IMG/VR virus record: IMGVR_UViG_3300043436_001089
DNA length: 64,000 nucleotides
DNA from: a virus
Lineage: Duplodnaviria > Heunggongvirae > Uroviricota > Caudoviricetes
Strand: one strand, 5' to 3'
In this document: in pieces, positions 1 through 64,000 of the stretch
Position numbering within the stretch: position 1 is the stretch's first letter
Layout: the number at the start of each line of letters is the position of its first letter
Position numbers and translations under genes: made by a program
The notes under the pieces: generated by a model
What the model saw: only the letters and a program-made list of their open reading frames with translations
The model's database searches: none
Told to the model about the DNA's origin: nothing

Positions 1-360
1 TTGTTAGTAGCAGTACTAGTATTGACATTGTTGTTATTGTATGTCATTGTACCACTATTGATATTGTGATTAGTGTTGGTATTATTACTCGTACTGGTGT
101 TGACATTGTTGTTATTGTATGTCATTGTTCCGGAGTTGACATTATTATTGTTATAAGTCATTGTCCCTGAATTCACGTTATTATTGTTAACTGTGCTTGT
201 ACCGCTATTGATGTTATTATTTGTGTTTACGCTAGTGCTAACATTATTATTGTTGTTGGTACTAGTGCTGTTGACTGTGGCTGTGCTAGTACTGTTGCTA
301 TTACTATTGGTATTGCTGTTTGAAGTAACAGTGCTAGTACTATTGCTAGTACTATTAGTG
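1..360. repeat. Tandem imperfect DNA repeats (about 39 and 78 nt period) encoding iterated GTMTYNNNNVNSG-like units
   Basis: tgacattgttgttattgtatgtcattgt recurs at 24 and 101. A shorter variant recurs near 133. The run lies inside the minus-strand CDS below. Confidence 0.6.
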
Positions 361-509
361 TCCACTAATGACGCTGAATCATAGGATCCTTGGTTAATAA
401 GTGTACTTGTTCCTGTGGTTGTACCACCGGTTGTGCCTGATGTTGTAGTAGTTTGCGCCATTGCACCCGTAACAAAAGCTATAGCCAATGCTATTAATGT
501 CTTTTTCAT
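1..509 (-). CDS. Secreted Ser/Thr/Asn-rich repeat protein (N-terminus complete, C-terminus beyond window start)
   Basis: ATG at 507-509 on the minus strand gives MKKTLIALAIAFVTGAMAQ, a signal peptide with an AxA cleavage site. After it come T/S/N-rich low-complexity repeats. The ORF is open to position 1. It is missing from the ORF track because it runs off the edge. Confidence 0.6.
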   Translation of the reverse strand, partial: MKKTLIALAIAFVTGAMAQTTTTSGTTGGTTTGTSTLINQGSYDSASLVDTNSTSNSTSTVTSNSNTNSNSNSTSTATVNSTSTNNNNNVSTSVNTNNNINSGTSTVNNNNVNSGTMTYNNNNVNSGTMTYNNNNVNTSTSNNTNTNHNINSGTMTYNNNNVNTSTATN

Positions 510-619
510 CTTTCTATCCTTGTTATTATTGTTTTTAGTAAAGATGGTTTTTACTATTGATATTTATCAAGAAAAGTGCTAAATATAGTACAACTATTAA
601 AACAAGAAAAGGAGTTGAA

Positions 620-1162
620 ATGGCAGAAGAAAAGAAACCATTATCTCGTTCAGAACGTGAAGCAAAGATTAAAGACAAGGCCGGCTGGGTAATCACAGTT
701 ATAGCCGCTTTGTTAGCAGTTAACACATATATTGCTAGTGGAAACTCTAGTAAAGTACTGAACAACACTATCAAGGCTAATGATACTTGGGCATTCTACC
801 AAGCAAAATCAATCAAACAGACATTAGCAGAACAAAGTTATGATGATGCTATGGAAAGAAAACAGTTTGAAAAAGCCGAAAAATTAAAGGCTAAAATCAA
901 CCGTTATGAATCTGACCCCGAAACAGGGGAAGGTAAGAAAGAATTAATGGTCAAGGCTCGTGCATTAGAAGCAGAGCGTGATAGTGTACGCAAGTCAGGC
1001 CCATGGATGACATTTAGCGGTATGGCTTATCAGTTAGGCATTGTTCTATTGACTGCATCTATATTAGCTGTGAGTGTGCCTCTATTCTGGGGTAGTATTG
1101 CAGTTAGCAGTGTGGGTGCATTACTAATGAGCCAGGGTATTTGGCTCTGGTTACCTTTCTAA
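620..1162 (+). CDS. Hypothetical K/E-rich membrane protein with two C-terminal TM helices
   Basis: ATG at 620 is preceded by AAAAGGAG at 607-614. The track ORF 557-1162 is trimmed to this start. Two C-terminal hydrophobic helices are WVITVIAALLAV and LGIVLLTASILAVSVPLFW. Confidence 0.5.
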   Translation: MAEEKKPLSRSEREAKIKDKAGWVITVIAALLAVNTYIASGNSSKVLNNTIKANDTWAFYQAKSIKQTLAEQSYDDAMERKQFEKAEKLKAKINRYESDPETGEGKKELMVKARALEAERDSVRKSGPWMTFSGMAYQLGIVLLTASILAVSVPLFWGSIAVSSVGALLMSQGIWLWLPF

Positions 1163-1190
1163 AAATAGCCCCGAAAGGGGCTATTCAACC
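1163..1190. terminator. Intrinsic terminator hairpin (stem atagcccc / ggggctat, loop gaaa)
   Basis: aaaaATAGCCCCgaaaGGGGCTATtc lies immediately after the 620-1162 stop. There is an A-run on one side and TATT on the other. On the minus strand the hairpin is followed by TTTTT. Confidence 0.5.
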
Positions 1191-1233
1191 AATATCATTG
1201 ACTATCGACTAGTCACGTGATATATTAAAATAT

Positions 1234-1980
1234 ATGATTAAATTTATACGCAAAACATTAGTTGCCAGCCTGTTATGTTCCTCTGTTTTTGTAGGAGCTA
1301 CTATGCCGGCTGTAACCGCACAAGCTTGGCTTGTCGCTGACAATGAAGGTAAAGTTATTGAAGGATCACATACCACCGATGTACGTAGTATCGCAAGTAT
1401 AACAAAGTTAATGACAGTTATGGTTGTGCTTGATTCAGGACAGTCTATATTAGAAACTATTCCTAAAAAATTATACGGAAAGAAATTGACTAGATTGAAT
1501 TTGATTGAACTTGCAATGATTAAGTCTGACAACAATGCGGCTAGGATGCTATGTGAATTCTATCCATCAGGATTAGATGGATGCATTGAAGCAATGAATA
1601 GAAAGGCATTCTCATTGGGAATGTACGATACTGTTTTTACCGATCCTACTGGACTGTTTCACACTAACGTAAGTACTGCACAGGACTTGGTCAAACTAGT
1701 AATGGCTGCTAGTTCATATGAAGCAATCAAAGAATCAAGTAACAAAGACAAAGTTGTACTACCTGTCCCAAAAAATAAATTTACAATCTTTAGTAACACT
1801 AATACTTTAGTAGGCAGGGGTGATACATTTATTGTTAGTAAAACTGGTTGGATCACTAAGTCAGGGGGTTGTATCGTTATGATGATACACACTATAAATG
1901 GAATCAGGACCGTAGTCCTGTTGGGTAGTAAGAATACTAAGACACGTATTCCTGAAGCTAAGTTAATTGCTTATCGCTGA
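1234..1980 (+). CDS. Serine-type D-Ala-D-Ala carboxypeptidase/endopeptidase (PBP5/PBP7-like, peptidase S11) with signal peptide
   Basis: It has the SxxK motif (SITKLMT), the SxN motif (KSDNNAA) and KTG (SKTGW), with an N-terminal signal peptide ending AQA. The plus-strand orientation is unusual for this locus. Confidence 0.75.
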   Translation: MIKFIRKTLVASLLCSSVFVGATMPAVTAQAWLVADNEGKVIEGSHTTDVRSIASITKLMTVMVVLDSGQSILETIPKKLYGKKLTRLNLIELAMIKSDNNAARMLCEFYPSGLDGCIEAMNRKAFSLGMYDTVFTDPTGLFHTNVSTAQDLVKLVMAASSYEAIKESSNKDKVVLPVPKNKFTIFSNTNTLVGRGDTFIVSKTGWITKSGGCIVMMIHTINGIRTVVLLGSKNTKTRIPEAKLIAYR

Positions 1981-2252
1981 ACCTTTGTATACTTGTTTTT
2001 GTCTTTCATGGGCATGTAATCTACTCCTGCAACGGGTGTGTAGTCTTTAGTCAGTTCACTAACCATGTCTTCCCCGTACATTAGGGTAAGATAACTGAAT
2101 GTCTTGTCGTTGTCTTTAGCTGCCATGCCAATGACCAAATGCTGATACCAATGAATTTTAGTATCAACGTGCTTCTTTACATTCACATCATTTAGAATGT
2201 CTGTAAAATTATTGTTTTCTCGGTAGAAGTTATAGTATTTCATTTTTTCCAA
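1971..2252 (-). CDS. Hypothetical protein
   Basis: 93-aa ORF on the dominant coding strand with no recognisable motif. Confidence 0.4.
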   Translation of the reverse strand: MEKMKYYNFYRENNNFTDILNDVNVKKHVDTKIHWYQHLVIGMAAKDNDKTFSYLTLMYGEDMVSELTKDYTPVAGVDYMPMKDKNKYTKVQR

Positions 2253-2446
2253 AGTATAAAATTTACGTAGTCGTGTTCAGCTTCAAAATAGAATTCATAC
2301 GTTCCTGCATCTGCTCCTGCAGGAATTAAACATTCATATCCCCAATCACCAGAGCAATTAGACTCACACCAACTACTCACTGGTTTTAGATTACCAAAGT
2401 CAATTAGGATATCAGTTTTGTACTGTGTATTGGGTGACACTAACAC
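2240..2446 (-). CDS. Hypothetical protein (Cys/Trp-containing, 68 aa)
   Basis: Coding-strand ORF packed between neighbouring genes. Confidence 0.35.
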   Translation of the reverse strand: MLVSPNTQYKTDILIDFGNLKPVSSWCESNCSGDWGYECLIPAGADAGTYEFYFEAEHDYVNFILWKK

Positions 2447-2933
2447 CGCCCTTTGATAAGAAATCTACCCCTGCTGTATCACGATACGAGTCTCGGTAGA
2501 ACACACTTTTAATGCCTGACTGAAAAATCATCTTAGCACAATGAATACATGGTGCAGTAGTAACAAACAACGTAGCATCTTCGCTAGATTCTGTACTACC
2601 GGACACTTTAGCGATTGCGTTACTTTCCGCATGTAATACTTCATCTTTAGTGACTAAACGATATCTACGATTAGATTCTACCTCTTTATCGTATTCTTCA
2701 AGAGGCCAGCGTTCGTAGATTTCATCTGGATCTAACCATCCACCTGCATCTCCGCTCATATAGTCTTTGTACTCACATGTATTATCCCATCCTGTAGGCA
2801 TACCATTATATCCATAGCTGAGAATTCTATTGTCTTTGACAATAACGGCTCCTACTTGTCTACGAATTGCGTGGCTTAGTTTACCTGTACGTTCAGCAAC
2901 GTCCATGTAATAGTCTATGTATTTTTGTTTCAT
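2412..2933 (-). CDS. dCMP deaminase (cytidine/deoxycytidylate deaminase family)
   Basis: It has the zinc-binding motifs HAESNAI (HAE) and PCIHCAKMI (PCxxC). Its length of 173 aa is typical of phage Cd. Confidence 0.8.
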
Positions 2934-3253
2934 TCTTCTAGCAATGGTAATTTGTTTGGCTTATCTTTCCACTCTGCCGCATCAGGTGGTGCATCTTTTC
3001 TTTTTGTAATAGTAGGCCATTTGCTACTTAATCGTTGGTTCAAGTCATACCAAAACTTAGTGTCAACACCCTCATGGTCATCAGTGACAATAGCATTAAC
3101 AGGGCATTCAGGAATGCATACACCACAGTCAATACATTCGTCGGGGTCAATAACAAGAAAGTTAGGTCCTTCTTTAAAGCAATCCACTGGGCATACGACT
3201 ACGCAATCTGTGTGTTTACATTTAATACAATTTTCTGTTACCAAGTGTGTCAT
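2930..3253 (-). CDS. Ferredoxin, 2x[Fe-S] bacterial type (7Fe/8Fe FdxA-like)
   Basis: Two cluster motifs are present, [14 protein letters not shown] and [12 protein letters not shown], in a 107-aa protein. Confidence 0.8.
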
Positions 3254-3498
3254 AATACGTAATTATCCTCAATCATTTCTCTAGCAATATCTTCGTCAAC
3301 TAAACATCTAACTACATAGTCAGTGATATCAAATTTTTCGCAAAACGCTCTACCAAATCTTATATCTTGCAATTGATAAAACAGATACTCTTTGCAAAAA
3401 AGTTCATATTCAATTTTACTTATCTTTTTCTCAGGAGCTTTGTTAAATTGTGTAAGCATACTAACAGTATGGTCAAATGTAAAATAGTTCAATCCCAA
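3250..3498 (-). CDS. Hypothetical protein
   Basis: 82-aa coding-strand ORF abutting its neighbours. Confidence 0.4.
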
Positions 3499-4028
3499 AG
3501 ACTCCTATAATATTTACCGAACAACTCTAATCCTTCTTGGATTCGTTCTTCGTGTAATTTGTGCCCTTCAGCATCAAACCAATGACTTTCAGGATCTTTG
3601 TCAACCATTTGATAAGTTGGTTCTACTACCCCGGTCACTGGATTAGGGAACGTTTTGTCACTCTCAACCCAATCCATATCTATCTTACCATGATGATATA
3701 GATCACCGTAGTCATCAATGCAGATTTGTCTAAAAGACCAGATCATCTTTTCTAGAATTTCATCCCATCGCTTACTAGCAATCTCCCAAGATTCCTGATG
3801 TGTCTCTTTATAGAAGTCAAAACTATCCTGTGAAACATAGTCTTCACCACCAACATCATCTACTAATTCGCTAGGAATACCATGCTTAGTCGCTTTAAGT
3901 TGTAGCAATGCAGGATAGATAATTAGTGCTAGAGTATGATCCAAGTTCCATGTGTCATATCCATCAATCTTAACATCTATTTTTCTGCGATTACCTTTTG
4001 TCGGAAACTTCCCTAGATTAATTTTCAT
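3489..4028 (-). CDS. Hypothetical protein
   Basis: 179-aa ORF with no motif recognised. Confidence 0.45.
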   Translation of the reverse strand: MKINLGKFPTKGNRRKIDVKIDGYDTWNLDHTLALIIYPALLQLKATKHGIPSELVDDVGGEDYVSQDSFDFYKETHQESWEIASKRWDEILEKMIWSFRQICIDDYGDLYHHGKIDMDWVESDKTFPNPVTGVVEPTYQMVDKDPESHWFDAEGHKLHEERIQEGLELFGKYYRSLWD

Positions 4029-4396
4029 ACTGTTATTTTTACTTTCCCGTTTACAAATGCTACTACATGTTCACCATGCAACACAGCGGCATACTTGATG
4101 TTATTATTCTTCAATGAAAGTTCAGCAAGTTCGTCCATTGATTTTGCTTGGCATATAAAAACGTTGTTATCTCTATCGTACAGATATAGAATATCATTAA
4201 CTGATTCGACAAATAGTTGAAATACGTTTGGCTTACCATCTTCATCAGATTCAATGATGTTGTAGTCGCTATCAACTCTAATGCCGTCTTTCCTTGCTTC
4301 ACGTACAATAATGTCACGCAAGTGCCAAGACAGTACGATTTGACCAAGGTTGTATCCTACGTAGAATACAAAGGCTAAGATAATAAGTTCTAGCAT
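4025..4396 (-). CDS. Hypothetical membrane-anchored protein
   Basis: N-terminal TM helix MLELIILAFVFYVGYNL. Its stop overlaps the start of the next gene. Confidence 0.45.
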   Translation of the reverse strand: MLELIILAFVFYVGYNLGQIVLSWHLRDIIVREARKDGIRVDSDYNIIESDEDGKPNVFQLFVESVNDILYLYDRDNNVFICQAKSMDELAELSLKNNNIKYAAVLHGEHVVAFVNGKVKITV

Positions 4397-4402
4397 AGTA
4401 TA

Positions 4403-4684
4403 TTATTTATTGATAATGATATTAGACCACTTCTTTAATTTCTCAAACTTAGCCTTTTTAGCTAGTTCAAGCCCCGCAGTTGTTACTCCAATGTTCTTGT
4501 CAGTGAGCAATTCAATCATAGCAAGCAAGTCTCCCAACTCTTCTTCCAAGACTTGGATGTTTGTTTTCTCTTTGCCGGGCTTGATTTGATCGGGTCCAAA
4601 GCGCATAATCTTTGAAACTTCTTTAGCTACCTCTGCGCATTCCTCTGAGAGGATCAAAATAATTTCTCTTGTATCTTCGTTCAT
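4403..4684 (-). CDS. Small MazG-like nucleotide pyrophosphohydrolase (putative)
   Basis: 93 aa with an EExxE ... EEELGDLL pattern typical of the all-alpha NTP-PPase (MazG-like) fold. No search was run. Confidence 0.4.
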   Translation of the reverse strand: MNEDTREIILILSEECAEVAKEVSKIMRFGPDQIKPGKEKTNIQVLEEELGDLLAMIELLTDKNIGVTTAGLELAKKAKFEKLKKWSNIIINK

Positions 4685-4986
4685 TTTACTACCTTTAGTG
4701 TTGGTTTGTCATCTGTCACTACATTATTACGATGCTCCTCAAGCAATGTGATTGGGAACACGTAAGTGGAATCAGTTGACTTCTTATTAAAGAATCGGTC
4801 TAGCAATCGTTGACCAAAACGTTTGTTGTTTCTTACTGGTACAACAATCATACGACTTGCAAGGTCAACAGTATCGTCTGCATCAAGATATCCATTGCGA
4901 TTAAGCCAATACAATACTTGATGTGCGTTCGCTGTCAATTCAGTACCGTAATCTTGAGGAGAATAAGAAAATTGTTCGTAGTTCAT
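4681..4986 (-). CDS. Hypothetical protein (start taken at MNYEQFSY; the track ORF extends to 5052)
   Basis: The start at 4986 forms an ATGA overlap with the stop of the upstream gene at 4983-4985. The alternative start at 5052 would overlap that gene by 70 nt. Confidence 0.35.
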   Translation of the reverse strand: MNYEQFSYSPQDYGTELTANAHQVLYWLNRNGYLDADDTVDLASRMIVVPVRNNKRFGQRLLDRFFNKKSTDSTYVFPITLLEEHRNNVVTDDKPTLKVVK

Positions 4987-5345
4987 ACAATTAGTGCCAC
5001 AATTAAAATATAAGTTAATGAATGTAGAAACTGATCTAGACCAAGCAACCACCAGAATTGTTCATGTGTGTTTGGGCCCCAACCCATCTTTGCATTTAGA
5101 TTCATCTTAGCCCAATCAATGTGATAGTGAATAAACATATCAGCGAGACTAAGATAAATTGCCGCAATCGGAGCATACCAAAACAAACACAAGTATGTTC
5201 CAATTCCATGTAACCCTGAGTGTAAGATGCCTCCGGGGTGTCCGTATGTCCCTTTGTTGCTCCATTGATAACGATGTTGCAACGGGAAGTCTACTATAAA
5301 GTGCTTAGTGAATAATGCTAAGATTAACCAGAGTGTAATATTCAT
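4983..5345 (-). CDS. Hypothetical polytopic membrane protein
   Basis: 120 aa with three or more hydrophobic helices and a His-rich loop (HYHIDW). Confidence 0.45.
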   Translation of the reverse strand: MNITLWLILALFTKHFIVDFPLQHRYQWSNKGTYGHPGGILHSGLHGIGTYLCLFWYAPIAAIYLSLADMFIHYHIDWAKMNLNAKMGWGPNTHEQFWWLLGLDQFLHSLTYILIVALIV

Positions 5346-5346
5346 G

Positions 5347-5862
5347 TTAGTCTTTCTTTTTACTTGCAGCCTTTGCTACATACTTTTGATGATAGGGTTT
5401 CCAGTTGTCTAAGTAGTCGGTCCACTTAATCCAACGATGCATTCCCTTTTTTACTTGAACAAGAAAACCCCATTCACGTTGTTGTCTGCCCATAAAGAAT
5501 AAAGTAGTAGCGGGTTTACCTTCTTCAAGTTCAAGCCAGTGATACTCACCTGCACTACGTTTGATGATAGAGCCAGGACCACGCCATGTTTGAAACTCTG
5601 CAAACATTTTTCCGTCTTTGTTACAGACTGGTGTGTGTTCCCAGTAACCACCCTTCAACACAATAGTCATGTAAGACCAAGGATGATCGTGCATGATAGG
5701 ATCATCACTGCGCACAATCTTGTGCAACGTTACATTGAACGGGAACCATGTGCGGTCTTTCAAAAACAAGTAGTATCGGTGCATGTAATCTTCACCTGTC
5801 TGACGGTCAGGGATCAAACGATAGCGACCTAACTTGTTCATAAGATTGTGAAAGAAACCCAT
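5347..5862 (-). CDS. Hypothetical protein (possible cupin-like fold, HDHPW motif)
   Basis: 171-aa ORF. The MHDHPWSY stretch resembles a metal-binding double-stranded beta-helix segment. This is weak evidence. Confidence 0.4.
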   Translation of the reverse strand: MGFFHNLMNKLGRYRLIPDRQTGEDYMHRYYLFLKDRTWFPFNVTLHKIVRSDDPIMHDHPWSYMTIVLKGGYWEHTPVCNKDGKMFAEFQTWRGPGSIIKRSAGEYHWLELEEGKPATTLFFMGRQQREWGFLVQVKKGMHRWIKWTDYLDNWKPYHQKYVAKAASKKKD

Positions 5863-5914
5863 TGATTGCTCCTATAGAAATTGATAACTTATTATAGCAT
5901 ACTTTTTATTTTAG

Positions 5915-5938
5915 CGCAAGTAGGAAAAGGGCATTACT
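5915..5938. terminator. Bidirectional intrinsic terminator (AAAAGGGCA-ttac-TGCCCTTTT)
   Basis: A perfect 9-bp stem is flanked by an A-run and a T-run. It lies in the gap between genes 5967-6233 and 5347-5862. Confidence 0.6.
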
Positions 5939-5966
5939 GCCCTTTTCCGTTTAACTCAGTATGAGA

Positions 5967-6233
5967 TTAAACGAGACCCATTGACAAAGCCTTGTAGCCT
6001 GCGGCGACAACTGCTCGGGTAGGGGTACCCAAACGATACTTGGTGAAAGTCTCACCACGCTTGTTTGTACGCTTGTTAGCGTACACTGCAAAACCACCGC
6101 GGATGCGAAGGTCGCTCACGGTTGCTGTTGGATTAGCAATACCGAAACGGCTAGTGATTTGCTTTGCGGTGAGTTGCTCACCTTTTTGTAGAGCCTCGAG
6201 TAAGGCCTGAGATTTTGTTGCAGTCGTATTCAT
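5967..6233 (-). CDS. Small putative DNA-binding protein (HTH-like, 88 aa)
   Basis: The start at M34 of the track ORF (ATG 6233) has a better Shine-Dalgarno sequence, AAAGGAAAAAA. The protein is basic and helical and is followed by the terminator. Confidence 0.4.
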   Translation of the reverse strand: MNTTATKSQALLEALQKGEQLTAKQITSRFGIANPTATVSDLRIRGGFAVYANKRTNKRGETFTKYRLGTPTRAVVAAGYKALSMGLV

Positions 6234-6332
6234 AACTTTTTTCCTTTTAAATGTTTCGTTGTTCTCACAACGTACATAGATTATACGACAAAACTTCTCA
6301 TTAAGCAACACGTATTGGACACCTGATTTCAC

Positions 6333-7181
6333 TTAGATGTCCAAATACTTTAACTCAAACACATCTGCTTGAGGATCGTGGCCGCCGTAACCGCGAGGAT
6401 TACATACGATTCTAGTTTCCCCGATCATGTAATCAAATGGGTCATGTGTATGTCCATGTGTCCATAATTTAATTTGCGGATGATCCAAAATGAATTCACT
6501 TAAGTCGCTACTGTAACCACCGTTCATTAAATAATCATTCTGATATTTTGGATGAGTAGATTGTTTACTAGGAGCATGGTGTCCTACCACTACAAACTTT
6601 TCATCATGCATACCTTGAACGACATTTTTTATGTAGCTCATTGATTGATGGTGTCTCCACATTGCATGTGCAGGTCGCAACTTAGTGTACCCATGTTCAT
6701 CGTTGCGAATGATTCTAAAGTCATTCATCATATCACTAATGGCATGTAGAGTAAGAGGGTCACCCTTATTCATATCAGTCCACAATGTGCAACCAATGAA
6801 TGTGTGCTCACCGATTGTTTTTATGTCATTTTCTAGGAAGTAGACATTAGTAAATTGGGCGCATTCTTCACGCAAGTGATCCAAACTTGCTTTCCACTTA
6901 CCGTGATAGAATTCATGATTACCCGCAATGTAGATAACATGCGGGAATTGAAAACTACAACGCTTCAAAAAGTCACGGAAGCGAAGGGCAGTTAGTTGTC
7001 TGCGACCCAAATCAGCAAGAGCACCTGAAGTATATGGATTGTAGTCAAAGTGTTTATGGTTGTGTAGGTCTTCGGCGATCATAATGTCGCCTGACAGGAT
7101 AAGGACCTCTGCACCCTCATCATTAGTGAGGTTAATGTCCTGAAACTCTAAGTGCAGGTCTGATGCTAATGCGATTTTCAT
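6333..7181 (-). CDS. Calcineurin-like metallophosphoesterase
   Basis: Motifs SDLHLE (DxH), LSGD, GNHE and GHTH are present. The start is taken at MKIALASDLH. Confidence 0.7.
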   Translation of the reverse strand: MKIALASDLHLEFQDINLTNDEGAEVLILSGDIMIAEDLHNHKHFDYNPYTSGALADLGRRQLTALRFRDFLKRCSFQFPHVIYIAGNHEFYHGKWKASLDHLREECAQFTNVYFLENDIKTIGEHTFIGCTLWTDMNKGDPLTLHAISDMMNDFRIIRNDEHGYTKLRPAHAMWRHHQSMSYIKNVVQGMHDEKFVVVGHHAPSKQSTHPKYQNDYLMNGGYSSDLSEFILDHPQIKLWTHGHTHDPFDYMIGETRIVCNPRGYGGHDPQADVFELKYLDI

Positions 7182-7428
7182 TTTCTTTTTGATAGTTATG
7201 TTGCAGACCAAAAGTCTGTTCTATTGCTTCTACACTTTTATTGATAGTACATTCAACTGTACCCAAATCGTATGTAGTATATGCACAATGCACGGGGGTG
7301 TTCTGTACGACTTCAATTACCTTTTCTAGTAGCAACTCGGCAAACTTTTCAAGTGTTGCCCCACCTACTTCTGGGTAATGACTACCGCCCGCTTGTAATG
7401 CTATTTCCTTTAATATTTGCTTGTTCAT
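7132..7428 (-). CDS. Hypothetical protein (overlapping both neighbours)
   Basis: 98-aa product from internal Met MNKQIL of the track ORF 7132-7509. It overlaps SWIM by 46 nt and the phosphoesterase by about 50 nt. Boundaries are uncertain. Confidence 0.3.
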   Translation of the reverse strand: MNKQILKEIALQAGGSHYPEVGGATLEKFAELLLEKVIEVVQNTPVHCAYTTYDLGTVECTINKSVEAIEQTFGLQHNYQKENENRISIRPALRVSGH

Positions 7429-7798
7429 TCTTTTCCTTAATTTCGTTGGTGTGTTTACATGTGTGTCTGAAAGAAAATCCAGGACATGTACACATATACT
7501 TAGCCCCAACTTTGGTCACGTAATACTTCTTGCCATTACTACCTTCAACTTCAATAGCTTGCTTGGGAGCAAATGCTTCTGTCTTAGTAAAGTAAACACT
7601 ATCAGGTTCACCCTTTGTCTTTAACTCTATGAATTTACGACCTTTACCGTAGAACGAGATTGGTTGCTTGAATTTGAAGAGGTCTTTAGTACCGTGCTTG
7701 ATGTAGCCTACCATTTTAGACTTGTCTTCATTTAGGTAATAGATATGGTTGACAGCAGTTGGGCTATCCCATTCGGTGACCTCTTCAAAGTATTTCAT
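7382..7798 (-). CDS. SWIM-type zinc-finger protein
   Basis: CTCPGFSFRHTCKH matches the SWIM signature CxCxnCxH. Confidence 0.6.
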   Translation of the reverse strand: MKYFEEVTEWDSPTAVNHIYYLNEDKSKMVGYIKHGTKDLFKFKQPISFYGKGRKFIELKTKGEPDSVYFTKTEAFAPKQAIEVEGSNGKKYYVTKVGAKYMCTCPGFSFRHTCKHTNEIKEKNEQANIKGNSITSGR

Positions 7799-8271
7799 TA
7801 AGCAACCTCTGTTTCTGCTTCTTTAGCAAATGCCTCAGTCAACAACATATAGTCACCGCTGTGATCGGATACAAACCAAGTAGCAACACCATTTACATTT
7901 CGCAAAATATAATCGTATTCTTCTTCCTGACCATCAACCAAAAAGTGTTCGTAATCGTTGAAATACCGTGCCTTAGTGTAGACTTCATTACGGTCACGAC
8001 CATAGAATGTAGTCATATCACGATACAGGTCAGAATACTGTTCCAATGTCATATCAGGAACATCATAGTGACTGAAGGGGTGCTTTGTGCCAATTGTTGG
8101 TCGCAGACTTGACACATCACCCAAGTCAATCAACTCTTGCAATTTAAAGGGATCAGAATAGTTCTCAAACAGAATCTTGCCGTTATGAGCCAGATAGCCA
8201 TCCCAGTGTGCATACACCTGACCAATGCGACCATCTGCGAATTCAAGAGCGATTGTAGAACGTGTTGCCAT
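7798..8271 (-). CDS. Hypothetical protein (first gene downstream of a consensus promoter copy)
   Basis: 157-aa ORF. The Shine-Dalgarno AAAGGA and promoter copy a lie immediately upstream. Confidence 0.45.
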   Translation of the reverse strand: MATRSTIALEFADGRIGQVYAHWDGYLAHNGKILFENYSDPFKLQELIDLGDVSSLRPTIGTKHPFSHYDVPDMTLEQYSDLYRDMTTFYGRDRNEVYTKARYFNDYEHFLVDGQEEEYDYILRNVNGVATWFVSDHSGDYMLLTEAFAKEAETEVA

Positions 8272-8304
8272 TTCGTAGTCCTTTAATTAACTGTTTAAGA
8301 TTCT

Positions 8305-8333
8305 ATTATATACCCAAAGTGATTTATTGTCAA
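8305..8333 (-). promoter_or_regulatory. Sigma70-consensus promoter copy a (TTGACA-17-TATAAT on minus strand)
   Basis: Plus-strand attata at 8305-8310 and tgtcaa at 8328-8333. The reverse complement reads TTGACAATAAATCACTTTGGGTATATAAT. Confidence 0.65.
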
Positions 8334-8346
8334 CCTTTTAGCATGG

Positions 8347-8544
8347 TTATGCAACCACTACTTCTTTCACACAGATTGCCTGCAACATGCAAAAAGCATC
8401 ATAATATTCTGTATCCGTCAAATCAGTAGACCGTTGTCTAGGTGTTCCGAAGCCAACTTCTAGTTGATAGTGATAATCGGCTATTCTCCAAAGAACTGCC
8501 GAGTCACCGTTTTCAATGTAACCTTTAGCAATAAATTGTGTCAT
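8347..8544 (-). CDS. Hypothetical small protein
   Basis: 65 aa with Shine-Dalgarno AAAGGA. Promoter copy b lies directly upstream. Confidence 0.45.
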   Translation of the reverse strand: MTQFIAKGYIENGDSAVLWRIADYHYQLEVGFGTPRQRSTDLTDTEYYDAFCMLQAICVKEVVVA

Positions 8545-8574
8545 TTTGTGTCCTTTTGTTGATTCAATACAAGT

Positions 8575-8603
8575 ATTATATACCCAAACCGATTTATTGT
8601 CAA
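8575..8603 (-). promoter_or_regulatory. Sigma70-consensus promoter copy b
   Basis: attata at 8575-8580, a 17-nt spacer, tgtcaa at 8598-8603. Near-identical to copy a. Confidence 0.65.
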
Positions 8604-8607
8604 CCTT

Positions 8608-8880
8608 TTACACCAGATCAACTTGGACTTGTTTTCCCCGTAGAGTGTGGCCTATACCTGTCGGCAATGGTTGATTTGTGCGCTTGGCTTCATAACGCAA
8701 ATACGACAATTTAATTAACGAATCCCAGCATGTAACGCGGGCATTAACTGTAGCAAACATTTCCGTCATTTGCTGGATTGTCATATACATACCGATATCG
8801 TTCTCGGAACCGTCACCCTTAAAAATCACACGGAATTTCTGAGAATTTTTGAAGCCATCAACAATAGTCTTTGTACGCAT
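8608..8880 (-). CDS. Hypothetical small protein
   Basis: 90 aa with Shine-Dalgarno AAAGGAA. Promoter copy c lies upstream. Confidence 0.45.
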   Translation of the reverse strand: MRTKTIVDGFKNSQKFRVIFKGDGSENDIGMYMTIQQMTEMFATVNARVTCWDSLIKLSYLRYEAKRTNQPLPTGIGHTLRGKQVQVDLV

Positions 8881-8908
8881 TTCAGTTCCTTTTTCAATCT
8901 ATGTATAG

Positions 8909-8937
8909 ATTATATGCCCAAACCGATTTATTGTCAA
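8909..8937 (-). promoter_or_regulatory. Sigma70-consensus promoter copy c
   Basis: attata at 8909-8914, a 17-nt spacer, tgtcaa at 8932-8937. Confidence 0.65.
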
Positions 8938-8953
8938 CCTTTAAAAGTAGTAC

Positions 8954-9469
8954 TTACTTACTAAGTAATTTAGAAAACATTCCCTTCTGTGCGAGTGTTT
9001 TACGTCCGGGTGTCGCATAATCCTTGTTCATGTGAGTTTTGAAACAATGGCAGTTATTACAAAGTGTTTGTAGATTTTTTTCACGGTTGTCTTTTGGGTT
9101 ACCGTTAATATGGTCTACTTCTAATTGAGCCGAATGACGAATTTTGTAATTGCATTTGAACCCCAATCGCCCGTCACGATTTTCACAATATTCTTTTCTG
9201 TGCTTGCGGTAAGGGTGGGTGCTATTTAAAAAATCAGCAACTGAATCAAAACCTGCCTTCTTTGCCATTACCTCAGCAATGTTTTTCAATCCATGTTTTT
9301 TTGCAGTCTTTATGTTGTGATGTGTTGTGCAAAGTTTTCTGAAAGCCGGCGTGCCATCTTTTCGATAATTACCAGTGTGCTGTGCAGCCTGTTTGCATCC
9401 TCGATGTGTGCAACGTGGACGTTCGTCCATAGGGATAAAAACTTTGTTTTCAGTTTCGGATGCTTTAGC
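8954..9469 (-). CDS. HNH endonuclease family protein
   Basis: DHINGNPKDNREKNLQTLCNNCH matches the HNH motif. CxxC/CxxH zinc ligands are present upstream. The start is trimmed to MAKASE so the promoter is not inside the ORF. Confidence 0.7.
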   Translation of the reverse strand, partial: AKASETENKVFIPMDERPRCTHRGCKQAAQHTGNYRKDGTPAFRKLCTTHHNIKTAKKHGLKNIAEVMAKKAGFDSVADFLNSTHPYRKHRKEYCENRDGRLGFKCNYKIRHSAQLEVDHINGNPKDNREKNLQTLCNNCHCFKTHMNKDYATPGRKTLAQKGMFSKLLSK

Positions 9470-9503
9470 CATAAAAAAATCCCTATTAAGTTGCAAAGAT
9501 GCA

Positions 9504-9532
9504 ATTATAACAGGGATTTTAGTTATTGTCAA
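9504..9532 (-). promoter_or_regulatory. Sigma70-consensus promoter copy d (more diverged flanks)
   Basis: attata at 9504-9509, a 17-nt spacer, tgtcaa at 9527-9532. It sits just downstream of the clpP stop. Confidence 0.55.
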
Positions 9533-9533
9533 T

Positions 9534-10124
9534 TTAAATACGTTTTTCAACGATCTTGTCAATCAATCCATAAGCTAGTGCTTCGTCTGCACTCATGAAT
9601 TTATCACGATCCATATCACGTTCAAATTCTTCGTATGTCTTACCTGCACTGTTGTGCTTGACATAGATTTCAGTCAAACGCTTTTTCAAGTATGTGATTT
9701 CTTTGTATGAAATTTCAATATCACTTTGCATACCACGTGCGCCACCTGATGGTTGATGAATCATGTGTCGTGCGTTTGGCAACATAAAACGTTTACCAGG
9801 TGCACCTGCTTGTGCAAGCAAACTACCCATTGAACAGGCTTGACCCATTACAATTGTATGTACATTGGGTTTGATAAATTGAATAGTATCATAGATAGCC
9901 ATACCTGCAGTAACACTGCCACCCGGGCTGTTAATGTACATTGAAATATCTTTTTCAGAATCTTCTGATTCAAGGAATAACAATTGGGCAACAATCAAGT
10001 TTGCCATTTGGTCGTGTACTTCACCTTCAAGTAAGATGACACGGTCACGCAATAAACGGCTATAAATGTCATAACTACGCTCACCTTTAGCGGTTTGCTC
10101 AATGACCATTGGGACTAGACTCAT
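9534..10124 (-). CDS. clpP: ATP-dependent Clp protease proteolytic subunit ClpP
   Basis: Catalytic Ser context GQACSMGS, His context MIHQPSGG, and full-length similarity to bacterial ClpP. Confidence 0.9.
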
Positions 10125-10193
10125 AATTATCCTTTAGTTAAAAGTTATATTGTACACTAGTAACAATACAAAATCAACAGTTATGGATACTTA

Positions 10194-11690
10194 TTATCTC
10201 TTTTTACGCTGACTTGTTTCTTTTTTCTTTTGTGATTTGGGTTCAGCAACATCTTTGGCAGCAGTAGCTAGATCGGGTTCGTTTTCCATACCGTCTACTG
10301 GTTCTTCGCCTGGCTCACTACTTACTGAATCATCAGTGCGGCCTAGTTTGAAACTGAAACCACCTGCAGTCGGATCAATTGCACTAGACTTGTTTTCAAC
10401 ACTAATCTTACCGTCTAGCTTTGCAGGCCATTGCGTAGCAAATGTCAGTTGACCACTCTTATAATCACAGTACTGTTGGATGAAGTTCATTTCTAGAATT
10501 TGAATGATAGCATCTTTGAACTCAGGAATAGCATCTTTGCTGTTCATAGCATCAGCTACTTCACGCTTGATACAGTATATCAATTTACCACCGTCACTTG
10601 CATTAGGAGAGTCAATATCATTAAACATGGGGTAATATTTTTTAGGCAAGGGTTGGTCAACACGTTGTTTTTTCAAGTCTAAACTCTCTTTAGCTAGGGT
10701 TGCAAGCTTTGGACTCTTTACTGCGAAAGGTAAAAACGTGTGCCACTTCTTGTTTATAGCTTTGGGGTTAACTTCAAAAATCAAATCCATAGCCGCAAAT
10801 GCTTGTGGGATTGTACCTAACTTCTGACAGATATCTATAAACTTGATAGCGTTTTCGTAGTTAGGATCCTGTCTGATATAGTCAGGAACTTTAAGGCCTG
10901 AAATAGCAGGAGCAGCTCCTCCACCGGTGCCCTTACTAGAGATATTCAATGTGTGATTGGTTGCGCTATTAGTAACAGTAGCATAGCTATCTGCCAAGTT
11001 TGTGTTTGCCTTCAACGGGAAGTTAACTGTCAACTGATTGGTATCAGCACCCATCCATCTTTGAAATTCTGCTTTTCTTGGGAAACGGCTACGATTGTAG
11101 ATTAATGCTAATACACCTAGGTATTCACCTGCGTAGTCAACAATAGCCTTACGCACTTTTTCTTTTTCTTTGCCCTGATACTCAGGGGGCAACATCACTG
11201 TATCACCCGAGACAATCATAGTTGCAAGTAGTTGAACAACTTGACCATAGTCTGTGCTGGCTAATACGGCATTGGAATTAATAACTTCATACAAGTCTTC
11301 CGCAGGGATATTCTTATCACAGATACCAATTTGACTTGGTTTGACAACTAATCCTTCTTTACCTGCTTGACTTGCATCTTGCCCGGCTGCAACCGCGGCA
11401 CCACCAAAGTCACCTGTTTTAGCTAACTGACTTAATGCAATTTCATCTCCGTCAGACAGCCGAATCTTTAATGCACCACCAAACTGTCCATTGTCAAATA
11501 GTTGTTGAAAACGTCTTGCTTCCCTAGGATCAGCAATAACTTCACTACCGTCAACTTTAGTAAAGGGCTTTTTAAATGTGATGTATTCAATGAATTTTTT
11601 AAATCGCCAATCGTATTTTTTGATTTCGTTGGCGCTCAAGCCCACTGGGGCTTCTGATAGGATTTGTATAAGGTCTAAGTATTCACGCAT
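10194..11690 (-). CDS. Hypothetical 498-aa protein with Gly/Ala-rich segments and a highly basic C-terminal tail
   Basis: Long ORF with no recognisable catalytic motif. The C-terminus is ...KSQKKKETSQRKKR. It lies directly upstream of clpP in transcription order. Confidence 0.5.
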   Translation of the reverse strand: MREYLDLIQILSEAPVGLSANEIKKYDWRFKKFIEYITFKKPFTKVDGSEVIADPREARRFQQLFDNGQFGGALKIRLSDGDEIALSQLAKTGDFGGAAVAAGQDASQAGKEGLVVKPSQIGICDKNIPAEDLYEVINSNAVLASTDYGQVVQLLATMIVSGDTVMLPPEYQGKEKEKVRKAIVDYAGEYLGVLALIYNRSRFPRKAEFQRWMGADTNQLTVNFPLKANTNLADSYATVTNSATNHTLNISSKGTGGGAAPAISGLKVPDYIRQDPNYENAIKFIDICQKLGTIPQAFAAMDLIFEVNPKAINKKWHTFLPFAVKSPKLATLAKESLDLKKQRVDQPLPKKYYPMFNDIDSPNASDGGKLIYCIKREVADAMNSKDAIPEFKDAIIQILEMNFIQQYCDYKSGQLTFATQWPAKLDGKISVENKSSAIDPTAGGFSFKLGRTDDSVSSEPGEEPVDGMENEPDLATAAKDVAEPKSQKKKETSQRKKR

Positions 11691-11708
11691 AATGAGTATT
11701 TATACGAT

Positions 11709-12200
11709 TTAACACTTAAATAGATTTTGATATCTAAACCACTTTCTTTTGCTATGTGCGCTCTTTAAAGGAATACCTAGCTTTTTAAGTTTCTCTCGGA
11801 ATATAAAAAAGCTTGGCCCATGACTCATAATAGGTTCTTTCCCCATGTTTAGTCTCCTTAGACCCTCCACATCCCATTGATATTGGTGACACATTTCATG
11901 AGCTAGTATTGTAATTAACCATTGTCTACAGTACCATTTATCCATCATTCTTATCTTGCAGTAGCTTCTAGTCTTAGTGGGCATTTGCAATGAACCATAG
12001 CACATTCCCCAATACTTTCTACAGCGTCCCATAACCTCAATCTCGGGCATAATCAATTTGTTATTGAATACGTGCTTATTCAGCATACGGTAAAGCTTGA
12101 CTACTTCATCATGATCCGTTCTATAACAAAGACGTTTCTGATAGGCTATGTTAGGAAGGTCTTCCTGCATCAGGTCTCTGAGGGTATTTTTTAAGAACAT
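11709..12200 (-). CDS. SprT-like zinc metalloprotease domain protein
   Basis: ILAHEMCHQYQW matches the SprT/Wss1 HExxH motif. Additional Cys pairs are present. Confidence 0.6.
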   Translation of the reverse strand: MFLKNTLRDLMQEDLPNIAYQKRLCYRTDHDEVVKLYRMLNKHVFNNKLIMPEIEVMGRCRKYWGMCYGSLQMPTKTRSYCKIRMMDKWYCRQWLITILAHEMCHQYQWDVEGLRRLNMGKEPIMSHGPSFFIFREKLKKLGIPLKSAHSKRKWFRYQNLFKC

Positions 12201-12281
12201 AATACTCTATTTAAGTAGACGCTTCTGTGAAAAAAATGCTATGTTTTAACCATGATTAAATATATGTTTAGGAGATTAAAA

Positions 12282-12602
12282 ATGATAGAATTTATCAAAC
12301 GTTTGTTCGGGTTTTCAGCTAAACCAGTAGAGGTAGCACCGTCTGCCCCGTACAAAGTACCAGAGCCAGTAGCTACTACACCGGTTCCATTGGGAGTAGA
12401 AGCATATACATCTACACCTGTGGGTATGGTAGAAACTAACTCAGTGGTAGCACCTGTAGCAGAAACTAAACCAGCTGCACCAGCTATAACTGCTACTAAA
12501 AAGAAAGCTGAACCTAAAGCACCTGCAAAGGCTAAACCAAAAGCTAAGGCGCCGGCTAAACCCAGGGCAGCTAAGAAGCCAAATATGACTGTAGCTAAGT
12601 AA
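12282..12602 (+). CDS. Histone H1-like / KAP-repeat basic protein
   Basis: ATG at 12282 follows AGGAG. The C-terminus is KKKAEPKAPAKAKPKAKAPAKPRAAKKP, resembling the H1/AlgP-like lysine-alanine-proline repeat. Confidence 0.5.
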   Translation: MIEFIKRLFGFSAKPVEVAPSAPYKVPEPVATTPVPLGVEAYTSTPVGMVETNSVVAPVAETKPAAPAITATKKKAEPKAPAKAKPKAKAPAKPRAAKKPNMTVAK

Positions 12603-12636
12603 TCATGATAACAGGGAAACCTGTTATCATGTTCCT
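12603..12636. terminator. Perfect 12-bp inverted repeat hairpin (catgataacagg-gaaa-cctgttatcatg)
   Basis: It lies between the stop of 12282-12602 and the ATG at 12637. It lacks a T-tract but has a strong stem. It may terminate, attenuate, or occlude the downstream ribosome-binding site. Confidence 0.45.
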
Positions 12637-13329
12637 ATGAACATCGGATTTGACGTAATCAGTGACCTGAACCTTTCCCCGGAAGATAACTTCAATTGGG
12701 AGGGTAAAGCCACAAGCTTGTATTGTATAATTGCAGGTAATGTCAGTAGTGACTTAAGAACCATCTATCAGACATTATCGCATTTATCACGGTTTTATCA
12801 AGGTATATTTTATACACTAGGATCCTTAGAATATGAGTGTGTAGACGATATAAGCAAGAGAACTGAAGAAATTTTTAAAGTCACTAGATCATTGAACAGT
12901 GTCGTAATGCTACATCATCATGTGGTAATTATCGAAGGTACTGCAATTGTCGGGGCTAACGGGTGGTACGGTACTAACCCAAGTGTAGACTTAAAAACGG
13001 AGATAGCCATCGAAAATCAACGTTACGAGGATTTATACTATCTCAAGTCTACAATAGAAAAACTCCAAAAGCATTTGGATGTAAGAAAAATAATGATTGT
13101 ATCTAGCTCTGTTCCAGGAGCAGATTTGTATTTCGGAGAAGAGCCAGGTTCAATTGATGCTCAACTACCCTTAGAACTTGTGTTGCCAAGTGACACTGAA
13201 AAGAAAGTATCTAATTGGGTATACGGCACATATGGAAAAGTAGTTGATACCACTATTAATGATATCAACTACGTGAACAACTCTTATTACAAGAGAAAGC
13301 CCTATTGGGCTAAGAGAATAGAAGTTTAA
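12637..13329 (+). CDS. Hypothetical protein, possibly a degenerate metallophosphoesterase fold
   Basis: DVISDLNL and GNVSS weakly resemble the phosphoesterase DxH / GNH(E) motifs. There is no Shine-Dalgarno sequence and the start codon abuts the hairpin. Confidence 0.35.
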   Translation: MNIGFDVISDLNLSPEDNFNWEGKATSLYCIIAGNVSSDLRTIYQTLSHLSRFYQGIFYTLGSLEYECVDDISKRTEEIFKVTRSLNSVVMLHHHVVIIEGTAIVGANGWYGTNPSVDLKTEIAIENQRYEDLYYLKSTIEKLQKHLDVRKIMIVSSSVPGADLYFGEEPGSIDAQLPLELVLPSDTEKKVSNWVYGTYGKVVDTTINDINYVNNSYYKRKPYWAKRIEV

Positions 13330-13631
13330 GCTTCTGCTTCTACTTTAACTTGTAGCGGGAATCCCTGACTACGTGCATCAAGTGTAACTTCAATACCCTT
13401 TTGCTCTGCTATTTCGTATGGCAATACAGCAACAACTGCACTTCCAGTATCGTGAATACTATTAGTGATATCAGCCGCAGTAGCAGTCGTGTAATCAAAA
13501 TAATCAATTAATGACGTAACTACAAATTCCATGCTTGTTACATCATCGTTAAAGTAAATAATCTTGAACAACGGTGGTTCCGCAAGTGTTGTGATCGGCT
13601 TGATTTTAAGTTTAGTTTCTGTTTTTGACAT
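13326..13631 (-). CDS. clpS: ClpS-like ATP-dependent Clp protease adaptor
   Basis: 101 aa. The core ...YKIIYFNDDVTSMEFVVTSLIDYF... matches the ClpS fold sequence pattern. Confidence 0.7.
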   Translation of the reverse strand: MSKTETKLKIKPITTLAEPPLFKIIYFNDDVTSMEFVVTSLIDYFDYTTATAADITNSIHDTGSAVVAVLPYEIAEQKGIEVTLDARSQGFPLQVKVEAEA

Positions 13632-13656
13632 AGTTTTTCCTTCAGTCTACATTATA

Positions 13657-14100
13657 TTATTTATTGTAGTTAATTGCAATCTTCTTGGGCTTCTGTTCCT
13701 CTGGAATTGTACGCTTTAAATGAATTGAGAGGATACCCAATTCAAGATTACAATTCTCAATATCAACGTGGTCAGCAAGCTTGAACTCACGACGGAAACT
13801 GCGAGTACTGATTCCTTTGTGTAAGTAGTTAATTTCTTCTAATGGTAGAACAGGTGTTCCATCAATGATAAGATAGTTACCCTCTTTAGTAACATCAATA
13901 TTATCAGGTCCAAAGCCGGCTACTGCTAAACTAATCATGAACTCATCTTCATTGATTTGCGCAATGTTAAACGGTGGATAGTTTGTAGTGCCTTGTTGTG
14001 CGTTGATTCTAATCATTTCGTCAAATAGATTTTCAAAACCTACTGCGAATTTGTGAATGCTTGGAATGTCCAAGGAACGAAGGGTTAGTTGGTTTGTCAT
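13657..14100 (-). CDS. Small heat shock protein (Hsp20 / alpha-crystallin, IbpA-like)
   Basis: 147 aa with the alpha-crystallin domain pattern ...GNYLIIDGT... and the conserved IxI-like C-terminus AINYNK. Confidence 0.75.
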   Translation of the reverse strand: MTNQLTLRSLDIPSIHKFAVGFENLFDEMIRINAQQGTTNYPPFNIAQINEDEFMISLAVAGFGPDNIDVTKEGNYLIIDGTPVLPLEEINYLHKGISTRSFRREFKLADHVDIENCNLELGILSIHLKRTIPEEQKPKKIAINYNK

Positions 14101-14197
14101 TTGTTTTCTCCTTTAATAAGCAAGATGACTTGTAGACCCGACTGTCGGCATCTACATACGTATTTATTATAACAAAAACACGCAAAAAAATCTAGTA

Positions 14198-15397
14198 TTA
14201 AGGCAAAGCCTTAGGCTCTAAAATACTTTCTTGATTGATATTAATTACTTTGATGTTACTCTCACGGTACTTCTTAGTGTTGTACATATGAGGCATCAAT
14301 GCACGTTCAATCTCAGTGTGCAATCCACGAGCACCTGTATTCAATTTCAAACAGTTATCCACCATCTGCTCAAGTGCTGAGTCGTTAAACTGCAAATCAA
14401 TTTGGTCGATACTGAACAAGTACTTATATTGTTCAATGTAGTTGTTCTTCACGGACGTAAGTACTTTGAGTAATTCATCCCTAGACAAGTTAGCTACACT
14501 AACAGCAGTAGTGAAACGACCGATCAATTCAGGAATCATACCAAACTTAGTCAAATCGTCAGGTGATACTTGACCCAAGTCACCTTCTTTCTTTTTGTCT
14601 TTGATATCAGCACCGAAACCAATACTAGTACCTGATTTTCTGTTTGAGATAATGTCTTTCAACCCTACAAACGCACCGCCGGCAATGAACAAAATGTTTT
14701 TAGTGTTGACTTCAAGCATATCACCACCTGGATGTTTTCTGCCGCCACCTGCTGGGATACGACATACAGTACCCTCAACAAGCTTGAGTAATGCTTGCTG
14801 GACACCTTCACCTGATACGTCACGTGTGATACTTGCAGACTCACCTTTGCGGGCAATCTTATCAATTTCGTCAATGAAAACAATGCCGCGCTCTGCAAGT
14901 TTAGGATCACCACCTGCATTGGTGACCAACATGCTAATCATAGACTCAACATCATCACCTACATATCCTGCTTCTGTCAAGCTAGTAGCATCAGCTACAA
15001 CGAAGGGAACATTAAGATATTTGGCAACTGTCTTTGCTAACAGTGTTTTACCTGATCCAGTAGGACCGATCAGCATTACGTTACCCTTTTGAATTTCTAA
15101 ATCCTTAGGAGGGTGGGTAATTCGTTTATAGTGATTAGCGATTGCTACACTAAGAACCATTTTAGCATCGTCCTGCCCGATGATATGCAAATCTAAAAAG
15201 TCCTTGATATCTGATGGATCATAGTGATCTTTTGCAATGGATTCTTCTACTACACCAATATCATCATCTATAAGTTGAGTACATTGCTCAATACAATCAC
15301 TACAGATAGCAACGTTGTCGCTTACAATCAGTTTTTTTACTATATCTTTGTGGTTACCACAAAAAGAGCAATGGTTTAATTTATTTTCAGTTGACAT
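14198..15397 (-). CDS. clpX: ATP-dependent Clp protease ATP-binding subunit ClpX
   Basis: N-terminal C4 zinc finger (CSFCG...CSDC). Walker A GPTGSGKT. Pore and sensor motifs are conserved. 399 aa. Confidence 0.9.
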
Positions 15398-15433
15398 ATT
15401 ATAATTTATCTTTTTATTTTTGACGCAGTATTT

Positions 15434-16411
15434 TTAGCAAGTACTACTAGGAACTACTGATAGTTCAATCATCCTAGCTTGTTCAATTACTGCACGATCC
15501 TTAACGATAACTTGAATAGTTCCCTTTTCAACTGTATTACCGTAAACAACAAAATGTCTAGGATCACCAATTCCATAGAATCTATTACCACCACTGACTA
15601 GTGAGGGCACAGCGCAAGTTTTCAAGATAACCTTGTTTTCATCGTTGCGCAAAGATAGCATTAATCTAACTTCTCTATTACCTGTTACAGAATCTTTGAT
15701 CTTATCAAGCATGATTATATCATTAAATCTATACTGTTTACTAGAGCCTAGCACTAAATCTTTAGGGTTCTTGCCCATGATAGTTACGTTACTTGGAGCA
15801 GGAGAAAATCTACCAAACCTGTCATCGTCAAACATTTGCATTGCTTCTTTCAATGCTTCAATGAATTCATAATTCCAATTTAGTTGATAGGGAACTCTCA
15901 ATAAAGTATTTCTATATTGATCGGTTGAAATACTTAATGCATCTTGTTTAACAAGATATGCATTATTAGGATATGTAGCAAGTACTCTACTTAATACAAT
16001 ATCCCCTTTGTTACGTTGGTGAATGAAAGTCTGGTAACTAGCTCCCACAACTGCTCCATCAACTTCATTGTTTGATTTACCTGAGGAAATAACTTGGTTA
16101 AACAATTTACTGTCAAAGACTAACACATCCATAGTGACAACATATCGGTTAGATATAGTTTGCACGTTACTAATTTTGTAATCCTTGACATATCCTGCAC
16201 TAAACACACTGATATCATCACGTTCTAGTTTTCGAAGGGTGCTTTCTCTTTCACTTAGAACAATGGTACCTGCACGAATTTGCACAGCTTCACGAAAGGC
16301 ATGTTCTTTTGCAATTTCAAGTGTGACACCCTCACCGACTACACGGATGTAGTCAGTAGCAAATACATTAGAACAGAACAACAATGCTACTACAAATAGT
16401 AGTCTTGTCAT
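15434..16411 (-). CDS. Secreted hypothetical protein (signal peptide)
   Basis: N-terminus MTRLLFVVALLFCSNVFATD. No known domain recognised. Confidence 0.5.
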   Translation of the reverse strand: MTRLLFVVALLFCSNVFATDYIRVVGEGVTLEIAKEHAFREAVQIRAGTIVLSERESTLRKLERDDISVFSAGYVKDYKISNVQTISNRYVVTMDVLVFDSKLFNQVISSGKSNNEVDGAVVGASYQTFIHQRNKGDIVLSRVLATYPNNAYLVKQDALSISTDQYRNTLLRVPYQLNWNYEFIEALKEAMQMFDDDRFGRFSPAPSNVTIMGKNPKDLVLGSSKQYRFNDIIMLDKIKDSVTGNREVRLMLSLRNDENKVILKTCAVPSLVSGGNRFYGIGDPRHFVVYGNTVEKGTIQVIVKDRAVIEQARMIELSVVPSSTC

Positions 16412-16412
16412 A

Positions 16413-17042
16413 TCAATTACCGAAACGTTTACGGAGTTGGCTAGCTGTGTTGTCGCTGTCTTTAGTCCAGCGCATAGTTACTGTTACTTCTTGCGGACCA
16501 GACACTTCTTGTTTGACAGGAATGAAGCCACGCAGTCTTGCACGTGCGTTCACACGAATGTTTTCAGCAAGACTAAATGCAGTGTCATTAGAGTTTTCAC
16601 GTACAGTAAAGTTAGTATCTTTTTCTGCGTCCTTATCAGACATTTCAACAACTTCACCTTCTTTAGCTCTAGACTTAAGGCGATCACTTGCCTTCTCAAC
16701 GTTCTTGGCAAGAGTAGTAGATACCCGATTACTAGAAATTTCTTCGCTCATAAAGTGAGCCACGTTAGCTAGGGCCTTGTCTTTAGCTCTAGTGAGGGCA
16801 GTGTTGCGATTGTTAACAGTGTTGCCGTTTGTAGTTGCACTACCGATACTAGTGATAGACACAATATCACATTCGCTTTTCCATGGCTTGTACCAAGTAC
16901 AATCTGTTTCAATGTGAATAGTATCTTGTTTAAAAGATGTTGACAACTTCTGATTTCTGATTGGTTCAGAATCATTCGATGTTTTTGTAGCACATGCACC
17001 TAAAACAAGTGACAGTGCAAGTACAGAGAGACGGATATTCAT
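16413..17042 (-). CDS. Putative lipoprotein
   Basis: Signal peptide with lipobox LVLGAC. The mature part is hydrophilic. Confidence 0.55.
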   Translation of the reverse strand: MNIRLSVLALSLVLGACATKTSNDSEPIRNQKLSTSFKQDTIHIETDCTWYKPWKSECDIVSITSIGSATTNGNTVNNRNTALTRAKDKALANVAHFMSEEISSNRVSTTLAKNVEKASDRLKSRAKEGEVVEMSDKDAEKDTNFTVRENSNDTAFSLAENIRVNARARLRGFIPVKQEVSGPQEVTVTMRWTKDSDNTASQLRKRFGN

Positions 17043-17100
17043 AAATAACCTGTGTGAGTAGTTAACGATATTGATAGTGTATCACACCATCAATTATTCG

Positions 17101-18684
17101 TCAACTTTTTTGGTTACTTAAATAATCCTCAACTTGCTGTTTTTCTGCGTCAGATAGTAAGTCAATATCGTACTCGCCCAATTCTATACGTTCAATTAAA
17201 AACTTGATGTATTCTTGATCGTAGAGATAGGTATCCGACTGTTCCTTGTTGATTTCTATCCATTTGCGTCCGTCAAATTTGTATACCTTATTAGGTAGTA
17301 CATCTACACGGACACGGATATCACCTTTGTTTGCTGTTTTGGGAAAGTCAGTACCAAAACTAGTTGTAATATTGTTAGTAGAGTCTGCGGTTAACATGAA
17401 CAGTTCGGGCTTCATGTTCTTTAGCACATCTCTGTGCATATGCTTGCCCTCATATGTTACGTAGTCCCCGTGTTCTTCGTAAGGTTTTTTCTTTTCCGTA
17501 GTGACATTACTGGTAATGATTTCTGATTCGACTAATGGTTCTACAGTTTCAGGTTCTCCGGGTACATCACATTTAATGTTCGGACATACTAAACCTATAC
17601 CAGGTGCATCTACTAACACCGTGTTGCATTTTAGACATTCAATTACCGTATCTTCTTCAACAAGAATTGTTTCTGGGACTACATAATCGTCAAAGTCCTT
17701 AGGGTGCTCTCCGGAATCAACAAACTTCATAGGTTCTTTAGGTGGTATAATCTCGGGTACTTCTTTTTCTATCTCTGCTAATTTATCGTTCGCTTCGGCT
17801 ACTAGTCTAGCTTCTTCATCTGCATCCAATCCTCTAGCAATTAGCTTACTGCTAGTAAAGAAATCCTCGACTTCTTTTTCAGGTTCTTCATCATCCCATT
17901 CTTTACTTGCATTAGCCGCAAGAACAAGTGCAATAGCTAGTGGATCAAACACAATAACTAATAGGATAATAACCCAACGTACTGCCGCTTCTAGTGTATT
18001 GTTATCAGCATTTTCACCGTAAATCAATGCGGCAATATATTTGATAGGTCCAACTTCTGCTTCTATCTTACGATTCTCTGCCGCAATAGGTGCTCGTTCT
18101 TCATTTAGTTTAGCAATTTCTTTTTGAGCATCACCAATTTCTTTTTGTAGTTTAGTGCGTTCGCCTGTTTGTTGTCTACGAATCTGTACGGCACGTTCAG
18201 CACTATTCTCGCTATCACCACGACTTAATCGTTGGTCAACCTGATTGTCCATTTGAGTTAATGCTTTGCGGGCTAACTCAATGTTATCTCGTTGTGTCTT
18301 AATCTTTTCATCATATAGTGATAGTTTGGCTTGACTATCACCGGTACTGATACCATGTTCCATGTGAGCCTTTGACAAGAAGCCAAAGATACCCATAGAG
18401 GTCAGTAACGCTAATGCAATAACCGCAGGCACTAGATAGAGCTTAAGCATGAAGCCACAACGTTTCCAGTACTTACGTAGCCAAACAGTTGTAGTGATTT
18501 TTCCTACCTCAAGTATACCCCCCATGATGATAACAGGAATAACCGCACCTGCAAAGATAGCGGTTAAACCGATGATACTATACCAGGCAGCTACCGAACT
18601 AAGTGATAGTGCTACTAATAGTGTGAGGTTGGAAAAACTTGTAAACTTCTTGAACATGCTATATTTATCAATCTTCCAAACCAA
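17101..18684 (-). CDS. Polytopic membrane protein with central coiled-coil and acidic C-terminal domain
   Basis: Several N-terminal TM helices. A long coiled-coil region (KLQKEIGDAQKEIAKLNEE). A second hydrophobic block. A C-terminal soluble domain with CxxC ... CxxxxC. Confidence 0.5.
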   Translation of the reverse strand: MVWKIDKYSMFKKFTSFSNLTLLVALSLSSVAAWYSIIGLTAIFAGAVIPVIIMGGILEVGKITTTVWLRKYWKRCGFMLKLYLVPAVIALALLTSMGIFGFLSKAHMEHGISTGDSQAKLSLYDEKIKTQRDNIELARKALTQMDNQVDQRLSRGDSENSAERAVQIRRQQTGERTKLQKEIGDAQKEIAKLNEERAPIAAENRKIEAEVGPIKYIAALIYGENADNNTLEAAVRWVIILLVIVFDPLAIALVLAANASKEWDDEEPEKEVEDFFTSSKLIARGLDADEEARLVAEANDKLAEIEKEVPEIIPPKEPMKFVDSGEHPKDFDDYVVPETILVEEDTVIECLKCNTVLVDAPGIGLVCPNIKCDVPGEPETVEPLVESEIITSNVTTEKKKPYEEHGDYVTYEGKHMHRDVLKNMKPELFMLTADSTNNITTSFGTDFPKTANKGDIRVRVDVLPNKVYKFDGRKWIEINKEQSDTYLYDQEYIKFLIERIELGEYDIDLLSDAEKQQVEDYLSNQKS

Positions 18685-18883
18685 ATAAATGACCGTACAA
18701 TGAGATAAACTCTTTCATAATTATTACATGTTTCTGTGGTAAACCCCTACCTTGTGTGATATGATAAGTAACCCATGGCACTAAACCATCTATTTCACTA
18801 TCTCGTTGCTTAATCTGTATTACCTCAATTTTATTACCATCTTCAAAGATAAAATACTTACCTACTAATTCTTCAGGTGTCAT
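18668..18883 (-). CDS. Hypothetical small protein
   Basis: 71-aa ORF overlapping the stop of the upstream gene. Confidence 0.35.
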   Translation of the reverse strand: MTPEELVGKYFIFEDGNKIEVIQIKQRDSEIDGLVPWVTYHITQGRGLPQKHVIIMKEFISLYGHLFGLED

Positions 18884-19398
18884 TCACTACCTTCTTTCGG
18901 TGGGCTAAAAGGCCACTTAGCAGTAGGTTCTAGCTTCAACGGTTCTGTAGTTTCTTCATCGTGTGACCCGGTGATGATAGGTTCTTCGGTACCTTCTCCG
19001 TCTGTTCGTGTAATTTCTAAATCACAATCAATAATCATTTCACACTCATCTTGACTCCAACCATGTTCTTCTAAGTCAAGCCAAGAATTACCTTCTTCAA
19101 AGAATTCTTCAATCCATTCAGTAGTTTCATCATCGCAGTCATCGGTGTCAACTTCTTCCCAACACCCGTCACTTGTTTCAACAAGTTCAGATTCGTATCC
19201 GCAGTCATAGATATCAACACCGGCTTCAATGTTAGGCGGATTATCATCATCTGTGTATACAGTGAATTCTCCCCATCTCCACCCCGTTTCAATCATTACA
19301 GTATTACCGTCTTTAGTTAGATAATTGCGCTCAAGTATTGATTTCTTCCATGTTGGTTTTACACTCCATTCAGCCATTTTAGTTCTCCTCTTCTTCAC
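18880..19398 (-). CDS. Highly acidic hypothetical protein (D/E-rich, Trp-rich)
   Basis: 172 aa with long D/E runs (EVDTDDCDDETTEWIEEFFEEG). It is a candidate DNA-mimic type protein. Confidence 0.45.
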   Translation of the reverse strand: MKKRRTKMAEWSVKPTWKKSILERNYLTKDGNTVMIETGWRWGEFTVYTDDDNPPNIEAGVDIYDCGYESELVETSDGCWEEVDTDDCDDETTEWIEEFFEEGNSWLDLEEHGWSQDECEMIIDCDLEITRTDGEGTEEPIITGSHDEETTEPLKLEPTAKWPFSPPKEGSE

Positions 19399-20035
19399 GA
19401 CTATCCATCATAACCCAACTTTCACCGCAATCAGGGCAGTAGTAACCGCTCTCTTTGATTTCAGGTAGTTCACTTTCTTTATGCATCATACCGCAACTGA
19501 AACAAGGAACAGCTTCCTCTTCGTCAGCGGCTTCTTTAGCCCATCGTGCGGCACGTTCATCAGATTCTTTCTTCTTCTGAATACCAAATTCAGTTAGTTC
19601 AGTATCACTTTCACAATACTTACAAACTCTTTTGGCTTCGTCTAAGTCATTGCCATCACTGTCTTGCCATTGCCAATCAGCTTCGTACTCACTGCCTTCC
19701 CACTTACAGTTAGTACACTTGTGTGTTGGTGGGTCGGGTTCAGGTTCGTGATGCCAACTAGATTCATCACCTAGTTCGTATGTAACATCATACCCACCTT
19801 TGCGGTCAGTCCAGCAGTCATCGTATTGAAAGTCCCATTCAATCTCTACGTCATTTTCGTAGGCATCATTGATAACTTCTTCGTAATCAACTTCACCTGA
19901 TTCAATGTCTGCGAGTTTCTGTGCAATCTCATCCTCATCCAAGTCAGGATAGATTTCACTCAATAAGTCTTCATCAAGTTCAATAGCATATTGTCTATCG
20001 TGTTGATGCCATTCATGTTTTACAATTGTTACCAT
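19379..20035 (-). CDS. Highly acidic hypothetical protein with multiple CxxC zinc-ribbon pairs
   Basis: 218 aa with CTNC...CKYC...CFSCG...CPDC and a very high D/E content. Confidence 0.45.
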   Translation of the reverse strand: MVTIVKHEWHQHDRQYAIELDEDLLSEIYPDLDEDEIAQKLADIESGEVDYEEVINDAYENDVEIEWDFQYDDCWTDRKGGYDVTYELGDESSWHHEPEPDPPTHKCTNCKWEGSEYEADWQWQDSDGNDLDEAKRVCKYCESDTELTEFGIQKKKESDERAARWAKEAADEEEAVPCFSCGMMHKESELPEIKESGYYCPDCGESWVMMDSREEEEN

Positions 20036-20095
20036 AACTGCTCCTTAATTTAAATTAATTGTACACTGCTATGATAACAATGTAAACTATAATGG

Positions 20096-21940
20096 TTATA
20101 CTACTTTAGCATCTACTACCGTGTCATCATTGGGTTTGTTTTTAGCTTCCATTAATGGTTGTGCCGCAACATACAATTCGCTGACTGTTTGGGTAATCTG
20201 TTCCTTATCTTCGTTATTGATAGCTTCTTGAACCTTAGTGATAGCTTGTTCAACGGTATCTTTAACGTCTTGTGAAACAGTAGTTTCTTCAAGGTCTTTG
20301 CGGATAGAATGAATTTGTGCTTCTGCGGAGTTTTTAGCCTCCACAATCTCACGTTTCTTTTTATCAGCTTCTGCATTATCCTCAGCATCTTTAACCATTT
20401 GCTGAATTTCTGCTTCACTTAGACCACTGTTACTCTTAATAGTAATCTTGTTTTCTTTACCAGTGTTCTTATCTTTAGCTGAAACATGCATGATACCGTT
20501 TGCGTCAATATCAAGTGTAACTTCAATCTGAGGTTGTCCACGGCGTGCAGGCGCAATACCTTCTAGGTTAAACTCACCCAACAACTTATTATGTTGAACA
20601 AATTCACGTTCACCTTGGAATGCTTTGATAGTAACTGCAGGTTGATTGTCTTCCGCAGTACTGAATACTTGACTGTGCTTTGTAGGGATAGTTGTATTCT
20701 TCTGAATCAACTTAGTCATAACCCCACCCATTGTTTCAATACCCAAACTCAATGGAGTAACGTCAAGCAACAATACATCTTTGCGTTCACCACTTAGAAC
20801 AGCACCTTGAATTGCGGCACCAGCGGCTACTGCTTCGTCTGGGTTAACGTCTTTGCGTGGAGCCTTACCAAATAGTTTCTCAACTGTTTCTTGAACCTTA
20901 GGCATACGGGTCATACCACCAACAAGGATAACCTCGTCAATATCACTAGCACTTACGCCTGCATCTTTCAATGCTGTCTTGCAAGGAAGGACACTTCGCT
21001 GAATCAATTCTTCAACTAGTTGTTCCAACTTCGCACGATTGATGCTAATGTTCATGTGCTTAGGCCCACTTGCATCAGCGGTGACGTATGGCAAATTGAC
21101 ACTTGTTTGTTGACTACTAGACAATTCAATCTTGGCTTTCTCAGCGGCTTCTTTCAATCGTTGCAATGCTAATACATCTTTAGTCAAGTCAACACCTGAC
21201 TCTTTTCTAAATTCATCTACCAAGTAGTCCATGATGCGCTGGTCAAAATCTTCACCACCTAAGAACGTATCACCGTTTGTAGATAGTACTTCAATCTGCT
21301 TTTCACCATCAACGTTAGCAATCTCAATAATTGAAACGTCAAATGTACCGCCACCCAAGTCGTACACTGCAATCTTACGATCTTCTTTGTCTTGTTTGTC
21401 AACACCGTATGCCAAAGCCGCCGCAGTAGGTTCGTTAATGATACGCAATACTTCAAGACCTGCAATTTTACCTGCGTCTTTAGTTGCTTGTCGTTGACTG
21501 TCATTGAAATATGCAGGGACTGTGATAACAGCTTGAGTGACTGCGTGACCGAGATAATCTTCTGCGGTGGTTTTCATCTTACGCAATACTTCTGCACTGA
21601 TGCCTGGTGGTGCAAGATCCTTGTCATCTACTTTCACCCAAGCATCACCGTTGTTAGCTTCAACGATTTTGTAGGGCATCAAATTAATATCTTTTTGTAC
21701 AGCTTCTTCTTTGAACTTGCGCCCAATTAGTCGCTTTGCCGCATAGATAGTATTTTTAGGATTAGTAACAGCTTGTCGTTTTGCTGATGCGCCAACTAGA
21801 ATTTCATCATTGGCGTAAGCAACAATAGAGGGTGTAGTTCTAGCACCTTCACTGTTTTCGATAACTTTGGGGATTCCGTTTTCAATAACGGCTACACATG
21901 AATTGGTTGTACCGAGGTCGATACCGATTACTTTGCTCAT
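20096..21940 (-). CDS. dnaK: Molecular chaperone DnaK (Hsp70)
   Basis: 614 aa. [16 protein letters not shown], the substrate-binding domain and the C-terminal lid are all conserved. It is bacterial type. Confidence 0.92.
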
Positions 21941-22024
21941 ATTTTTCTCCTTTTTAAAAGCAAGATTCCATACAGCCCCAAACGGGCACTGTATAGAATT
22001 ATTTATTCCTGTAAAAACAGTAAT

Positions 22025-22183
22025 TTATATATGTTTTTTTACTCTAGCAATAACTTCTTTTGCTTCTGCCATATCACTAGATTCTAACAGAGCCTCAGTC
22101 ATTGTGTCAATAAAACTATACCAGTTTCGGTACTCTTGTTTCCAACTGATATTGTATTGTGTGAAAAAATCTTTATCGTTCAT
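22025..22183 (-). CDS. Small hypothetical protein (52 aa, below track cutoff)
   Basis: MNDKDFFTQYNISWKQEYRNWYSF... was read manually from the minus strand. It fills the gap downstream of the dnaK upstream region. Confidence 0.25.
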   Translation of the reverse strand: MNDKDFFTQYNISWKQEYRNWYSFIDTMTEALLESSDMAEAKEVIARVKKHI

Positions 22184-22354
22184 GTTATGCCTTTAGAATG
22201 TCTAGCATTTCTTGTTTGTTTTGATTGATATAAGCCTGTGCCACCATTATCATAAACTCAGCATGTTCTAAACTTATAGGGATAACAACTCTTTCACCAC
22301 GCTCAATTTCTTTGAGCAATGCTAATCGTTCCCATTCAGTGTGTGGAATCATTC

Positions 22355-22594
22355 TTAAACTCCGAAATGGTCTTTAATCTCTTGAATAGGATGTAGGTAT
22401 TCTTCACCGGGTCTGCTCATTCTAACAGTATATGGACTAATAATATCAATACATTCTATAATAATCAACTCGGCGAATTTTTCAAACACTACTTGAGGAT
22501 CTGGTGGAACATAAACTTCCCAATCCTCGTAACCTGATTGTTTCTTGGCCTGATATTCTGCTCGTTCGATAAGTAATTTAATTCGTTTGTTCAT
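22355..22594 (-). CDS. Hypothetical protein
   Basis: 79 aa with an ATGA overlap to the ligase stop. Confidence 0.4.
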   Translation of the reverse strand: MNKRIKLLIERAEYQAKKQSGYEDWEVYVPPDPQVVFEKFAELIIIECIDIISPYTVRMSRPGEEYLHPIQEIKDHFGV

Positions 22595-23940
22595 TTGTCA
22601 TCCCTAAAACGAACAAAGCGAGGGAAACGCAAACTGTATGTACCATCTTGGTTCTGTGTAATCACATCGCACAAGACCTCAGCAGTGCGGCCAATGACCA
22701 GATTACGATTCCCCCAATAATCGTCTCGGTCAGTATCGCTAAAACCACTACCAACGTTGACGGAAATTTCTTTTCCGTCATCCACACCTGCACAAACAAG
22801 TGCTCCCAAGCGTCCTTGATTTCTTCCAGTACCTTCTTCAACACCTACGACCTCCAAGTCTACAGTAATAGTGGGCTTCCACTTCATCCAATCAGTACTA
22901 CGCTTGCACTGATATGGGGCATCCATGTTCTTAATCATAATGCCTTCGAACCCTGCGTTCACATTGTCTTTAGCATAACGCTCAAGTTGATCCTTACCAG
23001 CCGCAGTATCAAGGTCGACCATGATGTGTGGCAGTAGTTCAACGTTAGGCATATTGTGAATCACGGCTCGCATATTATCAAGTAATGCAATACGCTTACG
23101 CAATGGTGCGTTCCAGTGACCACGACGGAAGTCTTCTAGTGGAACAATGTCAAAGATATTGAATACACTGTCATCGGCTTGTACGTCACTTTTACGGCGT
23201 GCTTGTCGCATAAGTTCTTGGAACGTATTGCCAATCACCTCACCGTCAAGTACAAAACCATTAATCAAACTGCGACCTTGATCGGCACCTACACAAGCAC
23301 GAACAATCGTAGTAAAATTATCCCGAATTTGTTCTTCAATGTGACTGAAATTGTCAAACTGTTTGCCATTGCGGCTGTAACAGATAGTAGTCACCTCACC
23401 ATCATCACTAGGGATAACAACAAACAACGCACGAACACCATCAAGCTTAGGCTCAAGACGTTTGTTGCCCTTCATTTCAGGACGACCTTCGCTATTAGTT
23501 GCTAGTTGACACCCAAAGATTGGGATTTCGTATTCAGTCTTTTTGACAATCTTATTGATTGTAGTAGATGAAATGCCAGCCCGCATGTCTCTACGCAATA
23601 CAGGAGCACAGAATGTATTCCATTCTTCGCTATTGAACCGCTCTGCCATTTCTTGAATAGCATCACGTGCGGCATGACCAGTCAACTTGCGATAACTCAA
23701 GTCAAGCAACAGGTCATTAAATTGACTCCAGGGGTTTTCAGCATTAATGATGCCAACTGTGTCAGGGATTTGTTTGACACCGAATGTTACATAGGGATTG
23801 TAACAGGCTTTAAGAAAGCCAAGAAATACTTGTGCGTTTGTACTACCGAGAACAGTAGCCTCAAGTGCTTGTTTGAGTACATCTTCCTTGTGAAGACGAC
23901 TATCTGATTCATTAAGTTTGTTGATCCACGATGCTGACAT
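22591..23940 (-). CDS. ATP-dependent DNA ligase
   Basis: Motif I is EPKLDGVRAL (KxDGxR). Nucleotidyltransferase and OB-fold segments follow. 449 aa. Confidence 0.8.
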   Translation of the reverse strand: MSASWINKLNESDSRLHKEDVLKQALEATVLGSTNAQVFLGFLKACYNPYVTFGVKQIPDTVGIINAENPWSQFNDLLLDLSYRKLTGHAARDAIQEMAERFNSEEWNTFCAPVLRRDMRAGISSTTINKIVKKTEYEIPIFGCQLATNSEGRPEMKGNKRLEPKLDGVRALFVVIPSDDGEVTTICYSRNGKQFDNFSHIEEQIRDNFTTIVRACVGADQGRSLINGFVLDGEVIGNTFQELMRQARRKSDVQADDSVFNIFDIVPLEDFRRGHWNAPLRKRIALLDNMRAVIHNMPNVELLPHIMVDLDTAAGKDQLERYAKDNVNAGFEGIMIKNMDAPYQCKRSTDWMKWKPTITVDLEVVGVEEGTGRNQGRLGALVCAGVDDGKEISVNVGSGFSDTDRDDYWGNRNLVIGRTAEVLCDVITQNQDGTYSLRFPRFVRFRDDK

Positions 23941-24479
23941 TATTCTTTATCTCCAAATGGCCATGCTGTTGTTGCTACAAAAGGGGGCCGGGGTTTCAAT
24001 TCAATCACTTCAATAGACTCATTATACACGTTTTCGTCTATTTTGTCAACCGTGAAGGGTCCGTAAATAGTAATACTATCTTCTTCTACTTCCCAATCAT
24101 GCTCTCCGTCATATAACCAAGCCGCTCCACTTCTCCCGTATTCATCATTTGGGTCACCCTCATACCAGAGTTTTTCAACTTCGGCTTTTTCTTCGTCAGT
24201 AAAACTGTCATCGAATTCAAACCAACAGGCACAGAGGTCATCGAGTTCACAACCCCAACCAATTGTAGGATCTACGTAATGAGACTTGTCATCACTGTAG
24301 GGTAGTTCGTCTTCATTCTCAACAAAGCCCTGACCCCAACGATACGTTTCTTTAACACTCCAACCTTTGATAGTACCATCGGGCATTCGCTTGAACACAT
24401 CATAAAATGCCTCGATTGATTTTTTATCGGTTGGTTTAATACGGTATAAGATGCTCATGTCGGTACTTTCAATATTCAT
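23940..24479 (-). CDS. Hypothetical acidic protein
   Basis: 179 aa, Trp- and Glu-rich. Confidence 0.45.
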   Translation of the reverse strand: MNIESTDMSILYRIKPTDKKSIEAFYDVFKRMPDGTIKGWSVKETYRWGQGFVENEDELPYSDDKSHYVDPTIGWGCELDDLCACWFEFDDSFTDEEKAEVEKLWYEGDPNDEYGRSGAAWLYDGEHDWEVEEDSITIYGPFTVDKIDENVYNESIEVIELKPRPPFVATTAWPFGDKE

Positions 24480-24487
24480 ATCAATGC

Positions 24488-24802
24488 TTAAAAAGGGATA
24501 TCGTCATCCATATCGTGAAACACTACTGGCTCACGCTTGGGTGCAACATAGTCAGGGTTGTGGAAGTTATCAAACACCTCTTGGTAGTCACCTCGTAACC
24601 TATCTTGATTGTCTGATAGAATGTCAGTCATATCTAGATTAGTCCAAGGACGATCTGGGTGCCAGATAGTTACATATCCATTATAGAATGTGCCTGCCCA
24701 AGCACCGTTGACTACATAAAATTCAAAATGTGTAGGTGAATGCTCTTGCTCAAGTTCAACTAGCAGACTCGGATGATCTACGGTGCCTAACATCAATCTC
24801 AT
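24488..24802 (-). CDS. Hypothetical protein
   Basis: 104-aa coding-strand ORF. Confidence 0.4.
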   Translation of the reverse strand: MRLMLGTVDHPSLLVELEQEHSPTHFEFYVVNGAWAGTFYNGYVTIWHPDRPWTNLDMTDILSDNQDRLRGDYQEVFDNFHNPDYVAPKREPVVFHDMDDDIPF

Positions 24803-24805
24803 ACA

Positions 24806-25216
24806 TCACCAACTTGAATTGTAAAATACTTTGAGACCCAAAAACAATTCTGCTTTAGCATCAACACAAAACTTGAGGTCTGTTTCGTAGTACATGTTGT
24901 CACTAGGCTTACCAAAGAAGAATCCTTCAGTAAAAGGAAGTTGACCATGACGCACTGCATTTTCAAGTTCGTCAACATCTTCCCAAGTCAATTCAAGTTC
25001 AATATTATTGAAGGTAGACATGTCCTCAGGATTTTTCTTCTGCCACAATTGTTCCATCCAACCATGCAATGAGGGATGTTTACGCCAGTACGCAAGTTCT
25101 ACTGGCTTACTTACAGGACCAACTAACTCTTTAGTCTGTTCATCCCAATGAGATTTTTCATAAAATTCATCACGTTGACCGGAACGACCAGCGTATGCGT
25201 ACATATCAAGTCCCAT
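24806..25216 (-). CDS. Hypothetical protein
   Basis: 136-aa ORF. Confidence 0.45.
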   Translation of the reverse strand: MGLDMYAYAGRSGQRDEFYEKSHWDEQTKELVGPVSKPVELAYWRKHPSLHGWMEQLWQKKNPEDMSTFNNIELELTWEDVDELENAVRHGQLPFTEGFFFGKPSDNMYYETDLKFCVDAKAELFLGLKVFYNSSW

Positions 25217-25217
25217 T

Positions 25218-25343
25218 TAGTTCACCTGTTCAATAGTTACTTCTTTAATCTTGTCTACGCCCCTGTCAGCCATTTTAGCAATGCCACTAAAGCCTACAGT
25301 TGCGATAACAATACCTACGATAACACCTGCAATAAAATTCATA
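25218..25343 (-). CDS. Small single-TM peptide (41 aa, below track cutoff)
   Basis: MNFIAGVIVGIVIATVGFSGIAKMADRG... was read manually. It fits exactly between its neighbours. Confidence 0.25.
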
Positions 25344-26087
25344 TTATAACACCTTTACACGACCAAGTTGAGTAGAATTATCACGTTGAGTTTTGACGAC
25401 ACCCTGAATAGTGAGCATAGTACCAATGTCATATTGTGTTTTATGTGCAAAGAAAACAACTTGATCCTCAGTAGTGATACCGGTGATGTACCAAGTGTTC
25501 CACTTGTTGCTCCACAATTGTTTCAGTACTTCAATATTAACTGTTACCTTGTCAGCAAGATTGCCAACAAAGCCACCGCATGCAAAATTGATACGGCGAT
25601 CAACATCATCACGCTTGCTAGATTTTTCGTAACTCTGTGGAAGACTTACAACAACCGCAAGTTGGTACGTGCTAGTAATCATATCGTTAGTAGCAAACTC
25701 CATTGCATTCTTTGCAAAGTCAGTCAGTGCTTTACCTTCAATAACCTTGAAAGTAAGTCCCTTGTAATACTTGCGCACAAGGTCACCTTGCAGTCGGTCG
25801 GCATCGGTGATTAGTGTTTGATCCTTTAGTGCTTCCTCAGCGAGTTGTCGATTGGTCTTTTGTGTAGTGCCAGGGGCAATAGCTTTGATGTACGAACCGT
25901 TGATTCGTTGTGCCGCACATGATGCCGCAAACACATCGTCAGTAGTGTAACCAATTTTTGTAACACGGGGTGTAGATTTTACTGGGCGCTTCCAGTATAC
26001 GGGACGGGGTTCGTCATAATCATCAGTATGACCCATCCGGCGAACATCTTCGTATGTCATACCACTAACGTCAACAAATCCTGGCAT
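25344..26087 (-). CDS. Hypothetical protein
   Basis: 247-aa ORF with no motif recognised. Confidence 0.5.
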   Translation of the reverse strand: MPGFVDVSGMTYEDVRRMGHTDDYDEPRPVYWKRPVKSTPRVTKIGYTTDDVFAASCAAQRINGSYIKAIAPGTTQKTNRQLAEEALKDQTLITDADRLQGDLVRKYYKGLTFKVIEGKALTDFAKNAMEFATNDMITSTYQLAVVVSLPQSYEKSSKRDDVDRRINFACGGFVGNLADKVTVNIEVLKQLWSNKWNTWYITGITTEDQVVFFAHKTQYDIGTMLTIQGVVKTQRDNSTQLGRVKVL

Positions 26088-26096
26088 GTTTACTCC

Positions 26097-26354
26097 TTAA
26101 GCAAATTCGTAAAACTTAACAGATGGATCCAACTTTTGCAATTCACGTGCCGCCTTTGTCAATTCATTGTAACGGGCTTGAACAATACTACGGGGCAGTT
26201 CACCATCACAAGATAAATTCTCAGGACTCAAGTCACAATCAATACTATCGGCAATCTTTTGACGGTCAACTGCACTATCCAAAGTAAGTGCTTTGGCACC
26301 AAAGATTGTAGCGTATGCGTTCTTGCGATCCAGATACTTTTTTAATGCTGACAT
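26097..26354 (-). CDS. Hypothetical small protein (promoter copy e upstream)
   Basis: 85 aa with Shine-Dalgarno AAAGGAAA. Confidence 0.45.
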   Translation of the reverse strand: MSALKKYLDRKNAYATIFGAKALTLDSAVDRQKIADSIDCDLSPENLSCDGELPRSIVQARYNELTKAARELQKLDPSVKFYEFA

Positions 26355-26376
26355 TTCGTTTCCTTTTCTTTACTGT

Positions 26377-26405
26377 CTAAGATTCTATTATAGCACCAAA
26401 CCCAT
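26377..26405 (-). promoter_or_regulatory. Sigma70-consensus promoter copy e
   Basis: attata at 26377-26382, a 17-nt spacer, tgtcaa at 26400-26405. Conserved flank ctgtctaagattct. Confidence 0.6.
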
Positions 26406-26416
26406 TTATTGTCAAA

Positions 26417-26677
26417 TTACATTGACCAATACGTTTCGCTAGCAGGGTTGCAACAGTTAGGAGTGTCTGCATCAATCTCAATCAACTTACCGGTCATGAG
26501 ATTTTTGACTGTCTTTTTAGGAAACTGAAAGTTGGGGTTGAGAACCTTAAAAGCTTCCAAAGTCTTAGCAGGTTGTGCTAATGGATTCTGCGCAATAAAT
26601 TGCAATGTTTCCATCAAATTCATACCCAAGAACTGTGCTTCTTTTTGAATCTGTTTCAGTGCTGTTTCTGCTTTCAT
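26417..26677 (-). CDS. Hypothetical small protein (promoter copy f upstream)
   Basis: 86 aa with Shine-Dalgarno AAAGGA. Confidence 0.45.
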   Translation of the reverse strand: MKAETALKQIQKEAQFLGMNLMETLQFIAQNPLAQPAKTLEAFKVLNPNFQFPKKTVKNLMTGKLIEIDADTPNCCNPASETYWSM

Positions 26678-26709
26678 TTCATGTCCTTTAGTTAACTGTC
26701 TATGTATGT

Positions 26710-26738
26710 ATTATATACCCAAACTGATTTATTGTCAA
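26710..26738 (-). promoter_or_regulatory. Sigma70-consensus promoter copy f
   Basis: attata at 26710-26715, a 17-nt spacer, tgtcaa at 26733-26738. Confidence 0.65.
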
Positions 26739-26974
26739 ATTTTGGACACGCCTAGACGGAATTTATTTAGAACATCAGTGGCTTCCTGTACGGAACCTGA
26801 CAATGATTGTGAGAGGTCTAGAATCTCAATTGAATACATTTGTAGTAAATTTACAACATATTCCTGAATGTATACTTCTTGCTTAGTATACCAAGAACGA
26901 AATCCTGCAACACCTTGCTCGGCGAGAGTTTCTTGGATGAACTTGATGTTGTTCAAGTCGCGGGCTTCTGACAT
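26735..26974 (-). CDS. Hypothetical small protein (promoter copy g upstream)
   Basis: 79-aa ORF. Confidence 0.45.
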   Translation of the reverse strand: MSEARDLNNIKFIQETLAEQGVAGFRSWYTKQEVYIQEYVVNLLQMYSIEILDLSQSLSGSVQEATDVLNKFRLGVSKI

Positions 26975-26987
26975 AGATCACCTGTTT

Positions 26988-27620
26988 TTAAACTGTAATC
27001 TGTATTATAGTCCCAAAGTGGTTTATTGTCAAGTCTTTTGTTCCGTTGTTTTCTGCTATGATTGCATCCATCCAAGGCTTCATTTTCTCTTTTACTGCGT
27101 TCCATTTTTCTAAGAACTCATCCTTAATACCAGTGGTATCTTTACTGGTTATTTCGCCTATTTGATTTAATACTGATTCAGGGTCAGTTATTAATTTTTC
27201 TAATTCAATATTATATCTTTCAACCTTAGGATTTTCGATTATCTTTTCAATTTCTTCATATAATCCATTCAATGGAGCATATTTACCGATATGACCATAG
27301 CTGTGTATTACATGTTTAGCCCAAGTTTCAGGAGTAATTTCTAATGGACTAGTAATAATGTCTGGTCCAATCCAATGCTCTTCCCAAGCTTCATATATAG
27401 AAGTGTTTCCTTCGTTATATGTTTTTAGTATATTTTCTAGGAAATGATTAGTCATTACCCAAGCAAATGTACCATGTTGATAAGATATAATAACCGCGGT
27501 TTCATCATCTTCTAATTGTCTATAGTTGTTGTATTCACTAACTAATTCCAATTGAGTAAAGATATCTGAAATGAATGGGCCACTTGCTCCGTTGATTGAG
27601 ATTATAGAATATTTCTGCAT
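26988..27620 (-). CDS. Hypothetical protein
   Basis: 210-aa ORF. Confidence 0.5.
   Translation of the reverse strand: MQKYSIISINGASGPFISDIFTQLELVSEYNNYRQLEDDETAVIISYQHGTFAWVMTNHFLENILKTYNEGNTSIYEAWEEHWIGPDIITSPLEITPETWAKHVIHSYGHIGKYAPLNGLYEEIEKIIENPKVERYNIELEKLITDPESVLNQIGEITSKDTTGIKDEFLEKWNAVKEKMKPWMDAIIAENNGTKDLTINHFGTIIQITV
27004..27032 (-). promoter_or_regulatory. Sigma70-consensus promoter copy g
   Basis: attata at 27004-27009, a 17-nt spacer, tgtcaa at 27027-27032. Confidence 0.6.
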
Positions 27621-27646
27621 CTGATATTTATCATAATATCAGCTAT

Positions 27647-27672
27647 TAAAAAAGCCCCTTTTGGGGCTTTTT
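27647..27672. terminator. Bidirectional intrinsic terminator (AAAAAAGCCCC-tttt-GGGGCTTTTT)
   Basis: GC-rich 6-bp stem with a tttt loop, flanked by an A6 run and a T5 run. Confidence 0.65.
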
Positions 27673-27678
27673 ATCTTA

Positions 27679-27951
27679 TTACTTTTTAGACTGTGTGCTT
27701 TGATTAACAAAGCCGTACATCTTTTCAGCAGTTTCAAGGATCTTGTCTAGTCCCGGGAACTCGGGCATTTTAACAGTAGATACAATTTGGTTAGTCTTTG
27801 GGTCACGCTCGGCACTCATTTCCCAACCATGAAATTTCATGCTGTATTCATTCTGAACCATATCTTTAGCCATAGCTAAGATATCAGTGCGTAGCTCATA
27901 GCCATTTTTGTTAAATTTAACTTCTGGCATTTTTGGTGTAAAGTCTGTCAT
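27679..27951 (-). CDS. Hypothetical protein
   Basis: 90-aa ORF followed by the terminator. Confidence 0.45.
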   Translation of the reverse strand: MTDFTPKMPEVKFNKNGYELRTDILAMAKDMVQNEYSMKFHGWEMSAERDPKTNQIVSTVKMPEFPGLDKILETAEKMYGFVNQSTQSKK

Positions 27952-28160
27952 TTTATTTCCTTAAAAAGTGTATGTGTGTTTATTTTATTTTGTTTTGACT
28001 GGTGTGTCAATGGGTTTCGGTAACTTACCATGATTAACCCACTCCCAATCTTCATCGGTCATTGGTTGCCATTGATTCATTTTAGTTTACTCGCTTTGTA
28101 TTTTTTAAAAGATTGAATGGCTTCAAGTATATTCCATAAGAATTGTTTAATTTTGTTCAT

Positions 28161-28322
28161 AGAAATCTCCAATCTGATTGTTTGCGATGGAACTCGTAAG
28201 TCAATCTCTCCACATCACCTGCATCTTGTGGATTTTGTCCTACAATGTATTTTTCTAGTTCTGTCCCGTAGGTGTCTGTAGAGAAACCTAGGAACGCTAT
28301 TAGCATTCCTAAAAGTTTCATG
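28161..28322 (-). CDS. Small hypothetical protein with N-terminal hydrophobic segment (54 aa)
   Basis: MKLLGMLIAFLGFSTDTYG... was read manually. Confidence 0.2.
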
Positions 28323-28323
28323 A

Positions 28324-28593
28324 TTACTTAGCCTTCTTTTGATTGAAAGCTGGAACCATTGCTTTGTACTGGTCAGCTAATTGTGTATAGAAATCTTTGC
28401 TTGTGAAAATCATACCCAAAGCCATCATTGATTGCATTCCTGCATCTGCGGCTGATTTAGTATATTTTGCTTGTGCATCAACGAATGAATTCATTGCATT
28501 TTTGATGCCTTCGTGTTGAACTGTTTGTTCTACGAATTTCTTTTTGAAGTCTGAAACGCCGTCGATGAAGGCGTAAGTTGCTGTGTTAAACAT
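28324..28593 (-). CDS. Hypothetical protein
   Basis: 89-aa ORF. Confidence 0.45.
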   Translation of the reverse strand: MFNTATYAFIDGVSDFKKKFVEQTVQHEGIKNAMNSFVDAQAKYTKSAADAGMQSMMALGMIFTSKDFYTQLADQYKAMVPAFNQKKAK

Positions 28594-28847
28594 GTTTATC
28601 TCCTATGTGTGTGTTTAAGTGTTGAGTTTTTAAGTAGAACTCTAACTACTTTATTTATGCCTTATTATAGCACGTTTCACGATATTTTTGTAGAGCTTTC
28701 TCTCTAATCTCAGCCAGTCGTTTAGTGATATGATCGGGTAATTCTGTATCATCATCCCAAAGATTCTTTGCTTTGATTAGCTTAGGTCTACCATAACTAC
28801 GATGAAGGTCAAACTCTTCACCGTAGTCATCATCGTTATAGTCTACT

Positions 28848-29132
28848 TCACTTAGCGGCTGGCTTTGCGTCTGCTTTTGGAGCAGGTGCTGTTGCAGCCT
28901 TTTTGTCCTGGACAGGGGCAGGGCTTTTAGTGGCGTCAGCTTTGGGAGCAGCCTTGTCTTCTTTCTTCTTAGCCAATTTCATTTCAGTCTTTGGAGCTTC
29001 TGCTTTAGCAGGTGCCGCCGCTGGTGCAGATGCTACTGGAGCAGGAGTTGCTGCCACTGGAGTCTTCGCAGGTTGTGCGAAAGCAGTAGCGATACCAAAA
29101 CTAGCGATAAGAGCGATAGCGATGTTTTTCAT
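28848..29132 (-). CDS. Secreted Ala/Pro/Lys-rich low-complexity protein
   Basis: Signal peptide MKNIAIALIASFGIATAFA followed by QP... and then APAKAEAPK / APKADAKPAAK repeats. Confidence 0.5.
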   Translation of the reverse strand: MKNIAIALIASFGIATAFAQPAKTPVAATPAPVASAPAAAPAKAEAPKTEMKLAKKKEDKAAPKADATKSPAPVQDKKAATAPAPKADAKPAAK

Positions 29133-29219
29133 GTTGAGTTTCCTTTAAGTTTATGAAATCGTAGATTTTTGTGTCTACATATATATAACGCGGTAGCTTA
29201 GTAAACCGTTGACAAGTTT

Positions 29220-29390
29220 TTAACCACCACGCCCAGTTTTTCTAACTGGTGCGCCACCAAACCCTTTGCTTGGTTTTGGTGCTTTAGCTTTTTGTATCAA
29301 TGCCGCTTTTTCTGGAGTTATTTTTGTAGCTCGTTCTTTTGCTTCACGTGCCATATTGATGAATGGATTTGGGCTTTTCTTTTCTGTCAT
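29220..29390 (-). CDS. Small basic protein (56 aa, below track cutoff)
   Basis: MTEKKSPNPFINMAREAKERATKITPEKAALIQKAKAPKPSKGFGGAPVRKTGRGG was read manually. Confidence 0.3.
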   Translation of the reverse strand: MTEKKSPNPFINMAREAKERATKITPEKAALIQKAKAPKPSKGFGGAPVRKTGRGG

Positions 29391-29791
29391 TTTCGTACCT
29401 TTATTGAATCTAAGTAGTCGTTGAGATTACCATACAACTCTACCATCATAGCAATTTTGCTATCGTAAAATCTTATGTATGTTTGCTTGGACTTACTATC
29501 TTTATTTACGCCTAAGTAATAGGGGCACTTGATTTTTTTGTTAAGTTCAAGTAAGTATGCATGGTGGCTTGTGCCCTCACGTAATTTAAAATCAGCTTGG
29601 TAGTATTCTATTTCAGCCAATCTAAAATTCATATCCCCCCACTCAGTGAGTCGTAGCCCATCTTGTCTTCCGCTAGCCCACCATTTAGTGAGTATTGAAT
29701 CTGAAATCAGATTGCGGTCTTGTGCGACGGCAGGCAGTTGCCCTTGCACTGCCTCAGTAATAATTTCTTTTAGTGATTTTTTATTACTCAT
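29387..29791 (-). CDS. Hypothetical protein
   Basis: 134-aa ORF. Confidence 0.45.
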   Translation of the reverse strand: MSNKKSLKEIITEAVQGQLPAVAQDRNLISDSILTKWWASGRQDGLRLTEWGDMNFRLAEIEYYQADFKLREGTSHHAYLLELNKKIKCPYYLGVNKDSKSKQTYIRFYDSKIAMMVELYGNLNDYLDSIKVRK

Positions 29792-30077
29792 CCGGGTAGA
29801 CTACTCTACCCGAGTTCATAAAGACAACTGTAAACTTATCTGTTTTAAATTGTAGATTCAGTTTTCTACATAAGTTACGTGCATGACCGGGATTACTAAA
29901 ACTGGTCTTTTTGTACTTGGGAGTAGCTTCATTGTCTAGGTAATGTTGTGACTTGAGATTGATAGGTTGACCGTCATAAAACACGGCCCAAATACCAGAT
30001 GCTTCAACGATCTGGTCGCATTTGTAAGTCACTTTGTCTACTAGTTCAAGTAAGACTTTGGGTTGTGTTCTGCTCAT
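29784..30077 (-). CDS. Hypothetical protein
   Basis: 97-aa ORF. Confidence 0.4.
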   Translation of the reverse strand: MSRTQPKVLLELVDKVTYKCDQIVEASGIWAVFYDGQPINLKSQHYLDNEATPKYKKTSFSNPGHARNLCRKLNLQFKTDKFTVVFMNSGRVVYPDE

Positions 30078-30281
30078 TTAAAATTTACCGCCAGTTACTT
30101 CTACTTGTATAACTTGCTCTGGCGCCTTGCTTTCTTGTTTCTTAGCTTCATAGTGGTCAACTAACAATGTTGCCAATTCGTCACGCAGTATTCTAGCCTC
30201 AGTTATAGGGATTACCACATCTTTACCGTGTCTTCCTTCAATGTAAGACACTTTCTCTATAAAACGTTTAATATTAATCAT
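30078..30281 (-). CDS. Hypothetical small protein
   Basis: 67-aa ORF. Confidence 0.35.
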   Translation of the reverse strand: MINIKRFIEKVSYIEGRHGKDVVIPITEARILRDELATLLVDHYEAKKQESKAPEQVIQVEVTGGKF

Positions 30282-30739
30282 AGACTATTTATCACGTTTT
30301 TAGCTTCATCTTCTGTTTTATATGGACCTAGATACTCATAACGCTGAATAAAAATATATTTAGGACAGAATTCAATTTGACTTTCAGTGCCCTGTTTCAA
30401 TACATACCATCCTGCGGCGTAGTAACATTTGCTCTTTGGTGTTGTAGTAAACAAATGCATCTTGCGTTTGATATCTAATATAGAGTTATATACCTTTTTT
30501 GTAGTAGGATAATCTGAGAAAGGTAGATCCTGTTTAGACTTCCCTGTATACTTCTCTGACGCAAATTCAATTTTGCCGTACTTTTTAATAGCGTTAGTAT
30601 TTTTATGCTGTGATTTGCTACCGTTTAGCTTTAGTTCAAATCCACTACCGTTCGCAATTACGTTACCTACTTTTTCACTACCGTCAGTTACAATCCAAAA
30701 CTGATCTTTGACTACAGGCTTTGCAATTAAATTAGACAT
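30278..30739 (-). CDS. Hypothetical protein
   Basis: 153-aa ORF. Confidence 0.45.
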   Translation of the reverse strand: MSNLIAKPVVKDQFWIVTDGSEKVGNVIANGSGFELKLNGSKSQHKNTNAIKKYGKIEFASEKYTGKSKQDLPFSDYPTTKKVYNSILDIKRKMHLFTTTPKSKCYYAAGWYVLKQGTESQIEFCPKYIFIQRYEYLGPYKTEDEAKNVINSL

Positions 30740-30746
30740 GTTCTTC

Positions 30747-31004
30747 CTATTTATATATTTTTATATCTTTGTGCTTAACGATTATAACAGTATAGATTTT
30801 ATCTTGATACTTAATCGGTAAATCTAAATGTATGCTTATGCGTGGGCCTTCGGTCTCGTTGATTAATGTATCATTACCAACTGTTCCCACGAATGGAATC
30901 TTATTCCACTTTCCAATAACACGATCACCGATATCATATTTTGACTGATATCGGTTTAGTTTAAAATATTCTGCTAAGTTCATAACCAAGCGTGGCATGA
31001 CCAC
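30747..31004 (-). CDS. Hypothetical small protein
   Basis: 85-aa ORF. Confidence 0.4.
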   Translation of the reverse strand: MVMPRLVMNLAEYFKLNRYQSKYDIGDRVIGKWNKIPFVGTVGNDTLINETEGPRISIHLDLPIKYQDKIYTVIIVKHKDIKIYK

Positions 31005-31300
31005 TTGTTGAGATACCGCATACTGCCGTTGAATGTGCCAAAATGTTTCGTATGGAAAACATCATATGCAGCCTGCCACTTTTTTGTAATTGGTTCGGGA
31101 CTGTGACAAGCAAGATAATGTAGGTTTCCAAACTGTCGAAAGATAGTCTTGTGATTTAGTTTGAAGCCTGCAGGATACCATTCAATACGACTTTGCCAGT
31201 TGTAGTTACCATGTAGTGCTCCGTACTTTCTTCGTTCACGCATGACGCTTTTAGTAGTCATGCTTGAGCTAGGTCGAAACTTGTTTGGGATTGTTTTCAT
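30980..31300 (-). CDS. Hypothetical protein
   Basis: 106-aa ORF. Confidence 0.4.
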   Translation of the reverse strand: MKTIPNKFRPSSSMTTKSVMRERRKYGALHGNYNWQSRIEWYPAGFKLNHKTIFRQFGNLHYLACHSPEPITKKWQAAYDVFHTKHFGTFNGSMRYLNKWSCHAWL

Positions 31301-31464
31301 CGCTTGTTCAACACATAATTAAGGTATGCGATACCCAAGTTAATAAATGCGCTACTATAATCTTCACGGGCTAATGCAGTAAGTCCAGTGATAGTACACA
31401 TGCCAATAACAAACCAAGTGATTTCGTTGCTGTATTTCGTATACCATTGTACAAATTTGTTCAT
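31300..31464 (-). CDS. Small membrane peptide (about 54 aa)
   Basis: MNKFVQWYTKYSNEITWFVIGMCTITGLTALA... was read manually. Its start makes an ATGA overlap with the upstream peptide gene. Confidence 0.25.
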
Positions 31465-31583
31465 TTTACATTTTCCCTAGCATTTTTATAAATCTTAGCC
31501 ACTATGTCCCATAATGGCTTGATAATAAAGATGCCCCAGAATACACCCGCAAGAAACATAGCGAATTCATTCAGGGACATCAT
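31462..31583 (-). CDS. Small membrane peptide (39 aa)
   Basis: MMSLNEFAMFLAGVFWGIFIIKPLW... Its start lies 2 nt after the stop of the SPFH gene. Confidence 0.25.
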
Positions 31584-31585
31584 AT

Positions 31586-32398
31586 TTATTTACCTACGTT
31601 TACGTTAGTACCAGCACCGATTACAAGTGTGTTACCTTTGAATGTTGCAATAGCCTTAGCAGTTTCAAGCGCCGCATCAGCTTGCTTCATACGTGCTTGA
31701 GCATCCATGTACTGAATAGCACCTGCGTTTTGTGCAAGAGCCGCAATACGTCGGGCTTCTGCTTCGGCAGTCTTAACTTCAACTTCTTTTTGCTTCAATT
31801 CGTTCTTACTACGAACCAACTCATTTGCACTTGCAACAATAACGTCAGAAGGGACTACGCTACGCACCATAACTTGACTAATGCCAATGCTGCCGTCTAG
31901 TTTTTCCTCAGTAAGGTTTCGAGTAATTTCCTCCTTAATGAAGATTTCCATTTCATTACGATTGTCTGCCATGTCCAGTGCTTCATACTTACGTGCGGCT
32001 TTGTAAATTGCATTACGAGCATTCTGTACAATGTAATTATACATCACGTAAGTATCGCCCTTGAAATCAGCATGGAAACTTTTGTTCTTAGCATTATACA
32101 GTTCAGCAACCTGACTTTGATTGACGTTATAAACAATAACAGCGTCCAAGTCTTTCATTGTTGAGTTGTCTTTAGCAACAGGAGTCATGTTTTCAATGAC
32201 CACGTTAACGTCTTTGATAGGGAACGTCATAACCTCACCGATGATGGTTTGATTCCATGAACCGGGCAACAGTTCAGTGGTACTAACCTGCTTGTTAATG
32301 TCACGGCGAAGACCAACCTCACCAGTCTCAATACGAGTACATGCAGAAGTAAGAGCAACTGCGGCGAGAACAAAACCAATTTTAATAGAGCGCATCAT
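31586..32398 (-). CDS. SPFH/band-7 (prohibitin/HflC-like) domain protein, probable lipoprotein
   Basis: N-terminal signal with Cys (ALTSAC). The SPFH core is followed by an Ala/Glu-rich coiled-coil (EVEVKTAEAEARRIAALAQNAG). Confidence 0.7.
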   Translation of the reverse strand: MMRSIKIGFVLAAVALTSACTRIETGEVGLRRDINKQVSTTELLPGSWNQTIIGEVMTFPIKDVNVVIENMTPVAKDNSTMKDLDAVIVYNVNQSQVAELYNAKNKSFHADFKGDTYVMYNYIVQNARNAIYKAARKYEALDMADNRNEMEIFIKEEITRNLTEEKLDGSIGISQVMVRSVVPSDVIVASANELVRSKNELKQKEVEVKTAEAEARRIAALAQNAGAIQYMDAQARMKQADAALETAKAIATFKGNTLVIGAGTNVNVGK

Positions 32399-32495
32399 TT
32401 TAGAGAATACCTTTTACAAAAAGAAAGAAACAAAACATGAAACCAAGAATGAAATACATTGGTCTCAACAGAAAGTCAGGAAACATTTTTAGTCC

Positions 32496-32672
32496 TTAAA
32501 AAAGAATTACTAACCCAATTAGTACTGAAATTGTCAGCACAGAACACAGTATACTATACCCTACAATTTTTGTCAAGGCTAATGCCTCTTTTCCTGTCAT
32601 CTTTTGGGCAAATTTAATTGCTCCAAAAAATAGAACAAAAAGTACTACAAATGCTAAAATTACTTTACTCAT
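32496..32672 (-). CDS. Small two-TM membrane peptide (58 aa)
   Basis: MSKVILAFVVLFVLFFGAIKFA...ILCSVLTISVLIGLVILF was read manually. Confidence 0.3.
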   Translation of the reverse strand: MSKVILAFVVLFVLFFGAIKFAQKMTGKEALALTKIVGYSILCSVLTISVLIGLVILF

Positions 32673-33126
32673 GTTTATTTTCCTTTGTTAATTCGCATAC
32701 CAACATAAAATGTTCGTATGCACTTTTTACTGACGGGTTCGTCATTAGCTTGTCAGCCTCTTCCTGCATAGCCTTTACTCCTGCTTCAGCACAGTCACGC
32801 ACACTAAGACCGTATAAAGTACATAGTTCATCACCCATTTCTTTGGCTAACTTTTTCCATGCTTTTTGTTGTGCTTCTGTAATAGGAGTACTCTTTGGTC
32901 TTAGTTCTGCGGCTTTGCTGATTGATTTACAGATAGCATCTTCGGCAACACGACCTGCGGCAATCATGGGTGCATACGCCGGATCAATGTTAAACCTACG
33001 TGAGGTTCCACCGGGGTAACACATAACAAGGTGATTACCTTTAGCAAAACTATCTAGTAGATTATTGTCATACTCAGCAACAGGAACATACCTGCGTCCA
33101 ACTTTTTCGTAGTAGATTTTTTTCAT
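32665..33126 (-). CDS. Hypothetical protein
   Basis: 153-aa ORF. Confidence 0.45.
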   Translation of the reverse strand: MKKIYYEKVGRRYVPVAEYDNNLLDSFAKGNHLVMCYPGGTSRRFNIDPAYAPMIAAGRVAEDAICKSISKAAELRPKSTPITEAQQKAWKKLAKEMGDELCTLYGLSVRDCAEAGVKAMQEEADKLMTNPSVKSAYEHFMLVCELTKENKHE

Positions 33127-33353
33127 AGTTGAAACTTTTTCAAATAGTTTTTAGCAATTGATAAATCTTCTTCATCCAACGGAACCAGTTCTTCATACGT
33201 TTCTTGCATACGTACCAATTCTTCCCGATATGCTTTGATGATCCACATAGCATATTCTTGATCCTCGGGATCCATGCTATGCCACCAGATTTCTAGTTCT
33301 TCTTGGCTTCTATTAAGAATGTACAGGATATTATTCATGTCTTTATCATTCAT
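33123..33353 (-). CDS. Hypothetical small acidic protein
   Basis: 76-aa ORF. Confidence 0.4.
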   Translation of the reverse strand: MNDKDMNNILYILNRSQEELEIWWHSMDPEDQEYAMWIIKAYREELVRMQETYEELVPLDEEDLSIAKNYLKKFQL

Positions 33354-33354
33354 A

Positions 33355-33600
33355 TTAATCTCCTAATACTTCCCAAAATAGTTCTTTAGTCTTGATGTAT
33401 GCTACTGGTTTTACCCAGCCTCTGTCAATGCAATCGGCTAGAATTTGTTGATAGTTATATGGACAACTTTTAGAAATTTCAATTCCAGCACGTGGTACCA
33501 TCTTGATGCCATCAATCATATAAAAGTGTGAATCGTCCCGCTTAATCTCTTTGATACGATTTTCTGGAGTAGTGAATGTCATTTCTTCAATTCTTCCCAC
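33355..33600 (-). CDS. Hypothetical small protein
   Basis: 81-aa ORF. Confidence 0.4.
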   Translation of the reverse strand: MGRIEEMTFTTPENRIKEIKRDDSHFYMIDGIKMVPRAGIEISKSCPYNYQQILADCIDRGWVKPVAYIKTKELFWEVLGD

Positions 33601-33815
33601 ATTAGTTCTTTAGCACGTTTGTCAAGTTTCTCATGTTCGTTTTTCAGAATCAGTGGAGCCATTTGGTCGATGTATCTTAATAGAGCCTCATGTCCACCTT
33701 CACGGAAATGATTGTATTCGCCCTTCGTACTTACTCTAGATTCGTAATAAAGTTTGTCATCCTTGAGTACCGCAACAATACCCAAGTACAATTGCTTCTC
33801 AATTAAATCATTCAT
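33579..33815 (-). CDS. Hypothetical protein (start trimmed to MNDLIEKQ to avoid a 90-nt overlap with the RNase H gene)
   Basis: The track ORF 33579-33899 overlaps the 33808 stop. The internal Met gives an 8-nt overlap. Confidence 0.3.
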   Translation of the reverse strand: MNDLIEKQLYLGIVAVLKDDKLYYESRVSTKGEYNHFREGGHEALLRYIDQMAPLILKNEHEKLDKRAKELMWEELKK

Positions 33816-34806
33816 GTACGTGCCCTTGATACGGTGTATTAAGCCATGCAGTATAAGAGTCAGCTTGTTGAGAGATTTTCGTAAGTTCATATTTGCCACA
33901 AAATTTCATCAGATGAATGCCCACTTGAGGAGTTACATTTACACGGACAGATTCTTTGATACGAGTGTCACAAGCTTCTTTAATATTTTCGGGTTGTGCT
34001 TTCAAGTCGATCAACATTTTATTACGCTGATAGCAGTCACGAACACATTGTTCTTCACCATTATGATCTACCCACTTTTGCAACATGAAGTTATTCCAAT
34101 TGAAACCTTGTTTGTCACGGTCCTCAAATGCTTCACGAATACCTACTCGATTCTTACTACCTTTTTCGGGTGCTCGGGGATATGCTGTGAAAACGTTGTC
34201 GCCCGCATCACCTCTGACAATTTTCTTAAACAATAAGTATTCAGGATCCTCAAGCAACTTAGGATTCTTTTCTTTGTCTAGTACTGGCTTACCATTTTCT
34301 TTGAAGTAGCCGTTGAGGGTGATAAGCTCTCCTGCGACACCATTGTACTGGTGCACCGTGTCGCTGATAAGTTGAACATAATCAGTATCAGTAGAAATAA
34401 TGTAGTGCGTGTCATTTGGATGCAAGTGAATGAATCGGGCAATCAAGTCGTCAGCTTCTGCTGTTTCGTGACGTAAAACGCTAACGTTAGTTTTCTCTTT
34501 AAGAAACGTAGTGAACTTTTCATACGTATCCCAAAACATTTCTGATTCTTCTTTCTCAGCCTCAGTTACTGACATAGCATCAACAATACGATTCTTTTTG
34601 TAAGGACCGTATACATCTTTGCGCCAGCTTCTACCCTCCAAGCAAAATACAACGTGGTCAATTCCATAGCGTCGGACAGCTTGATTGACTGATGCAAGAG
34701 TTAGATGAAGGGCCATGCCGATTTTTTCCCACGTATCTGCATTACGTGATGCAACGTGTCGGGCACGGAAGAATGTGTTAGCTGTGTCAATGAGTGCGTA
34801 TTTCAT
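33808..34806 (-). CDS. 5'-3' exonuclease / flap endonuclease (T4 RNase H-like)
   Basis: 332 aa with an N-terminal PIN-like acidic cluster (LIDTAN..., EADDLIA, STDTDY) and a helix-3-turn-helix arch typical of the FEN/T4 RNase H family. Confidence 0.75.
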   Translation of the reverse strand: MKYALIDTANTFFRARHVASRNADTWEKIGMALHLTLASVNQAVRRYGIDHVVFCLEGRSWRKDVYGPYKKNRIVDAMSVTEAEKEESEMFWDTYEKFTTFLKEKTNVSVLRHETAEADDLIARFIHLHPNDTHYIISTDTDYVQLISDTVHQYNGVAGELITLNGYFKENGKPVLDKEKNPKLLEDPEYLLFKKIVRGDAGDNVFTAYPRAPEKGSKNRVGIREAFEDRDKQGFNWNNFMLQKWVDHNGEEQCVRDCYQRNKMLIDLKAQPENIKEACDTRIKESVRVNVTPQVGIHLMKFCGKYELTKISQQADSYTAWLNTPYQGHVHE

Positions 34807-34837
34807 GATGAAAGTATACTACTATTCTGAATTATTG

Positions 34838-35278
34838 TCAAGAAATATTTTCCAAAAACATATCGGGACTATCCTTTAAGTTTTTGAAAACTTTGCTTGG
34901 ACTGAATGGTAAGTGTTCCTTTTTGACTTTATAAATTTCTGGATAAACTGCTTTGCAACGGGCATCAACAAATTTAACAATGTCTTTGCCCGTAACTTTT
35001 TCTTTTGGATCAAACCATTCTAGTTTTTCGTCAAACAATACTAACAGTTTGTCTTTCCATTGATTTTTCAAATGACGCTCAAGTGCAACGATTTGACTGT
35101 ACTTACCATAATACATGTGACAGAAAACTTGTTTCTCTGCACTAGGATTACAGTAACCCTTACGCAAACGTGATTCGGCATTCAGTGTGATACCGAAACC
35201 CCACTTACCATTGTGCGCAAGTTGAATGATATAGAACCATCCACACTTGCTATGTAACTTAAATTCAGATTGTTGCAT
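34838..35278 (-). CDS. Putative GIY-YIG family nuclease domain protein
   Basis: GWFYIIQ...GKWGFGIT resembles the GIY-(x10)-YIG core. Weak evidence. Confidence 0.35.
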   Translation of the reverse strand: MQQSEFKLHSKCGWFYIIQLAHNGKWGFGITLNAESRLRKGYCNPSAEKQVFCHMYYGKYSQIVALERHLKNQWKDKLLVLFDEKLEWFDPKEKVTGKDIVKFVDARCKAVYPEIYKVKKEHLPFSPSKVFKNLKDSPDMFLENIS

Positions 35279-36473
35279 TTTTCACTGTCTCCAAAATTTC
35301 ATCATCAAGTTCATTGAAGATATCGCAACCGTTTTGCATAAAATCGTTAACGTCACCGGTCAAGTAGTAATCACCACCGACACGTTGATAAATTTTCAAT
35401 ACAACAGCGAGAGCCGCATTGTGCGGGCAAGACGGTACATTCTTCAATGAAGGATGTGCTTTGCGAAAGTACTTAGTATAAGCACGTTCAGTTGATGTTC
35501 GCAGTCCGGCCAGGTCAGTGAAACATTCAAAAATGACAGAATTAAACTCATTCAGAAATTTCTTCCACTTTGTACCAGTTACTGGGAAATTGTTGTTTAG
35601 CATGTGTTCATACAAGTTGCCATACAAACCCCAGGTGGCCGCATCAACAAGAGTACCGTGCCAATATGTCTTGTGTGTTTGCAGAATGAATTCGAGTGTG
35701 ACCAAATTCCAATCATAGATCACATCAGACCGAGGAAGTGTACCTGCTTTACCAAAGTCTGGATGACCTTTAGGCAATGGGATAGCTTCGTATTTTTCGC
35801 AAAGTGTTTGACGAGCCTCAGCGTCAGTGTATTCTTTGCTTTGTGTTGGGTTATTGAATTTACGAACATCCGCAACTTTGATTTTGTGGTGGTCATATGG
35901 TTCCCATTTCTTTTGACCTTTGCCATTGCGATGCAATGCGGCTTCGGGTGTAAAGCTAGGGTGAGGTTCGTCTACCACGAATGCAGGGAACTTGAAGTTC
36001 AACCAATCTTTTGGATCATTGTCCCATAGCCCGTGCTTTGCTAGAAGACCAACAACAGCCAATCCGTGTTGAGTGTCAAAACATGACAATGTGCCATCTT
36101 TTTGTTTTGTCGCAAAGACAGGTGACAGTAAACGAGGGTCTAGATTTTTAAGAATGTCAGTGTGACAGTGACCCACATCCAAAAGACGTTGTGTAATTTC
36201 ATTGAACGTGTTTAAGCCAATGGGCGCTTGAATAAGTTTACCGATTTGATTCTTGTCGAATGTCTTTTTGTTTGCTTTGAGTGTGTTGATATACTCAATA
36301 GTTCCTGGGTTTTGTTCAAGCAACCCTACAGTGTCCTCCAAAGTCAAAACTTTTGGATTCGCAAGTTTCTTTGGGTCAAGTGGGTTGCGAATCTTACTAA
36401 TATCAATCTTCTGACCTTTCGGTACCTTTTTAAAAGGAAAGACGTAAGTTGTATCATGTGAAGATTTAGCCAT
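35265..36473 (-). CDS. Hypothetical 402-aa protein (downstream of promoter copy h)
   Basis: The start is trimmed to MAKSSHD (ATG 36473) with Shine-Dalgarno AAGGAG. The track ORF start would include the promoter. Confidence 0.5.
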   Translation of the reverse strand: MAKSSHDTTYVFPFKKVPKGQKIDISKIRNPLDPKKLANPKVLTLEDTVGLLEQNPGTIEYINTLKANKKTFDKNQIGKLIQAPIGLNTFNEITQRLLDVGHCHTDILKNLDPRLLSPVFATKQKDGTLSCFDTQHGLAVVGLLAKHGLWDNDPKDWLNFKFPAFVVDEPHPSFTPEAALHRNGKGQKKWEPYDHHKIKVADVRKFNNPTQSKEYTDAEARQTLCEKYEAIPLPKGHPDFGKAGTLPRSDVIYDWNLVTLEFILQTHKTYWHGTLVDAATWGLYGNLYEHMLNNNFPVTGTKWKKFLNEFNSVIFECFTDLAGLRTSTERAYTKYFRKAHPSLKNVPSCPHNAALAVVLKIYQRVGGDYYLTGDVNDFMQNGCDIFNELDDEILETVKNATI

Positions 36474-36507
36474 TAAAAAACTCCTTTGAGTGTTAAACAA
36501 TACTTGT

Positions 36508-36536
36508 ATTGTACACCCAAAGAAGTTAGTTGTCAA
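36508..36536 (-). promoter_or_regulatory. Sigma70-like promoter copy h (TTGACA-17-TACAAT)
   Basis: attgta at 36508-36513, a 17-nt spacer, tgtcaa at 36531-36536. The flanks (acccaaagaagttagttgtcaacc) resemble the other copies. Confidence 0.55.
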
Positions 36537-36565
36537 CCTTTTTATTGGTTTTTATTTTGAATACG

Positions 36566-36994
36566 TTAACTAACCTCTGTGCGCCCATCGCCTAGATCCT
36601 TTGTTCTAACAATACGCATGTCCCTGTTCTCAGGGTCAGCTTGTTGCTGTTCATAGATTTCTAGTGCGATATTACGACAGACTGATTGGAACCATCTATC
36701 AACCATAACTTGGTCAGTGTCACTGTCTTTTTGTTTGTATCCTGCACGAATGAGATTTAGAATAAACTTATCATTCCAATCTAGTTCAAATGCACCGTTG
36801 TTGATATTAGCAGGATCAACTTCTACTTTGAGAATTGATACATAAGGCTCACCTGCTTGAGTTGCCTTCTCTTTTTCAGACAACACAGGTTCCGGCTTCT
36901 TTTCTTTAGGTGTACGTGTCTTACGTTCTTTTTTAGGTGCTTCAACCTTTATTGGTTCTGGCTTCTTGCCAAATAGTTTATCAAATAATCCCAT
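36566..36994 (-). CDS. Hypothetical protein with basic N-terminal tail
   Basis: 142-aa ORF. KKPEPIKVEAPKKERKTRTPKEKK at the N-terminus. Confidence 0.45.
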   Translation of the reverse strand: MGLFDKLFGKKPEPIKVEAPKKERKTRTPKEKKPEPVLSEKEKATQAGEPYVSILKVEVDPANINNGAFELDWNDKFILNLIRAGYKQKDSDTDQVMVDRWFQSVCRNIALEIYEQQQADPENRDMRIVRTKDLGDGRTEVS

Positions 36995-36995
36995 A

Positions 36996-37475
36996 TTAGT
37001 CCTCTTTTATTTCCATCCATGTATGATCGCCCATGTATTTAACTTGCGTGACATACTCATAAGATTCCGGTACACCTGTCGACCAATCATTGGGACCGGT
37101 ATGTACAAGCAACGTCTTTTCTTTTCTTTTTTCCCATACTAACCAGTATGTGTTTCCCATTACAATTTGAAATTGATATTCTGCGGCATGTACTGCATCT
37201 GTTACTTCTAGCCTACGTTTAATATCTAGTGCTTGTTTTTGCAATACATTCACAATGTCCATGATTCTATCATACTCTTGCTGGGCATACATCCTAGCAT
37301 GATTAATCATGATATCTTTTTGCTTTGTAACAGGAATCAAGTCAAACTTTGGACCTCCTGCTTCGGTAGGATACTCACTCACATTCCTATTAAAGAAGTG
37401 AATTAAGTTTCCAGTGCTAGTACTATCGTAGCTATGCACACCGTTAGCAGAATTATTATCGTTTGGCATGTTCAA
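36996..37475 (-). CDS. Hypothetical protein
   Basis: 159-aa ORF. Confidence 0.45.
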   Translation of the reverse strand: MNMPNDNNSANGVHSYDSTSTGNLIHFFNRNVSEYPTEAGGPKFDLIPVTKQKDIMINHARMYAQQEYDRIMDIVNVLQKQALDIKRRLEVTDAVHAAEYQFQIVMGNTYWLVWEKRKEKTLLVHTGPNDWSTGVPESYEYVTQVKYMGDHTWMEIKED

Positions 37476-38478
37476 GTAGTTTGAAGCTTGCTAAGTTCTT
37501 ACCCTTAGCCTCACACATGATATCAAAGTTATCATTGAATGTCAATGCCCAATCGTTCACTGCATCATTCCAGAAGTAGTCACTGTGAGCACGTAGTTTT
37601 TGTTTGCTGTGTCCACTTGCAATCAAAGCCGCCTGGTCGGGTAATTGGTTACTGTCGTGTCCGACAAGTACGTCCTCCCGAGATACACTGTAATGGATAG
37701 TAGGGCGAACGCCACGCCAACTATCAATAACCTTTTTAGCAAGGTCACTATTACAGTCAATATAGGTTCCCTCACGAATCCAATTATGGTGAATGTCCAA
37801 GACCGTAGGGACGAGGTCAGATAATGATAAGCAGTCAGATAGTCCATGTGTGTATTCTTCGTTTTCTAGTGTTAGTGTGTTACGTGCCTCAGGAGACAGA
37901 CGACCAAATACATCCCTGATGCCCTGAGGACCTTTGCGACCAGAAATGTGTACGTTGATTTTCATGTCTTGAAAAGTTTTGCCATAGCCCATAAAACGTG
38001 CCATGTCTGCATGATATTCAAATTCTTCAATACTCTTATTTACTACCTCGTCACGGTCACTTGCTAAAACAACGAATTGGTCAGGGTGAAATGACAAACG
38101 AACATTGTTAGCACGTGCTGTTTCACCGATGGGTGCCATCCAACGTGCTAGATTAGATTGAACATCACTTGAATGCCAAAAGTCTTTGTAGTCATCATGA
38201 GTGTAAAAGCTAAACATGTCGGATGTAATGCGCAACATACGCAATTCAGGCTCTAGTGTTGCAACTTTTTTGACAAGTGCGTGTGTAGCGAGAATGTTGC
38301 TTTTTGCTACGTCAATAATTTTTTGTTCTACTGCGGCACGATTGTTACGCTTTGCCCATGCTAGTGTAGTGCCACCTGTGTTCAGTCCCTCAACAGACGC
38401 AATCTCGCCTTTCTTGTTAATTTCAGCGAATTTACAAGCAAAACCGATGCGTTTAGTAGTAATGTCAAAAGAGTGCAT
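37456..38478 (-). CDS. UV damage endonuclease (UvdE/UvsE family)
   Basis: RIGFACKF, SFHPDQFVVLAS, INVHISG, LTLENEEYTH, HYSVSRE, SGHSKQKLRAHSDY and IMCEAKGKNLA align with B. subtilis UvsE blocks from memory. The start is taken at MHSFDIT. Confidence 0.75.
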   Translation of the reverse strand: MHSFDITTKRIGFACKFAEINKKGEIASVEGLNTGGTTLAWAKRNNRAAVEQKIIDVAKSNILATHALVKKVATLEPELRMLRITSDMFSFYTHDDYKDFWHSSDVQSNLARWMAPIGETARANNVRLSFHPDQFVVLASDRDEVVNKSIEEFEYHADMARFMGYGKTFQDMKINVHISGRKGPQGIRDVFGRLSPEARNTLTLENEEYTHGLSDCLSLSDLVPTVLDIHHNWIREGTYIDCNSDLAKKVIDSWRGVRPTIHYSVSREDVLVGHDSNQLPDQAALIASGHSKQKLRAHSDYFWNDAVNDWALTFNDNFDIMCEAKGKNLASFKLLEHAKR

Positions 38479-38554
38479 AAGAGTCCATAGTGATAAATAA
38501 TAGATGTAGTGTAGCATACCTACGCAATAAAGTCAACTATTTACGGAAACTACA

Positions 38555-38977
38555 ATGAAAGCAACCGAATTTATTACAGAAGCAGCCAATTCAGCGCAAC
38601 AAGCCGCTATTGCCATTTCTAAAAAGAAAGAGCAAGGGTTGGATGAGGATTGGCAGAAAGTCAATAAGAAGGACAAGACTGATGGCATGAGCAGTAAAGC
38701 AGTCAAAGCATATCGTAGAGAGAATCCGGGTAGCAAGCTAAAGACCGCAGTCACAACTAAACCTTCAAAATTGAAGAAGGGTAGCAAGAGTGCTAAACGC
38801 CGTAAATCATTCTGCGCACGTATGAGCGGTATGAAGAAGGCACATGCTAGTGCTAAGACTAAACGAGATCCGGATAGCCCAATCAACAAAGCATTACGCC
38901 GTTGGAACTGTGAATCAGTTGAGCAAATGCAAGAATTAGTAATGATTGCCGAACAGAAAATTAGGAATATGAAATGA
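38555..38977 (+). CDS. Hypothetical very basic protein (plus-strand island)
   Basis: 140 aa, Lys/Arg-rich (KKGSKSAKRRKSF). The opposite-strand ORF 38533-38988 has antisense-like Leu/Ser composition. Confidence 0.45.
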   Translation: MKATEFITEAANSAQQAAIAISKKKEQGLDEDWQKVNKKDKTDGMSSKAVKAYRRENPGSKLKTAVTTKPSKLKKGSKSAKRRKSFCARMSGMKKAHASAKTKRDPDSPINKALRRWNCESVEQMQELVMIAEQKIRNMK

Positions 38978-40470
38978 AAATCAGACATTTAATGGAAGGC
39001 ACTGAGCCAAAGATGCCCGGCGCACCCAGTGGTATACAAATTATGACACCTCAGCAATTCGTTGCTAAAGCTGGTGACATGCCCGGTGAAGAATCAGAAG
39101 AAGGTGTGGCGGAAGTTAGTGATGCTACGCTAACCAGTTATCTAACAAAATTAGATAGAGATAACCTTAAGCACAGAATGGATCCCACAAAACGCAGTGA
39201 CGCAAAACGTATGAAAAGTGGTCCTAATTTTGTTAAAGCGTTTACCAAATTGGATAATAGAAAGCAAGGTGTGGCGGAAGGTGAAGAACACTTATCAAGA
39301 ATTCGTAAACTATCTGGCTTAGAAGAAGCAACTAAACTACCAGCACAAAGTCGTGAGTTTGGTGGTGATGAGTTTCAAGACTATATGAAGCGTATTGTCG
39401 GTACACCCGATGTAGACAAAGCAGGTAATGTCAAGACTGACAAGAAGGGCAATGAAAAGTATGTGTCTGGTAAAACTAAGAGTGACAGATACAAGATGCC
39501 CTACATCCATCGTTCAAGTGTAGTGTCATACTTAAGTCCTGATGGTAAGACATATGATGAAGACGCAGTTAAGAAGACATTAGCAATTCGTCCTAAAGCA
39601 TTATTAAAGCAAAACGAAAAGATGAAGCACAGTAACGGTGAGTTTGAACAATTCTTTAACGTTGGCTTTGCAGCATTGACTGGTATCGCACTAGATGAAC
39701 AAACTAACAACTTAATCATTGTTAATACATGTCCAGGTGCTGGCTCATGTAAAGTAGATTGTTTCGCTATGAAGGGTGGTAAAGTTCAGTTCCAAGGTCC
39801 GTGGCAAAGTGACGGTCGTATCTTGACATATCTATTGAACGACCCAGATGGTTTCTTCAACCAACTAAGTGCCGAGATTACAAAAGAATCTGAAGCAGGT
39901 AAAAAGGGCGATAAGAAATTCCCTAATGGTTGGCAAACAACTGTTCGTTGGCACGATGCTGGCGACTTCTTCAGCCCAGAATACTTAGACTTAGCATTGA
40001 AGATGGCTGCAAAGCACCCTGATGTTAAGTTCTATGCCTACACTAAGATGGCTGGCGCCGCTCTTGCTAAAAAGCCAGACAACTTCATTATCAACTGGAG
40101 TGAAGGTGCTCATACAAGCCAAGAGAAACAAGTCAAGGCAAGCGATGCTAACTTAGATACAACTAAGAACAGTCGCATTGTCCCTGACGAACTATTCCAA
40201 GATTTGTTAGTTAAGGACGAAAAGAAGAACTTAGTTAAAGGGGAACAAGGCCAATGGCAAGTACAACCTGACAAGTTACCTGAACTAAAACAAAGATTGG
40301 CCAGTGAGTATGGACTAAGTGCTAACAGTATCTTATCATATGATGAATATATGGCTAAGCGCAAATCAATCCCTCAAGGTATGAAGTACAATGTTATCGT
40401 TGCCCCGGGTGAAGGTGATATCAGTGCTAATGACCAAAATATTATATCAACATTGCTATTGAGACACTAA
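38974..40470 (+). CDS. Hypothetical 498-aa protein (plus-strand island)
   Basis: Shine-Dalgarno AGGAA before ATG 38974. A Cys cluster CPGAGSCKVDC is present. No family recognised. Confidence 0.5.
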   Translation: MKIRHLMEGTEPKMPGAPSGIQIMTPQQFVAKAGDMPGEESEEGVAEVSDATLTSYLTKLDRDNLKHRMDPTKRSDAKRMKSGPNFVKAFTKLDNRKQGVAEGEEHLSRIRKLSGLEEATKLPAQSREFGGDEFQDYMKRIVGTPDVDKAGNVKTDKKGNEKYVSGKTKSDRYKMPYIHRSSVVSYLSPDGKTYDEDAVKKTLAIRPKALLKQNEKMKHSNGEFEQFFNVGFAALTGIALDEQTNNLIIVNTCPGAGSCKVDCFAMKGGKVQFQGPWQSDGRILTYLLNDPDGFFNQLSAEITKESEAGKKGDKKFPNGWQTTVRWHDAGDFFSPEYLDLALKMAAKHPDVKFYAYTKMAGAALAKKPDNFIINWSEGAHTSQEKQVKASDANLDTTKNSRIVPDELFQDLLVKDEKKNLVKGEQGQWQVQPDKLPELKQRLASEYGLSANSILSYDEYMAKRKSIPQGMKYNVIVAPGEGDISANDQNIISTLLLRH

Positions 40471-41286
40471 TAACAACTGATCCATCGTATACAAGTTACG
40501 CATATAGGGTGATACGTTCTCTAATACAGAGACCTCAATATCACCCTTTCTTCTTGGGCCCTTTATTACGTCAAAGTCAACATCATTGACTTTCTGAAAT
40601 AAGTTAACAATTTCTTTGACAGTATATCCCACACCATGACCTAGACATTCTATACCATTACTAGGTTTCTCAATTGCTTGCATCAATGCATCGCATATCT
40701 CATTGACATGAACATAGTCCCTGACACAAGTTCCGTCGCTTGTTCTTTCGTAGTCAGTACCAAAGATAGTAAACTCACCGGTCTCACGTGCTTTTATTAA
40801 ATTGTACATTAACCCGTCAGGATTAGTTGGAGCAAAGCCATCACTACCAATCACGTTGTAAAAACGAAAGATGGTATGTGGTGTAGGTCTGTGTTTTGTG
40901 CAGAATTCTTTAACAACATCCTCTGCCGCACGTTTACTAATACCATAAGCACTTTCACAACCATCTGCGGCACCGGTGCTAGCAAAGATAAAGTTCTTGG
41001 TCTTTATCTTATTCAATATATTCATAGTACCATTCAGGTTAGTAATGTAGTATTGAATAGGTATATGTTCGCTCTCTCCGACATTGACCAATGCAGCCAA
41101 ATGAATGACTGCATCATAATCGTTATCTAATACAAACTGTCTACGAATGTCTATTGTATTATGAGCTTTAGGTTCGATTTGCGGAGGGTTAATATCAAGC
41201 CCGTGAACTTCATATTCATCTTGTAACATCTTTGTTAGATGTGAACCAATGTAACCCGAGTTACCTGTAATTAAAATCTTCTTCAT
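40456..41286 (-). CDS. NAD-dependent epimerase/dehydratase (short-chain, GalE-like)
   Basis: Rossmann motif ITGNSGYIGSHL and a catalytic YGISK (YxxxK). 276 aa. Confidence 0.8.
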   Translation of the reverse strand: MKKILITGNSGYIGSHLTKMLQDEYEVHGLDINPPQIEPKAHNTIDIRRQFVLDNDYDAVIHLAALVNVGESEHIPIQYYITNLNGTMNILNKIKTKNFIFASTGAADGCESAYGISKRAAEDVVKEFCTKHRPTPHTIFRFYNVIGSDGFAPTNPDGLMYNLIKARETGEFTIFGTDYERTSDGTCVRDYVHVNEICDALMQAIEKPSNGIECLGHGVGYTVKEIVNLFQKVNDVDFDVIKGPRRKGDIEVSVLENVSPYMRNLYTMDQLLLVSQ

Positions 41287-42647
41287 AATCCATCGAACAA
41301 GCTTGCACCTGTTTCTTCCTCTTCTGGTCTAAATGTAGGGTCTTTACTCAAGTAAGTATCGTTGTCGGTATACCATACGTTGATAAACTTATACTTGTTT
41401 GACAGCACTGATTCAAAATCCTCACGTGCTAAATGTTTGCGACCTAAGTCTTTGATATAATCACGGTACTTGATTGTCTCATATGTGTTGATCTTTGCCG
41501 AATTCGTATTACTGCGCTTTCCCACAAAGTCATCTAAAAACTTCACCCACTTAAGTGCTACTTGGTCGTCAAGTTGTTTGACATAATCAAGTGCCAAAGA
41601 AGGTTGATCTATTGCATACAACTGTTTGATTGTACTGGCTGCGTTACTAACATGAACTTTGTGATAGAAAATACTGTCAAAGTTATCTGACCAGTCTTGG
41701 TTATCTAACACAACACAAGGCATATGACCCAGACATTCTAAAAATGCAAAGGGATAGTTTTCACGCAAACTGGGCATAAAGAACACACTAGCACTACGGA
41801 CAAAGTCTACTTTCTCTTTACCGGTGATGCCTGCTTTGATTTCATAATCAGTAATACCCGCGTCTTGAAATGCTTTCTCGAACTTCTTTTGCCCGTTACT
41901 GTTAGTCATTACTTTACACGGTAATTGAGCTTCCTTCATAACTTTAATGTATGCTTCTGGGTTCTTGCCCTCTTCCCATCTACCAATGAACAATACACCC
42001 TTCTTGTCCCCTGTGTATTCTTCTAACAAGCCACGTTCACTCATTGGCATAGGTAGTAACTGGCAGTTAGTTGCACCATGTTTAGTTAGTTCATCAATGT
42101 TCTTTTGACTTTGCGTACCGATAATGATATCACTGAACTCCATATGCTTGTTATAGAAGTTGTGATAGCTATCCAAGAACACATCACTACCTTGACTTTC
42201 GCGGAAGATCATGCTATGCAAGTGAGTATAGAACACTACTGGAATATACTTGTTGACTGTCATTGCATACGCCGCAGTCATTGCTTCTTGTGTGTTGCAA
42301 ACAATCATGTCATATGCATTTTCTTCAAATGCTTCTAACAATGCTGTCCTAAAGTTGATAATCTTTTCAAAGTTTACGGTATCGCTAAATGCAAACGTAG
42401 CAGTATGGTTGTTGTATCGTAGTGGTTCTAAGGGCCATACTAAATTAGCACCTGCGTTTTCTACTACTTTGTCAAAAGTACCAGTCGGTGCTTTGTCTAA
42501 GATGATATCGACTTTCCAATTCAATCGACTACACATTTCTGTAAAGCTTTTACAGAATGAACCAATGCCCCCGTGGGGGATAAAGTGCTGGTCGCTTATT
42601 AAGAATGCAATTCGTTTATTATACAGTTTCATTCTGTCTTGCCCCAT
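41283..42647 (-). CDS. Glycosyltransferase, GT-B fold (GT4-like)
   Basis: FIGRWEEGKNP is an EX7E-type GT4 motif. 454 aa. Confidence 0.65.
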   Translation of the reverse strand: MGQDRMKLYNKRIAFLISDQHFIPHGGIGSFCKSFTEMCSRLNWKVDIILDKAPTGTFDKVVENAGANLVWPLEPLRYNNHTATFAFSDTVNFEKIINFRTALLEAFEENAYDMIVCNTQEAMTAAYAMTVNKYIPVVFYTHLHSMIFRESQGSDVFLDSYHNFYNKHMEFSDIIIGTQSQKNIDELTKHGATNCQLLPMPMSERGLLEEYTGDKKGVLFIGRWEEGKNPEAYIKVMKEAQLPCKVMTNSNGQKKFEKAFQDAGITDYEIKAGITGKEKVDFVRSASVFFMPSLRENYPFAFLECLGHMPCVVLDNQDWSDNFDSIFYHKVHVSNAASTIKQLYAIDQPSLALDYVKQLDDQVALKWVKFLDDFVGKRSNTNSAKINTYETIKYRDYIKDLGRKHLAREDFESVLSNKYKFINVWYTDNDTYLSKDPTFRPEEEETGASLFDGL

Positions 42648-42832
42648 TTAATTTTGAGCCAAATGCGTTCATGAATGTAGTAGTCAATACTTAATAATAC
42701 ATGCAATGCAGTAGCAAAGCCTGCCGAATTACCTAAATTTCCCGTGAACATATATGTCCAAAAAATTGTAAATAACCATGCAGTAAGTCTGTACGTTATC
42801 ATTCTAACTACCGTTCTTTTTTTAGTTTCCAT
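42629..42832 (-). CDS. Small membrane protein
   Basis: 67 aa with two hydrophobic helices. Confidence 0.4.
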   Translation of the reverse strand: METKKRTVVRMITYRLTAWLFTIFWTYMFTGNLGNSAGFATALHVLLSIDYYIHERIWLKIKWGKTE

Positions 42833-43068
42833 TATACTATTCCTTTAAGTTTTGCTATTATAAATTCATTTTTTTTGTACCAGCGATCTTCAAACATCAC
42901 ATCGCCTGGGCCAAGTAACATAGCAGTTTGCTTATATGCATTTTCCATACATATAGTCTTACCACTAATGTGACATTTTTTCGGGAAGATTGCATATTTA
43001 AGTTCTGTACCTACACAGCATCTTTTAAAAGAATCTCCCATCGTTACACTGCCTATACTGTCTAGCAT
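42832..43068 (-). CDS. Hypothetical small Cys-containing protein
   Basis: 78-aa ORF. Confidence 0.4.
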   Translation of the reverse strand: MLDSIGSVTMGDSFKRCCVGTELKYAIFPKKCHISGKTICMENAYKQTAMLLGPGDVMFEDRWYKKNEFIIAKLKGIV

Positions 43069-43072
43069 TATG

Positions 43073-43255
43073 TTACCAACTAGTTACGTCAGTGATATCC
43101 ATCTTGATTGACTGCTTAGGGTCAAATTCAATAGTGGTAGTAGGACCTATACCACTAGTAGATTCTTCTGTTAATACAACTCTGTCAAGGTCGTACATTT
43201 CAAATACTTCCTTCAGTTTCTCAAATTGATTTCTTGTGATTACGATTTGTTTCAT
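43073..43255 (-). CDS. Hypothetical small protein
   Basis: 60-aa ORF. Confidence 0.35.
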   Translation of the reverse strand: MKQIVITRNQFEKLKEVFEMYDLDRVVLTEESTSGIGPTTTIEFDPKQSIKMDITDVTSW

Positions 43256-43485
43256 GTGTCAACTCCGTATACCTGTTTAATCCATTGCCTCATTGAGATA
43301 TTTTGAAACTCAACATTACTGTCACGCTTGCCACCTGGGTAAACAACAAACAGTTCGTTAGCCACATCTTTAATAATCAACTCAGCGAACTTATCAGCAT
43401 GTTCTACTCCCATCCATTTGCCGCTTGTATCAGTACCGGCATTCTTCATCATTTCTTTAATTCGTTCATTCATCAGGTGCCCCAT
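43252..43485 (-). CDS. Hypothetical small protein
   Basis: 77-aa ORF. Confidence 0.4.
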   Translation of the reverse strand: MGHLMNERIKEMMKNAGTDTSGKWMGVEHADKFAELIIKDVANELFVVYPGGKRDSNVEFQNISMRQWIKQVYGVDT

Positions 43486-44321
43486 TCGTTCTTAAACAAC
43501 GGTACTTGAAGTCTGTCACTGTAGCGCCATCCTCTGTTCATTGCCGCGATTGCTACATTCTTAGCGTTCATGCTATATAATGATTCAACCCCACCGCAAG
43601 GCATCAAGTATACGGGACCAGTAAAGCCACGCTTACGATATTCGTCAACTGCTTGTTCTGCTTCTCGTACATCATCTTCTGTAGCAACTACGAATTTCAA
43701 ATAAACAAAACCATACTGCTTATACTGAGAAATTACGTCAGGACAAATTGCTTCTTCCCACTTCTCACCGCTAATAGATAGCTTAGGACTGACTGAAAAA
43801 GTGATAGCATCTTTAGCACGATTGCGTTGCCATTCACGTATGTAGTTACCAAACTCCGGAGTAATGAGTTGTGTACCATTTGTCTCAAAGGTCATCTCTT
43901 TGAGACTTCTCATTTTCTCATGTGAAAGTAAGTCAGGATACGCTCTTTGCCATCCGAGAAGAGGTTCGCCGCCCGTAATAACAAGGTGCTCATCCATCCA
44001 ACGACCTCTAGGAAGTGTACCAACAATGCTGTCAGCAATAGAATCGGTGTCAAGCACAGGACTAAGATGTTTAAAAGCAGGGTCCCAAGATGCATAACTA
44101 TCACATCCCGTACTGACAAGTGGTAAGGATTTATAATCTGTAAAAGTTTCTGCTTTAATTGCAATTGTTTCCCTTTCTAAGCTCATTTCTCCCTTTGGCA
44201 TACCAAAGCCACCGCAAGTAAAGTTGCAACCGAATGTTCGTAAGAACACACTAGGGACTCCCATAAACTTGCCTTCACCTTGAATGCTGTAGAATAATTC
44301 TGAAATTTTAAGTTGACTCAT
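43473..44321 (-). CDS. queE: 7-carboxy-7-deazaguanine synthase QueE-like radical SAM enzyme (atypical Cys spacing)
   Basis: ELFYSIQGEGKFMGVPSVFLRTFGCN, HLVITGGEP, FETNGT and SVSPK align with E. coli QueE blocks. The cluster motif reads CNFTC and the third Cys is about 37 residues later (STGCDSY). Confidence 0.7.
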   Translation of the reverse strand: MSQLKISELFYSIQGEGKFMGVPSVFLRTFGCNFTCGGFGMPKGEMSLERETIAIKAETFTDYKSLPLVSTGCDSYASWDPAFKHLSPVLDTDSIADSIVGTLPRGRWMDEHLVITGGEPLLGWQRAYPDLLSHEKMRSLKEMTFETNGTQLITPEFGNYIREWQRNRAKDAITFSVSPKLSISGEKWEEAICPDVISQYKQYGFVYLKFVVATEDDVREAEQAVDEYRKRGFTGPVYLMPCGGVESLYSMNAKNVAIAAMNRGWRYSDRLQVPLFKNEWGT

Positions 44322-45396
44322 AATTTTTTATACTGTGTAAGTTTCCCAAGATAATTCTAGGGCTGTTGAAGATCGGATCTTGTAATAGATCCTGCAATTC
44401 TTTCTTTTCCAATTCGGGCATTTCAAAATTTGTATGAAATGCAGAGTCAGACAAGTGACCCCATTGTACTACTAAGTTGAAGTAAACGCTAGTCAAATGG
44501 CTATATTCAAGTTGCCATTTTGCAAAGTCTACTATCTCTTTGTAGTTGTTGCGCTGTACAGTGAAGTTAGTTTGGAACTGTTTTAAATTTTTAAATGACC
44601 CATTCTTTATGATTTCATTCAATGATTCTAAGTTCCTTTTCACTTTATCTAGTGATCCGTTTTTCCGTACAACTGAGTAAGTGTCATTAGTTGCCGCATC
44701 AATACTGATATTGATATGACTGATGCTATCCCACAAATGTTGCATGTCATTTAATCGAGAGTCTGTCATTAAGATACCGTTAGTTAACAATTTCAATGAT
44801 AGATTTTCATTAGGTTCTAGATTCTTAATATAGTTCCAATAGGTAGGACTAGCGAATGCATCACCGCTGCCTGTGATGTTCAACGTTAGCTTTTCACCTC
44901 GACTTAACAGATAGTCAATCAATTCTTTGACTCGATTATGCACACGTGTTATCAATGCATTTTCGTCTAATTGAAACAATATCAATTCATTTCTACAGCT
45001 AGGGCATTGTAAGTTACATGATTGGTCATAACTAAAGTTAATAACAATAGGCTGTCGTGCTTTCTCATGTTGAAGCATAGGTAAAGGAACTATGTATCCC
45101 GGTATATGCTTCCCATTAAGTATAGAGTTAATGAAAGGACAATGGTCATTACATTCAGTAAACTTACCCTTATCCATATCATTGATTAATGATACTCTGT
45201 TGAAGTTAGTTAGTATCTCTTCCGGAGTATCAGTTAACACATTGCCGAACATCTTAGGTAACCAAGAAAAACAACAGACAGATATATCACCTGAAGGGTG
45301 TATCTCAATATATTTTGATATACGGTAGCATCCATAACTAGTTAGTTTGGATTCAGGAACTATATACTTATCTGCTGATTTTATAACGTAATGCAT
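44308..45396 (-). CDS. Radical SAM enzyme with extra N-terminal Cys-rich domain
   Basis: Canonical CNLQCPSC (CX3CX2C). N-terminal Cys cluster CCFSW...CNDHCPF. 362 aa. Confidence 0.65.
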   Translation of the reverse strand: MHYVIKSADKYIVPESKLTSYGCYRISKYIEIHPSGDISVCCFSWLPKMFGNVLTDTPEEILTNFNRVSLINDMDKGKFTECNDHCPFINSILNGKHIPGYIVPLPMLQHEKARQPIVINFSYDQSCNLQCPSCRNELILFQLDENALITRVHNRVKELIDYLLSRGEKLTLNITGSGDAFASPTYWNYIKNLEPNENLSLKLLTNGILMTDSRLNDMQHLWDSISHINISIDAATNDTYSVVRKNGSLDKVKRNLESLNEIIKNGSFKNLKQFQTNFTVQRNNYKEIVDFAKWQLEYSHLTSVYFNLVVQWGHLSDSAFHTNFEMPELEKKELQDLLQDPIFNSPRIILGNLHSIKNYEST

Positions 45397-45546
45397 TACC
45401 AGTGCCTAATCACGCCTGCAACAATAAACAAGTTTGTTGTTATGTATGACAACACAATTAAAGAACGAATGATAGCAACACTGTCAGACTCCTGATCCGT
45501 AGCGCCGGCTTTCTCCCCTAGTGCTTTCGCCCAGATACGCCAAAGA

Positions 45547-46101
45547 TTACGCAAACAAGTCCTCATTCCACTCACGATGACCTTCACGATAAGCCATGTT
45601 AGATTGTGTCTCACGTACTTCAACACGATAGCACCATAGACGCTTGGCTTCACCATCACCCCACATATCAGGGATGTAAACACCATTCACATACTTGTAA
45701 AGCATATCTGCTAAACTCTCGCAACCAATTCGTGGTAGAATGGTTAGTTTAGCTAACTTCTTTTCTTGTAACATTTTGAATGTTTCAAGTTCGGGATCGT
45801 CTTGTGCGACTAGTAATGTATGGTCAAACTGATCCTCAAGAATCTTTTTCAATTCTTTAAGACCACCGTAGTCAGCCGCCCAGTTACGAACGTCTAGATC
45901 GTTTGTACCGAAATAGAATTTCATACTGAAACTGTACCCGTGAATCATGTTGCAGTGACTATCTGCACGCCACTGTCGATAAGCGCACGGGAATGAATCG
46001 TGATATTCTTTTGTGCTAGTATACTTATAAGTCACTGGTCTAGTGTTTTGTAAGTTTTCTTCTATGTGACGAATTAAGTCACCTGTTGATGAGTTTGCCA
46101 T
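45547..46101 (-). CDS. queD: QueD-like 6-carboxy-tetrahydropterin synthase (PTPS family)
   Basis: CNMIHGYSF matches the CxxxHGH zinc motif region. FDHTLLV matches LDHHYLN of E. coli QueD. It is longer than the E. coli protein (184 aa). Confidence 0.65.
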   Translation of the reverse strand: MANSSTGDLIRHIEENLQNTRPVTYKYTSTKEYHDSFPCAYRQWRADSHCNMIHGYSFSMKFYFGTNDLDVRNWAADYGGLKELKKILEDQFDHTLLVAQDDPELETFKMLQEKKLAKLTILPRIGCESLADMLYKYVNGVYIPDMWGDGEAKRLWCYRVEVRETQSNMAYREGHREWNEDLFA

Positions 46102-46176
46102 TATTTTCTCCTATGTTAATTATAGCATAGGACGCAGAATTTGTATACCGGGATGAGCCCATAAGGCCGGTTATCT

Positions 46177-46974
46177 TTATTTACCAAATCCCAAAGATTT
46201 GCGAATTTTTGTTGCACTAATATTATGAGTAGCATCATCAAAAACTTCTTGTTCAATGGTATAACCCACATCACGACCATATGTAATGTTAGTGATATTT
46301 GGAACTACTTGAATTTCATATTGACCTTGATAAAGCATGTCCAAATCACGCTTGATAAAGTTCTTTACTTGGTCAATTGCAAATGGGTTAGTTCCATTCC
46401 ATCCTTGGCAGTCACGTATTTGAATGACAACTTGCCCAGTCTTAGCAATAGCACGTTCAAACAACTTACGATGTCCTTCGTGCCAGGGTTGCCAGCGACC
46501 TAACATCTGTACAGTTTCTTTTTGCCAATTAAATACGGGTCTGCGTCTATCATCTAGTATATGTGCGGCAATAAACTCACCCCACTTTTCACCGTGTTGC
46601 TCGGTGATTCTGAAATCATACTGTTCAGGTGGAATAAATGCTTTGTTGGTATCTTCGTATCGACCCTTGTCAATCGTATCTACCCACACAGTCCAATCTG
46701 CTTTGAAGTTATTACGCATTTCAACTAATGGTGCAACAAAATCACAGATAACATAATCATATTCTGTCATTGTATCTGCTAGTTGACGCATACGATGACT
46801 TTGACGAATACGACCTTCTGTGCTAAAGTCCCAGTCATTGTACTTTTTACGCACATCATCCGCGTTTAGCCAGCCTACTTTTTTCTTTTCATTTTGTAAA
46901 TACTCTAGTACATATTGTGCTAGGTAAGTTTTTCCTGCGCCCGGAAGACCCATTACTAAAATTCGATATGTCAT
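46177..46974 (-). CDS. Fusion of P-loop kinase and HxGH nucleotidyltransferase
   Basis: N-terminal Walker A VMGLPGAGKT. C-terminal WQPWHEGHRKLF (HxGH), the signature of the cytidylyl/adenylyltransferase superfamily. Confidence 0.6.
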   Translation of the reverse strand: MTYRILVMGLPGAGKTYLAQYVLEYLQNEKKKVGWLNADDVRKKYNDWDFSTEGRIRQSHRMRQLADTMTEYDYVICDFVAPLVEMRNNFKADWTVWVDTIDKGRYEDTNKAFIPPEQYDFRITEQHGEKWGEFIAAHILDDRRRPVFNWQKETVQMLGRWQPWHEGHRKLFERAIAKTGQVVIQIRDCQGWNGTNPFAIDQVKNFIKRDLDMLYQGQYEIQVVPNITNITYGRDVGYTIEQEVFDDATHNISATKIRKSLGFGK

Positions 46975-46996
46975 TTATATAACTCCATTATTATTT

Positions 46997-47716
46997 TTAA
47001 CTAATTTTTATATTTAAATTTCTTGCAATTAACTTGTTTATTCTCGAATAAGTAGTTCCACTTGAATCCATTTTTTGAGTGACCATTTCTTTTATTTCTG
47101 TATAATTTTCTGGTCTAGGAGTAAACAGTAATTCAGGAGAAATAATCTCAGTATCTTCGAGCCACACATCTAAGTCAATGGGGCCATCAAAATCATCCAT
47201 CAATTTATTACAATATAAACTACGATAGATTGCATACTCAAGATGTTCTCTATTGTATGGGATTGGGTCGTGAATATTTTTAGGTATGTCTATGATATTA
47301 TAGTAAGCCCAGTACCCCTCTTTTCCACTATTACTAGTTGTACTTCTTACCAGTTCAATATAAAAACTAGTTATTTGGTCTATTATATTACGCCGACAAA
47401 TTCTTATTACATAGCACTCGTTATTCTTAATACTGTCAGCTACCATTAATCTTTGATTATTAAGTATGTTATCCAGCGGTCCTGCCTCAAGAAGTTCAGG
47501 GTACATTAATTCATCTATATGAGTTTTTAATATGTACGGTTGTTTACTATTCATAAGATCAGATAATTCTGTTTTTTCTTTTGATGCAATATTAAAGGGT
47601 TCATTAATGAATGGGATACCTAAGTGTCTTTTGAGTTCAAGAGATAGCGCCGTAGAACCTGTTCTCGGAGCAGATAAAATAATTACTGGAAATTTTGTTA
47701 TGTTATATTTGTTCAT
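46997..47716 (-). CDS. Sulfotransferase (PAPS-dependent, Stf0/NodH-like)
   Basis: The 5'-PSB-like SAPRTGSTAL (PRSGST motif) and the 3'-PB-like RRNIIDQITS (Rx7S) are both present. Confidence 0.55.
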   Translation of the reverse strand: MNKYNITKFPVIILSAPRTGSTALSLELKRHLGIPFINEPFNIASKEKTELSDLMNSKQPYILKTHIDELMYPELLEAGPLDNILNNQRLMVADSIKNNECYVIRICRRNIIDQITSFYIELVRSTTSNSGKEGYWAYYNIIDIPKNIHDPIPYNREHLEYAIYRSLYCNKLMDDFDGPIDLDVWLEDTEIISPELLFTPRPENYTEIKEMVTQKMDSSGTTYSRINKLIARNLNIKIS

Positions 47717-47737
47717 ATATTATTCTATTTACGCTTT

Positions 47738-48040
47738 TTATCGGTATAATTCCAAAAGCATCTTATACTTATCATACGCTTCACTGATTGCCGGGTGTCT
47801 TTTACGCATCCATGCTTCGCTTCTCTGATCTTGCCACAGTAGATCATACTCATGGTCTATCCTGACCAATTGTTCAAATCCACTACGTGTAATTTCTATT
47901 TCAATAAGTTCTTCACGGTTAGTGTAGTAACCAGCAGTTTGATTGTAACCATAGTTAATAGTCTCAAAATTACGGTCACGAACTACCTGCACATGTTTGA
48001 CACTATATTTATTAATGAATGAATCGTAAAAATTACTCAT
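47738..48040 (-). CDS. Hypothetical protein
   Basis: 100-aa ORF. Confidence 0.4.
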   Translation of the reverse strand: MSNFYDSFINKYSVKHVQVVRDRNFETINYGYNQTAGYYTNREELIEIEITRSGFEQLVRIDHEYDLLWQDQRSEAWMRKRHPAISEAYDKYKMLLELYR

Positions 48041-48510
48041 TGTTGACCTCTTTTGTTGGTTTCACTATCATAGACACGTTTACGTAGGCTACTGGAGCTG
48101 AAGGAGTGATCTCTACCGTTAAAGACAATTTCGATGGATCTGAGCTTGCATTCACCTTTACCACTGAATTCCTTATCGGCATATTCGACACCAAGGATTC
48201 TGACATCCACCGGTAGTATGAGTAAGAGGTCAACGAGGTCCTGCTCTGTACTATACACAACCACTTCGTCAACGTAACGACACGCCGCCAACTGGATTTG
48301 ACGTTCCACAATGCTTTGAACAGGCTTGTTTTTAGTGTCAGGCCTATCAATTGTAGGATCACTTTGAAGTCCGCAAATAAGGTAGTCGCAATGGTTTCTT
48401 GCTTCACTGAGCATTGCGATATGTCCTGCGTGAAGCATGTCGAAGGTTGAGAATGTGATTCCAATTCGTTTGCCTTCTTGTTTAAGTTTTTTAACATGAT
48501 TAAATATCAT
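48037..48510 (-). CDS. Cytidylyl/adenylyltransferase (HldE/RfaE domain II or TagD-like)
   Basis: TFDMLHAGH (HxGH) in a 157-aa single-domain protein. Confidence 0.65.
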   Translation of the reverse strand: MIFNHVKKLKQEGKRIGITFSTFDMLHAGHIAMLSEARNHCDYLICGLQSDPTIDRPDTKNKPVQSIVERQIQLAACRYVDEVVVYSTEQDLVDLLLILPVDVRILGVEYADKEFSGKGECKLRSIEIVFNGRDHSFSSSSLRKRVYDSETNKRGQQ

Positions 48511-48847
48511 CTGGTAGTATTTCCTCTAACTCAGTTTCATCCTCAAAGTAATGAACATGATAAGTTTTACCTGCATGTTCATATACATCAGTGAAAGAAC
48601 GTTGATTGTTGGTTGACTCAATTGGTTCCAATAATCTGAACACAGTAAACAAGTGCTCACGTTCAGTACCCTCAATCTTACGTTTATCAGGTCCCATGAC
48701 TTTACGCATGAACTCTTTGAGTTTGATAGGATCACTAGCGATTCTATCAGCAGCCTCTTGAATCCAGTCAAGATTTGTTTTTGCAGTCACAGTTACGTCC
48801 TTGGTTACAGTTGCCGGTGCAATCGCTCTTCGGTAATCTACGAACAA
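48500..48847 (-). CDS. Hypothetical protein
   Basis: 115-aa ORF. Confidence 0.4.
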   Translation of the reverse strand: MFVDYRRAIAPATVTKDVTVTAKTNLDWIQEAADRIASDPIKLKEFMRKVMGPDKRKIEGTEREHLFTVFRLLEPIESTNNQRSFTDVYEHAGKTYHVHYFEDETELEEILPDDI

Positions 48848-48892
48848 CTGTTATAGCGATGACAACTACTATTAGTAGAATAATGACTGTCA

Positions 48893-49570
48893 TTACTTAC
48901 CTTTGTTTGCAATCTGCAAGAACTCTGCACGTGCCGCTGGATCAGTTTTGAACCCGCCGCCTAATCGACAAGTAACAGTGCTTGAACCTGTATCTTCTAC
49001 GCCGCGACTCTTAACGCAATAGTGTTGTGCGTCAATCATAACTGCCACGTCCTCTGTTTCAAGTATGAATTGTAGCGTATGGAAAATCTGCTCTGTGAGG
49101 CGCTCTTGAATCTGCGGGCGTTTTGAAAAATACTCAACAATACGGTTGATCTTACTGAGTCCCAAGACTTTTTGCTTAGGAACATATGCAACAGTAGCCA
49201 AGCCGTCAATAACGACAAAGTGATGTTCGCAATTACTTTGGACGTTGACGTTACGCTCAACGACCATTTCGTTGTAGTGCATTTTGTTGTCCACGGTAGT
49301 GCATTTTGGGAACGCTTCATAATCTAAACCCCAGAAGATTTCGTTGACATACATCTTAGCAACACGCTTTGGTGTGTCAATCAAACTATCGTCTGTTAAG
49401 TCAAGACCGAGCGTTTCCATAATATATGCAAAGTGAAGTTCGATTTTATCAATCTTTTCTTTACGGTCTATACTATTAGGTTTTGTAGGTGTCTCAACAC
49501 CCATTTTGACTAAGTATTCGTGTACTTTTTGACCCAACTCTGGGTCTGTTTTTGTTTTATTATAACTCAT
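48893..49570 (-). CDS. folE: GTP cyclohydrolase I (FolE)
   Basis: CEHHFVVIDGLATVAYVPK, GLSKINRIVEYFSKRPQIQERLT and HYCVKSRGV align with E. coli FolE. The start is taken at MSYNKT after Shine-Dalgarno AAGGAAGG. Confidence 0.85.
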   Translation of the reverse strand: MSYNKTKTDPELGQKVHEYLVKMGVETPTKPNSIDRKEKIDKIELHFAYIMETLGLDLTDDSLIDTPKRVAKMYVNEIFWGLDYEAFPKCTTVDNKMHYNEMVVERNVNVQSNCEHHFVVIDGLATVAYVPKQKVLGLSKINRIVEYFSKRPQIQERLTEQIFHTLQFILETEDVAVMIDAQHYCVKSRGVEDTGSSTVTCRLGGGFKTDPAARAEFLQIANKGK

Positions 49571-49636
49571 AGATAACCTTCCTTTGTGATGGTTTTGTTT
49601 TGACATTGTGCTACCGTTGTGTAGCACAAGTATTTA

Positions 49637-49930
49637 TCATTCTTCGTCAACGATACAAAGAATATCTTCTTCTTTCATGACGATGAAATCTTGATTACCA
49701 ACTGTAATCTTTTGAGGACCTGATTGATTGTAGATTACAACGTCTCCCTCTTTTACTTCAGGTGTAGCGAAGGTTCCGTCCTCTAGTCTGCGACCTTTGC
49801 CTACCTTGAATACAGTGCCACGGGGCAATTTCTCTTGAGCCGAATCAGGGATATAAAACCCCGATTCAGTTCTAGTCTTTGCTTCCTGCGGTTTGACCAA
49901 GATGCGGTCATTTGCTGGAGTCAATGCCAT
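49637..49930 (-). CDS. groES: Co-chaperonin GroES (Cpn10)
   Basis: The 97-aa pattern ...DRILVKPQEAKTRTESGFYIPDSAQEKLPRGTVFKVGKGRRLEDG... matches the GroES mobile loop and beta-barrel. Confidence 0.8.
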   Translation of the reverse strand: MALTPANDRILVKPQEAKTRTESGFYIPDSAQEKLPRGTVFKVGKGRRLEDGTFATPEVKEGDVVIYNQSGPQKITVGNQDFIVMKEEDILCIVDEE

Positions 49931-49932
49931 GA

Positions 49933-50127
49933 TTAAGCCTTAGCTTTTGCTTCTGCACGTGCGGCTTTTTCTGCTGTAATTTCATTACGGCGAGCCTTAA
50001 CTGCTTTAGCTAGTTCTGCTAGTGCTTTGCGGGCACGTGTGCCTGCTGCCGCATTACCTGCAACAAACTTAGTATTTTCTGCGTTGTATGCAGCCAGTTG
50101 TGTTTCGATATCATTGTGTGCGCTCAT
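49933..50127 (-). CDS. Small basic Ala/Lys-rich protein (histone-like tail)
   Basis: The start is trimmed to MSAHNDIE after Shine-Dalgarno AAGGAG. The C-terminus is AEKAARAEAKAKA. Confidence 0.4.
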   Translation of the reverse strand: MSAHNDIETQLAAYNAENTKFVAGNAAAGTRARKALAELAKAVKARRNEITAEKAARAEAKAKA

Positions 50128-50137
50128 TAGTTTCTCC

Positions 50138-51325
50138 TTAAAATTTTGCTTCACGTGTGTGTTTGCGATAGTCTGTTGACATACGCAAATATTGTTCACC
50201 CTTGCCTTCAAGGATGTCACAAATTCTGTCTATAGTCCCGTCATTGCGTTGTGCGATAGCACCTTGATTATAATGAGGATCTCTTAGTAATGGGTGCAGT
50301 TTGTTAATAGCATCGTCAATAGACCAAGGCACGTAAAGTCTAGATGCATCATTTGCAAAAGTTTCTGGGAAACTCCTATAAGCAGGATACAAGACATTGC
50401 AACCAAGAGCATCCGCTTCGGATACGGTGTTGCTAACCCAGTCTTGTAAAGCGCAATTAAAGACAACACGACTATTGTTGACAATATTATAATAATCATT
50501 TTTACTCAAGTCCTCATGCAACGTAAGTAATCCGCGACTTACTAAGTCACGTGTGCGATCCATGTAACTATCGTTATTAGATTTCAGTTTGCTACCAGAG
50601 CAAACACAGAACTCTACGTTGTTACCATAACGCTCATGCCATTCTTCAATTAGATCCATATAGAAGTCAGGCTGCTTCTCTTGATCCCAACGTGCTGAAA
50701 AGACAACACGCATTGCCCGTTCTTCAAACGGTTTAATTTGATGCTGTACACGCTCACGTACTTCTTCCATGCCAAATGCTAGTCCACTGATATTGTAGAT
50801 CGGGACTTCCCAACCTGCAATCTTCATGTGCATGACCATTTCTTCATTAGTTGCGAGGATCGCACCACCACTCTGGCTAACAGCTTCGCAGACCATCTTC
50901 TCATAGGAACCCATCCACTTGGCCATCCCCCAAACGTGAACAAAGTCATCAGGGTCGATTGACTGCGCAAGACAGCGCACATATATCTTAGGGCGATGTG
51001 CTTCACTAACTTGATTAAGAATATAAGGCAAGCTCTCAAAGCCCGGCTGAAACATATCTTCAAAATAGATAACATCTTCATTATTGATTTTACCTTGTTT
51101 CATCCACATAACAAGATTCATCATCTGACTCATAGCAAAATAGCTACGACCATGTGCATCTAGTACTTGACCGGTTACAATAGATTCTTCATTGTCTAGT
51201 GTTTCACCGGGTACGATTACATACTGAATCTTGCGTTTCTCAAATGCACGTGTGTTCCACTGCTGTAGTTGCAATGTGTACCGTGCTTTATAGGGTTCTA
51301 GTCCCATGTAAATAAGTCTACGCAT
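50138..51325 (-). CDS. Putative glycosyltransferase (GT-B-like)
   Basis: 395 aa. ARWDQEKQPDFYMDLIEEW resembles the GT4 EX7E region. Weak evidence. Confidence 0.45.
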   Translation of the reverse strand: MRRLIYMGLEPYKARYTLQLQQWNTRAFEKRKIQYVIVPGETLDNEESIVTGQVLDAHGRSYFAMSQMMNLVMWMKQGKINNEDVIYFEDMFQPGFESLPYILNQVSEAHRPKIYVRCLAQSIDPDDFVHVWGMAKWMGSYEKMVCEAVSQSGGAILATNEEMVMHMKIAGWEVPIYNISGLAFGMEEVRERVQHQIKPFEERAMRVVFSARWDQEKQPDFYMDLIEEWHERYGNNVEFCVCSGSKLKSNNDSYMDRTRDLVSRGLLTLHEDLSKNDYYNIVNNSRVVFNCALQDWVSNTVSEADALGCNVLYPAYRSFPETFANDASRLYVPWSIDDAINKLHPLLRDPHYNQGAIAQRNDGTIDRICDILEGKGEQYLRMSTDYRKHTREAKF

Positions 51326-52085
51326 TATTTTTTCTTTCTATATCTTCTTCGTTGCATTCTTCACCATATTGAATCTCTACGATTCTACAAGGTGTCTTAT
51401 ATGGATTACTTAGTCTATGCCAATCACCTTGTGGAATTTGTACTTGACTGAATGTTGTTAGTTCCATTGAAGGCAATGCATAGCCACTAGGCATAGTCAT
51501 GTCAAGGATACAATTACCTTCAGTCACGTGCCAAAATTCGTGTCGCTTGAAATGTCGTTGCATACTCAGACTTTGACCGGGATTTACTGTTAATTCTTTT
51601 ACCTTGCATCCTTGCACATCATGTAGTATACGATAGTATCCCCATTGGCGCAACGTTTTTGGTTGTTTCCATTCACGTAGAATCCAACTGCTCGAATTCT
51701 TTTTATCATTTCCACCGACACCAAATACAAATTCTATGTTGTCGTCTTCAACATCCATTTCTGGAATGTTATCATGTGTTCTATCTCCGCCGTTAGCAAA
51801 GATAATAGTTGCTTCTGGGAATTTCTCCCTCACTGCGTAGATAGCATACTTTGCAGTATTGTCTACATCGTCAAAATTTATTACCCAATCTACTGGATCT
51901 AAATTTCCTACAATGGTTAGTCTTTCATCAAACGGCATAAAAGGTTGGCCCTTTTTACGAGCCAACCAATCATCACTGTTGAGACCAACTACTAAGTTGT
52001 CGCCCAATTCTTTAGCGGCTTTGAGATAACTGACATGTCCAGAATGTACAGGGTCAAAGCCTCCAGTGACTAATACAATTTTCAT
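51318..52085 (-). CDS. Heptose-1-phosphate adenylyltransferase-like (HldE domain II) fused to C-terminal cupin
   Basis: VTGGFDPVHSGHVSYLKAAKELGDNLVVGLNSDDW...VDWVI aligns closely with E. coli HldE domain II. The C-terminus has the cupin motif QRHFKRHEFWHVTEG. Confidence 0.65.
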   Translation of the reverse strand: MKIVLVTGGFDPVHSGHVSYLKAAKELGDNLVVGLNSDDWLARKKGQPFMPFDERLTIVGNLDPVDWVINFDDVDNTAKYAIYAVREKFPEATIIFANGGDRTHDNIPEMDVEDDNIEFVFGVGGNDKKNSSSWILREWKQPKTLRQWGYYRILHDVQGCKVKELTVNPGQSLSMQRHFKRHEFWHVTEGNCILDMTMPSGYALPSMELTTFSQVQIPQGDWHRLSNPYKTPCRIVEIQYGEECNEEDIERKNNA

Positions 52086-52288
52086 CGAATAATTGCTTCT
52101 GCCCACATGTCTTTGGGTGACTTGTTAGTCATCCATTTCTCAAACTGACGAAACGCAAAGCTTCGGCGGTCATAGAGAGTTGACTCGTCAAACTTGTATC
52201 CATAGTCCTGACAGAATTCAAGATATTTTTCCAAGTCTTCAAAAATTTGACGGACACGTGGATTGGGTTGAAAAGAAGGTTTTGCCAT
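52082..52288 (-). CDS. Hypothetical small protein
   Basis: 68-aa ORF. Confidence 0.35.
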   Translation of the reverse strand: MAKPSFQPNPRVRQIFEDLEKYLEFCQDYGYKFDESTLYDRRSFAFRQFEKWMTNKSPKDMWAEAIIR

Positions 52289-52301
52289 TTTAATAATTCC
52301 T

Positions 52302-52757
52302 TTAAATAGCGAGTTGTTGATAAGGTTGAGTTAAGTTATAATGAATCGTGGCACCGTTCTCACCGTCTTCGCTTACGGTAATAATGATTTCACGTTCGGG
52401 ATAGCGAGTAGCGATTTGCTCATAGAGGTCATCACTAATCATTTCACACGACTTATAATTCAATTCAAGTGTTCCGCCTTTATAGAGATTCTCTAACCAG
52501 CGTTTAAATTGAATGAACTCAATATCCCTGTCGTTGTGAAATACTTCAATCGCCACATTAAAGTGAAAAATGTGACGATGTGGGGTTCCTAGAAAGCTAA
52601 CATCATATTCGTCACCTGTCGCTAGGTTAAAATCTGATGCTGCCGCGGGGTACTTATGAATACCTTCTTTCTGAAAGGTCACAAAAATCATACGTTTCGC
52701 TTTATCTTTAATGCGATTACGTGCTTCTACCATTGCATGGTGTCGTTGTTCAATCAT
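52302..52757 (-). CDS. Hypothetical protein, possible T-fold (PTPS/QueD-related)
   Basis: LGTPHRHIFHF loosely resembles the PTPS HxH zinc site context. Weak evidence. Confidence 0.3.
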   Translation of the reverse strand: MIEQRHHAMVEARNRIKDKAKRMIFVTFQKEGIHKYPAAASDFNLATGDEYDVSFLGTPHRHIFHFNVAIEVFHNDRDIEFIQFKRWLENLYKGGTLELNYKSCEMISDDLYEQIATRYPEREIIITVSEDGENGATIHYNLTQPYQQLAI

Positions 52758-52966
52758 CTGTCATCCCCAAAGTCTACTGTATCATGGTCGTGATCCCATT
52801 GAGCACGATTCATTTGTCTAAGTTCAGTCATGTATTTTACACTAGTAGTACGCAGTTCTGCAAGTTTTTTGGGATCTGCGTTTCCCGATTTCTCTAATTG
52901 AAATATCTGATTTTCTACTATTCTGTGTGATTCTTCTAATGTTTTAATACGTTGAGTGTATGGCAT
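52754..52966 (-). CDS. Hypothetical small coiled-coil protein
   Basis: 70-aa ORF. Confidence 0.35.
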   Translation of the reverse strand: MPYTQRIKTLEESHRIVENQIFQLEKSGNADPKKLAELRTTSVKYMTELRQMNRAQWDHDHDTVDFGDDR

Positions 52967-52967
52967 A

Positions 52968-54548
52968 TTATTCTCCTAAAACTTCATTGATTGCGTCATC
53001 ACTATCCTCAATGATTTCATCAATCTCTGGCTCACTACTATTTACTTCAAATAATTGGTCAAACATAGTCATAGCATTTTCAGTTTTCTTACCGCTGATA
53101 CCTTGACTACCTGATTGAAACTGCTTCCAGTAACTGTTATGATAGTTGATAACATCTAATGCTTCTTGTTTAGTCTTCTTACTAAAGATTTCATCAACAA
53201 TATTTTTAAAAAAGCTATCACCGTCTAATTTATGAACTAACATCTTAGGCACAACACCCTGCGCATATTGACGATTAGCTTCTTGAACAGCATTCATATG
53301 CATCCAAACATTATGACTCTGAATCAATGTATAGCTCAATGTATCCCAACTAGTTTTAGTTTCTTTACCATGTGCACCTAAGAAGCCTTGACCCCTATAG
53401 CATACGTCCTTAACGACTAGTTTATCAGTTACTGGACTATCTGTAAAGAGTTTATGGACGCCGTCATTAATAATAGCATCACTAAACTTACGTTGGTCAC
53501 CACCGGGCATACCTGTTTGAGGTACACCGTACTTCTTATCATCTAGAGTTTTTTCCATACTATACGCCCACTTTTTATTGTGTTCAATACTAGTGTTGAA
53601 ATAACCTAGACCTTTAGCCGCACTATAGAACGGGCTTGCACAGTCAAATGTAATTTGAAGCTTTGGATTATGATACTTGCGGATAGCTTTCTGAATGTCA
53701 GTGAACAATACTGCATACTCTAAAATACTTGTACCTAAACAGTGAATCAAGTCATGCTTGCCTTCTTGTAATAGACCATCATGGATGATATCAACCATAC
53801 GTGTTAGCATTAAGTGAACGTCAATTTTGTTCTGTCCTCCAAACGCCCATCCGTTGAAGTGATTATCCGGATAGATATTTGGATCGCAATACTTTTTCAT
53901 TTCAAGATACCAATCATCAGATTGTGTATGATTGCGACCTTGCAATACGTTTAAGAACTTGCATTTACCCGAACGATGCTTTATAAAGTATTCGTTGTTA
54001 ATATGTGTAGCAGTGATAGCTTCTTCAATAGTACTAATACCGTGAGCACTCTTGCCTGTCTTAGGATCCTTGATATGAAAGGTAGTCAAGGATTGTGATG
54101 GGATATCAAGACACATACCATAGTCCATGTATGTGTCCATCCACGTGAGAACTTCTTTACGTTTCTTCATAGCACGTGGGCAGTTAGGATCTTTCCAATC
54201 AGCAGGCCACTGACATTTCAAAATCTGAAATCCACCTGAGTCACCCAACATGAAAGTACCTTCTTCACGTTCACGTATGATACTCTCACTAGAATCATTT
54301 TTCATTGGATCTAAGTTAGCATGACCAGCAGAGTACAAACCCCACTTATAAGTATACACACCTTCTTTACTATTTAAGAAATTTAATTTTTCAACATCAC
54401 CATTAAACCCTGCAGGAATACGTGATTGGTCAAAATAGTTTTCACCTTTACGCTGTTTACCTAAGCCGGCAATATAGAACGAACTTACTGCTGGTAAAAA
54501 CAGTGCCCATTCAGGGTCTTGTTTTGCTGATAGATTATCTTGTTGCAT
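52968..54548 (-). CDS. dpdA: DpdA-like DNA-guanine transglycosylase (TGT superfamily)
   Basis: FMLGDSGGFQILK matches the catalytic DSGG[FY]Q motif of tRNA-guanine transglycosylases. It lies next to folE, queD and queE, as in phage 7-deazaguanine DNA modification clusters. 526 aa. Confidence 0.65.
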   Translation of the reverse strand: MQQDNLSAKQDPEWALFLPAVSSFYIAGLGKQRKGENYFDQSRIPAGFNGDVEKLNFLNSKEGVYTYKWGLYSAGHANLDPMKNDSSESIIREREEGTFMLGDSGGFQILKCQWPADWKDPNCPRAMKKRKEVLTWMDTYMDYGMCLDIPSQSLTTFHIKDPKTGKSAHGISTIEEAITATHINNEYFIKHRSGKCKFLNVLQGRNHTQSDDWYLEMKKYCDPNIYPDNHFNGWAFGGQNKIDVHLMLTRMVDIIHDGLLQEGKHDLIHCLGTSILEYAVLFTDIQKAIRKYHNPKLQITFDCASPFYSAAKGLGYFNTSIEHNKKWAYSMEKTLDDKKYGVPQTGMPGGDQRKFSDAIINDGVHKLFTDSPVTDKLVVKDVCYRGQGFLGAHGKETKTSWDTLSYTLIQSHNVWMHMNAVQEANRQYAQGVVPKMLVHKLDGDSFFKNIVDEIFSKKTKQEALDVINYHNSYWKQFQSGSQGISGKKTENAMTMFDQLFEVNSSEPEIDEIIEDSDDAINEVLGE

Positions 54549-54928
54549 TAAACTTTTACTTCTTCTTGTATTAGTGCTTTAACCATTTCAATCTTGTTGA
54601 TATAGTTATCCATTGTAGTTCGCATCTCAACCACGATATCGTTGATAGTAGGATGCTTTTCGCACAAGGCTTGTAATTCTTGTTCTTCAAACATCTTCTT
54701 TTCTGCCCACTTGAGAATGCTAATAGCATTTGATGATAGATTAACGGTAGCCTGACCACCACCTATAGTCATCCAATGACTACCATCATAGACCTTCATC
54801 TGTTGAGTACTAGGATCATAACTCATTGCACCTACCATAGGCTGATTACTAGACATATTGATATAAGGCTGAGCACCTTTGTTACTAATAACATTTAGGT
54901 ACTCACCACCAATTACGTAGTCAATCAT
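54548..54928 (-). CDS. Hypothetical protein
   Basis: 126-aa ORF. Confidence 0.4.
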   Translation of the reverse strand: MIDYVIGGEYLNVISNKGAQPYINMSSNQPMVGAMSYDPSTQQMKVYDGSHWMTIGGGQATVNLSSNAISILKWAEKKMFEEQELQALCEKHPTINDIVVEMRTTMDNYINKIEMVKALIQEEVKV

Positions 54929-55656
54929 TTTGCTTGTGCGGGCAACAAGTAGCGATATGTAGCTAGACCACTATCAACTGTGATTTCAACTGCTCCCGCA
55001 TCACTGATGCGAACAGTCTTGTCACCGGGAAGATCCATGATCGCTTGGAATACTTTGACAGGCCACTTGTGCGGCTTAGCCAATGTACCTGCGACACCTG
55101 AGTGAAACACGAAGTTACCTGAGTGAGTTGACGGGTCACCGAAGTATACCTTCAAGTCACCGTTCTCGGTCTTAGTAGCAAAGTTTTGTTCTTCACTGTT
55201 TGCACTAGCTTGCTTCTTTAGTCGCTGAATGCCTGCAATAGTAGGACTGAACTCAACGTTCCAAGACGCACCTTTGAAAGTAACAGTCTTGACACGTTCG
55301 TCCACGATTGACTTAGCCATCAAACGATAGTCGTTAATGAAGTCACCGTTTTTAGTTTCAAAGTGAATTGCGCTTGGTACATCTGCGCCATCACGTTGAG
55401 TTTGAGTGACATTGATCTTGGCATCAGTACCATAGTCATCAAAGCCCAAGATTGTTTTTAGCTTGCTTAAGTTAGGCATACCGAATGTGCCGATAAACTC
55501 TGCAATAGGTGCGTTCAATGTTCCGCTTACAACAACACTCTTGTCTTCTGCAATAGCATTGATTTGTGTCTCTTTGTCAGTACCTGTGATTTTAATCAAA
55601 TCAATAACACCTAGACCATGTGTGTATTGAATCAAGTCTTGTAAATTATCTTTCAT
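54925..55656 (-). CDS. Hypothetical protein, possible sliding-clamp (gp45-like) by position and size
   Basis: 243 aa, immediately downstream of the DNA polymerase gene. No motif proof. Confidence 0.3.
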   Translation of the reverse strand: MKDNLQDLIQYTHGLGVIDLIKITGTDKETQINAIAEDKSVVVSGTLNAPIAEFIGTFGMPNLSKLKTILGFDDYGTDAKINVTQTQRDGADVPSAIHFETKNGDFINDYRLMAKSIVDERVKTVTFKGASWNVEFSPTIAGIQRLKKQASANSEEQNFATKTENGDLKVYFGDPSTHSGNFVFHSGVAGTLAKPHKWPVKVFQAIMDLPGDKTVRISDAGAVEITVDSGLATYRYLLPAQAK

Positions 55657-55736
55657 GTTTTTCCTTTGTATAATAACTATTTAGGTAGTTCTTCAGCGTA
55701 TTATAGTGGAATATAATACGCTTGTCAACGACCTGT

Positions 55737-58454
55737 TTAACCGAATGTGAATAAATCATCAAATGTTGAATTCGTGTCAGTGTTTGAACGTATGTCCCAA
55801 TCTAGCACACCCAACAAGTTATCAATCTTTTCATCAACTAGAGTCTTTTCCATTTCTTTGTCATCAAATGGTAGCTCAACAAACCACTGTGGTAGTCTGA
55901 GTTCATCAGTAGGGTATGCGATTGAAGTAAATCCTAAGGGATTAGGTTTCAACTTACACACAATAACCTTCATACCATCAACAATCTTTTGACTATATTG
56001 ATCTCCGTTAACTCTGCGCAAGTAGTTATAGTTAAGTGCGGCTCTTACGTGACCGGGCATGTTTGCTTTGCCCGTCGAACTCTTTTCTTCTTTCTCACCG
56101 TAACTTGTTAATTTGTTAACACCTTTAGGTGAGCCTTTAGTCCAACTATCTTGTGCTGCCAAGACACGTTTAAAAGTTTTGACAACTTCAATAACTTCGT
56201 CACGACCCTTACCTTGCTGAATAACCATTTGTAGTACGTTCATTAAAAACTCTTGTACATACTTAGGTGTATCCGCACGTTTCAAGTCAAGACCCATCGC
56301 TTTGATATCGCCCATCTTACCATCTTTATCTTTACGTTTGCCTTCTTTATCAAAGATATTGATAGCATAACGCTTTTTAGTAATAAAGATACTACGATCA
56401 CCGATCAATTCACGACCTGCTTTGATAATCTCACCGTTCTTACGAGGTGCATGAAATGCTTTCTCCATGAACTGGGGGAATGACTCGTTAGCCTGATCTG
56501 CTATACTATCGTACAATCCAATGCACAACTCTTTGTCCCACTTCAGTTCACCTTTAGCAACCTGATCTTTGAGAATAGGCCATGCACTGAAATAACAAGA
56601 GTCAGTGTCGCCATAAACAATAGCTTCACCTTCGTGCGTATACTCGCCCGCAACACATTCGTTAATCTGACTCATCATGTGCTTAACAATCTGACGACCA
56701 CTTAGTGTAACTGATTGACCGATACGCTTGTCATAGAAACGACAGTGTTCATTCAGCAATGCACCATACGCAGAGTTCAACAAAATCTTACGAACTAGTT
56801 GACGCTTATCCCAATACTCTTTGTCAGTGTCAGTAGTTGCCTCTTTTAATTTCTTTTGCATTGTTTTACGATCACTGTACCAACGTGTGAGTAGACCAGG
56901 AATCACGCCCTCTTTCTCATACGTAAAGATTGTACCGTTCGCACTTAGCATATAAGGCTTGTGACTATCAAAGATCATCTTCCAGATTTCTGCGGCAGAC
57001 ATTTCTACACTGCGACCATCTTCAAAGTCAACAGTAAGAATAGTACCACGTTCTTGACTCATGATAGCTGTGTACTCTAATGCACCAAACAAACCTTCCC
57101 ATAAAATAGCACCTTCAACTGCATCATCGCCATCTTTGTAGCGTTTCTTTTCCATTGCAAGTTTGAGGCCCTTTTCATGCATGTACTTTTCAGTTAATGT
57201 TTGTCTGACTTGGGCAACGATTGTTTCTGGTGCCATGTTGAGGGCACGAATAACCGAGGGATAGAGCGAGTTAATATCGACTGCTCCGACCCATTCATGC
57301 ATGCCTCTTTTCGGAGTAGCAACGAAGGCACCTGCTGCCTGCTGGACATCTTCTTCATTTTCAACCTTTCGTTTTTTATCAGGAACCACTAATCCACGTT
57401 CATGAGATTCATTCATGATAGCCATTTCAATCATAGCTACTGAACCCATAACTGTCGGCAATAGCACAGTATTTTCATGTGCTAGTTGATTTGCCAATTC
57501 TAAAAACTTAAGCTTGTTGTGAATTTTCACTAACAACAATGTATCTTGTCTATTGTATTCAATGAACTTTTTAAAGTCTTGATTATACAATTGGTCAAGT
57601 GTACCTTCATACTGAGTCTTGTTCTCACCTACTTCCATCTCACCGATAGAATCTAGTTTGTAACTATGACGGCTTTCATAGTTGTACTTTTTATACAACT
57701 GTAAATAGTCCATATGAATACGACCCACCAAGTCATATGTCATTTCAACCTTACCGAATCGTTCATATTCTCTAGGCTTAGGTAGTTGACCCATCAAGCA
57801 AAACTTGCGTGTGTCATCTTTACTCATTACTCTAGTAACACGATTGACCATGTAGGGAATATCATAGCCCTCTGAGTTCCAGCCTGTCATCACATCAGCA
57901 TCTTCAATCAACTGAAAGAACACATCAAACATGTCCTTCTCATTTTTGAATAGCATTGTATTTTCAAACTGACTTACAATCTCATTTGCTGTATCATCTG
58001 TCATGTGCTTAGGTGCAATAACAAGAGTGACACACTGATCTAACCAATCCAAGTAACAACTAATCGCAGTTACAGGATTGAATGGATCGCTAGTAGGACT
58101 AAAACCTTTCTCAGGATCAAAGTCTACTTCAATGTCAAAGAAGCAGGTATGAAGCTTAGGTGCGTCAATGCCAAGATAGTTTTCACTAAGACACCTGAAC
58201 ACAACGTTAACATCACTCTCAAATAATTTCTTACCTGAGTGAATCCTACGTTCCTTTTCAAATTCAGTGCGCTTGCGAGTGCTGAATCTTGATACAGAGT
58301 CATTGTAAATACTACGATGTTTACCCTTAGGGTCAGCGTAGTAAAGAACGTAGTTCGTAGGAAACTCTTTGTATTCACGCTTGCCCTCAGGTGATCGTTC
58401 TACTACGTAGATACGATCTTCATCCCTGCTGTGGATAGCGTCAACGTAGCTCAA
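55737..58454 (-). CDS. DNA polymerase, family B (T4 gp43-like)
   Basis: Exo I motif FFDIEVDF. Pol motifs DINSLYPS, KILLNSAYG and YGDTDS. 905 aa. Confidence 0.9.
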   Translation of the reverse strand: MSYVDAIHSRDEDRIYVVERSPEGKREYKEFPTNYVLYYADPKGKHRSIYNDSVSRFSTRKRTEFEKERRIHSGKKLFESDVNVVFRCLSENYLGIDAPKLHTCFFDIEVDFDPEKGFSPTSDPFNPVTAISCYLDWLDQCVTLVIAPKHMTDDTANEIVSQFENTMLFKNEKDMFDVFFQLIEDADVMTGWNSEGYDIPYMVNRVTRVMSKDDTRKFCLMGQLPKPREYERFGKVEMTYDLVGRIHMDYLQLYKKYNYESRHSYKLDSIGEMEVGENKTQYEGTLDQLYNQDFKKFIEYNRQDTLLLVKIHNKLKFLELANQLAHENTVLLPTVMGSVAMIEMAIMNESHERGLVVPDKKRKVENEEDVQQAAGAFVATPKRGMHEWVGAVDINSLYPSVIRALNMAPETIVAQVRQTLTEKYMHEKGLKLAMEKKRYKDGDDAVEGAILWEGLFGALEYTAIMSQERGTILTVDFEDGRSVEMSAAEIWKMIFDSHKPYMLSANGTIFTYEKEGVIPGLLTRWYSDRKTMQKKLKEATTDTDKEYWDKRQLVRKILLNSAYGALLNEHCRFYDKRIGQSVTLSGRQIVKHMMSQINECVAGEYTHEGEAIVYGDTDSCYFSAWPILKDQVAKGELKWDKELCIGLYDSIADQANESFPQFMEKAFHAPRKNGEIIKAGRELIGDRSIFITKKRYAINIFDKEGKRKDKDGKMGDIKAMGLDLKRADTPKYVQEFLMNVLQMVIQQGKGRDEVIEVVKTFKRVLAAQDSWTKGSPKGVNKLTSYGEKEEKSSTGKANMPGHVRAALNYNYLRRVNGDQYSQKIVDGMKVIVCKLKPNPLGFTSIAYPTDELRLPQWFVELPFDDKEMEKTLVDEKIDNLLGVLDWDIRSNTDTNSTFDDLFTFG

Positions 58455-58717
58455 AGTGTTTTGCCCACAGTTTCCAAGATAGTGTTGAGTTCATCGTGGT
58501 CTTTGTTAGTCTGACCGAGACTTGCTTTGTGTGCAATCTTAATTGCTTTCTTCAACGTAGAAGCTTTGATTTCCAATTCTTCTGCAACTGCCTTAACAGT
58601 ATCATTCAATCCACCGTTAAGTGTATCAATTTCATGTAGGACGGTCATGCCCTCATTGATTAGCTGTGTAAGTTTGATTTTTGCTTCGTTATTGAAAGTG
58701 CGGTTATAATCTGACAT
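58451..58717 (-). CDS. Hypothetical protein
   Basis: 88-aa ORF directly upstream of the polymerase gene. Confidence 0.4.
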   Translation of the reverse strand: MSDYNRTFNNEAKIKLTQLINEGMTVLHEIDTLNGGLNDTVKAVAEELEIKASTLKKAIKIAHKASLGQTNKDHDELNTILETVGKTL

Positions 58718-58806
58718 AGGTTCTCCTTAAATATCTAGTTAGTATAGCAGATTGTGTAGAGAAGTCAACTATTTTAGGTAACACAAAACACACACTAAAT
58801 ATTTGC

Positions 58807-60294
58807 ATGAACATAATCTTTTGGAATGGTGGAGTTGATTGGGGAGTCTCAAGGACTATCGGTCCTTATAAGGTAGCGTATTGGTTACGTAAGCACAACT
58901 ACACTTCCCAAGTAATAGACTTCATTGACTTCTTACCCGGTGATATCATTGAAAAATTAACCAGAAAGTTTATTACCAAAGACACAAAAGTTTTGGCAAT
59001 ATCAACAACCTTTCTAGCACTAGCGGTGCATACGCATTCTAATGGTAAAAAATATTGGATATCAGAAACTAATCTAGCCATACTAAAACGTATCAAGCAA
59101 GACTTCCCTGATATAAAGATAGTGCTCGGTGGGTACAAATCCGAAAAGCTTGCAGGCTTTGGGATCGTTGATGCTACGGTAATGTCATACACAACTGCAT
59201 CTGAAGAAATCTTTTTGGAATACATGAATCATTTAACTACAGGTTCAGAGCCTCCTGAATCAGTAGAATGCTGGTGGGATCCTGATAAGCGACCCGTATA
59301 CAACAAAGCTAGAAACCCAATATACAATATTGAAGTAGATGATTTCAAATGGTCTAAAGAAGACGGTATCTTACCAGGTGAGCCTTTACCACTTGACATA
59401 AGCAGAGGGTGTATCTTTGCTTGCAGATTTTGTCAGTACCCACACTTGGGTAAAAAGAAATTAGACTATATCCGTGGTATGGAGTTCTTGAAAGAAGAAA
59501 TTCTTTACAACTATGAGAATTTCGGCACTACATCATATTATATCATTGATGATACTTTCAATGATACTGAAACTAAGATGAAGGCGTTCTATGACATGAC
59601 GCAAACACTTCCGTTTAAAATAAACTATGCAAGTTATATTCGTGCAGACCTAGTATATCGTTTCCCGGATACAGCACACTATCTTAAAGAGTCGGGTTTA
59701 TACGGGGCGTTCTTTGGCCTTGAGTCATTACATCCAAGTGCTAGTAATATTGTAGGTAAAGCATGGAGTGGTAAACATGCTAGAGAATTTATTCCTGAAC
59801 TATATCATAACATCTGGGATCATCATGTACCTATTCATACTAACTTTATTGTAGGTATCACTGGTGAAACAATAGAAAGTGTTGACAGTACTGCTGATTG
59901 GTTTATTCAAAATGATTTACATAGCATAACATTTGAACGATTAGGATTGAATGGACCTGACGATGGGCCTGTGTGGTCTATTAAGTCGGAGTTTGATAAG
60001 AACTCATCCAAGTATGGATTTACAATGTTGCCCTCACAATCTAATTCAATCTTTGCTGATTGGAAGAATGATAACTGGACTAGAGATAGTGCAGGCTATC
60101 ACGCAGATAGATTGAATAAGAAGTTAGCAGACCATCGCAAAGTTGTTACATGGTCTATTCCTAATTTATTGTGGTACGGTGTAACTAAAGATGAGATTGA
60201 AAACAAACGCAGAAATGAATATCCTGCTGAATTTTTCAAACACGCTAATCGTACTAAAATTATAGAGTATTGCAAAAAGATGCTGTCAATGTAA
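58807..60294 (+). CDS. B12-binding domain radical SAM enzyme (class B)
   Basis: N-terminal Rossmann-like B12-binding region. DISRGCIFACRFCQYP is a CX3CX2C motif. 495 aa on the plus strand. Confidence 0.7.
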   Translation: MNIIFWNGGVDWGVSRTIGPYKVAYWLRKHNYTSQVIDFIDFLPGDIIEKLTRKFITKDTKVLAISTTFLALAVHTHSNGKKYWISETNLAILKRIKQDFPDIKIVLGGYKSEKLAGFGIVDATVMSYTTASEEIFLEYMNHLTTGSEPPESVECWWDPDKRPVYNKARNPIYNIEVDDFKWSKEDGILPGEPLPLDISRGCIFACRFCQYPHLGKKKLDYIRGMEFLKEEILYNYENFGTTSYYIIDDTFNDTETKMKAFYDMTQTLPFKINYASYIRADLVYRFPDTAHYLKESGLYGAFFGLESLHPSASNIVGKAWSGKHAREFIPELYHNIWDHHVPIHTNFIVGITGETIESVDSTADWFIQNDLHSITFERLGLNGPDDGPVWSIKSEFDKNSSKYGFTMLPSQSNSIFADWKNDNWTRDSAGYHADRLNKKLADHRKVVTWSIPNLLWYGVTKDEIENKRRNEYPAEFFKHANRTKIIEYCKKMLSM

Positions 60295-60879
60295 TTTATT
60301 TTCAACAATCTTCTTGACCAATGTGTGCAAGCCTGGGTTAACATGTAATGCTTGGGGCATCAATACATTGCGCACATAGTTTCGCATGTATTTGGTGTCT
60401 TGGTTGGACTCGTCTTCGATCCAAGGCACTTCATGTCTCAAACACCAACTCTTGAATTCATCTTTGCGTGTAGTTAAGAACGGGCGTAATACATTGTTAC
60501 GAGTTAATGGAATAACTTTGGCTGTGCCGTGAAGACTAGACCAAATAAATGTTTCTACACAGTCATCTAAGTGATGGCACGTGATAACCGGGCCCAACTC
60601 ATTTAAGAATTCATAACGCACTCTACGCCAATATTCTTCTTGACTTTCTTCTTTTGATTTATCACTACGAGGTGTACCAAACATCATAGGGATATTATTA
60701 TCTGTGCAATATTGGGCAACAAATTTAAATGCTTTTTGACCGTTTTCAGTACCATGATGAAAATGTGCAACGGTTACATCATGCTTTCGTTTCAGAAAGT
60801 CAACGACAGCCATACTATCAACACCACCGCTACATGCGACAGTAATTCTTTTGGGTAGAGGTACTAAAAGTTTAAGCAT
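60286..60879 (-). CDS. PP-loop ATP pyrophosphatase, TilS/MesJ-like
   Basis: VACSGGVDSMAV (SGGxDS) and VAHFHHG resemble the TilS N-terminal domain more than QueC. 197 aa. Confidence 0.6.
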   Translation of the reverse strand: MLKLLVPLPKRITVACSGGVDSMAVVDFLKRKHDVTVAHFHHGTENGQKAFKFVAQYCTDNNIPMMFGTPRSDKSKEESQEEYWRRVRYEFLNELGPVITCHHLDDCVETFIWSSLHGTAKVIPLTRNNVLRPFLTTRKDEFKSWCLRHEVPWIEDESNQDTKYMRNYVRNVLMPQALHVNPGLHTLVKKIVENKLH

Positions 60880-60904
60880 GTGCCATTATAGCACATGTTA
60901 CATT

Positions 60905-61483
60905 TTATTGAAAGATGTGATGGTTCTTTTCACCGTAAATCTTGATGTATTTACCCGCAAGCATATCGGCCATAGCTTCAATTGGGCTACCTGGATAACT
61001 TGACCCGGGTTTAATCATGTTTAATTCGTCTTGGCGTACATGTACTAGTTCGTGGAATACAGTTCGTAAAATATCTACTAAGTTTCTATTAGTAACATAT
61101 ACCCAAATTGTTCCGGCGCCAGTTGTGTGACCACCAGTGTGATGATTTGTTTGTGCTTCTTCTGTATCGGTGCTGAGTTCGATTTCAGGTATAGTTTTTA
61201 AGTTTAGTTTTTTACTAGTCCACTCAACAAACTTATTAACTTCATCTTCTATGTCAAGAGACTCAGTATCAGTTTCATCTAGTTTATTTTTTATCCAACT
61301 ATCAGGTGTATTTTTGAATTTTTTAACAAACAAATCATGCAATGCTTTACCGGTTATATGGTGCTTTTTAGCTATTGAACGCATTAAAAGGTCAATAGTA
61401 TCGTAGTCATGCTTACGCAATGAAGGTAGCTTTTTTGCTAACTCTTGCGCTGCCGATTCTGTTAAAATTTCGTCTGATATCAT
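60905..61483 (-). CDS. Hypothetical protein with HExxH motif (possible zinc peptidase)
   Basis: VFHELVHVRQDE and a His-rich segment NHHTGGHTTG. Confidence 0.4.
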   Translation of the reverse strand: MISDEILTESAAQELAKKLPSLRKHDYDTIDLLMRSIAKKHHITGKALHDLFVKKFKNTPDSWIKNKLDETDTESLDIEDEVNKFVEWTSKKLNLKTIPEIELSTDTEEAQTNHHTGGHTTGAGTIWVYVTNRNLVDILRTVFHELVHVRQDELNMIKPGSSYPGSPIEAMADMLAGKYIKIYGEKNHHIFQ

Positions 61484-61761
61484 GTTTCTTCTTGTGGAAA
61501 AATAGTAAATTGAAAATGTTCCATGAAATTATCATCGTCATCTACATACACTGTATGTGCTAGTATTCGCTGATCCTTTATCCAAGCCCTAAACAAAGCT
61601 TCTTTACCAGAAGTCATCTTTCCAGGAGATTCATCTATAGTCTCGTATTCTGCAATTTCTATCGGTGAACGAGTACGATAAACCCACTCGTGCCAACTCA
61701 TGAAATCTTTGCCGAATTCTGCGGTATAAATTATTTTCTTTTCACTCATACTATTTATCAT
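61480..61761 (-). CDS. Hypothetical protein
   Basis: 93-aa ORF. Confidence 0.4.
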   Translation of the reverse strand: MINSMSEKKIIYTAEFGKDFMSWHEWVYRTRSPIEIAEYETIDESPGKMTSGKEALFRAWIKDQRILAHTVYVDDDDNFMEHFQFTIFPQEET

Positions 61762-61858
61762 AAAATGCTCACTTTAGACTTCCGAGTAGCGAATTCGTAG
61801 ATCAACCCAGCAGCCGGGTCACACTACGGTAACTTAATACCGGTCCTAAGGTGTGTTC

Positions 61859-62542
61859 TTACCAAGAATTATCAGTTATGTCTAACTGATGTTTCTCAAA
61901 TCTCTTTAATCTATTTATGAAATCTGTAGTCTGCTCAGTAACAATTCCGGTCATTTGAAATGTTACTCTAGGGTTATGCCCTGCGTTTGCTGTAGCATGG
62001 GGGATGTTCTGCCAATCAAATGTTGTCACATCTCCTGCATGCCAAAATTGATGCATATGATTACCGTAAGACCAAAAGTGCCCCGGCTCCCAGTCTGTTA
62101 ACTGTACTTGTAACCTCATAACACGCCATGGTTCTTCAGGACACCATTTTTCTAACTTGTCTAAATGAAGATTCCAAACTTCCCCGGGCATCTGTACATG
62201 TACACGATCCATACAATCTCGTAGTCCAAATAACTCACTGATTCGCTTTAGCTTTTCAGGTATATCCCAGTTCAAGTGAGTAATTTGATAATCTTTACCG
62301 TAACCAAATTTCTCTAAGTCGTAATCTTCACTTGCTAGTTCTTCTTCAGGCCGAGTCTTCCCAACTTTGCCGCGTGTTCTCCACGTTGCAGGTTTTGCAT
62401 TTTTGATAATATCAGTTAGCTCAGGTTTAAAATCCGCTACAATTTTACCAAGTGATGTGACTTTATCTTGTTGAGAATCTAATTTGAAATTATCAAAATG
62501 ATACTTGCTACGCTTTTTTGTTTCTTCCCAATTACTTAACAT
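61859..62542 (-). CDS. Hypothetical protein (His/Trp-rich C-terminal half)
   Basis: 227 aa. HFWSYGNHMHQFWHAGD may be a metal site. Confidence 0.45.
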   Translation of the reverse strand: MLSNWEETKKRSKYHFDNFKLDSQQDKVTSLGKIVADFKPELTDIIKNAKPATWRTRGKVGKTRPEEELASEDYDLEKFGYGKDYQITHLNWDIPEKLKRISELFGLRDCMDRVHVQMPGEVWNLHLDKLEKWCPEEPWRVMRLQVQLTDWEPGHFWSYGNHMHQFWHAGDVTTFDWQNIPHATANAGHNPRVTFQMTGIVTEQTTDFINRLKRFEKHQLDITDNSW

Positions 62543-63165
62543 ATTACTGATACCTCTATATCGTTTTCTATATAACTTTGATTGTATTCTGCAGGGGGTG
62601 ACTCAATTCCGAGAATCAATGCCAACCTAGAGTTGTTATACACTCTAAATGGCTTGTGTTTGTCCATTGCGTCTTGTATGTCACTGTTTTGTTCTTCTAT
62701 AAAAGATGACATGGTGCGTAGGTCTTTGTAGTATGTATCATACTTGGGATAAGTTATATCAAAGTGGCCGCATTTTACCCACCAACCTAAACAACTATCA
62801 TTATCTCTATGAACTAATACAATTGGGCATTCAGGCCATGTTTCTTTAATGTAATTGATGTGATGTGCGAACACATGACTTTTAATAATACGGACCCCTG
62901 TACCGTCAGGTGCAAAAGCTTTATCAAACGCTTCTTCATGTTGTTCTTTAGTGTACATTGGCATTCTTAGACAGAGTTCGCCAAACTCCATACCGGGATC
63001 AAAGTATGCGCCTAAATGCATTAGTTGCATTGTGCCGCTAGCATCGTGATAATAGGTACGCTCATCACTGTAGTCTGATTGGTCTATGCTAGGGCTGTAG
63101 TAAATATTCTTTACTACACTAGACCATTTAGAGCCGGGTGCGCCGGCTACGAAAATATATTTCAT
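62536..63165 (-). CDS. Hypothetical protein
   Basis: 209 aa. The N-terminal VAGAPGSKWSS is neither a clear Walker A nor a clear sulfotransferase PSB motif. Confidence 0.4.
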   Translation of the reverse strand: MKYIFVAGAPGSKWSSVVKNIYYSPSIDQSDYSDERTYYHDASGTMQLMHLGAYFDPGMEFGELCLRMPMYTKEQHEEAFDKAFAPDGTGVRIIKSHVFAHHINYIKETWPECPIVLVHRDNDSCLGWWVKCGHFDITYPKYDTYYKDLRTMSSFIEEQNSDIQDAMDKHKPFRVYNNSRLALILGIESPPAEYNQSYIENDIEVSVIC

Positions 63166-64000
63166 TTTTTACTTAATTGTACTATGATAGGTTTAAAATT
63201 CTTTCTTAATGCTTCGGCATATACCTTAACACCTTCTGTATTTAATTGCTTTTCTTCAATCAAAATATAATTATTGTAGGCCCACTCTTTGTATTCAGGA
63301 CTTCTTATTGCTTTACTAAACTCAGATTGATACCAGTTTACTATCTCCGTAGATGTGTCAGGTGGCAAACTTACCATCCAACCAGCATAAACACTAATAC
63401 CTGGAATACTATCTTCAAGTAAAGGAGCACCTGCAATTTTTTCAGGAACTTTATCCCCAGTAAGACCTATCAATTTTACTTTTCCTGCATCAATTAATGG
63501 TCTTGCTATAGCTATTGGCATAATACCGAATTCTACTTCTTTGTCACCGGCTACCGCAGTGACTGCTTGCTGAGGTCCACCATATCTTACAGCACGAATT
63601 TTGTCTTTGTCACCTTTTGTTTTTAACATGATATATTCGTATGCCATTTGGTGTGCTCCACCACCTACAGCAATGTTTATATTTCTATGACTAGAGTGAA
63701 CTGTTGCTAAGAATTGTTGTGGGGTGTCAACTAGGCTTGATTTATTAGCTACTAGTGCTAGTGGACTTTGACCTAGCGTTACAACATTATTAAAAGAATT
63801 ATATTGAAACTTTTTTACATCTTGTTGCCAAATATCATTAGTTACAAACAAACTCATGTGACTAGGAACACTGATTGTTAAACCATTTTTCTCTGCGTTA
63901 AACAATAAGTTTTGTGAAACTACCGCATCTGCTCCGGGTTTGTTTTCAATTATGAAATTTATGCCAGGATTGTTTTTCTCTACAATACTTGATGCTTTTC
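63162..64000 (-). CDS. TctC/Bug-family periplasmic substrate-binding protein (N-terminus beyond window end)
   Basis: The ORF remains open to the window end. ...INFIIENKPGADAVV... and IAVGGGAHQMAYEY resemble TctC family blocks. The track start at 63905 is a TTG inside a longer open frame. Confidence 0.5.
   Translation of the reverse strand, partial: KASSIVEKNNPGINFIIENKPGADAVVSQNLLFNAEKNGLTISVPSHMSLFVTNDIWQQDVKKFQYNSFNNVVTLGQSPLALVANKSSLVDTPQQFLATVHSSHRNINIAVGGGAHQMAYEYIMLKTKGDKDKIRAVRYGGPQQAVTAVAGDKEVEFGIMPIAIARPLIDAGKVKLIGLTGDKVPEKIAGAPLLEDSIPGISVYAGWMVSLPPDTSTEIVNWYQSEFSKAIRSPEYKEWAYNNYILIEEKQLNTEGVKVYAEALRKNFKPIIVQLSKK

Follow-up and report, generated by a model that had tools for sequence, protein, structure and literature searches.

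The modules that precede small open reading frames (ORFs) in this uncultured jumbo-phage DNA (IMG/VR record IMGVR_UViG_3300043436_001089; the stretch of 64,000 nucleotides analysed is hereafter the window) are best explained, with a probability of about three in four on the sequence evidence, as strong early promoter and leader cassettes for the host sigma factor that also act as recombination joints. They would form a system like the PeSL (promoter-early stem-loop) cassettes, found in a new phage lineage and with an optional stem-loop. Each module is about 70 nt long, from position −40 to the ATG, and the modules appear to be the boundaries of mobile gene cassettes, a role overlooked in the original prediction.

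According to the proposed mechanism, the module would be a self-contained promoter-plus-leader cassette. Upon entry of the phage DNA, the RNA polymerase (RNAP) with the host primary sigma factor would bind the −35 and −10 hexamers, which are perfect and separated by the optimal 17 bp, with predicted starts 7–9 nt past TATAAT (about 8296–8298, 8566–8568 and 8900–8902). The predicted leader is 20–27 nt long, unstructured and A-rich, with a strong Shine–Dalgarno sequence (SD), AAAGGA, 5–8 nt ahead of the ATG. Since each ORF has a strong SD in its own leader, it is proposed that the small ORFs are expressed individually; no terminators lie between the cassettes of the window array, so transcripts would also run into the next cassettes. 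We infer promoter activity, start sites and early timing from the sequence. Furthermore, the module would serve as a homology patch, by which the phage's own recombination machinery may exchange, insert, delete and relocate units of module plus small ORF, the same evolutionary role as that of the PeSL cassettes of T4-type phages.

The array and its counterparts in the window

Four perfect TTGACA-N17-TATAAT sites are found on the minus strand at 8305–8333, 8575–8603, 8909–8937 and 9504–9532, each with an ATG 28–33 nt downstream, and the whole window holds nine such sites against 0.07 expected from shuffled sequence. This agrees with the original prediction of consensus sigma70-type modules, each positioned to drive its own small gene. 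However, of the four near-identical modules that it described, only three are near-identical. The family spacer, flanks and leader are common only to the promoters with their −35 at 8333, 8603 and 8937, and the 34-mer AAAGGTTGACAATAAATCGGTTTGGGTATATAAT matches at 8305–8338 (two mismatches), 8575–8608 (none) and 8909–8942 (one), where none is expected by chance. The site at 9504–9532 shares the hexamers only; its spacer (ATAACTAAAATCCCTGT), its flanks and its SD (AGGGA, in place of the AAAGGA that had been assigned to all four and is present in the three family copies) are unrelated. The array therefore consists of three modules and one different promoter.

The three array modules (M1 to M3) lie on the minus strand and have the upstream AAAGG and the SD AAAGGA. 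M1 (8272–8338; nhmmer score 60.6 bits) has its −35 at 8333–8328, the spacer ATAAATCACTTTGGGTA, its −10 at 8310–8305 and a type-A leader, and ends at the ATG of a 157-aa ORF at 8271. M2 (8545–8608; 55.8 bits), with its −35 at 8603–8598, the spacer ATAAATCGGTTTGGGTA, its −10 at 8580–8575 and a type-B leader, ends at the ATG of a 65-aa ORF at 8544 and is abutted by the stop codon of the upstream ORF (8608–8610). In M3 (8881–8942; 54.3 bits), the −35 at 8937–8932, the spacer ATAAATCGGTTTGGGCA and the −10 at 8914–8909 are followed by a type-B-like leader and the ATG of a 90-aa ORF at 8880. [quoted passage not shown]

The element had been confined to 8305–9532, a span that proved too narrow, as a search of the window finds it again at 26387–26415, 26710–26738 and 27004–27032 and, in diverged form, at 36508–36536, always on the minus strand. 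M4 (26975–27037; −35 27032–27027, −10 27009–27004; 47.0 bits) precedes a 79-aa ORF (26735–26974) and sits within the 3′ end of a 210-aa ORF. M5 (26678–26743; −35 26738–26733, −10 26715–26710; 64.1 bits) and M6 (26355–26420; −35 26415–26410, −10 26392–26387; 57.6 bits) have type-A leaders and precede ORFs of 86 aa (26417–26677) and 85 aa (26097–26354); the ORF upstream of M5 terminates at the TGA within TTGACA. These 26-kb copies lack the AAAGG common to M1–M3. The diverged member (36474–36542; 23.2 bits) combines AAAGG, TTGACA, the spacer ACTAACTTCTTTGGGTG and TACAAT with a type-B leader, the SD AAGGAG and an ATG at 36473.

The remaining promoter of the array (9473–9532, minus strand; −35 9532–9527, −10 9509–9504) is a generic perfect consensus in front of a 172-aa HNH endonuclease gene (8954–9472, minus strand). 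A profile built from the family gives it 1.3 bits (E = 22), and its spacer agrees with the family at six of 11 positions. It is embedded in a long terminator-like hairpin (9520–9476) followed by a T-run (folding z −3.84 and −6.8), which is predicted to sequester the HNH SD on read-through RNA from clpP. The window and two near-identical contigs (L130 and L133) carry the HNH gene as an insertion; it is absent in the closest strains (L129, L131, L132 and L134) and missing from nearly all module-bearing relatives. Freestanding homing-endonuclease genes (T4 seg/mob) carry their own promoter and an RBS-sequestering hairpin. Like these genes and like morons (Hendrix et al. 2000), the HNH unit is autonomous: it is an insert that brings its own promoter and terminator-like hairpin, and near-identical strains either have it or lack it. 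The moron concept, however, does not include a conserved, recombining flanking regulatory sequence, which is exactly what the three family modules have.

Sequence constraints on the module

The phage belongs to the T4 superfamily, as indicated by its T4-type DNA polymerase; related contigs reach about 350–364 kb, and among cultured phages Phosso and Atu_ph07 are its closest relatives. The phage is uncultured and related to jumbo phages of Sinorhizobium and Agrobacterium; the E. coli sigma70 that had been suggested for in vitro transcription finds no support. Neither the region nor the module had a nucleotide match in cultured phages, and no comparable promoters or repeats were found in the clpP neighbourhood of Atu_ph07. 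A spacer-specific pattern run against 185,579 bacterial species genomes returned only seven matches, six of them unrelated chance promoters (in Firmicutes or CPR genomes) and one a 1.9-kb clade contig within a Lake Erken MAG bin. Host-promoter mimicry was rejected on these matches, and no host can be inferred from them.

Across 1.09 Mb of related uncultured jumbo-phage contigs (120 IMG/VR loci), 342 module copies are present. Their spacer is 17 nt long in every case, the hexamers are perfect (12/12) in 274 and the ATG follows the −10 at 29–34 nt, with an SD present, in about 92%. The family spacer, with the consensus ATAAAT-N3-TTTGG, is found in 261 of the 341 perfect consensus sites of the clade and holds 21.4 bits, against 23.0 bits for the two hexamers. 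Over 320 unique copies, positions −29 to −24 (ATAAAT) and −20 to −16 (TTTGG) are 86–99% invariant, a range in which seeded positions look more conserved than warranted because the copies were collected by pattern and profile; positions −23 to −21 are effectively randomised. The same consensus is obtained from the 146 copies outside the seed pattern. The invariant spacer positions are under purifying selection, and most likely they tune the interaction between RNAP and promoter.

It had been noted that conservation extends past the −35 and into the +1 region. Conservation does exceed the hexamers and covers the whole leader to the ATG, but upstream it takes in only about 5 nt (AAARN): in the 320 unique copies, positions −40 to −38 are A-rich and the information content is about zero upstream of −41. 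That far upstream, the sequence mostly belongs to the 3′ end of the preceding ORF. The proposed UP-element role was not borne out, the same copies having neither conservation nor a defined A/T tract from −41 to −60. A TGn extended −10 is also lacking, the consensus at −15 to −13 being G-T-A (G at −15 in 233/320, T at −14 in 197/320).

At the RNA level, the modules show no structure (mean folding z about 0) and no Rfam match at E ≤ 1; a structured RNA or known RNA family was rejected on these results. Terminator-like hairpins occur in the 55 nt upstream of none of the seven window copies and of 51 of the 336 copies scored clade-wide (about 15%). The M3 ortholog of L129, L131, L132 and L134 has the stem-loop sequence AGCCCCGGAAACGGGGCTTTTTTT immediately upstream of the −35. 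A CCAAA/TTTGG pairing of 5 bp across the −35 was rejected as well: on reading the sequences, no more than about 40% of the copies have CCAAA (C at −42/−41 in 121–129 of 320), and a 5-bp stem with a 17-nt loop was judged too weak for a stem-loop.

An unlikely but serious alternative is that a dedicated protein, of the phage or of the host, uses ATAAAT-N3-TTTGG as its operator or recognition site, which would mark a promoter class under separate regulation. It could be an activator that is injected, a repressor for early shutoff or a helper of recombination. Such a protein would suit the near equality in information of spacer and hexamers and the sharp divide between invariant and randomised positions. 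It would also suit the 46 other perfect consensus promoters of the clade without the family spacer, whose genes tend to be larger (median 200 vs. 90 aa) and which indicate that the spacer is not required for a consensus promoter as such. The authors of the PeSL studies likewise speculated on a helper protein (PMC2839356, PMC4122927). However, dyad symmetry is lacking in the spacer, no protein emerged as a candidate binder, and effects of A/T-rich sequence after the −35 and of the spacer, via sigma or the β′ zipper, are known for RNAP alone (PMC3173786, PMC2988021). The motif is also unlike the published Z-element read by the β′ zipper, with GNTTT in place of AACCT at −22 to −18 (PMC3173786), and a Z-element as such was rejected. 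This alternative is compatible with the main explanation, to which it would add a layer. Its fuller form starts from a spacer that stays invariant before 80 unrelated gene families of a diverged clade yet is missing from other perfect consensus promoters of those genomes. The modules would then be a promoter class of their own, recognised by RNAP together with a specific factor, which the phage encodes or the virion injects, or recognised by a recombination helper. This seems rather improbable; were it true, the cassette genes would form a regulon with its own timing, and mobility would be actively directed to the module, which would be more than a passive homology patch.

The ATAAAT of the spacer could also be a T4-type late promoter (TATAAATA-like), so that the genes would be expressed both early and late. 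It agrees with TATAAATA at six of eight positions, and in the window ATAAATA is strand-biased (16 on the gene strand vs. 2 on the other). In the modules, however, ATAAAT is followed by C or G in 311 of 320 copies and by A in just five, so that the gene-junction motif ATAAATA is specifically absent from them, and the base before is A, not T. A late promoter in the spacer was rejected on the base that follows ATAAAT, and dual expression is very improbable.

Cassette variation between relatives

The cargo ORFs of the array, all on the minus strand, are the 157-aa ORF (7798–8271; family F2), which belongs to phrog_1987 of unknown function, and two ORFans, of 65 aa (8347–8544; F12) and 90 aa (8608–8880; F0). 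Pfam, PHROGs and a PDB sequence search gave nothing informative on their function, and the suggestion of host-takeover genes finds no Pfam, PHROG-function or PDB match among the array ORFs. All-vs-all blastp detected no mutual similarity between the ORFs downstream of the window copies, which rejects tandem gene duplication. Clade-wide, the 312 module-driven ORFs form 80 families with a median length of 90 aa, only one of which has paralogs within a locus.

The duplicated cassette of the original prediction thus gives way to a clade-wide family, whose 342 copies precede at least 80 unrelated ORF families. It is scarcely plausible that one promoter-plus-gene unit was copied locally three or four times and its genes then diverged: the three adjacent copies do share the AAAGG that the 26-kb copies lack, and neighbouring modules resemble each other slightly more than distant ones do, but the downstream proteins are dissimilar, the same module stands before the 80 unrelated families in 120 related contigs, and orthologs of every cargo ORF occur elsewhere with different module variants in front. 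The excess similarity of adjacent modules is small (0.67 vs. 0.59 for modules of different loci); ongoing local gene conversion is therefore weak, and strong within-genome concerted evolution was rejected.

Among relatives, the cassettes vary in number, order and genomic location. The interval from clpP to the phosphoesterase gene, compared in 16 loci, contains two to six modules with varying cassette content and order. The 86-aa cassette of M5, at 26.4 kb in the window, has an ortholog next to clpP, in the clpP array, in L094 (86% aa identity), L058 and L063. Within the 120 IMG/VR loci, the 65-aa ORF is limited to L039, where the cassette order differs, and L022, and it is also present in the near-identical strains L129–L134; the 90-aa ORF is found in many relatives, at varying array positions and with differing promoter and leader variants. 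Two leader types, A and B, are distinguished, and 19 of 26 ORF families have more than one. Even ORFs that are 97.8% identical differ in their spacer, −10 and leader variants.

The breakpoints of these rearrangements fall at the modules. When the window is compared with its relatives, 44 of 46 long HSPs begin within 13 nt of the −35 edge of a module, where 2% would be expected by chance. Strains 96–97% identical to the window across the F0 and F12 cassettes match it until ATGGC and continue with a different ORF: the 157-aa ORF is swapped for an unrelated 88-aa ORF in these near-identical strains, with the ATG as breakpoint. Elsewhere the breakpoint is at the −40 edge or inside the spacer, a variation that fits homologous exchange and not a fixed crossover point. 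Taken together, the comparative breakpoints point to recombination at the modules. Site-specific recombination sites, integron attC-like or homing-endonuclease targets, in place of promoters are barely credible, since the integron-like layout (arrays of small promoter-flanked cassettes of variable content) and the HNH gene next to the array are set against these scattered breakpoints, modules without a hairpin or imperfect inverted repeat, the lack of an integrase among ten neighbouring ORFs scanned against PHROGs, and the lack of an HNH gene in nearly all module-bearing relatives.

Comparison with PeSL cassettes and T4 early promoters

PeSL cassettes are known in RB49/phi1, T4/PST and KVP40/nt-1 (Arbiol et al. 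2010, PMC2839356; Comeau et al. 2014, PMC4122927). Their unit is defined by a stable stem-loop (terminator or attenuator) within or just upstream of the promoter; promoter and terminator activity have been demonstrated, and recombination between neighbouring elements yields excised mini-circles during infection (PMC2839356, PMC4122927). As in those T4-superfamily phages, the modules are repeated intergenic units of the 70–100 nt class, in which an upstream stop codon in an A/T-rich stretch is followed by a near-perfect TTGACA-N17-TATAAT, an SD and, at the 3′ end, the ATG of a small ORFan. They are also clustered in hyperplastic regions between conserved genes, their small ORFans vary between relatives, and the breakpoints of insertions, deletions, replacements and displacements fall within the units or at their borders (in the stretch from −10 to ATG, or at the upstream edge).

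Both systems differ in the defining GC-rich stem-loop or terminator, which the seven window copies lack; it is present at the M3 ortholog of the sister strains and at the non-family HNH promoter, which would be a PeSL-like subclass with the stem-loop over its −10 box. Moreover, the spacer (21 bits) and the leader (two types) of the modules are themselves strongly conserved, and the lineage falls outside the Tevenvirinae, the phage being an uncultured jumbo phage with Atu_ph07 and Phosso as relatives.

The T4 early promoters offer a second comparison. They and the modules have a consensus beyond the hexamers for a sigma70-type host RNAP, and the modules, too, would out-compete host promoters right after infection and are predicted to serve, in multiple copies, small non-essential early genes. 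T4 early promoters are of the "uber" UP/−35/TGn/−10 type, with GTTTAC as the −35 (Hinton 2010, PMC2988021), whereas the modules have no UP element, G/T instead of T/G at −15/−14 and TTGACA as the −35, and their extra information resides in the spacer and the transcribed leader. The modules nevertheless look like early promoters of a T4-superfamily phage, as the original prediction had it.

The PeSL idea, in which conserved promoter cassettes double as shuffling joints for small accessory genes, comes from T-even-type phages; the finding carries it over to a lineage of uncultured jumbo phages, with an unusually large and clean sample of 342 copies, 80 cargo families and strain-level breakpoints. 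On this comparative evidence, it would show that the conserved, recombining part is the promoter-leader unit and not the stem-loop. The sharply position-specific conservation offers a concrete example, open to testing, of a sigma70 promoter whose spacer holds functional information. Finally, the module is a good marker of early and accessory gene cassettes in metagenomic contigs of the clade, and a candidate strong, portable promoter/RBS part.

Predicted promoter modules in an uncultured jumbo phage

The stretch next to clpP contains four perfect TTGACA-N17-TATAAT sites on the minus strand (8305-8333, 8575-8603, 8909-8937 and 9504-9532), the strand that also carries all the surrounding genes. 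Nine such sites are present in the window, compared with 0.07 expected from shuffles. The feature is real, and its original reading as a set of early promoters appears broadly correct at the sequence level. Of the predicted four near-identical copies, the four perfect hexamer pairs stand, while only three copies belong to one family. The 34-mer AAAGGTTGACAATAAATCGGTTTGGGTATATAAT fits the first three sites (8305, 8575 and 8909) with two, zero and one mismatches, respectively. The array consists of three family modules and one different promoter, since the site in front of the HNH gene matches the family in the hexamers alone and differs in spacer, flanks and Shine-Dalgarno (SD) sequence (family profile score of 1.3 bits).

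A search of the window with the same 34-mer gave one more match, at 26710-26743, with none expected by chance. This match is part of a second array (three copies, 26.4-27.0 kb); one more, diverged copy lies at 36.5 kb. From about -40 the sequence is conserved all the way across the leader and the SD up to the ATG, and this module fills nearly the whole of the 63-75 nt intergenic gaps. No terminators were found between the cassettes of the clpP-side array, and the modules showed neither RNA structure by folding nor an Rfam match.

The window has a GC content of 39%. Its T4-type DNA polymerase shares 49% identity with that of Sinorhizobium phage Phosso, 47% with Agrobacterium phage Atu_ph07 and 44% with RaK2. 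The ClpP-type protease (9534-10124, minus strand; PHROG 'head maturation protease', ATP-dependent Clp protease) shares 70% identity with its Phosso counterpart and 67% with that of Atu_ph07. The earlier assumption of an E. coli sigma70 is not supported. No nucleotide-level match to cultured phages was found. Positions 5900-11880 are 100% identical to contig Ga0453135_0000031 (155,510 bp) of JGI metagenome 3300042868. Related IMG/VR contigs reach 349-364 kb, and the source is therefore an uncultured jumbo phage of the T4 superfamily.

A clade-wide family with a conserved spacer

The spacer-specific pattern TTGACAATAAAYNNNTTTGGNNNTATAAT occurs in at least 120 IMG/VR contig stretches; all of the matches listed come from relatives of the window, whose conserved genes share 68-94% nucleotide identity with it. 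The pattern is practically missing from the 185,579 bacterial species genomes scanned (seven matches), and the sole clade-related match lies on a small contig of a lake MAG bin. With a profile derived from the window copies, 342 modules were identified in the 1.09 Mb of listed matches; all 342 have a 17-nt spacer and 274 have all 12 hexamer positions. The consensus of the 320 unique copies among these matches is -40 AAAR N TTGACA ATAAAT S G N TTTGG G T A TATAAT A S A N N C W T A G A C A G T ... AAAGGA ... ATG. In these copies, positions -29 to -24 and -20 to -16 are 86-99% invariant, positions -23 to -21 are effectively random and there is no conservation upstream of -41, so the proposed UP-element role lacks support. 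The consensus was unchanged in the 146 listed copies outside the seed pattern. The spacer holds 21.4 bits of information, compared with 23.0 bits for the hexamers, and position-specific purifying selection on the spacer is evident.

Among the matches listed, the distance from the -10 box to the ATG is 29-34 nt, with an SD present, in about 92% of copies, and the downstream ORF has a median of 90 aa. The two main leader types in this set are A (CTTAGACAGT, 182 copies) and B (TGTATTGATTGA, 69 copies). The 312 module-driven ORFs of the listed matches fall into 80 unrelated families, just one of which has paralogs inside one locus. The six cargo ORFs of the window are likewise mutually unrelated, so that the idea of a duplicated cassette is not supported for this clade-wide family. 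These six ORFs have no informative match in Pfam, PHROG or PDB, and the proposed host-takeover function finds no support there.

Perfect consensus sites in the listed clade sequences carry the family spacer in 261 of 341 cases and an unrelated spacer in 46. The unrelated-spacer class includes, in the window, the HNH promoter and the sites at 24021-24049 and 55700-55728, and its downstream genes tend to be larger (median 200 aa versus 90 aa for the family). In some non-family consensus promoters (e.g., in loci L023, L029, L053, L064, L091, L095, L104 and L117) the ATG lies just 5-6 nt past TATAAT, a spacing that points to leaderless mRNAs in these phages.

On its gene strand the window has 16 copies of the T4-late-like motif ATAAATA, versus two on the other strand; they frequently lie just 2-8 nt ahead of an ATG at gene junctions. 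Minus-strand examples are at 11704, 30755, 61758, 31589, 30292, 18668 and 4410, with TATAAATA at the junctions at 11704 and 30755. These sites may represent a junction motif or late promoters whose leaders would be very short. Upstream of a 210-aa ORF lies a canonical GC-rich intrinsic terminator (AGCCCCAAAAGGGGCT plus T-run; 27648-27668, minus strand); past it, a 7-bp inverted repeat (CTGATAT...ATATCAG) surrounds ATAAATA right before the ATG at 27620.

Module edges and cassette exchange

When HSPs of at least 150 nt between the window and 120 loci among the matches listed were counted, 44 of 46 started within 13 nt of the -35 edge of a module, versus 2% by chance. The opposite ends often fell at the edge of the next module, at its -10 box or at the next ATG. 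The interval from clpP to the metallophosphoesterase gene spans 1.8-4.1 kb with two to six modules, and its cassette content and order vary across 16 loci. The window has the order F0-F12-F2 (ORFs of 90, 65 and 157 aa), versus F12-F0-x-F2 in L039. The cassette formed by a module and an 86-aa ORF lies in the 26-kb array of the window (26352-26743) and beside clpP in L094 (8105-8490), where the ortholog is 86% identical; in L058 and L063 the cassette is found beside clpP as well. The 85-aa ORF at 26097-26354 has a homolog in the clpP array of L027.

Modules and cargo also appear to have been reassorted. The F0 proteins of the window and L094 share 97.8% identity, and their promoters differ in the spacer 3' half, the -10 box (TATAAT versus TACAAT) and the leader type. 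More than one leader type is found in 19 of the 26 listed ORF families with at least three members. In three near-identical strains (L129, L132 and L134), the stretch corresponding to 8939-8267 of the window shows 96-97% identity to it. This stretch reaches from 2 nt ahead of the -35 box of M3, the module preceding F0, to the ATG of the 157-aa ORF, past which these strains have an unrelated 88-aa ORF. M1, the module of the 157-aa ORF, is identical base for base in L132 and L134 up to ATGGC. Strain L131 keeps the 157-aa ORF, with a different spacer triplet and leader 3' half. The three strains with the replaced ORF also encode a NUMOD3-domain protein (156 aa) in their variable region (~5.5-6.1 kb, locus coordinates), probably another homing-endonuclease-type gene. 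Between near-identical strains, clpP is more diverged (87% nucleotide identity) than the adjoining cassettes (94-97%), a difference indicative of a mosaic junction at the module. At the level of sequence comparison, breakpoints fall at module edges, and cassettes have been relocated and replaced between relatives.

The module has a consensus promoter anatomy and a fixed geometry relative to SD and ATG. The host primary-sigma holoenzyme would recognise it right after infection and start transcription 7-9 nt past the -10 box, the spacer tuning RNAP binding. Nested read-through transcripts would be produced, because the array of the window lacks terminators. The phage homologous recombination system could exchange cassettes through the ~70-nt module homology.

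The HNH unit and the relation to PeSL cassettes

The HNH gene occupies 8954-9472 on the minus strand, and its promoter region 9473-9532. The promoter lies inside a 45-nt hairpin (9520-9476, minus strand) followed by a T-run (fold z = -3.84 over 106 nt and -6.8 over 64 nt). In read-through RNA from clpP, this hairpin would act as a terminator and mask the HNH SD (AGGGA) by pairing; RNA from the embedded promoter would lack the left arm, leaving the SD free. The HNH gene and its promoter are missing in the near-identical L129, L131, L132 and L134, and no ortholog of the gene was found in 120 loci among the matches listed. They are therefore a mobile endonuclease unit that was recently inserted between AGTACTACTTTT and the stop codon of clpP. 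In the HNH-less strains AGTACTACTTTT is followed by a GC-rich terminator that the window lacks.

Promoter-early stem-loop (PeSL) cassettes are defined by a promoter and a stem-loop, and their breakpoint pattern has been reported for RB49/phi1, T4/PST and KVP40/nt-1 (PMC2839356, PMC4122927). The same pattern of cassette exchange is seen in the clade of the window, and the modules share with PeSLs the promoter, the stop/SD/ATG layout, the location in hyperplastic regions and the breakpoints. The HNH promoter corresponds to the PeSL subclass with a stem-loop over the -10 box. The promoter at 55700-55728 (minus strand; perfect hexamers without the family spacer, upstream of the 243-aa ORF 54925-55656) resembles this subclass as well; an 11-bp inverted repeat (AGCGTATTATA / TATAATACGCT) runs across its spacer and -10 box (fold z = -4.2).

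A terminator-like hairpin within 55 nt upstream was found in none of the seven window modules and in 51 of 336 modules across the clade among the matches listed. The full PeSL architecture exists in the clade, because in the HNH-less strains a canonical GC-rich terminator stands immediately ahead of the M3 ortholog (AGCCCCGGAAACGGGGCTTTTTTT, then CGG, then TTGACA); the stem-loop is optional and lies outside the conserved unit.

T4 early promoters carry extra consensus (PMC2988021), and effects of the spacer exerted via sigma and the beta' zipper have been documented (PMC3173786). As an identity for the module motif, the Z-element, TGn and the UP element were considered, and none matches. By analogy, the modules would function like PeSL cassettes and T4-type early promoters. 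They represent a known, PeSL-type kind of element in a new, uncultured jumbo-phage lineage, the unusual feature of the family being its strongly conserved spacer and leader.

Follow-up and report, generated by a model that had tools for sequence, protein, structure and literature searches.

Why should a virus carry, within one short stretch of its genome, the genes for ClpX, ClpP, ClpS and a small heat-shock protein: do they form a module that the phage itself uses, or are they host genes carried along without a function? We addressed this question in a viral sequence (IMGVR_UViG_3300043436_001089), of which a 64-kb window, the whole stretch of DNA analysed here, contains the four genes between positions 9534 and 15397.

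The Clp locus and its viral context

Seven ORFs of the locus were confirmed at the coordinates given in the initial annotation, and one further ORF is not mentioned there (Table 1). ORF listing and profile searches also bore out the families assigned to them (ClpP, SprT-like, ClpS, Hsp20, ClpX and a 498-aa protein with a basic tail).

Table 1. Genes of the Clp locus and the dnaK gene in the 64-kb window
Gene or product	Position	Strand	Description
clpP	9534-10124	-	196 aa; proteolytic subunit
unk498	10194-11690	-	498 aa; phage-specific protein
SprT-like zinc metallopeptidase	11709-12200	-	163 aa
basic Ala/Pro/Lys-rich protein	12252-12602	+	116 aa; sporadic; 'H1-like' in the initial annotation
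unk230	12637-13329	+	230 aa; metallophosphoesterase fold; degenerate metal-binding motifs; absent from the initial annotation
clpS	13326-13631	-	101 aa; N-degron adaptor for ClpA-type unfoldases
Hsp20/alpha-crystallin family small heat-shock protein, IbpA-like	13657-14100	-	147 aa
clpX	14198-15397	-	399 aa; AAA+ unfoldase with N-terminal C4 zinc-binding domain
dnaK (Hsp70)	20096-21940	-	beyond the region first annotated; same functional neighbourhood

The window carries viral hallmark genes (T4-type PolB, ATP-dependent ligase, GP88 and HNH), and its T4-type DNA polymerase most resembles those of the jumbo phages Phosso and Atu_ph07, with 47–49% identity. Neither tRNA or rRNA genes nor a bacterial core context were found in the 64 kb, and virion genes are likewise absent from this window. 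The source contig has a length of 155.5 kb (155,510 bp); its ClpX gene marks a large clade of uncultivated phages whose contigs measure 335–525 kb. These clade contigs and the hallmark genes show that the contig is, as had been supposed, viral and not bacterial. On the same two grounds we refer to a jumbo phage, that is, a tailed phage with a genome >200 kb. Canonical TTGACA-17-TATAAT promoters are used in the window; inside the Clp cluster no strong promoter was found.

ClpX and ClpP retain the residues of a working protease

ClpX exceeded the cutoffs of two NCBIfam equivalog models, NF003745 (504 bits, cutoff 359) and TIGR00382 (474 bits, cutoff 371), and its zinc finger matched PF06689 with 47 bits. 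The protein shares 49% identity with E. coli ClpX and, in alignment to it, keeps the cysteines of the zinc-binding domain (ZBD), Walker A and B, GYVG, RKH, IGF, R307 and R370. Across 65 clade sequences these features vary little or not at all: the four ZBD cysteines do not vary, nor do Walker A and B, the GYVG pore-1 loop, the arginine finger and sensor-2, which align with those of E. coli, and the IGF loop for ClpP docking, aligned with E. coli positions 268–270, reads I/M-G-F in the clade. ClpP scored 272 bits against Pfam CLP_protease PF00574 (cutoff 20) and 315 bits against NF001368 (cutoff 249), and fell narrowly below the cutoff of TIGR00493 (300.8 vs 308.6). Its Ser-His-Asp triad S98, H123 and D174 corresponds to S111, H136 and D185 of E. 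coli and does not vary among 49 clade sequences. The LVPxVxEQT loop at the N-terminus is kept in both the E. coli and the clade alignment, in indirect support of a predicted tetradecameric barrel that would dock a Clp ATPase. The nearest homologues are the ClpP proteins of Phosso (70%) and Atu_ph07 (67%). By these alignments ClpX and ClpP keep every residue for ATP-driven unfolding, IGF-loop docking and serine proteolysis, and the genes look functional.

Phage ClpP-like proteins are also known from virion morphogenesis, and here ClpP would be the prohead maturation protease, with ClpX and Hsp20 as assembly chaperones. The PHROG label for ClpP-like phage proteins is indeed head maturation protease, RefSeq labels the Atu_ph07 homologue in the same way, and a possible role in virion assembly has been mentioned for Atu_ph07 (PMC6102473). 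However, the present protein is a stand-alone ClpP of 196 aa with 63% identity to E. coli ClpP; it lies above the cutoff of a cellular subfamily and does not reach that of the ClpP-related head-maturation model (103 bits, cutoff 120). Furthermore, its gene is situated among replication, repair and accessory genes instead of structural genes, and the ClpX that accompanies it possesses the IGF docking loop. We regard a role in morphogenesis as highly improbable; judged by residues and model scores, the phage protein is a true ClpP and not a prohead protease.

ClpS points to a probable ClpA partner

ClpS matched Pfam PF02617 (79 bits, cutoff 23) and remained below all eight NCBIfam ClpS equivalog cutoffs, the best score being 67 bits vs 149; its identity to E. 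coli ClpS is 35%. The N-degron pocket, which we take to consist of N34, D35, D36, T38, M40 and H66 in E. coli numbering, aligns completely in the window protein, and the ClpA-contact residues E79, E82 and K84 are kept as well. Across 55 clade sequences N34, D35, T38, H66, E79 and E82 are invariant, M40 is kept in 53, position 84 is K or R and position 36 is D, E, N or S. ClpS is the N-degron adaptor of ClpA or ClpC and not of ClpX (Dougan 2002, cited in PMC6102473). The initial annotation had described a complete ClpXP with its adaptor ClpS: the ClpX/ClpP set stands, whereas ClpS, with its ClpA contacts kept, has to be assigned to a different unfoldase.

No ClpA gene was found in the 64-kb window or 10 kb beyond it, and none of the best 120 ClpA matches came from the 155,510-bp source contig. 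Genomes of the clade encode ClpA at full length, comprising a Clp_N domain, two AAA+ modules and an IGF loop. A DnaJ gene lies next to it, ∼50 kb from the Clp cluster; both genes were located on the same 348,701-bp and 524,565-bp contigs as the ClpX cluster. The likely partner of ClpS is a phage ClpA, which clade genomes encode at a distance of about 50 kb and which would lie outside both the region first annotated and the window. ClpS could instead act on the host, docking onto host ClpA, preventing ssrA-tagged and other ClpA substrates from being degraded, and redirecting or inhibiting host ClpAP. The conserved ClpA contacts and the missing ClpA gene in the searches above would fit such a role, and phage ClpS has been read as recruiting host ClpAP by Iyer et al. 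(PMC7824862). We consider it improbable nevertheless, as cluster-bearing genomes of the clade possess their own ClpA and as ClpS is inherited together with ClpP, both under selection of the same strength.

Gene order, selection and origin

The core order ClpX-Hsp20-ClpS-(unk230, opposite strand)-ClpP recurs in 55/55 viral relatives with adequate flank, so that the clustering is not a matter of chance. In every clade member clpX, hsp20, clpS and clpP are packed into 4.6–9.4 kb, with hsp20 (55/55) always placed between clpX and clpS. The SprT-like gene is present in 44 of the 55 loci and the basic 116-aa protein in 6, a count of detectable cases since its low-complexity C-terminal half limits detection. 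We obtained dN/dS values of 0.10 for ClpP, 0.11 for ClpX, 0.12 for ClpS and 0.22 for Hsp20, compared with 0.11 for the phage DNA ligase; synonymous sites were saturated in ∼45% of the pairs in this comparison. By these ratios the Clp set is under strong purifying selection.

The comparison of ClpX with host clades, which the initial annotation had proposed, placed the phage protein on its own long branch of the ClpX tree, and no bacterial ClpX with more than 51% identity was found among 185,579 species genomes. In combination with the conserved order and dN/dS values of ∼0.10–0.12 this argues for genes long resident in phages. That the locus might be bacterial DNA, or consist of recently captured host passengers without a phage function, is scarcely conceivable: all five Clp and chaperone proteins do have cellular homologues, and DnaK is patchily distributed in the clade and 66–70% identical to proteobacterial DnaK sequences in phage-collection records, but the window has the phage context described above, ClpX is distant from every sampled bacterial genome, and order, saturated synonymous divergence and dN/dS ∼0.1 speak against recent capture. 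A recent host origin, named at the outset among the findings that would overturn the phage reading, is thus excluded for ClpX, ClpP, ClpS and Hsp20; DnaK is not covered by this refutation.

Chaperones of the module

Hsp20 matched Pfam HSP20 PF00011 (56 bits, cutoff 20.8) and phrog_432 (128 bits). Its best NCBIfam match was IbpA NF008013 with 115 bits, below the equivalog cutoff of 212; orthology to IbpA was rejected, and the protein is Hsp20-family and IbpA-like by best match only. An I-x-I motif is present at its C-terminus, ...KKIAINYNK. DnaK scored 977 bits against NF001413 (cutoff 648), and in 19 related loci its gene lies directly between clpX and hsp20.

Interspersed genes

Between clpS and clpP the locus contains further proteins, and for the neighbouring unassigned ones a role as Clp adaptors or substrates had been suggested. 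Protein unk230 is a four-layer alpha/beta sandwich with the metallophosphoesterase fold and occurs in every module examined. Calcineurin-like metallophosphoesterases carry the dimetal motifs DxH, GD, GNH(D/E), H and GH. At these motifs, with positions set from the linear sequence and not by structural superposition, unk230 reads D-L-N, G-N, G-S-L-E and G-T/S, and the replacements are conserved across 57 sequences. There was no match to Pfam Metallophos, and an active metallophosphoesterase was rejected because the metal ligands are lost. For unk498 no family match was found in profile searches; it belongs to a phage-only family and bears a disordered tail, first acidic and then basic, that ends in a conserved GRxKR(K). 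The basic 116-aa protein had no family match in profile searches either. The SprT-like protein matched Pfam PF10263 (32.5 bits, cutoff 25.6), and its motif HEMxHQYQWD, which contains the HExxH zinc site, does not vary among 43 clade sequences. Peptidases of this kind have been described before from jumbo phages of group 2.2 (PMC7824862). We found no link between the neighbouring proteins and an adaptor function: unk230 is a ligand-less metallophosphoesterase fold and unk498 a phage-only family. The SprT-like protein, the dead phosphoesterase-fold protein and the 498-aa protein are co-located with the Clp genes, and nothing shows that they participate in the Clp system.

The same genes bear on host takeover or counter-defence, in which the phage Clp proteins would act chiefly by degrading particular host proteins, for instance defence factors, antitoxins or regulators; the SprT-like peptidase might expose N-degrons that ClpS passes to ClpAP, and the unassigned proteins might be phage-specific adaptors or anti-adaptors. 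A ClpS with a complete N-degron pocket, the occurrence within the block, in 44/55 loci, of an SprT-like peptidase whose HExxH does not vary, and the constant presence of unk230, which resembles a non-catalytic scaffold, are consistent with such a function, and patchily distributed phage peptidases and ClpS have been proposed to target host proteins by Iyer et al. (PMC7824862). However, many clade members do without SprT and unk498, homologues of unk498 occur in phages without the module, including a T4-like cyanophage, and the co-located Hsp20 and DnaK suggest folding and holding and not destruction alone. Takeover as the main function is therefore unlikely in our view, although less so than the other alternatives.

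Proposed role

We consider it reasonably probable that the locus is a conserved phage-encoded module for protein quality control and proteolysis in a clade of uncultivated jumbo phages that has Atu_ph07, Phosso and the Rak2-like phages as relatives. ClpX and ClpP would assemble as a phage-made ClpXP protease. ClpS would serve ClpA and not ClpX, handing N-degron substrates to the ClpA encoded elsewhere beside DnaJ, and this ClpA may use the same ClpP as ClpX. Hsp20, DnaK and DnaJ would hold and refold aggregation-prone proteins. The module could in this way supply unfoldase, protease and chaperone capacity independent of host gene expression during a long infection in which several hundred phage proteins are made; host protein is probably recycled too.

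Comparison with known systems

In comparison to E. coli ClpXP and ClpAPS, the phage proteins do not differ in domain architecture and keep each of the catalytic, pore-loop, docking and adaptor-contact residues that were tested; clade ClpA is 40–43% identical to E. coli ClpA. Differences concern the termini: phage ClpX is ∼15 C-terminal residues shorter, the N-terminal extension of ClpS is 6 residues shorter, and ClpP lacks the E. coli propeptide and starts with the mature N-terminus. E. coli has the operons clpP-clpX and clpS-clpA, whereas in the phage clade clpP is grouped with clpX-hsp20-clpS and clpA lies far off. ClpP-like prohead maturation proteases have the ClpP/crotonase-like serine protease fold in common with ClpP and are grouped with phage ClpP by PHROG, but they are usually fused to or located beside scaffold and capsid genes and score above the head-maturation cutoff that the present ClpP does not reach.

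The nearest cultured relatives by DNA polymerase are Atu_ph07 and Phosso, jumbo myoviruses of 470–490 kb. Atu_ph07 encodes ClpX, ClpA, ClpB, ClpP, ClpS, DnaJ and Hsp20 (PMC6102473, PMC7824862); Phosso encodes ClpX, ClpA, ClpP, ClpS and a DnaJ-like protein beside ClpA, and the DnaJ-ClpA pairing is common to both phages and the present clade. Their Clp genes are dispersed, with clpX beside IF-3 and topoisomerase genes and clpP, clpS and clpA tens to hundreds of kb apart, in contrast to the compact clpX-hsp20-clpS-clpP found here. ClpX of the present phage is 48–51% identical to theirs and does not group specifically with them in the tree. The present phage also carries DnaK, for which no tblastn match in Atu_ph07 or Phosso was among the records listed.

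Among PA5oct-like Pseudomonas jumbo phages, ClpS, ClpP and ClpA are encoded within ∼21 kb in a cultured phage, with low identities (ClpP 53%, ClpS 31%, and ClpA 43% to E. coli); none of the 30 ClpX matches listed came from PA5oct-like phages, while 46 Pseudomonas-phage records matched overall. Moraphages, uncultivated aquatic jumbo phages described by Perez-Hernandez et al. (2025), have a near-core ClpA, frequently DnaJ and in some members DnaK or Hsp20; ClpX, ClpP and ClpS were not reported (PMC12619734). Moraphage DnaK nests in Flavobacteriaceae and the predicted hosts are Bacteroidota (PMC12619734), whereas DnaK here is most similar to proteobacterial sequences and the window has promoters of the TTGACA-17-TATAAT type.

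Such genes are less rare than the starting assumption, by which phages usually borrow the proteases of the host, would suggest: Atu_ph07, Phosso, PA5oct-like and Rak2-like phages encode Clp components (PMC6102473, PMC7824862). Since Clp sets have already been published for Atu_ph07, Phosso and PA5oct, this kind of gene set is familiar from related giant phages, and what is new in the present clade is its tight and conserved clustering.

Genes of the Clp and small heat-shock module

Scans of the window ORFs against Pfam, PHROG and NCBIfam gave the family assignments from clpP to clpX that are listed in the table. The names ClpP, ClpX, ClpS, Hsp20 and SprT-like given in the initial annotation were confirmed and its coordinates agree exactly with our ORF list, from which only the 230-aa plus-strand ORF, named unk230 here, had been missed. 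The top NCBIfam match of Hsp20 is IbpA, with a score far under the cutoff.

Coordinates of the features discussed (window numbering unless a locus, L, of a relative or of the source contig is named)
Feature	Position	Strand	Length	Remarks
ClpP	9534–10124	−	196 aa	Pfam 272 bits; NCBIfam ClpP subfamily 315 vs cutoff 249
unk498 (498-aa unknown)	10194–11690	−	498 aa	disordered tail at 10194–10340
SprT-like	11709–12200	−	163 aa	domain score above Pfam gathering score
Basic Ala/Pro/Lys-rich protein	12252–12602	+	116 aa	
unk230	12637–13329	+	230 aa	
ClpS	13326–13631	−	101 aa	Pfam 79 bits; under every NCBIfam ClpS equivalog cutoff
Hsp20	13657–14100	−	147 aa	clear alpha-crystallin domain
ClpX	14198–15397	−	399 aa	equivalog models 504 vs 359 and 474 vs 371; ClpX zinc finger
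Three genes between dnaK and clpX	15434–16411, 16413–17042, 17101–18684	−		
ORFs downstream of dnaK	19379–20035, 18880–19398			no family match
dnaK	20096–21940	−		full-length DnaK, 977 bits vs cutoff 648
HNH endonuclease	8954–9472	−		directly downstream of clpP; own perfect sigma-70 promoter
Perfect promoters	8305–8333, 8575–8603, 8909–8937, 9504–9532	−		just downstream of clpP
Perfect promoter	24021–24049	−		upstream of ligase
Perfect promoters	26387–26415, 26710–26738, 27004–27032, 55700–55728	−		
SPFH/Band-7 protein	31586–32398	−		
GTP cyclohydrolase I, 6-pyruvoyl-tetrahydropterin-synthase (QueD-like), two radical-SAM, ATP_bind_3 (PP-loop)	44308–45396, 45547–46101, 48893–49627, 58807–60294, 60286–60879			
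Peptidase_S11, dCMP deaminase and other accessory genes	1234–1980 (+), 2412–2933 (−), 40456–42647, 51318–52106			see text
Ferritin-like, Fe/Mn superoxide dismutase, staphylococcal-nuclease-like, TctC-family	L176: 4448–5439, 7799–8236, 9042–10004			source contig past the window end
DnaJ–ClpA pair	L385: 2452–3249 and 3274–5550			
DnaJ–ClpA pair	L356: 780–2981			
DnaJ–ClpA pair	L383: 1838–2647 and 2671–4944			

We compared the Clp proteins with their E. coli counterparts at the level of single residues. ClpP (63% identity) begins where the mature E. coli protein begins, and both its Ser-His-Asp triad and the conserved N-terminal loop are present. ClpX is 49% identical and ∼15 residues shorter at the C-terminus; it retains the four zinc-finger cysteines, Walker A and B, the GYVG pore loop, the RKH loop, the IGF loop for ClpP docking, the arginine finger and sensor-2. 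In ClpS (35% identity) the N-degron pocket (N34, D35, D36, T38, M40, H66) is kept, as are E79, E82 and K84 of the ClpA-binding face. The key residues of the three proteins are invariant or nearly so in 49–65 distinct clade sequences, and by these alignments ClpP, ClpX and ClpS look functional.

A clade of uncultivated jumbo phages

The window carries a T4-type family B DNA polymerase, an ATP-dependent ligase, UvdE, a GP88 domain protein and an HNH endonuclease, together with many small same-strand ORFs without family match; no tRNA was found in it. Among cultured phages, the polymerase is nearest to those of the jumbo phages Phosso of Sinorhizobium (49%) and Atu_ph07 of Agrobacterium (47%), followed by Rak2-like jumbo phages (∼43%). 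The region was compared by megablast with 50,697 phage records, with zero matches; no described phage is close in DNA sequence. The exact ClpX protein occurs on one 155,510-bp JGI contig, the source contig Ga0453135_0000031 (JGI 3300042868), and on several ENA contigs, and relatives of it are encoded on 436 IMG/VR contigs. The best 80 of these 436 relatives show 71–89% identity, on contigs that include sizes of 335, 349, 352, 364, 367 and 525 kb: the ClpX-bearing contigs form a large, uncultivated clade of jumbo phages. Every module gene has hundreds of metagenomic homologues.

Conservation and origin of the module

Sequence of 7 kb or more downstream of clpX was available for 55 related loci. 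All of them have the order clpX, hsp20, clpS, unk230 (on the opposite strand), clpP, over a span of 4.6–9.4 kb (median 6.1 kb). The remaining genes vary: SprT is present in 44, unk498 in 26 and the basic 116-aa protein in 6 of these loci. Pairwise Nei–Gojobori estimates of dN/dS, for which ∼45% of pairs are saturated at synonymous sites, were 0.10 for ClpP, 0.11 for both ClpX and DNA ligase, 0.12 for ClpS, 0.22 for both Hsp20 and unk230, 0.26 for unk498 and 0.34–0.37 for neighbouring lipoprotein-like genes.

Among 185,579 bacterial and archaeal species, each scanned through one genome, no ClpX was more than 51% identical, and the top cellular matches were spread across many phyla. In a neighbour-joining tree the clade ClpX forms its own long branch, 47–53% identical to every sampled bacterium (bacterial phyla are 52–71% identical among themselves) and without specific grouping with ClpX of Atu_ph07 or Phosso. 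ClpP is nearer to Phosso (70%) and Atu_ph07 (67%) than to E. coli, which fits inheritance within this phage lineage. Two readings that the initial annotation named as refuting its interpretation can thus be set aside as unlikely: a bacterial contig by the phage genes (T4-type polymerase, GP88 and others) and the lack of tRNA in the window, and a recent passenger origin from a host by the invariant synteny, the low dN/dS, the distance of ClpX from all bacteria scanned and the phage affinity of ClpP. Sequence comparison establishes that the genes are intact, co-inherited and under selection; the module is old.

The partner of ClpS

By established biochemistry, ClpS serves ClpA (or, in other lineages, ClpC) as an adaptor and binds the N-domain of this unfoldase, a domain that ClpX does not have. 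The description of Atu_ph07 likewise presents ClpS as a ClpA adaptor (PMC6102473), and the earlier view of ClpS as adaptor of ClpXP is therefore abandoned. We did not find ClpA in the window or in the 10 kb past its polymerase end. Clade members with a polymerase 81–89% identical to that of the window encode a 757–758-aa ClpA with a Clp_N domain, both AAA+ modules and the IGF loop, 40–43% identical to E. coli ClpA. A dnaJ gene lies directly upstream of clpA, and a few kb separate the pair from the DNA polymerase region; in a sister clade (polymerase 54–62% identical) ClpA is found ∼8 kb from the polymerase. The same DnaJ–ClpA pairing exists in Atu_ph07 (gp293–gp292) and Phosso.

ClpA and the ClpX cluster reside on one contig in two cases, as judged by equating records of the same length: Ga0214921_10000017 (L385) with IMGVR_UViG_3300023174_000038 (L017), both 348,701 bp and with the same sample number, and Ga0209084_1000001 (L356) with IMGVR_UViG_3300027749_002876 (L062), both 524,565 bp. 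When viral contigs were scanned with ClpA of E. coli and with profiles of phage and of sister-clade ClpA, the large contigs of the clade did not appear by name among the 600 stretches and 80 loci listed. The nearest ClpA, used as a protein query, gave no match from a contig of 155,510 bp among the top 120, and the metagenome collection scanned does not include the source contig. Going by its relatives, the phage of the window presumably encodes ClpA as well; that its ClpS instead acts on ClpA of the host we consider quite improbable.

dnaK, promoters and host

The window also encodes DnaK, which is 66–70% identical to proteobacterial DnaK in phage-collection records and 56–60% identical to Firmicutes sequences. 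The gene lies directly between clpX and hsp20 in 19 loci and 5–6 kb upstream of clpX in 3 loci and the window, and is absent in 36 of 53 adequately flanked loci. All copies in relatives are 76–93% identical to that of the window, which argues for one phage DnaK lineage, variably retained and always close to the module. Neither GrpE nor DnaJ was recognisable in the ORFs downstream of dnaK. The interval between dnaK and clpX codes for a secreted protein with signal peptide and a lipoprotein with an LGAC lipobox, both fast-evolving (dN/dS 0.34–0.37); the remaining product, a multi-pass membrane protein with coiled coil, matches DUF4407 weakly.

Perfect TTGACA-N16–18-TATAAT sites occur nine times in the window, against a chance expectation of 0.07. 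Each has a 17-nt spacer and lies on the gene strand; the extended consensus TTGACAATAAATCnnTTTGGGTATATAAT is common to five of them, and none is inside the cluster. dnaK is preceded by an 11/12 promoter match with extended −10. The T4-type late promoter motif TATAAATA was found only twice in the window, fewer than by chance, and a generic promoter and terminator scan remained at chance level and established no operon structure. The nine sites look like a family of phage early promoters read by the host sigma-70, and they speak for a host that uses canonical −35/−10 promoters. These elements and the affinities of DnaK tentatively point to a host among the Proteobacteria and not the Bacteroidota.

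Interspersed and accessory genes

The SprT-like protein has an invariant HEMxHQYQWD motif; this type of peptidase has been reported for group 2.2 jumbo phages (PMC7824862). The disordered tail of unk498, a phage-only family, is acidic and then basic, and its terminal GRxKR(K) is conserved in 49 homologues while the sequence before it varies. Profile searches with unk230 and unk498 against PDB sequences gave chance-level matches only (E >0.3). The neighbouring unknowns had been suggested as Clp adaptors or substrates; we found no tie to Clp function for the SprT-like protein, unk230 or unk498. The HNH gene after clpP is sporadic, as it occurs in only a few related loci, and is probably a mobile homing endonuclease insertion.

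The ferritin-like, superoxide dismutase and other genes just past the window are further stress-related accessory genes, and the set from GTP cyclohydrolase I to ATP_bind_3 suggests a 7-deazaguanine or queuosine-type nucleobase modification pathway. Cellular relatives of the SPFH/Band-7 protein (HflK/C; stomatin with NfeD) regulate membrane proteases. The window further encodes a D-Ala-D-Ala carboxypeptidase (Peptidase_S11), a dCMP deaminase, an NAD-dependent epimerase, a glycosyltransferase and a cytidylyltransferase/mannose-6-phosphate-isomerase fusion.

Proposed function and comparison with known phages

The evidence best supports a proteostasis kit that is autonomous to the phage, whose assembly, substrates, timing and benefit we infer as follows: ClpXP would be built from phage subunits, ClpS would hand N-degron substrates to a phage ClpA that uses the same ClpP, and Hsp20, DnaK and DnaJ would hold and refold aggregation-prone proteins. 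Clp machines serving targeted host takeover or counter-defence are a rather unlikely alternative. We also considered ClpP as prohead protease and rejected this as unlikely, since the protein passes the cellular ClpP subfamily cutoff but not that of the ClpP-related head-maturation model (103 vs 120 bits). A long shot, very improbable as a whole, is a fully virus-encoded orthogonal degradation pathway, in which phage ClpXP and ClpAPS would be steered by factors of the same block: the SprT-like peptidase might cut selected targets so as to expose N-degrons, unk230, a catalytically dead protein of phosphoesterase fold, might be an adaptor or anti-adaptor, and the GRxKR tail of unk498 might be a MuA-like ClpX recognition tag on a timed substrate or delivery factor. 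If true, no counterpart has been described for such a viral system of N-degrons and adaptors.

An abundant clade of uncultivated jumbo phages has long retained a complete, apparently working Clp and chaperone toolkit, part of which is packed into a single syntenic block. The finding is in favour of the idea that phages of very large size are partly independent of host proteostasis, and the divergent ClpX, ClpP, ClpS and ClpA offer a compact set for biochemical comparison with the cellular machines.

The genes themselves are already known from Atu_ph07, Phosso, PA5oct-like and Rak2-like phages, and this is no new kind of system. For Atu_ph07, ClpX, ClpA, ClpB, ClpP, ClpS and DnaJ were reported in 2018 by authors who suggested that the phage supports host survival under the stress of infection (PMC6102473). 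The catalogue of Iyer et al. (2021) for jumbo phages includes ClpP, ClpS, SprT-like peptidases, Hsp20, ClpA and ClpX (PMC7824862), and the ‘moraphage’ paper of 2025 describes aquatic jumbo phages with near-core ClpA as well as DnaJ, DnaK and Hsp20 (PMC12619734). In PA5oct-like Pseudomonas phages ClpS, ClpP and ClpA lie within ∼21 kb; in Atu_ph07 and Phosso the Clp genes are dispersed, whereas clpX, hsp20, clpS and clpP are tightly clustered in the clade studied here. New are this tight and universally conserved clustering, the repeated occurrence of dnaK within the cluster or next to it, and how large the uncultivated clade is.

Follow-up and report, generated by a model that had tools for sequence, protein, structure and literature searches.

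A GT4-type glycosyltransferase linked to DpdL and DpdA in diverse phages points to a possible, uncharacterised sugar-bearing deazaguanine base

Introduction

The closest described system is that of Cellulophaga phage phiST, a 79-kb phage whose FolE, QueD, QueE, DpdL and DpdA3 constitute a 2'-deoxy-7-deazaguanine (dDG) pathway and whose DNA contains 100% dDG (302,000 per 10^6 nt) (Cui, Hutinet et al., NAR 2023, PMC10516641). DpdL, with the signature LxxxHRHxF, lacks the catalytic Cys of PTPS/QueD and is the proposed CDG decarboxylase of this pathway; E. coli expressing DpdL and DpdA of phage ACP17 produced no dDG, a result that the authors put down to a possible missing enzyme (PMC10516641). 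phiST is the sole DpdL phage with measured DNA, and its cluster contains no glycosyltransferase, epimerase or nucleotidyltransferase.

In T-even phages, hydroxymethylcytosine is glucosylated by alpha- and beta-glucosyltransferases, and, to our knowledge, hydroxymethylated pyrimidines are the only bases on which glycosylation of phage DNA has been described. The T4 genes beta-gt and 42 lie in the uvsX-gp41 region of the map. Queuosine in tRNA is glycosylated as mannosyl- and galactosyl-queuosine, the mannosyltransferase GTDC1/QTMAN being a GT4-family enzyme, and bacterial DpdA is assisted by the ATPase DpdB. In cyanobacteria and Chlorobium, FolE, a PTPS and a reductase precede the pteridine glycosyltransferase, a GT-1/GT-4-like enzyme that transfers sugars from UDP-sugars to the side chain of tetrahydrobiopterin (e.g., in Synechococcus PCC 7942) (PMC5683033).

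Here we analyse a 64,000-nt stretch of DNA (hereafter the window; IMG/VR record IMGVR_UViG_3300043436_001089) from an uncultured freshwater-type jumbo phage, of which the Pseudomonas phage PA5oct is a distant relative. A preliminary description had read its gene content as a candidate pathway that decorates the deazaguanine, or another DNA base, with a sugar and/or a sulfate, with mere adjacency of the sugar genes as the alternative. The new point is comparative: a 395-aa glycosyltransferase, GT395, is a linked partner of DpdL/DpdA.

Results

The block is part of a run of 23 minus-strand ORFs with mostly overlapping junctions or gaps below 25 nt (the largest is ~150 nt). In our preferred reading it forms one operon-like array whose product is a modified guanine that goes into the DNA of the phage itself. 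All genes listed in the preliminary description are present on the minus strand where it had placed them, apart from one mended nucleotidyltransferase frame, whereas DpdL and an Hc1-like gene had been overlooked. A sigma-70 consensus promoter-like site (TTGACA-17-TATAAT, minus strand, 55700..55728, 12/12 consensus positions) lies upstream of the array, separating its first gene from PolB; its role is suggestive only, since the total of such sites (65) is not above that in shuffled sequences (58.6 +/- 7.5). The conserved left-hand neighbour, a phrog_12062 protein (54925..55656), is probably outside the chemistry; it is annotated as a virion 'structural protein' in PA5oct and as a sliding clamp in Phosso.

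The assignment of FolE, QueD, QueE and DpdA to a DpdA-type 7-deazaguanine DNA-modification cluster is borne out by family matches for FolE, GTP cyclohydrolase I (48893..49627; Pfam GTP_cyclohydroI, 1.3e-60), QueD of the PTPS/CPH4 synthase family (45547..46101; Pfam 1.4e-16, phrog_2389 4e-37) and the CDG synthase QueE (43473..44321; phrog_2076 2.8e-52, NCBIfam QueE models), and by the fold and catalytic motifs (GDSGGFQ, D103; FDCAS, D302) of a divergent 526-aa DpdA-like DNA-guanine transglycosylase (52968..54548). No QueC is present within the block, as had been noted. The conclusion that CDG is the delivered base has to be revised, however: DpdL, a QueD paralogue (52302..52757) with the signature LGTPHRHIF, is kept in 43/43 relatives and is 35% identical to its phiST homologue (E 9e-12), 55% to that of ACP17, 53% to that of PA5oct and 70% to that of Phosso (LxxxHRHxF is found in 73/76 cases). 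Since DpdL is the hallmark of the branch without QueC, whose product in phiST is dDG, the predicted base is of the DG type rather than CDG. Like phiST, the window has the same precursor genes without QueC, an LxxxHRHxF DpdL, an adjoining TGT-fold transglycosylase and a QueD with CxxxHGY rather than CxxxHGH, which also holds for other DpdL phages. In contrast, phiST DpdA3 has only 259 aa and is marginally alignable with the window's enzyme (hhalign 29%), and the window phage is known from sequence.

Among cultured phages, PA5oct (Wroclawvirus) is closest to the window; the two PolB proteins are about 47% identical. The shared part of its cluster (EST35_0314 to EST35_0322) has the same order as in the window, i.e., PolB, phrog_12062 protein, DpdA-like protein (32% identity), GT395 homologue (EST35_0317), DpdL (53%), short SDR and QueE. 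Unlike the window, it has a phosphoribosyltransferase, and this stretch is without FolE, QueD, the second glycosyltransferase, nucleotidyltransferases, sulfotransferase and second radical-SAM enzyme. The DNA of PA5oct is resistant at G-containing restriction sites. We counted this resistance in favour of a glycosylated deazaguanine, along with the dDG measured in phiST, which has no GT395, and the inactivity of ACP17 DpdL plus DpdA in E. coli.

GT395 (50138..51325) is a GT4-type GT-B glycosyltransferase with a distinctive N-terminal EPxxxRYT domain. Both GT-B enzymes of the block (the other, GT4-like and 454 aa long, at 41283..42647) score weakly as single sequences, but taken as a family 7/8 members match Glycos_transf_1 (best 8e-12), and the family profile matches the GT4 enzyme SdgB at 1.3e-6; with the epimerase described below, this confirms the sugar enzymes named earlier. 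GT395 homologues form 491 clusters at 50% identity (E <= 1e-10). A profile search matched GT395 to none of the known DNA glycosyltransferases, those of T4 included, a result that we counted against a glycosylated deazaguanine. Its GT4-typical NDP-sugar-binding Arg/Lys and Glu residues (invariant R212, E216, K217, E303 and E321) are retained down to 20-24% identity, which argues for a predicted active enzyme. It is therefore very unlikely that GT395 is a non-catalytic or accessory partner of DpdA or DpdL with dDG still as the final base, despite the bacterial precedent of DpdB, the very close spacing or overlap of the genes and the failure of ACP17 DpdA and DpdL to work in E. coli when no other phage gene was supplied. 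Moreover, phiST attains 100% dDG without GT395, and the co-occurring epimerase makes sense only with a sugar donor in use.

In every relative examined, GT395 adjoins DpdL, DpdA or QueE. The same linkage is found in PA5oct-like, ACP17, X1/BUDD, BCSR5, BUCT-ZZ01 and Phosso phages and several metagenomic lineages, about ten independent phage lineages with the window's included. GT395 and DpdL are 0 to about 3 kb apart in all these named phages as well as in the metagenomic jumbo phages L086 and L087 and five MAG-binned contigs; in Phosso the glycosyltransferase overlaps the DpdL stop codon, with DpdA 170 kb away. The hosts are Pseudomonas, Acidovorax, Xanthomonas, Burkholderia, Sinorhizobium and Synechococcus, the gene order varies, and PolB can be as little as about 25% identical to that of the window. 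QueE is present in all GT395 lineages and DpdA in all where a transglycosylase was recognisable, and an SDR epimerase recurs within the GT395-DpdL cluster in distant lineages. A search of 50,697 phage records returned full-length GT395 homologues from DpdL-positive genomes and from no others. In BUCT-ZZ01, GT395 is 62% identical to that of the window and DpdL only 37%, so the pair came together more than once. GT395 thus belongs to the deazaguanine genes of the window and of nine or more further phage lineages, and at least some of the sugar genes are genuinely linked rather than merely adjacent. Three DpdL phages outside the relatives of phiST have no GT395 gene within +/-9 kb, so the glycosyltransferase is not obligatory for the DpdL branch; this, too, was counted against glycosylation.

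The remaining sugar genes are linked to varying degrees. The extended-SDR NAD-dependent epimerase/dehydratase (40456..41286; Pfam 5.6e-32; TGxxGxxG and YxxxK motifs) and the 454-aa glycosyltransferase are, like GT395, DpdL, FolE, QueD, QueE and the 157-aa nucleotidyltransferase, present in 100% of the spanning clade loci. In cyanophage BUCT-ZZ01 the deazaguanine cluster includes a homologue of the 454-aa enzyme (42% identity); that of X1 lies outside the cluster, beside NAD-salvage genes. Domain matches support all three nucleotidyltransferases described earlier. The stand-alone HldE-domain-II/TagD/ECT-type enzyme of 157 aa (48037..48510; rfaE_dom_II 2e-22; 21/21 in the clade) has ethanolamine-phosphate and glycerol-3-phosphate cytidylyltransferases as its nearest solved relatives; the overlapping ORF 48033-48497 is in the wrong frame. 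Many phages that have no deazaguanine genes carry members of its family, and this spread and the position of the X1 454-aa homologue were both counted against glycosylated deazaguanine. The other two are variable fusions: an HxGH nucleotidyltransferase with a ManC-type mannose-6-phosphate-isomerase cupin (51318..52106; 23/43), and an APS-kinase-like P-loop domain with an NMNAT/cytidylyltransferase-like HxGH domain (46177..46974; 10/21), in which domain searches detected no ATP-sulfurylase domain.

The adjacent gene at 46997..47716 encodes a probable PAPS-type sulfotransferase. For this assignment speak the PRTGST and RRRNIIDQITSFY motifs, invariant across the 8-member family, and the best Foldseek match, a sulfotransferase (5.9e-5); against it, P-loop kinases score nearly as well and Sulfotransfer_3 reaches 20.1 bits, below the 27-bit Pfam cutoff. 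The family is rare (8 homologues in 5.8 billion proteins; 2/21 relatives), and the gene, where present, always adjoins the kinase-nucleotidyltransferase gene. The weak assignment, the rarity and the missing ATP-sulfurylase domain of the fusion were counted against the sugar/sulfate reading, and sulfation of the base is speculative. The second radical-SAM enzyme (44308..45396) does carry a Cys-rich domain, of the SPASM/twitch type and N-terminal, and is found at one locus, in a single relative (L001); the GroES co-chaperonin (49637..49930) is likewise present as reported, but is a sporadic insert (1/43) unrelated to the modification pathway. The sulfotransferase and these two genes are all rare accessories. 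The Hc1-type histone-like gene (49933..50220; 5/43) is a further sporadic insert, probably unrelated to the pathway, and its true start is probably an internal ATG. Small unknowns of 126 aa (54548..54928; most relatives), 68 aa (52082..52288; 43/43, MAG-binned relatives too) and 78 aa (Cys-rich; 42832..43068, between QueE and the second glycosyltransferase; 7/7) are widely kept, and those of 70 aa (52754..52966; 22/43), 115 aa (48500..48847; 8/21) and 100 aa (47738..48040; 5/21) are variable. Of the linked pathway proposed earlier, the association of GT395 with DpdL, DpdA and QueE and the recurrent epimerase therefore stand, whereas the block is not one fixed pathway, as several members are sporadic or variable across relatives.

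An alternative explanation is that the phage makes plain dDG as phiST does, and that the glycosyl-, nucleotidyl- and sulfotransferases target glycans of the host envelope, proteins of the virion or the metabolism of the host and share an early/middle gene region only because of how the genome is organised. In its favour are the full set of phiST-type genes, the wide 157-aa family, the X1 homologue outside the cluster and the use of the region as an insert hotspot in the window and its relatives (GroES, Hc1, GMP reductase, membrane protein, homing-type ORF). Nevertheless, we regard it as unlikely: GT395 and DpdL stay linked in about ten lineages with very different hosts and gene orders, an envelope-directed enzyme is not expected to remain constant across such varied hosts, and other cultured phages have no full-length GT395 homologue. 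Comparison of gene order across related phages also placed no sugar gene near tail-fibre genes or in step with tail-fibre or capsule loci.

Discussion

The linkage of GT395 to deazaguanine genes points to an uncharacterised sugar-bearing deazaguanine base, and a glycosylated deazaguanine in phage DNA is plausible on comparative grounds. We put the probability of the following reading at roughly 45%. By homology, FolE, QueD and QueE would convert GTP to 7-carboxy-7-deazaguanine (CDG), DpdL would process CDG (according to the published proposal, by decarboxylation to 7-deazaguanine), and the divergent DpdA would exchange guanine in DNA for the deazaguanine base. The conserved gene linkage suggests that GT395 transfers a sugar from an NDP-sugar to the deazaguanine-derived base, either once that base is in the DNA or immediately before it is inserted, and that the 454-aa GT4 enzyme, the SDR epimerase and the TagD/HldE-type nucleotidyltransferase, which are fixed in the clade, supply or extend this sugar. 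The lineage-variable nucleotidyltransferase-cupin and APS-kinase/nucleotidyltransferase fusions may tailor or diversify it, and so, in the window's sub-lineage only, may the sulfotransferase and the twitch-type radical-SAM enzyme, much as glucosylation varies among T-even phages. One chemical difficulty is that 7-deazaguanine has neither a hydroxyl nor a side-chain amine, so that its O-glycosylation is not obviously possible.

The T-even parallel comprises a base-modifying module with GT-B enzymes using NDP-sugars and a lineage-variable sugar decoration as counter-defence; in ACP17 and X1, which are T4-like, the cluster sits among the replication genes, with uvsX on one side and the gp41 helicase on the other. 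Unlike in T-even phages, the acceptor would be a purine analogue placed by base exchange rather than a hydroxymethyl-pyrimidine incorporated at replication, and GT395 does not resemble the T4 glucosyltransferases. Since known phage DNA glycosylation is confined to hydroxymethylated pyrimidines and a phage may carry more than one modification, the glycosyltransferases might decorate such another base, with deazaguanine as a second, independent modification. We give this scarcely any credence, because no thymidylate-synthase-like hydroxymethylase turned up, either in the window's annotated ORFs or in the clusters that other lineages carry, and the linkage is specific to DpdL. For the proposed sugar-bearing deazaguanine, glycosylated queuosine may serve as precedent, as there a GT4-type GT-B enzyme sugars a 7-deazaguanine derivative already within nucleic acid; its acceptor, however, is the cyclopentenediol of queuosine in tRNA, and the window has no QueA/QueG-type genes.

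A further alternative is that the product is a soluble metabolite, the glycosyltransferases acting on a free pterin or deazapurine to give a cofactor, signal or nucleoside-like compound. FolE, the PTPS-like T-fold enzymes QueD and DpdL, the SDR and the GT4 enzymes resemble the cyanobacterial/Chlorobium pterin-glycoside pathway, in which GT-1/GT-4-like enzymes likewise follow FolE and a T-fold enzyme of the PTPS family, albeit on free tetrahydrobiopterin and with no linkage to QueE or DpdA (PMC5683033). Synechococcus PCC 7942, which has a pteridine glycosyltransferase, is the host of BUCT-ZZ01, the Phosso DpdL-glycosyltransferase pair is remote from DpdA, and phosphoribosyltransferases in the PA5oct and BUCT-ZZ01 clusters point to free-base chemistry. 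We nonetheless consider this quite improbable: GT395 lineages have QueE throughout and DpdA wherever a transglycosylase is recognisable, the catalytic Cys of PTPS/QueD is missing from DpdL, the SDR belongs to the extended epimerase type, and the DNA of PA5oct is actually modified at G. In addition, the GT395 profile matched no pteridine glycosyltransferase in a PDB copy that may not contain one.

If GT395 does place a sugar on the deazaguanine base, the expected role of the modification would be to shield the phage DNA from restriction enzymes and other DNA-reading nucleases.

Organization of the gene array

The window has a G+C content of 35-41%, and nearly every gene lies on the minus strand. 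The modification genes belong to an unbroken series of 23 minus-strand ORFs running from 55656 to 40456, with the majority of the junctions overlapping or shorter than 25 nt and a widest gap of ~150 nt. The family-B DNA polymerase gene (PolB, 55737-58454) is located upstream of this array, and a promoter-like site matching the sigma-70 consensus at 12 of 12 positions (55728 to 55700) lies between PolB and the first array ORF; the total number of such sites across the window was not above that in shuffled sequence. The array ends at a convergent plus-strand gene (38974-40470) that overlaps the last ORF. Elsewhere the window encodes typical proteins of large lytic phages (DnaK, ClpX, DNA ligase, UvdE, flap nuclease). 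The phage-encoded chaperone-related genes, all on the minus strand, are those for DnaK/Hsp70 (20096-21940; 6e-260), a ClpX-like ATPase (14198-15397) and, inside the array, GroES (49637-49930; a secure assignment). As no nucleotide-level match to the block was found among 50,697 deposited phage genomes, all comparisons were done at the protein level.

Several smaller genes accompany the enzymes. The phrog_12062 protein (54925-55656, minus strand; 10912-11658 in PA5oct; 8532-9272 in contig L099) is always located between PolB and DpdA, and its annotations conflict: it is a virion "structural protein" detected by mass spectrometry in PA5oct and a DNA polymerase III beta sliding clamp in Phosso. 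A protein similar to chlamydial Hc1-type histone H1 (49933-50220, minus strand; Pfam 1.9e-10) is inserted between GroES and GT395, the 395-aa glycosyltransferase discussed below; its listed GTG start overlaps GT395 by 83 nt, so that an internal ATG is probably the real start. Two small minus-strand ORFs between enzyme genes (45396-45686 and 42629-42832) are predicted to contain a hydrophobic helix, and since counterparts of the former are conserved in two relatives (L003 and L059), it is probably a genuine small membrane protein.

Precursor synthesis and DpdL

The genes for FolE, QueD and QueE, i.e., the set for conversion of GTP to CDG, are all present in the block and could be assigned securely, whereas QueC, QueF and ArcS-type downstream enzymes were not found in it. 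The preliminary description had concluded from the missing QueC that CDG would be the base delivered by QueE, but it had overlooked the gene for DpdL (phrog_17812; 52302-52757, minus strand). DpdL, described by Cui, Hutinet and colleagues (PMC10516641), is a QueD paralogue in which the CxxxHGH motif is changed to LxxxHRHxF. The phages possessing it carry FolE, QueD, QueE and DpdA and lack QueC, and the protein was proposed to be a CDG decarboxylase leading to 2'-deoxy-7-deazaguanine (dDG) (PMC10516641). In Cellulophaga phage phiST all G is replaced by dDG (302,000 per 10^6 nucleotides). Expression of DpdL and DpdA of Acidovorax phage ACP17 in E. coli did not lead to dDG, which the authors suspected to be due to the lack of a further enzyme (PMC10516641).

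The window protein contains the sequence LGTPHRHIF, which fits the DpdL motif, and is homologous to the DpdL proteins of phiST (35% identity, 9e-12), ACP17 (55%), PA5oct (53%) and Phosso (70%); 73 of 76 clade members show the motif. Judged by their sequences, the precursor pathway and DpdL place the block in the published DpdL/dDG branch, and the block is very probably a DpdL-type DNA-modification operon. Since the documented product of this branch is dDG, CDG in DNA does not follow from the lack of QueC. The QueD of the window (45547-46101, minus strand) has CxxxHGY instead of the canonical zinc-binding motif CxxxHGH, as do its counterparts in phiST, ACP17, BCSR5, BUCT-ZZ01 and RHph_I1_18.

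A PP-loop ATPase gene just upstream of PolB (60286-60879, minus strand) was considered as a substitute for QueC and rejected. The protein is of the TilS/TtcA type (Pfam ATP_bind_3, 5.8e-35), its likeness to QueC is confined to the PP-loop (PADLOC QueC, 8.7e-7), and although the same position is kept in 34 relatives, the clusters of other lineages have no counterpart. The deazaguanine cluster of Xanthomonas phage X1 also encodes a PP-loop protein, but one of another type (PAPS_reduct family). In the interval separating PolB from the PP-loop gene of the window, a third radical-SAM protein of 495 aa is encoded on the opposite strand (58807-60294, plus); among the relatives, only L001 and L002, the closest two, have it.

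A long, divergent DpdA-like transglycosylase

The 526-aa DpdA-like ORF (52968-54548) had no match in Pfam, PHROG, NCBIfam, PADLOC or PDB sequences. Its sequences GDSGGFQ and ITFDCAS are similar to the two motifs with the catalytic aspartates in tRNA-guanine transglycosylases, and D103 and D302 do not vary in an alignment of 44 sequences, for which distant homologues were gathered by searching with the PA5oct protein. In a Foldseek search with the AlphaFold2 model (pLDDT 82, pTM 0.84), archaeosine TGT was the sole match below 1e-3. With these motifs, the alignment, the model and the structural match, the assignment as DpdA is sound. The profile comparison with hhalign gave 90.7% for the DpdA group of ACP17, X1 and BUCT-ZZ01, to which the protein is homologous, and only 29% for DpdA3 of phiST, which is barely alignable. 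In sequence, these DpdA-like proteins of 510-560 aa look like a long, divergent subfamily separate from the others.

Constant and variable genes in the clade

In IMG/VR, 460 relatives of the DpdA-like protein were found (79-95% identity), and their contigs reach 360 kb; the window clade consists of abundant uncultured jumbo phages. Its gene order is conserved (genes in brackets are variable; small ORFs are named by their length in aa): PolB, phrog_12062, u126, DpdA, (s70), DpdL, s68, (NT-cupin), GT395, a variable gap, FolE, (u115), NT157, (u100), (kinase-NT), (sulfotransferase), QueD, a second variable gap, QueE, s78, GT454, epimerase. GT454 is a second, 454-aa GT4-like glycosyltransferase, NT157 a stand-alone nucleotidyltransferase of 157 aa, and NT-cupin and kinase-NT are nucleotidyltransferases with additional domains. 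When only loci spanning the relevant interval were counted, DpdL, s68 and GT395 were found in 43/43, NT157 and QueD in 21/21, s78 and GT454 in all seven QueE-to-epimerase loci, and GT454 together with the epimerase in all three loci that continue past QueE for at least 3.5 kb. NT-cupin (23/43) and kinase-NT (10/21) are less regular, and Hc1 (5/43), the sulfotransferase (2/21) and GroES (1/43) are rare.

In relatives (L004, L011, L022, L057, L001 and others), the two variable gaps (GT395-FolE and QueD-QueE) contain genes for a 2OG-Fe(II) oxygenase, class II aldolase, FAD-dependent oxidoreductase, SAM methyltransferase and GMP reductase. With its fixed genes and swapped gap genes, the block can be described as a constant core with a diversification hotspot of interchangeable tailoring and metabolic genes. 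Bax-inhibitor-like and YhhQ-like membrane proteins were also seen in the gaps, by eye only. In L022, a bona fide GMP reductase (14993-16024; 2e-147 to human GMPR) is encoded between the glycosyltransferase and FolE and could reduce guanine nucleotide levels for a phage replacing its G.

The second radical-SAM enzyme was securely identified, with an N-terminal SPASM/twitch domain, and has no sequence relative in PDB. It occurs in a single locus of 80 (L001) and in none of the 21 FolE-to-QueE loci, and was for this reason rejected as part of the core chemistry.

Enzymes of possible sugar and sulfate chemistry

The SDR protein of the block is securely assigned to the extended epimerase type (TGxxGxxG and YxxxK motifs), and all three nucleotidyltransferases are genuine HxGH enzymes. 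For NT157 (48037-48510), the closest relatives with solved structures are ethanolamine-phosphate and glycerol-3-phosphate cytidylyltransferases, and NT-cupin (51318-52106) is a ManC-type cupin fusion. The NT157 family is common in phages without deazaguanine genes, and its presence alone therefore says little.

Kinase-NT (46177-46974) contains an APS kinase domain (PF01583, 43.5 bits with a cutoff of 21.1; PDB 2yvu, 3e-6). Its C-terminal domain, with the motifs HEGH and ISATKIR, matches NMNAT/cytidylyltransferase models only, with no ATP sulfurylase catalytic domain detected. Thus, only the APS-kinase half would fit a minimal PAPS synthase, and this assignment was rejected; a role in NadR-like NAD salvage is equally possible.

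The neighboring ORF 46997-47716 adjoins the kinase-NT gene wherever it is present. Its family comprises 8 homologues among 5.8 billion proteins, in which PRTGST and RRRNIIDQITSFY are invariant and compatible with the two PAPS-binding motifs (for 5'-phosphosulfate and 3'-phosphate). The Pfam score of 20.1 bits is under the cutoff of 27 bits, and no PDB sequence was matched. In Foldseek, the best match of the model was a sulfotransferase (5.9e-5), closely followed by adenylate and deoxynucleoside kinases (1e-4 to 8e-4). Its identity as a sulfotransferase is probable, not proven.

Outside the block, a Sulfotransfer_3-like ORF adjoins a homologue of TctC-like periplasmic binding proteins (62536-63165 and 63162-63905, both minus strand). 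This sulfotransferase-like protein (Pfam 1.3e-4, over the 3'-phosphate-binding region) is unrelated to the product of 46997-47716 and present in 13 relatives; the phage may thus carry sulfotransferase-like genes outside the block as well.

Glycosyltransferases of the block

GT395 (50138-51325) and GT454 (41283-42647) are each weak when scored singly. Nevertheless, seven of eight diverse members of the GT395 family match Glycos_transf_1 (PF00534; best 8e-12), the family profile matches the GT4 enzyme SdgB (1.3e-6), and the Arg/Lys and Glu positions of the donor-binding site (R212, E216, K217, E303 and E321) show no substitution even among members only 20-24% identical. The GT395 family is therefore clearly assignable, at the sequence level, to GT4/GT-B. 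GT454 scores 27.6 bits with PF00534 (cutoff 26.4). GT395 has no PHROG match, and no chain of a characterized DNA glycosyltransferase of the T4 alpha- or beta-glucosyltransferase type was among its PDB matches with E <= 1.

The family comprises 491 clusters at 50% identity (E <= 1e-10). A profile search of bacterial genomes with a narrower alignment retrieved only five MAG-binned, phage-like contigs. Partial matches in the Xanthomonas phages PhiXhv and Ep026 were treated as lying outside the family, as the N-terminal domain is absent and the context is an unrelated one of amino-sugar genes (GlmS/deacetylase).

In phage X1 (L092, 106340-121311), the GT454 homologue adjoins NAD-salvage genes (NAMPT, NMNAT, NAD synthase) and a 2OG oxygenase gene; kinase-NT of the window has an NMNAT-like domain, too. 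GT454-type glycosyltransferases may be tied to NAD or ADP-ribose chemistry.

Linkage of GT395 and DpdL in other phage lineages

Because synteny within one clade says little about function, the linkage was sought in other lineages. In the Pseudomonas jumbo phage PA5oct (DpdA 32% identical), the order is PolB, phrog_12062, hypothetical protein, DpdA-like protein, GT395 homologue, DpdL, hypothetical protein, short SDR, phosphoribosyltransferase, QueE. The GT395 gene lies between DpdA and DpdL in the T4-like phage ACP17, adjoins DpdA in the Xanthomonas phages X1 and BUDD and DpdL in cyanophage BUCT-ZZ01 (with a GT454 homologue, 42% identical, in the same cluster), is 2.7 kb from DpdL in Burkholderia phage BCSR5, and overlaps the DpdL stop codon in Sinorhizobium jumbo phage Phosso, where the DpdA-like gene is 170 kb away. 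Two metagenomic jumbo phages (L086 and L087) and the five MAG-binned contigs have GT395 followed by an epimerase, sometimes with an NT157 family member within the cluster.

These lineages differ in gene order, their PolB identity to the window protein goes down to ~25%, and the proteins of BUCT-ZZ01 and the window share 62% identity for GT395 but just 37% for DpdL, so that the linkage does not stem from one transferred cassette. Among all deposited phages, full-length GT395 homologues were found only in genomes that also encode DpdL. The reverse does not hold: phiST and its relatives, Rhizobium phage RHph_I1_18 and Aeromonas phage Ahp1 have DpdL without a nearby GT395. The sole DpdL phage with analyzed DNA, phiST, has no GT395.

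Two DpdL-GT395 clusters encode small type-I phosphoribosyltransferases, those of PA5oct (EST35_0321; L081, 15946-16380) and BUCT-ZZ01 (UTS52039; L083, 7093-7554); no counterpart was found in the window block. Their presence hints at an additional conversion of the deazaguanine base to a nucleotide.

Possible role of the glycosyltransferase

The gene block of the preliminary description was confirmed with the corrections given here. Its interpretation is supported in part: sugar genes and deazaguanine genes are linked, with GT395 accompanying DpdL across lineages, whereas the predicted base is not CDG; the sulfotransferase, the radical-SAM enzyme and GroES, being rare in relatives, are peripheral. 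From this genomic linkage, we consider GT395 to be a functional partner in the DpdL pathway rather than a chance neighbor, with a probability of roughly 0.65.

The most economical reading would be that GT395 phages go one step beyond dDG by attaching a sugar. In the window clade, a second GT4 enzyme, the epimerase and a nucleotidyltransferase are fixed as well, with accessory tailoring genes differing by sub-lineage. We propose only tentatively, on the gene content, that a DNA base ends up glycosylated. 7-Deazaguanine has no hydroxyl group and no obvious O- or N-nucleophile at C7. A C- or N-glycosidic link was considered for this reason, and the linkage may be unusual, for example with the sugar C-linked to the electron-rich pyrrole carbon or attached via N2. 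It is also possible that the reaction of DpdL in GT395 phages is not a simple decarboxylation.

Alternatively, the sugar could be put on a soluble pterin or deazapurine. This has a real precedent in pteridine glycosyltransferases downstream of FolE and PTPS (PMC5683033), and the phosphoribosyltransferases of PA5oct and BUCT-ZZ01 and the GMP reductase of a relative likewise hint at reactions of bases or nucleotides. In a pterin-glycoside pathway, a sepiapterin reductase of the classical SDR type would be expected; the SDR of the block is of the extended epimerase type.

Glycosylation of the DNA base, for its part, would resemble in functional arrangement the glucosylation of hydroxymethylcytosine in T-even phages, although no homology to the T4-type enzymes was seen. 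Glycosyl-queuosine, which occurs in tRNA, is another functional parallel.

The idea of sulfate is based on one probable sulfotransferase, present in ~10% of the relatives, and an APS-kinase domain without sulfurylase. That the sub-lineage of the window has DNA in which a base derived from 7-deazaguanine carries a GT395-attached sugar or short glycan, O-sulfated by the phage sulfotransferase with PAPS from the APS-kinase fusion, is improbable, and sulfated DNA as such appears similarly unlikely.

Significance

To our knowledge, eight 7-deazaguanine derivatives occur in phage DNA, none of them sugar-bearing, and we know of DNA glycosylation for hydroxymethyl-pyrimidines only. In a full-text literature search, no description of a glycosylated or sulfated deazaguanine in DNA and no remark on a glycosyltransferase in DpdL clusters were found. 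The GT395-DpdL pattern is broad and unreported in the literature searched, and the predicted GT4 enzyme belongs integrally to the DpdL branch, in which it is widely conserved. As at least six cultured phages carry the DpdL-GT395 pair, the question is directly testable. If dDG without further decoration were found in the DNA, a new subfamily of long DpdA proteins would still be established, and the tightly linked GT395 would call for a different explanation. If the sulfated-sugar reading were true, DNA would gain its first described example of a glycosylated purine analogue and of a sulfated nucleobase decoration.

With 491 clusters, more than 460 clade contigs and the therapeutic-candidate jumbo phage PA5oct among its members, the breadth of GT395 suggests that a whole class of guanine hypermodification may have been overlooked. 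The DNA of PA5oct is restriction-resistant and is targeted by nucleases sensing hypermodified DNA, one of them specific for modified G. For a 7-deazaguanine derivative in virion DNA, this resistance to restriction is the one indirect indication. An overlooked hypermodification could explain the recognition by these nucleases, the failed heterologous expression of DpdL and DpdA alone, and the evasion of restriction by GT395 phages.
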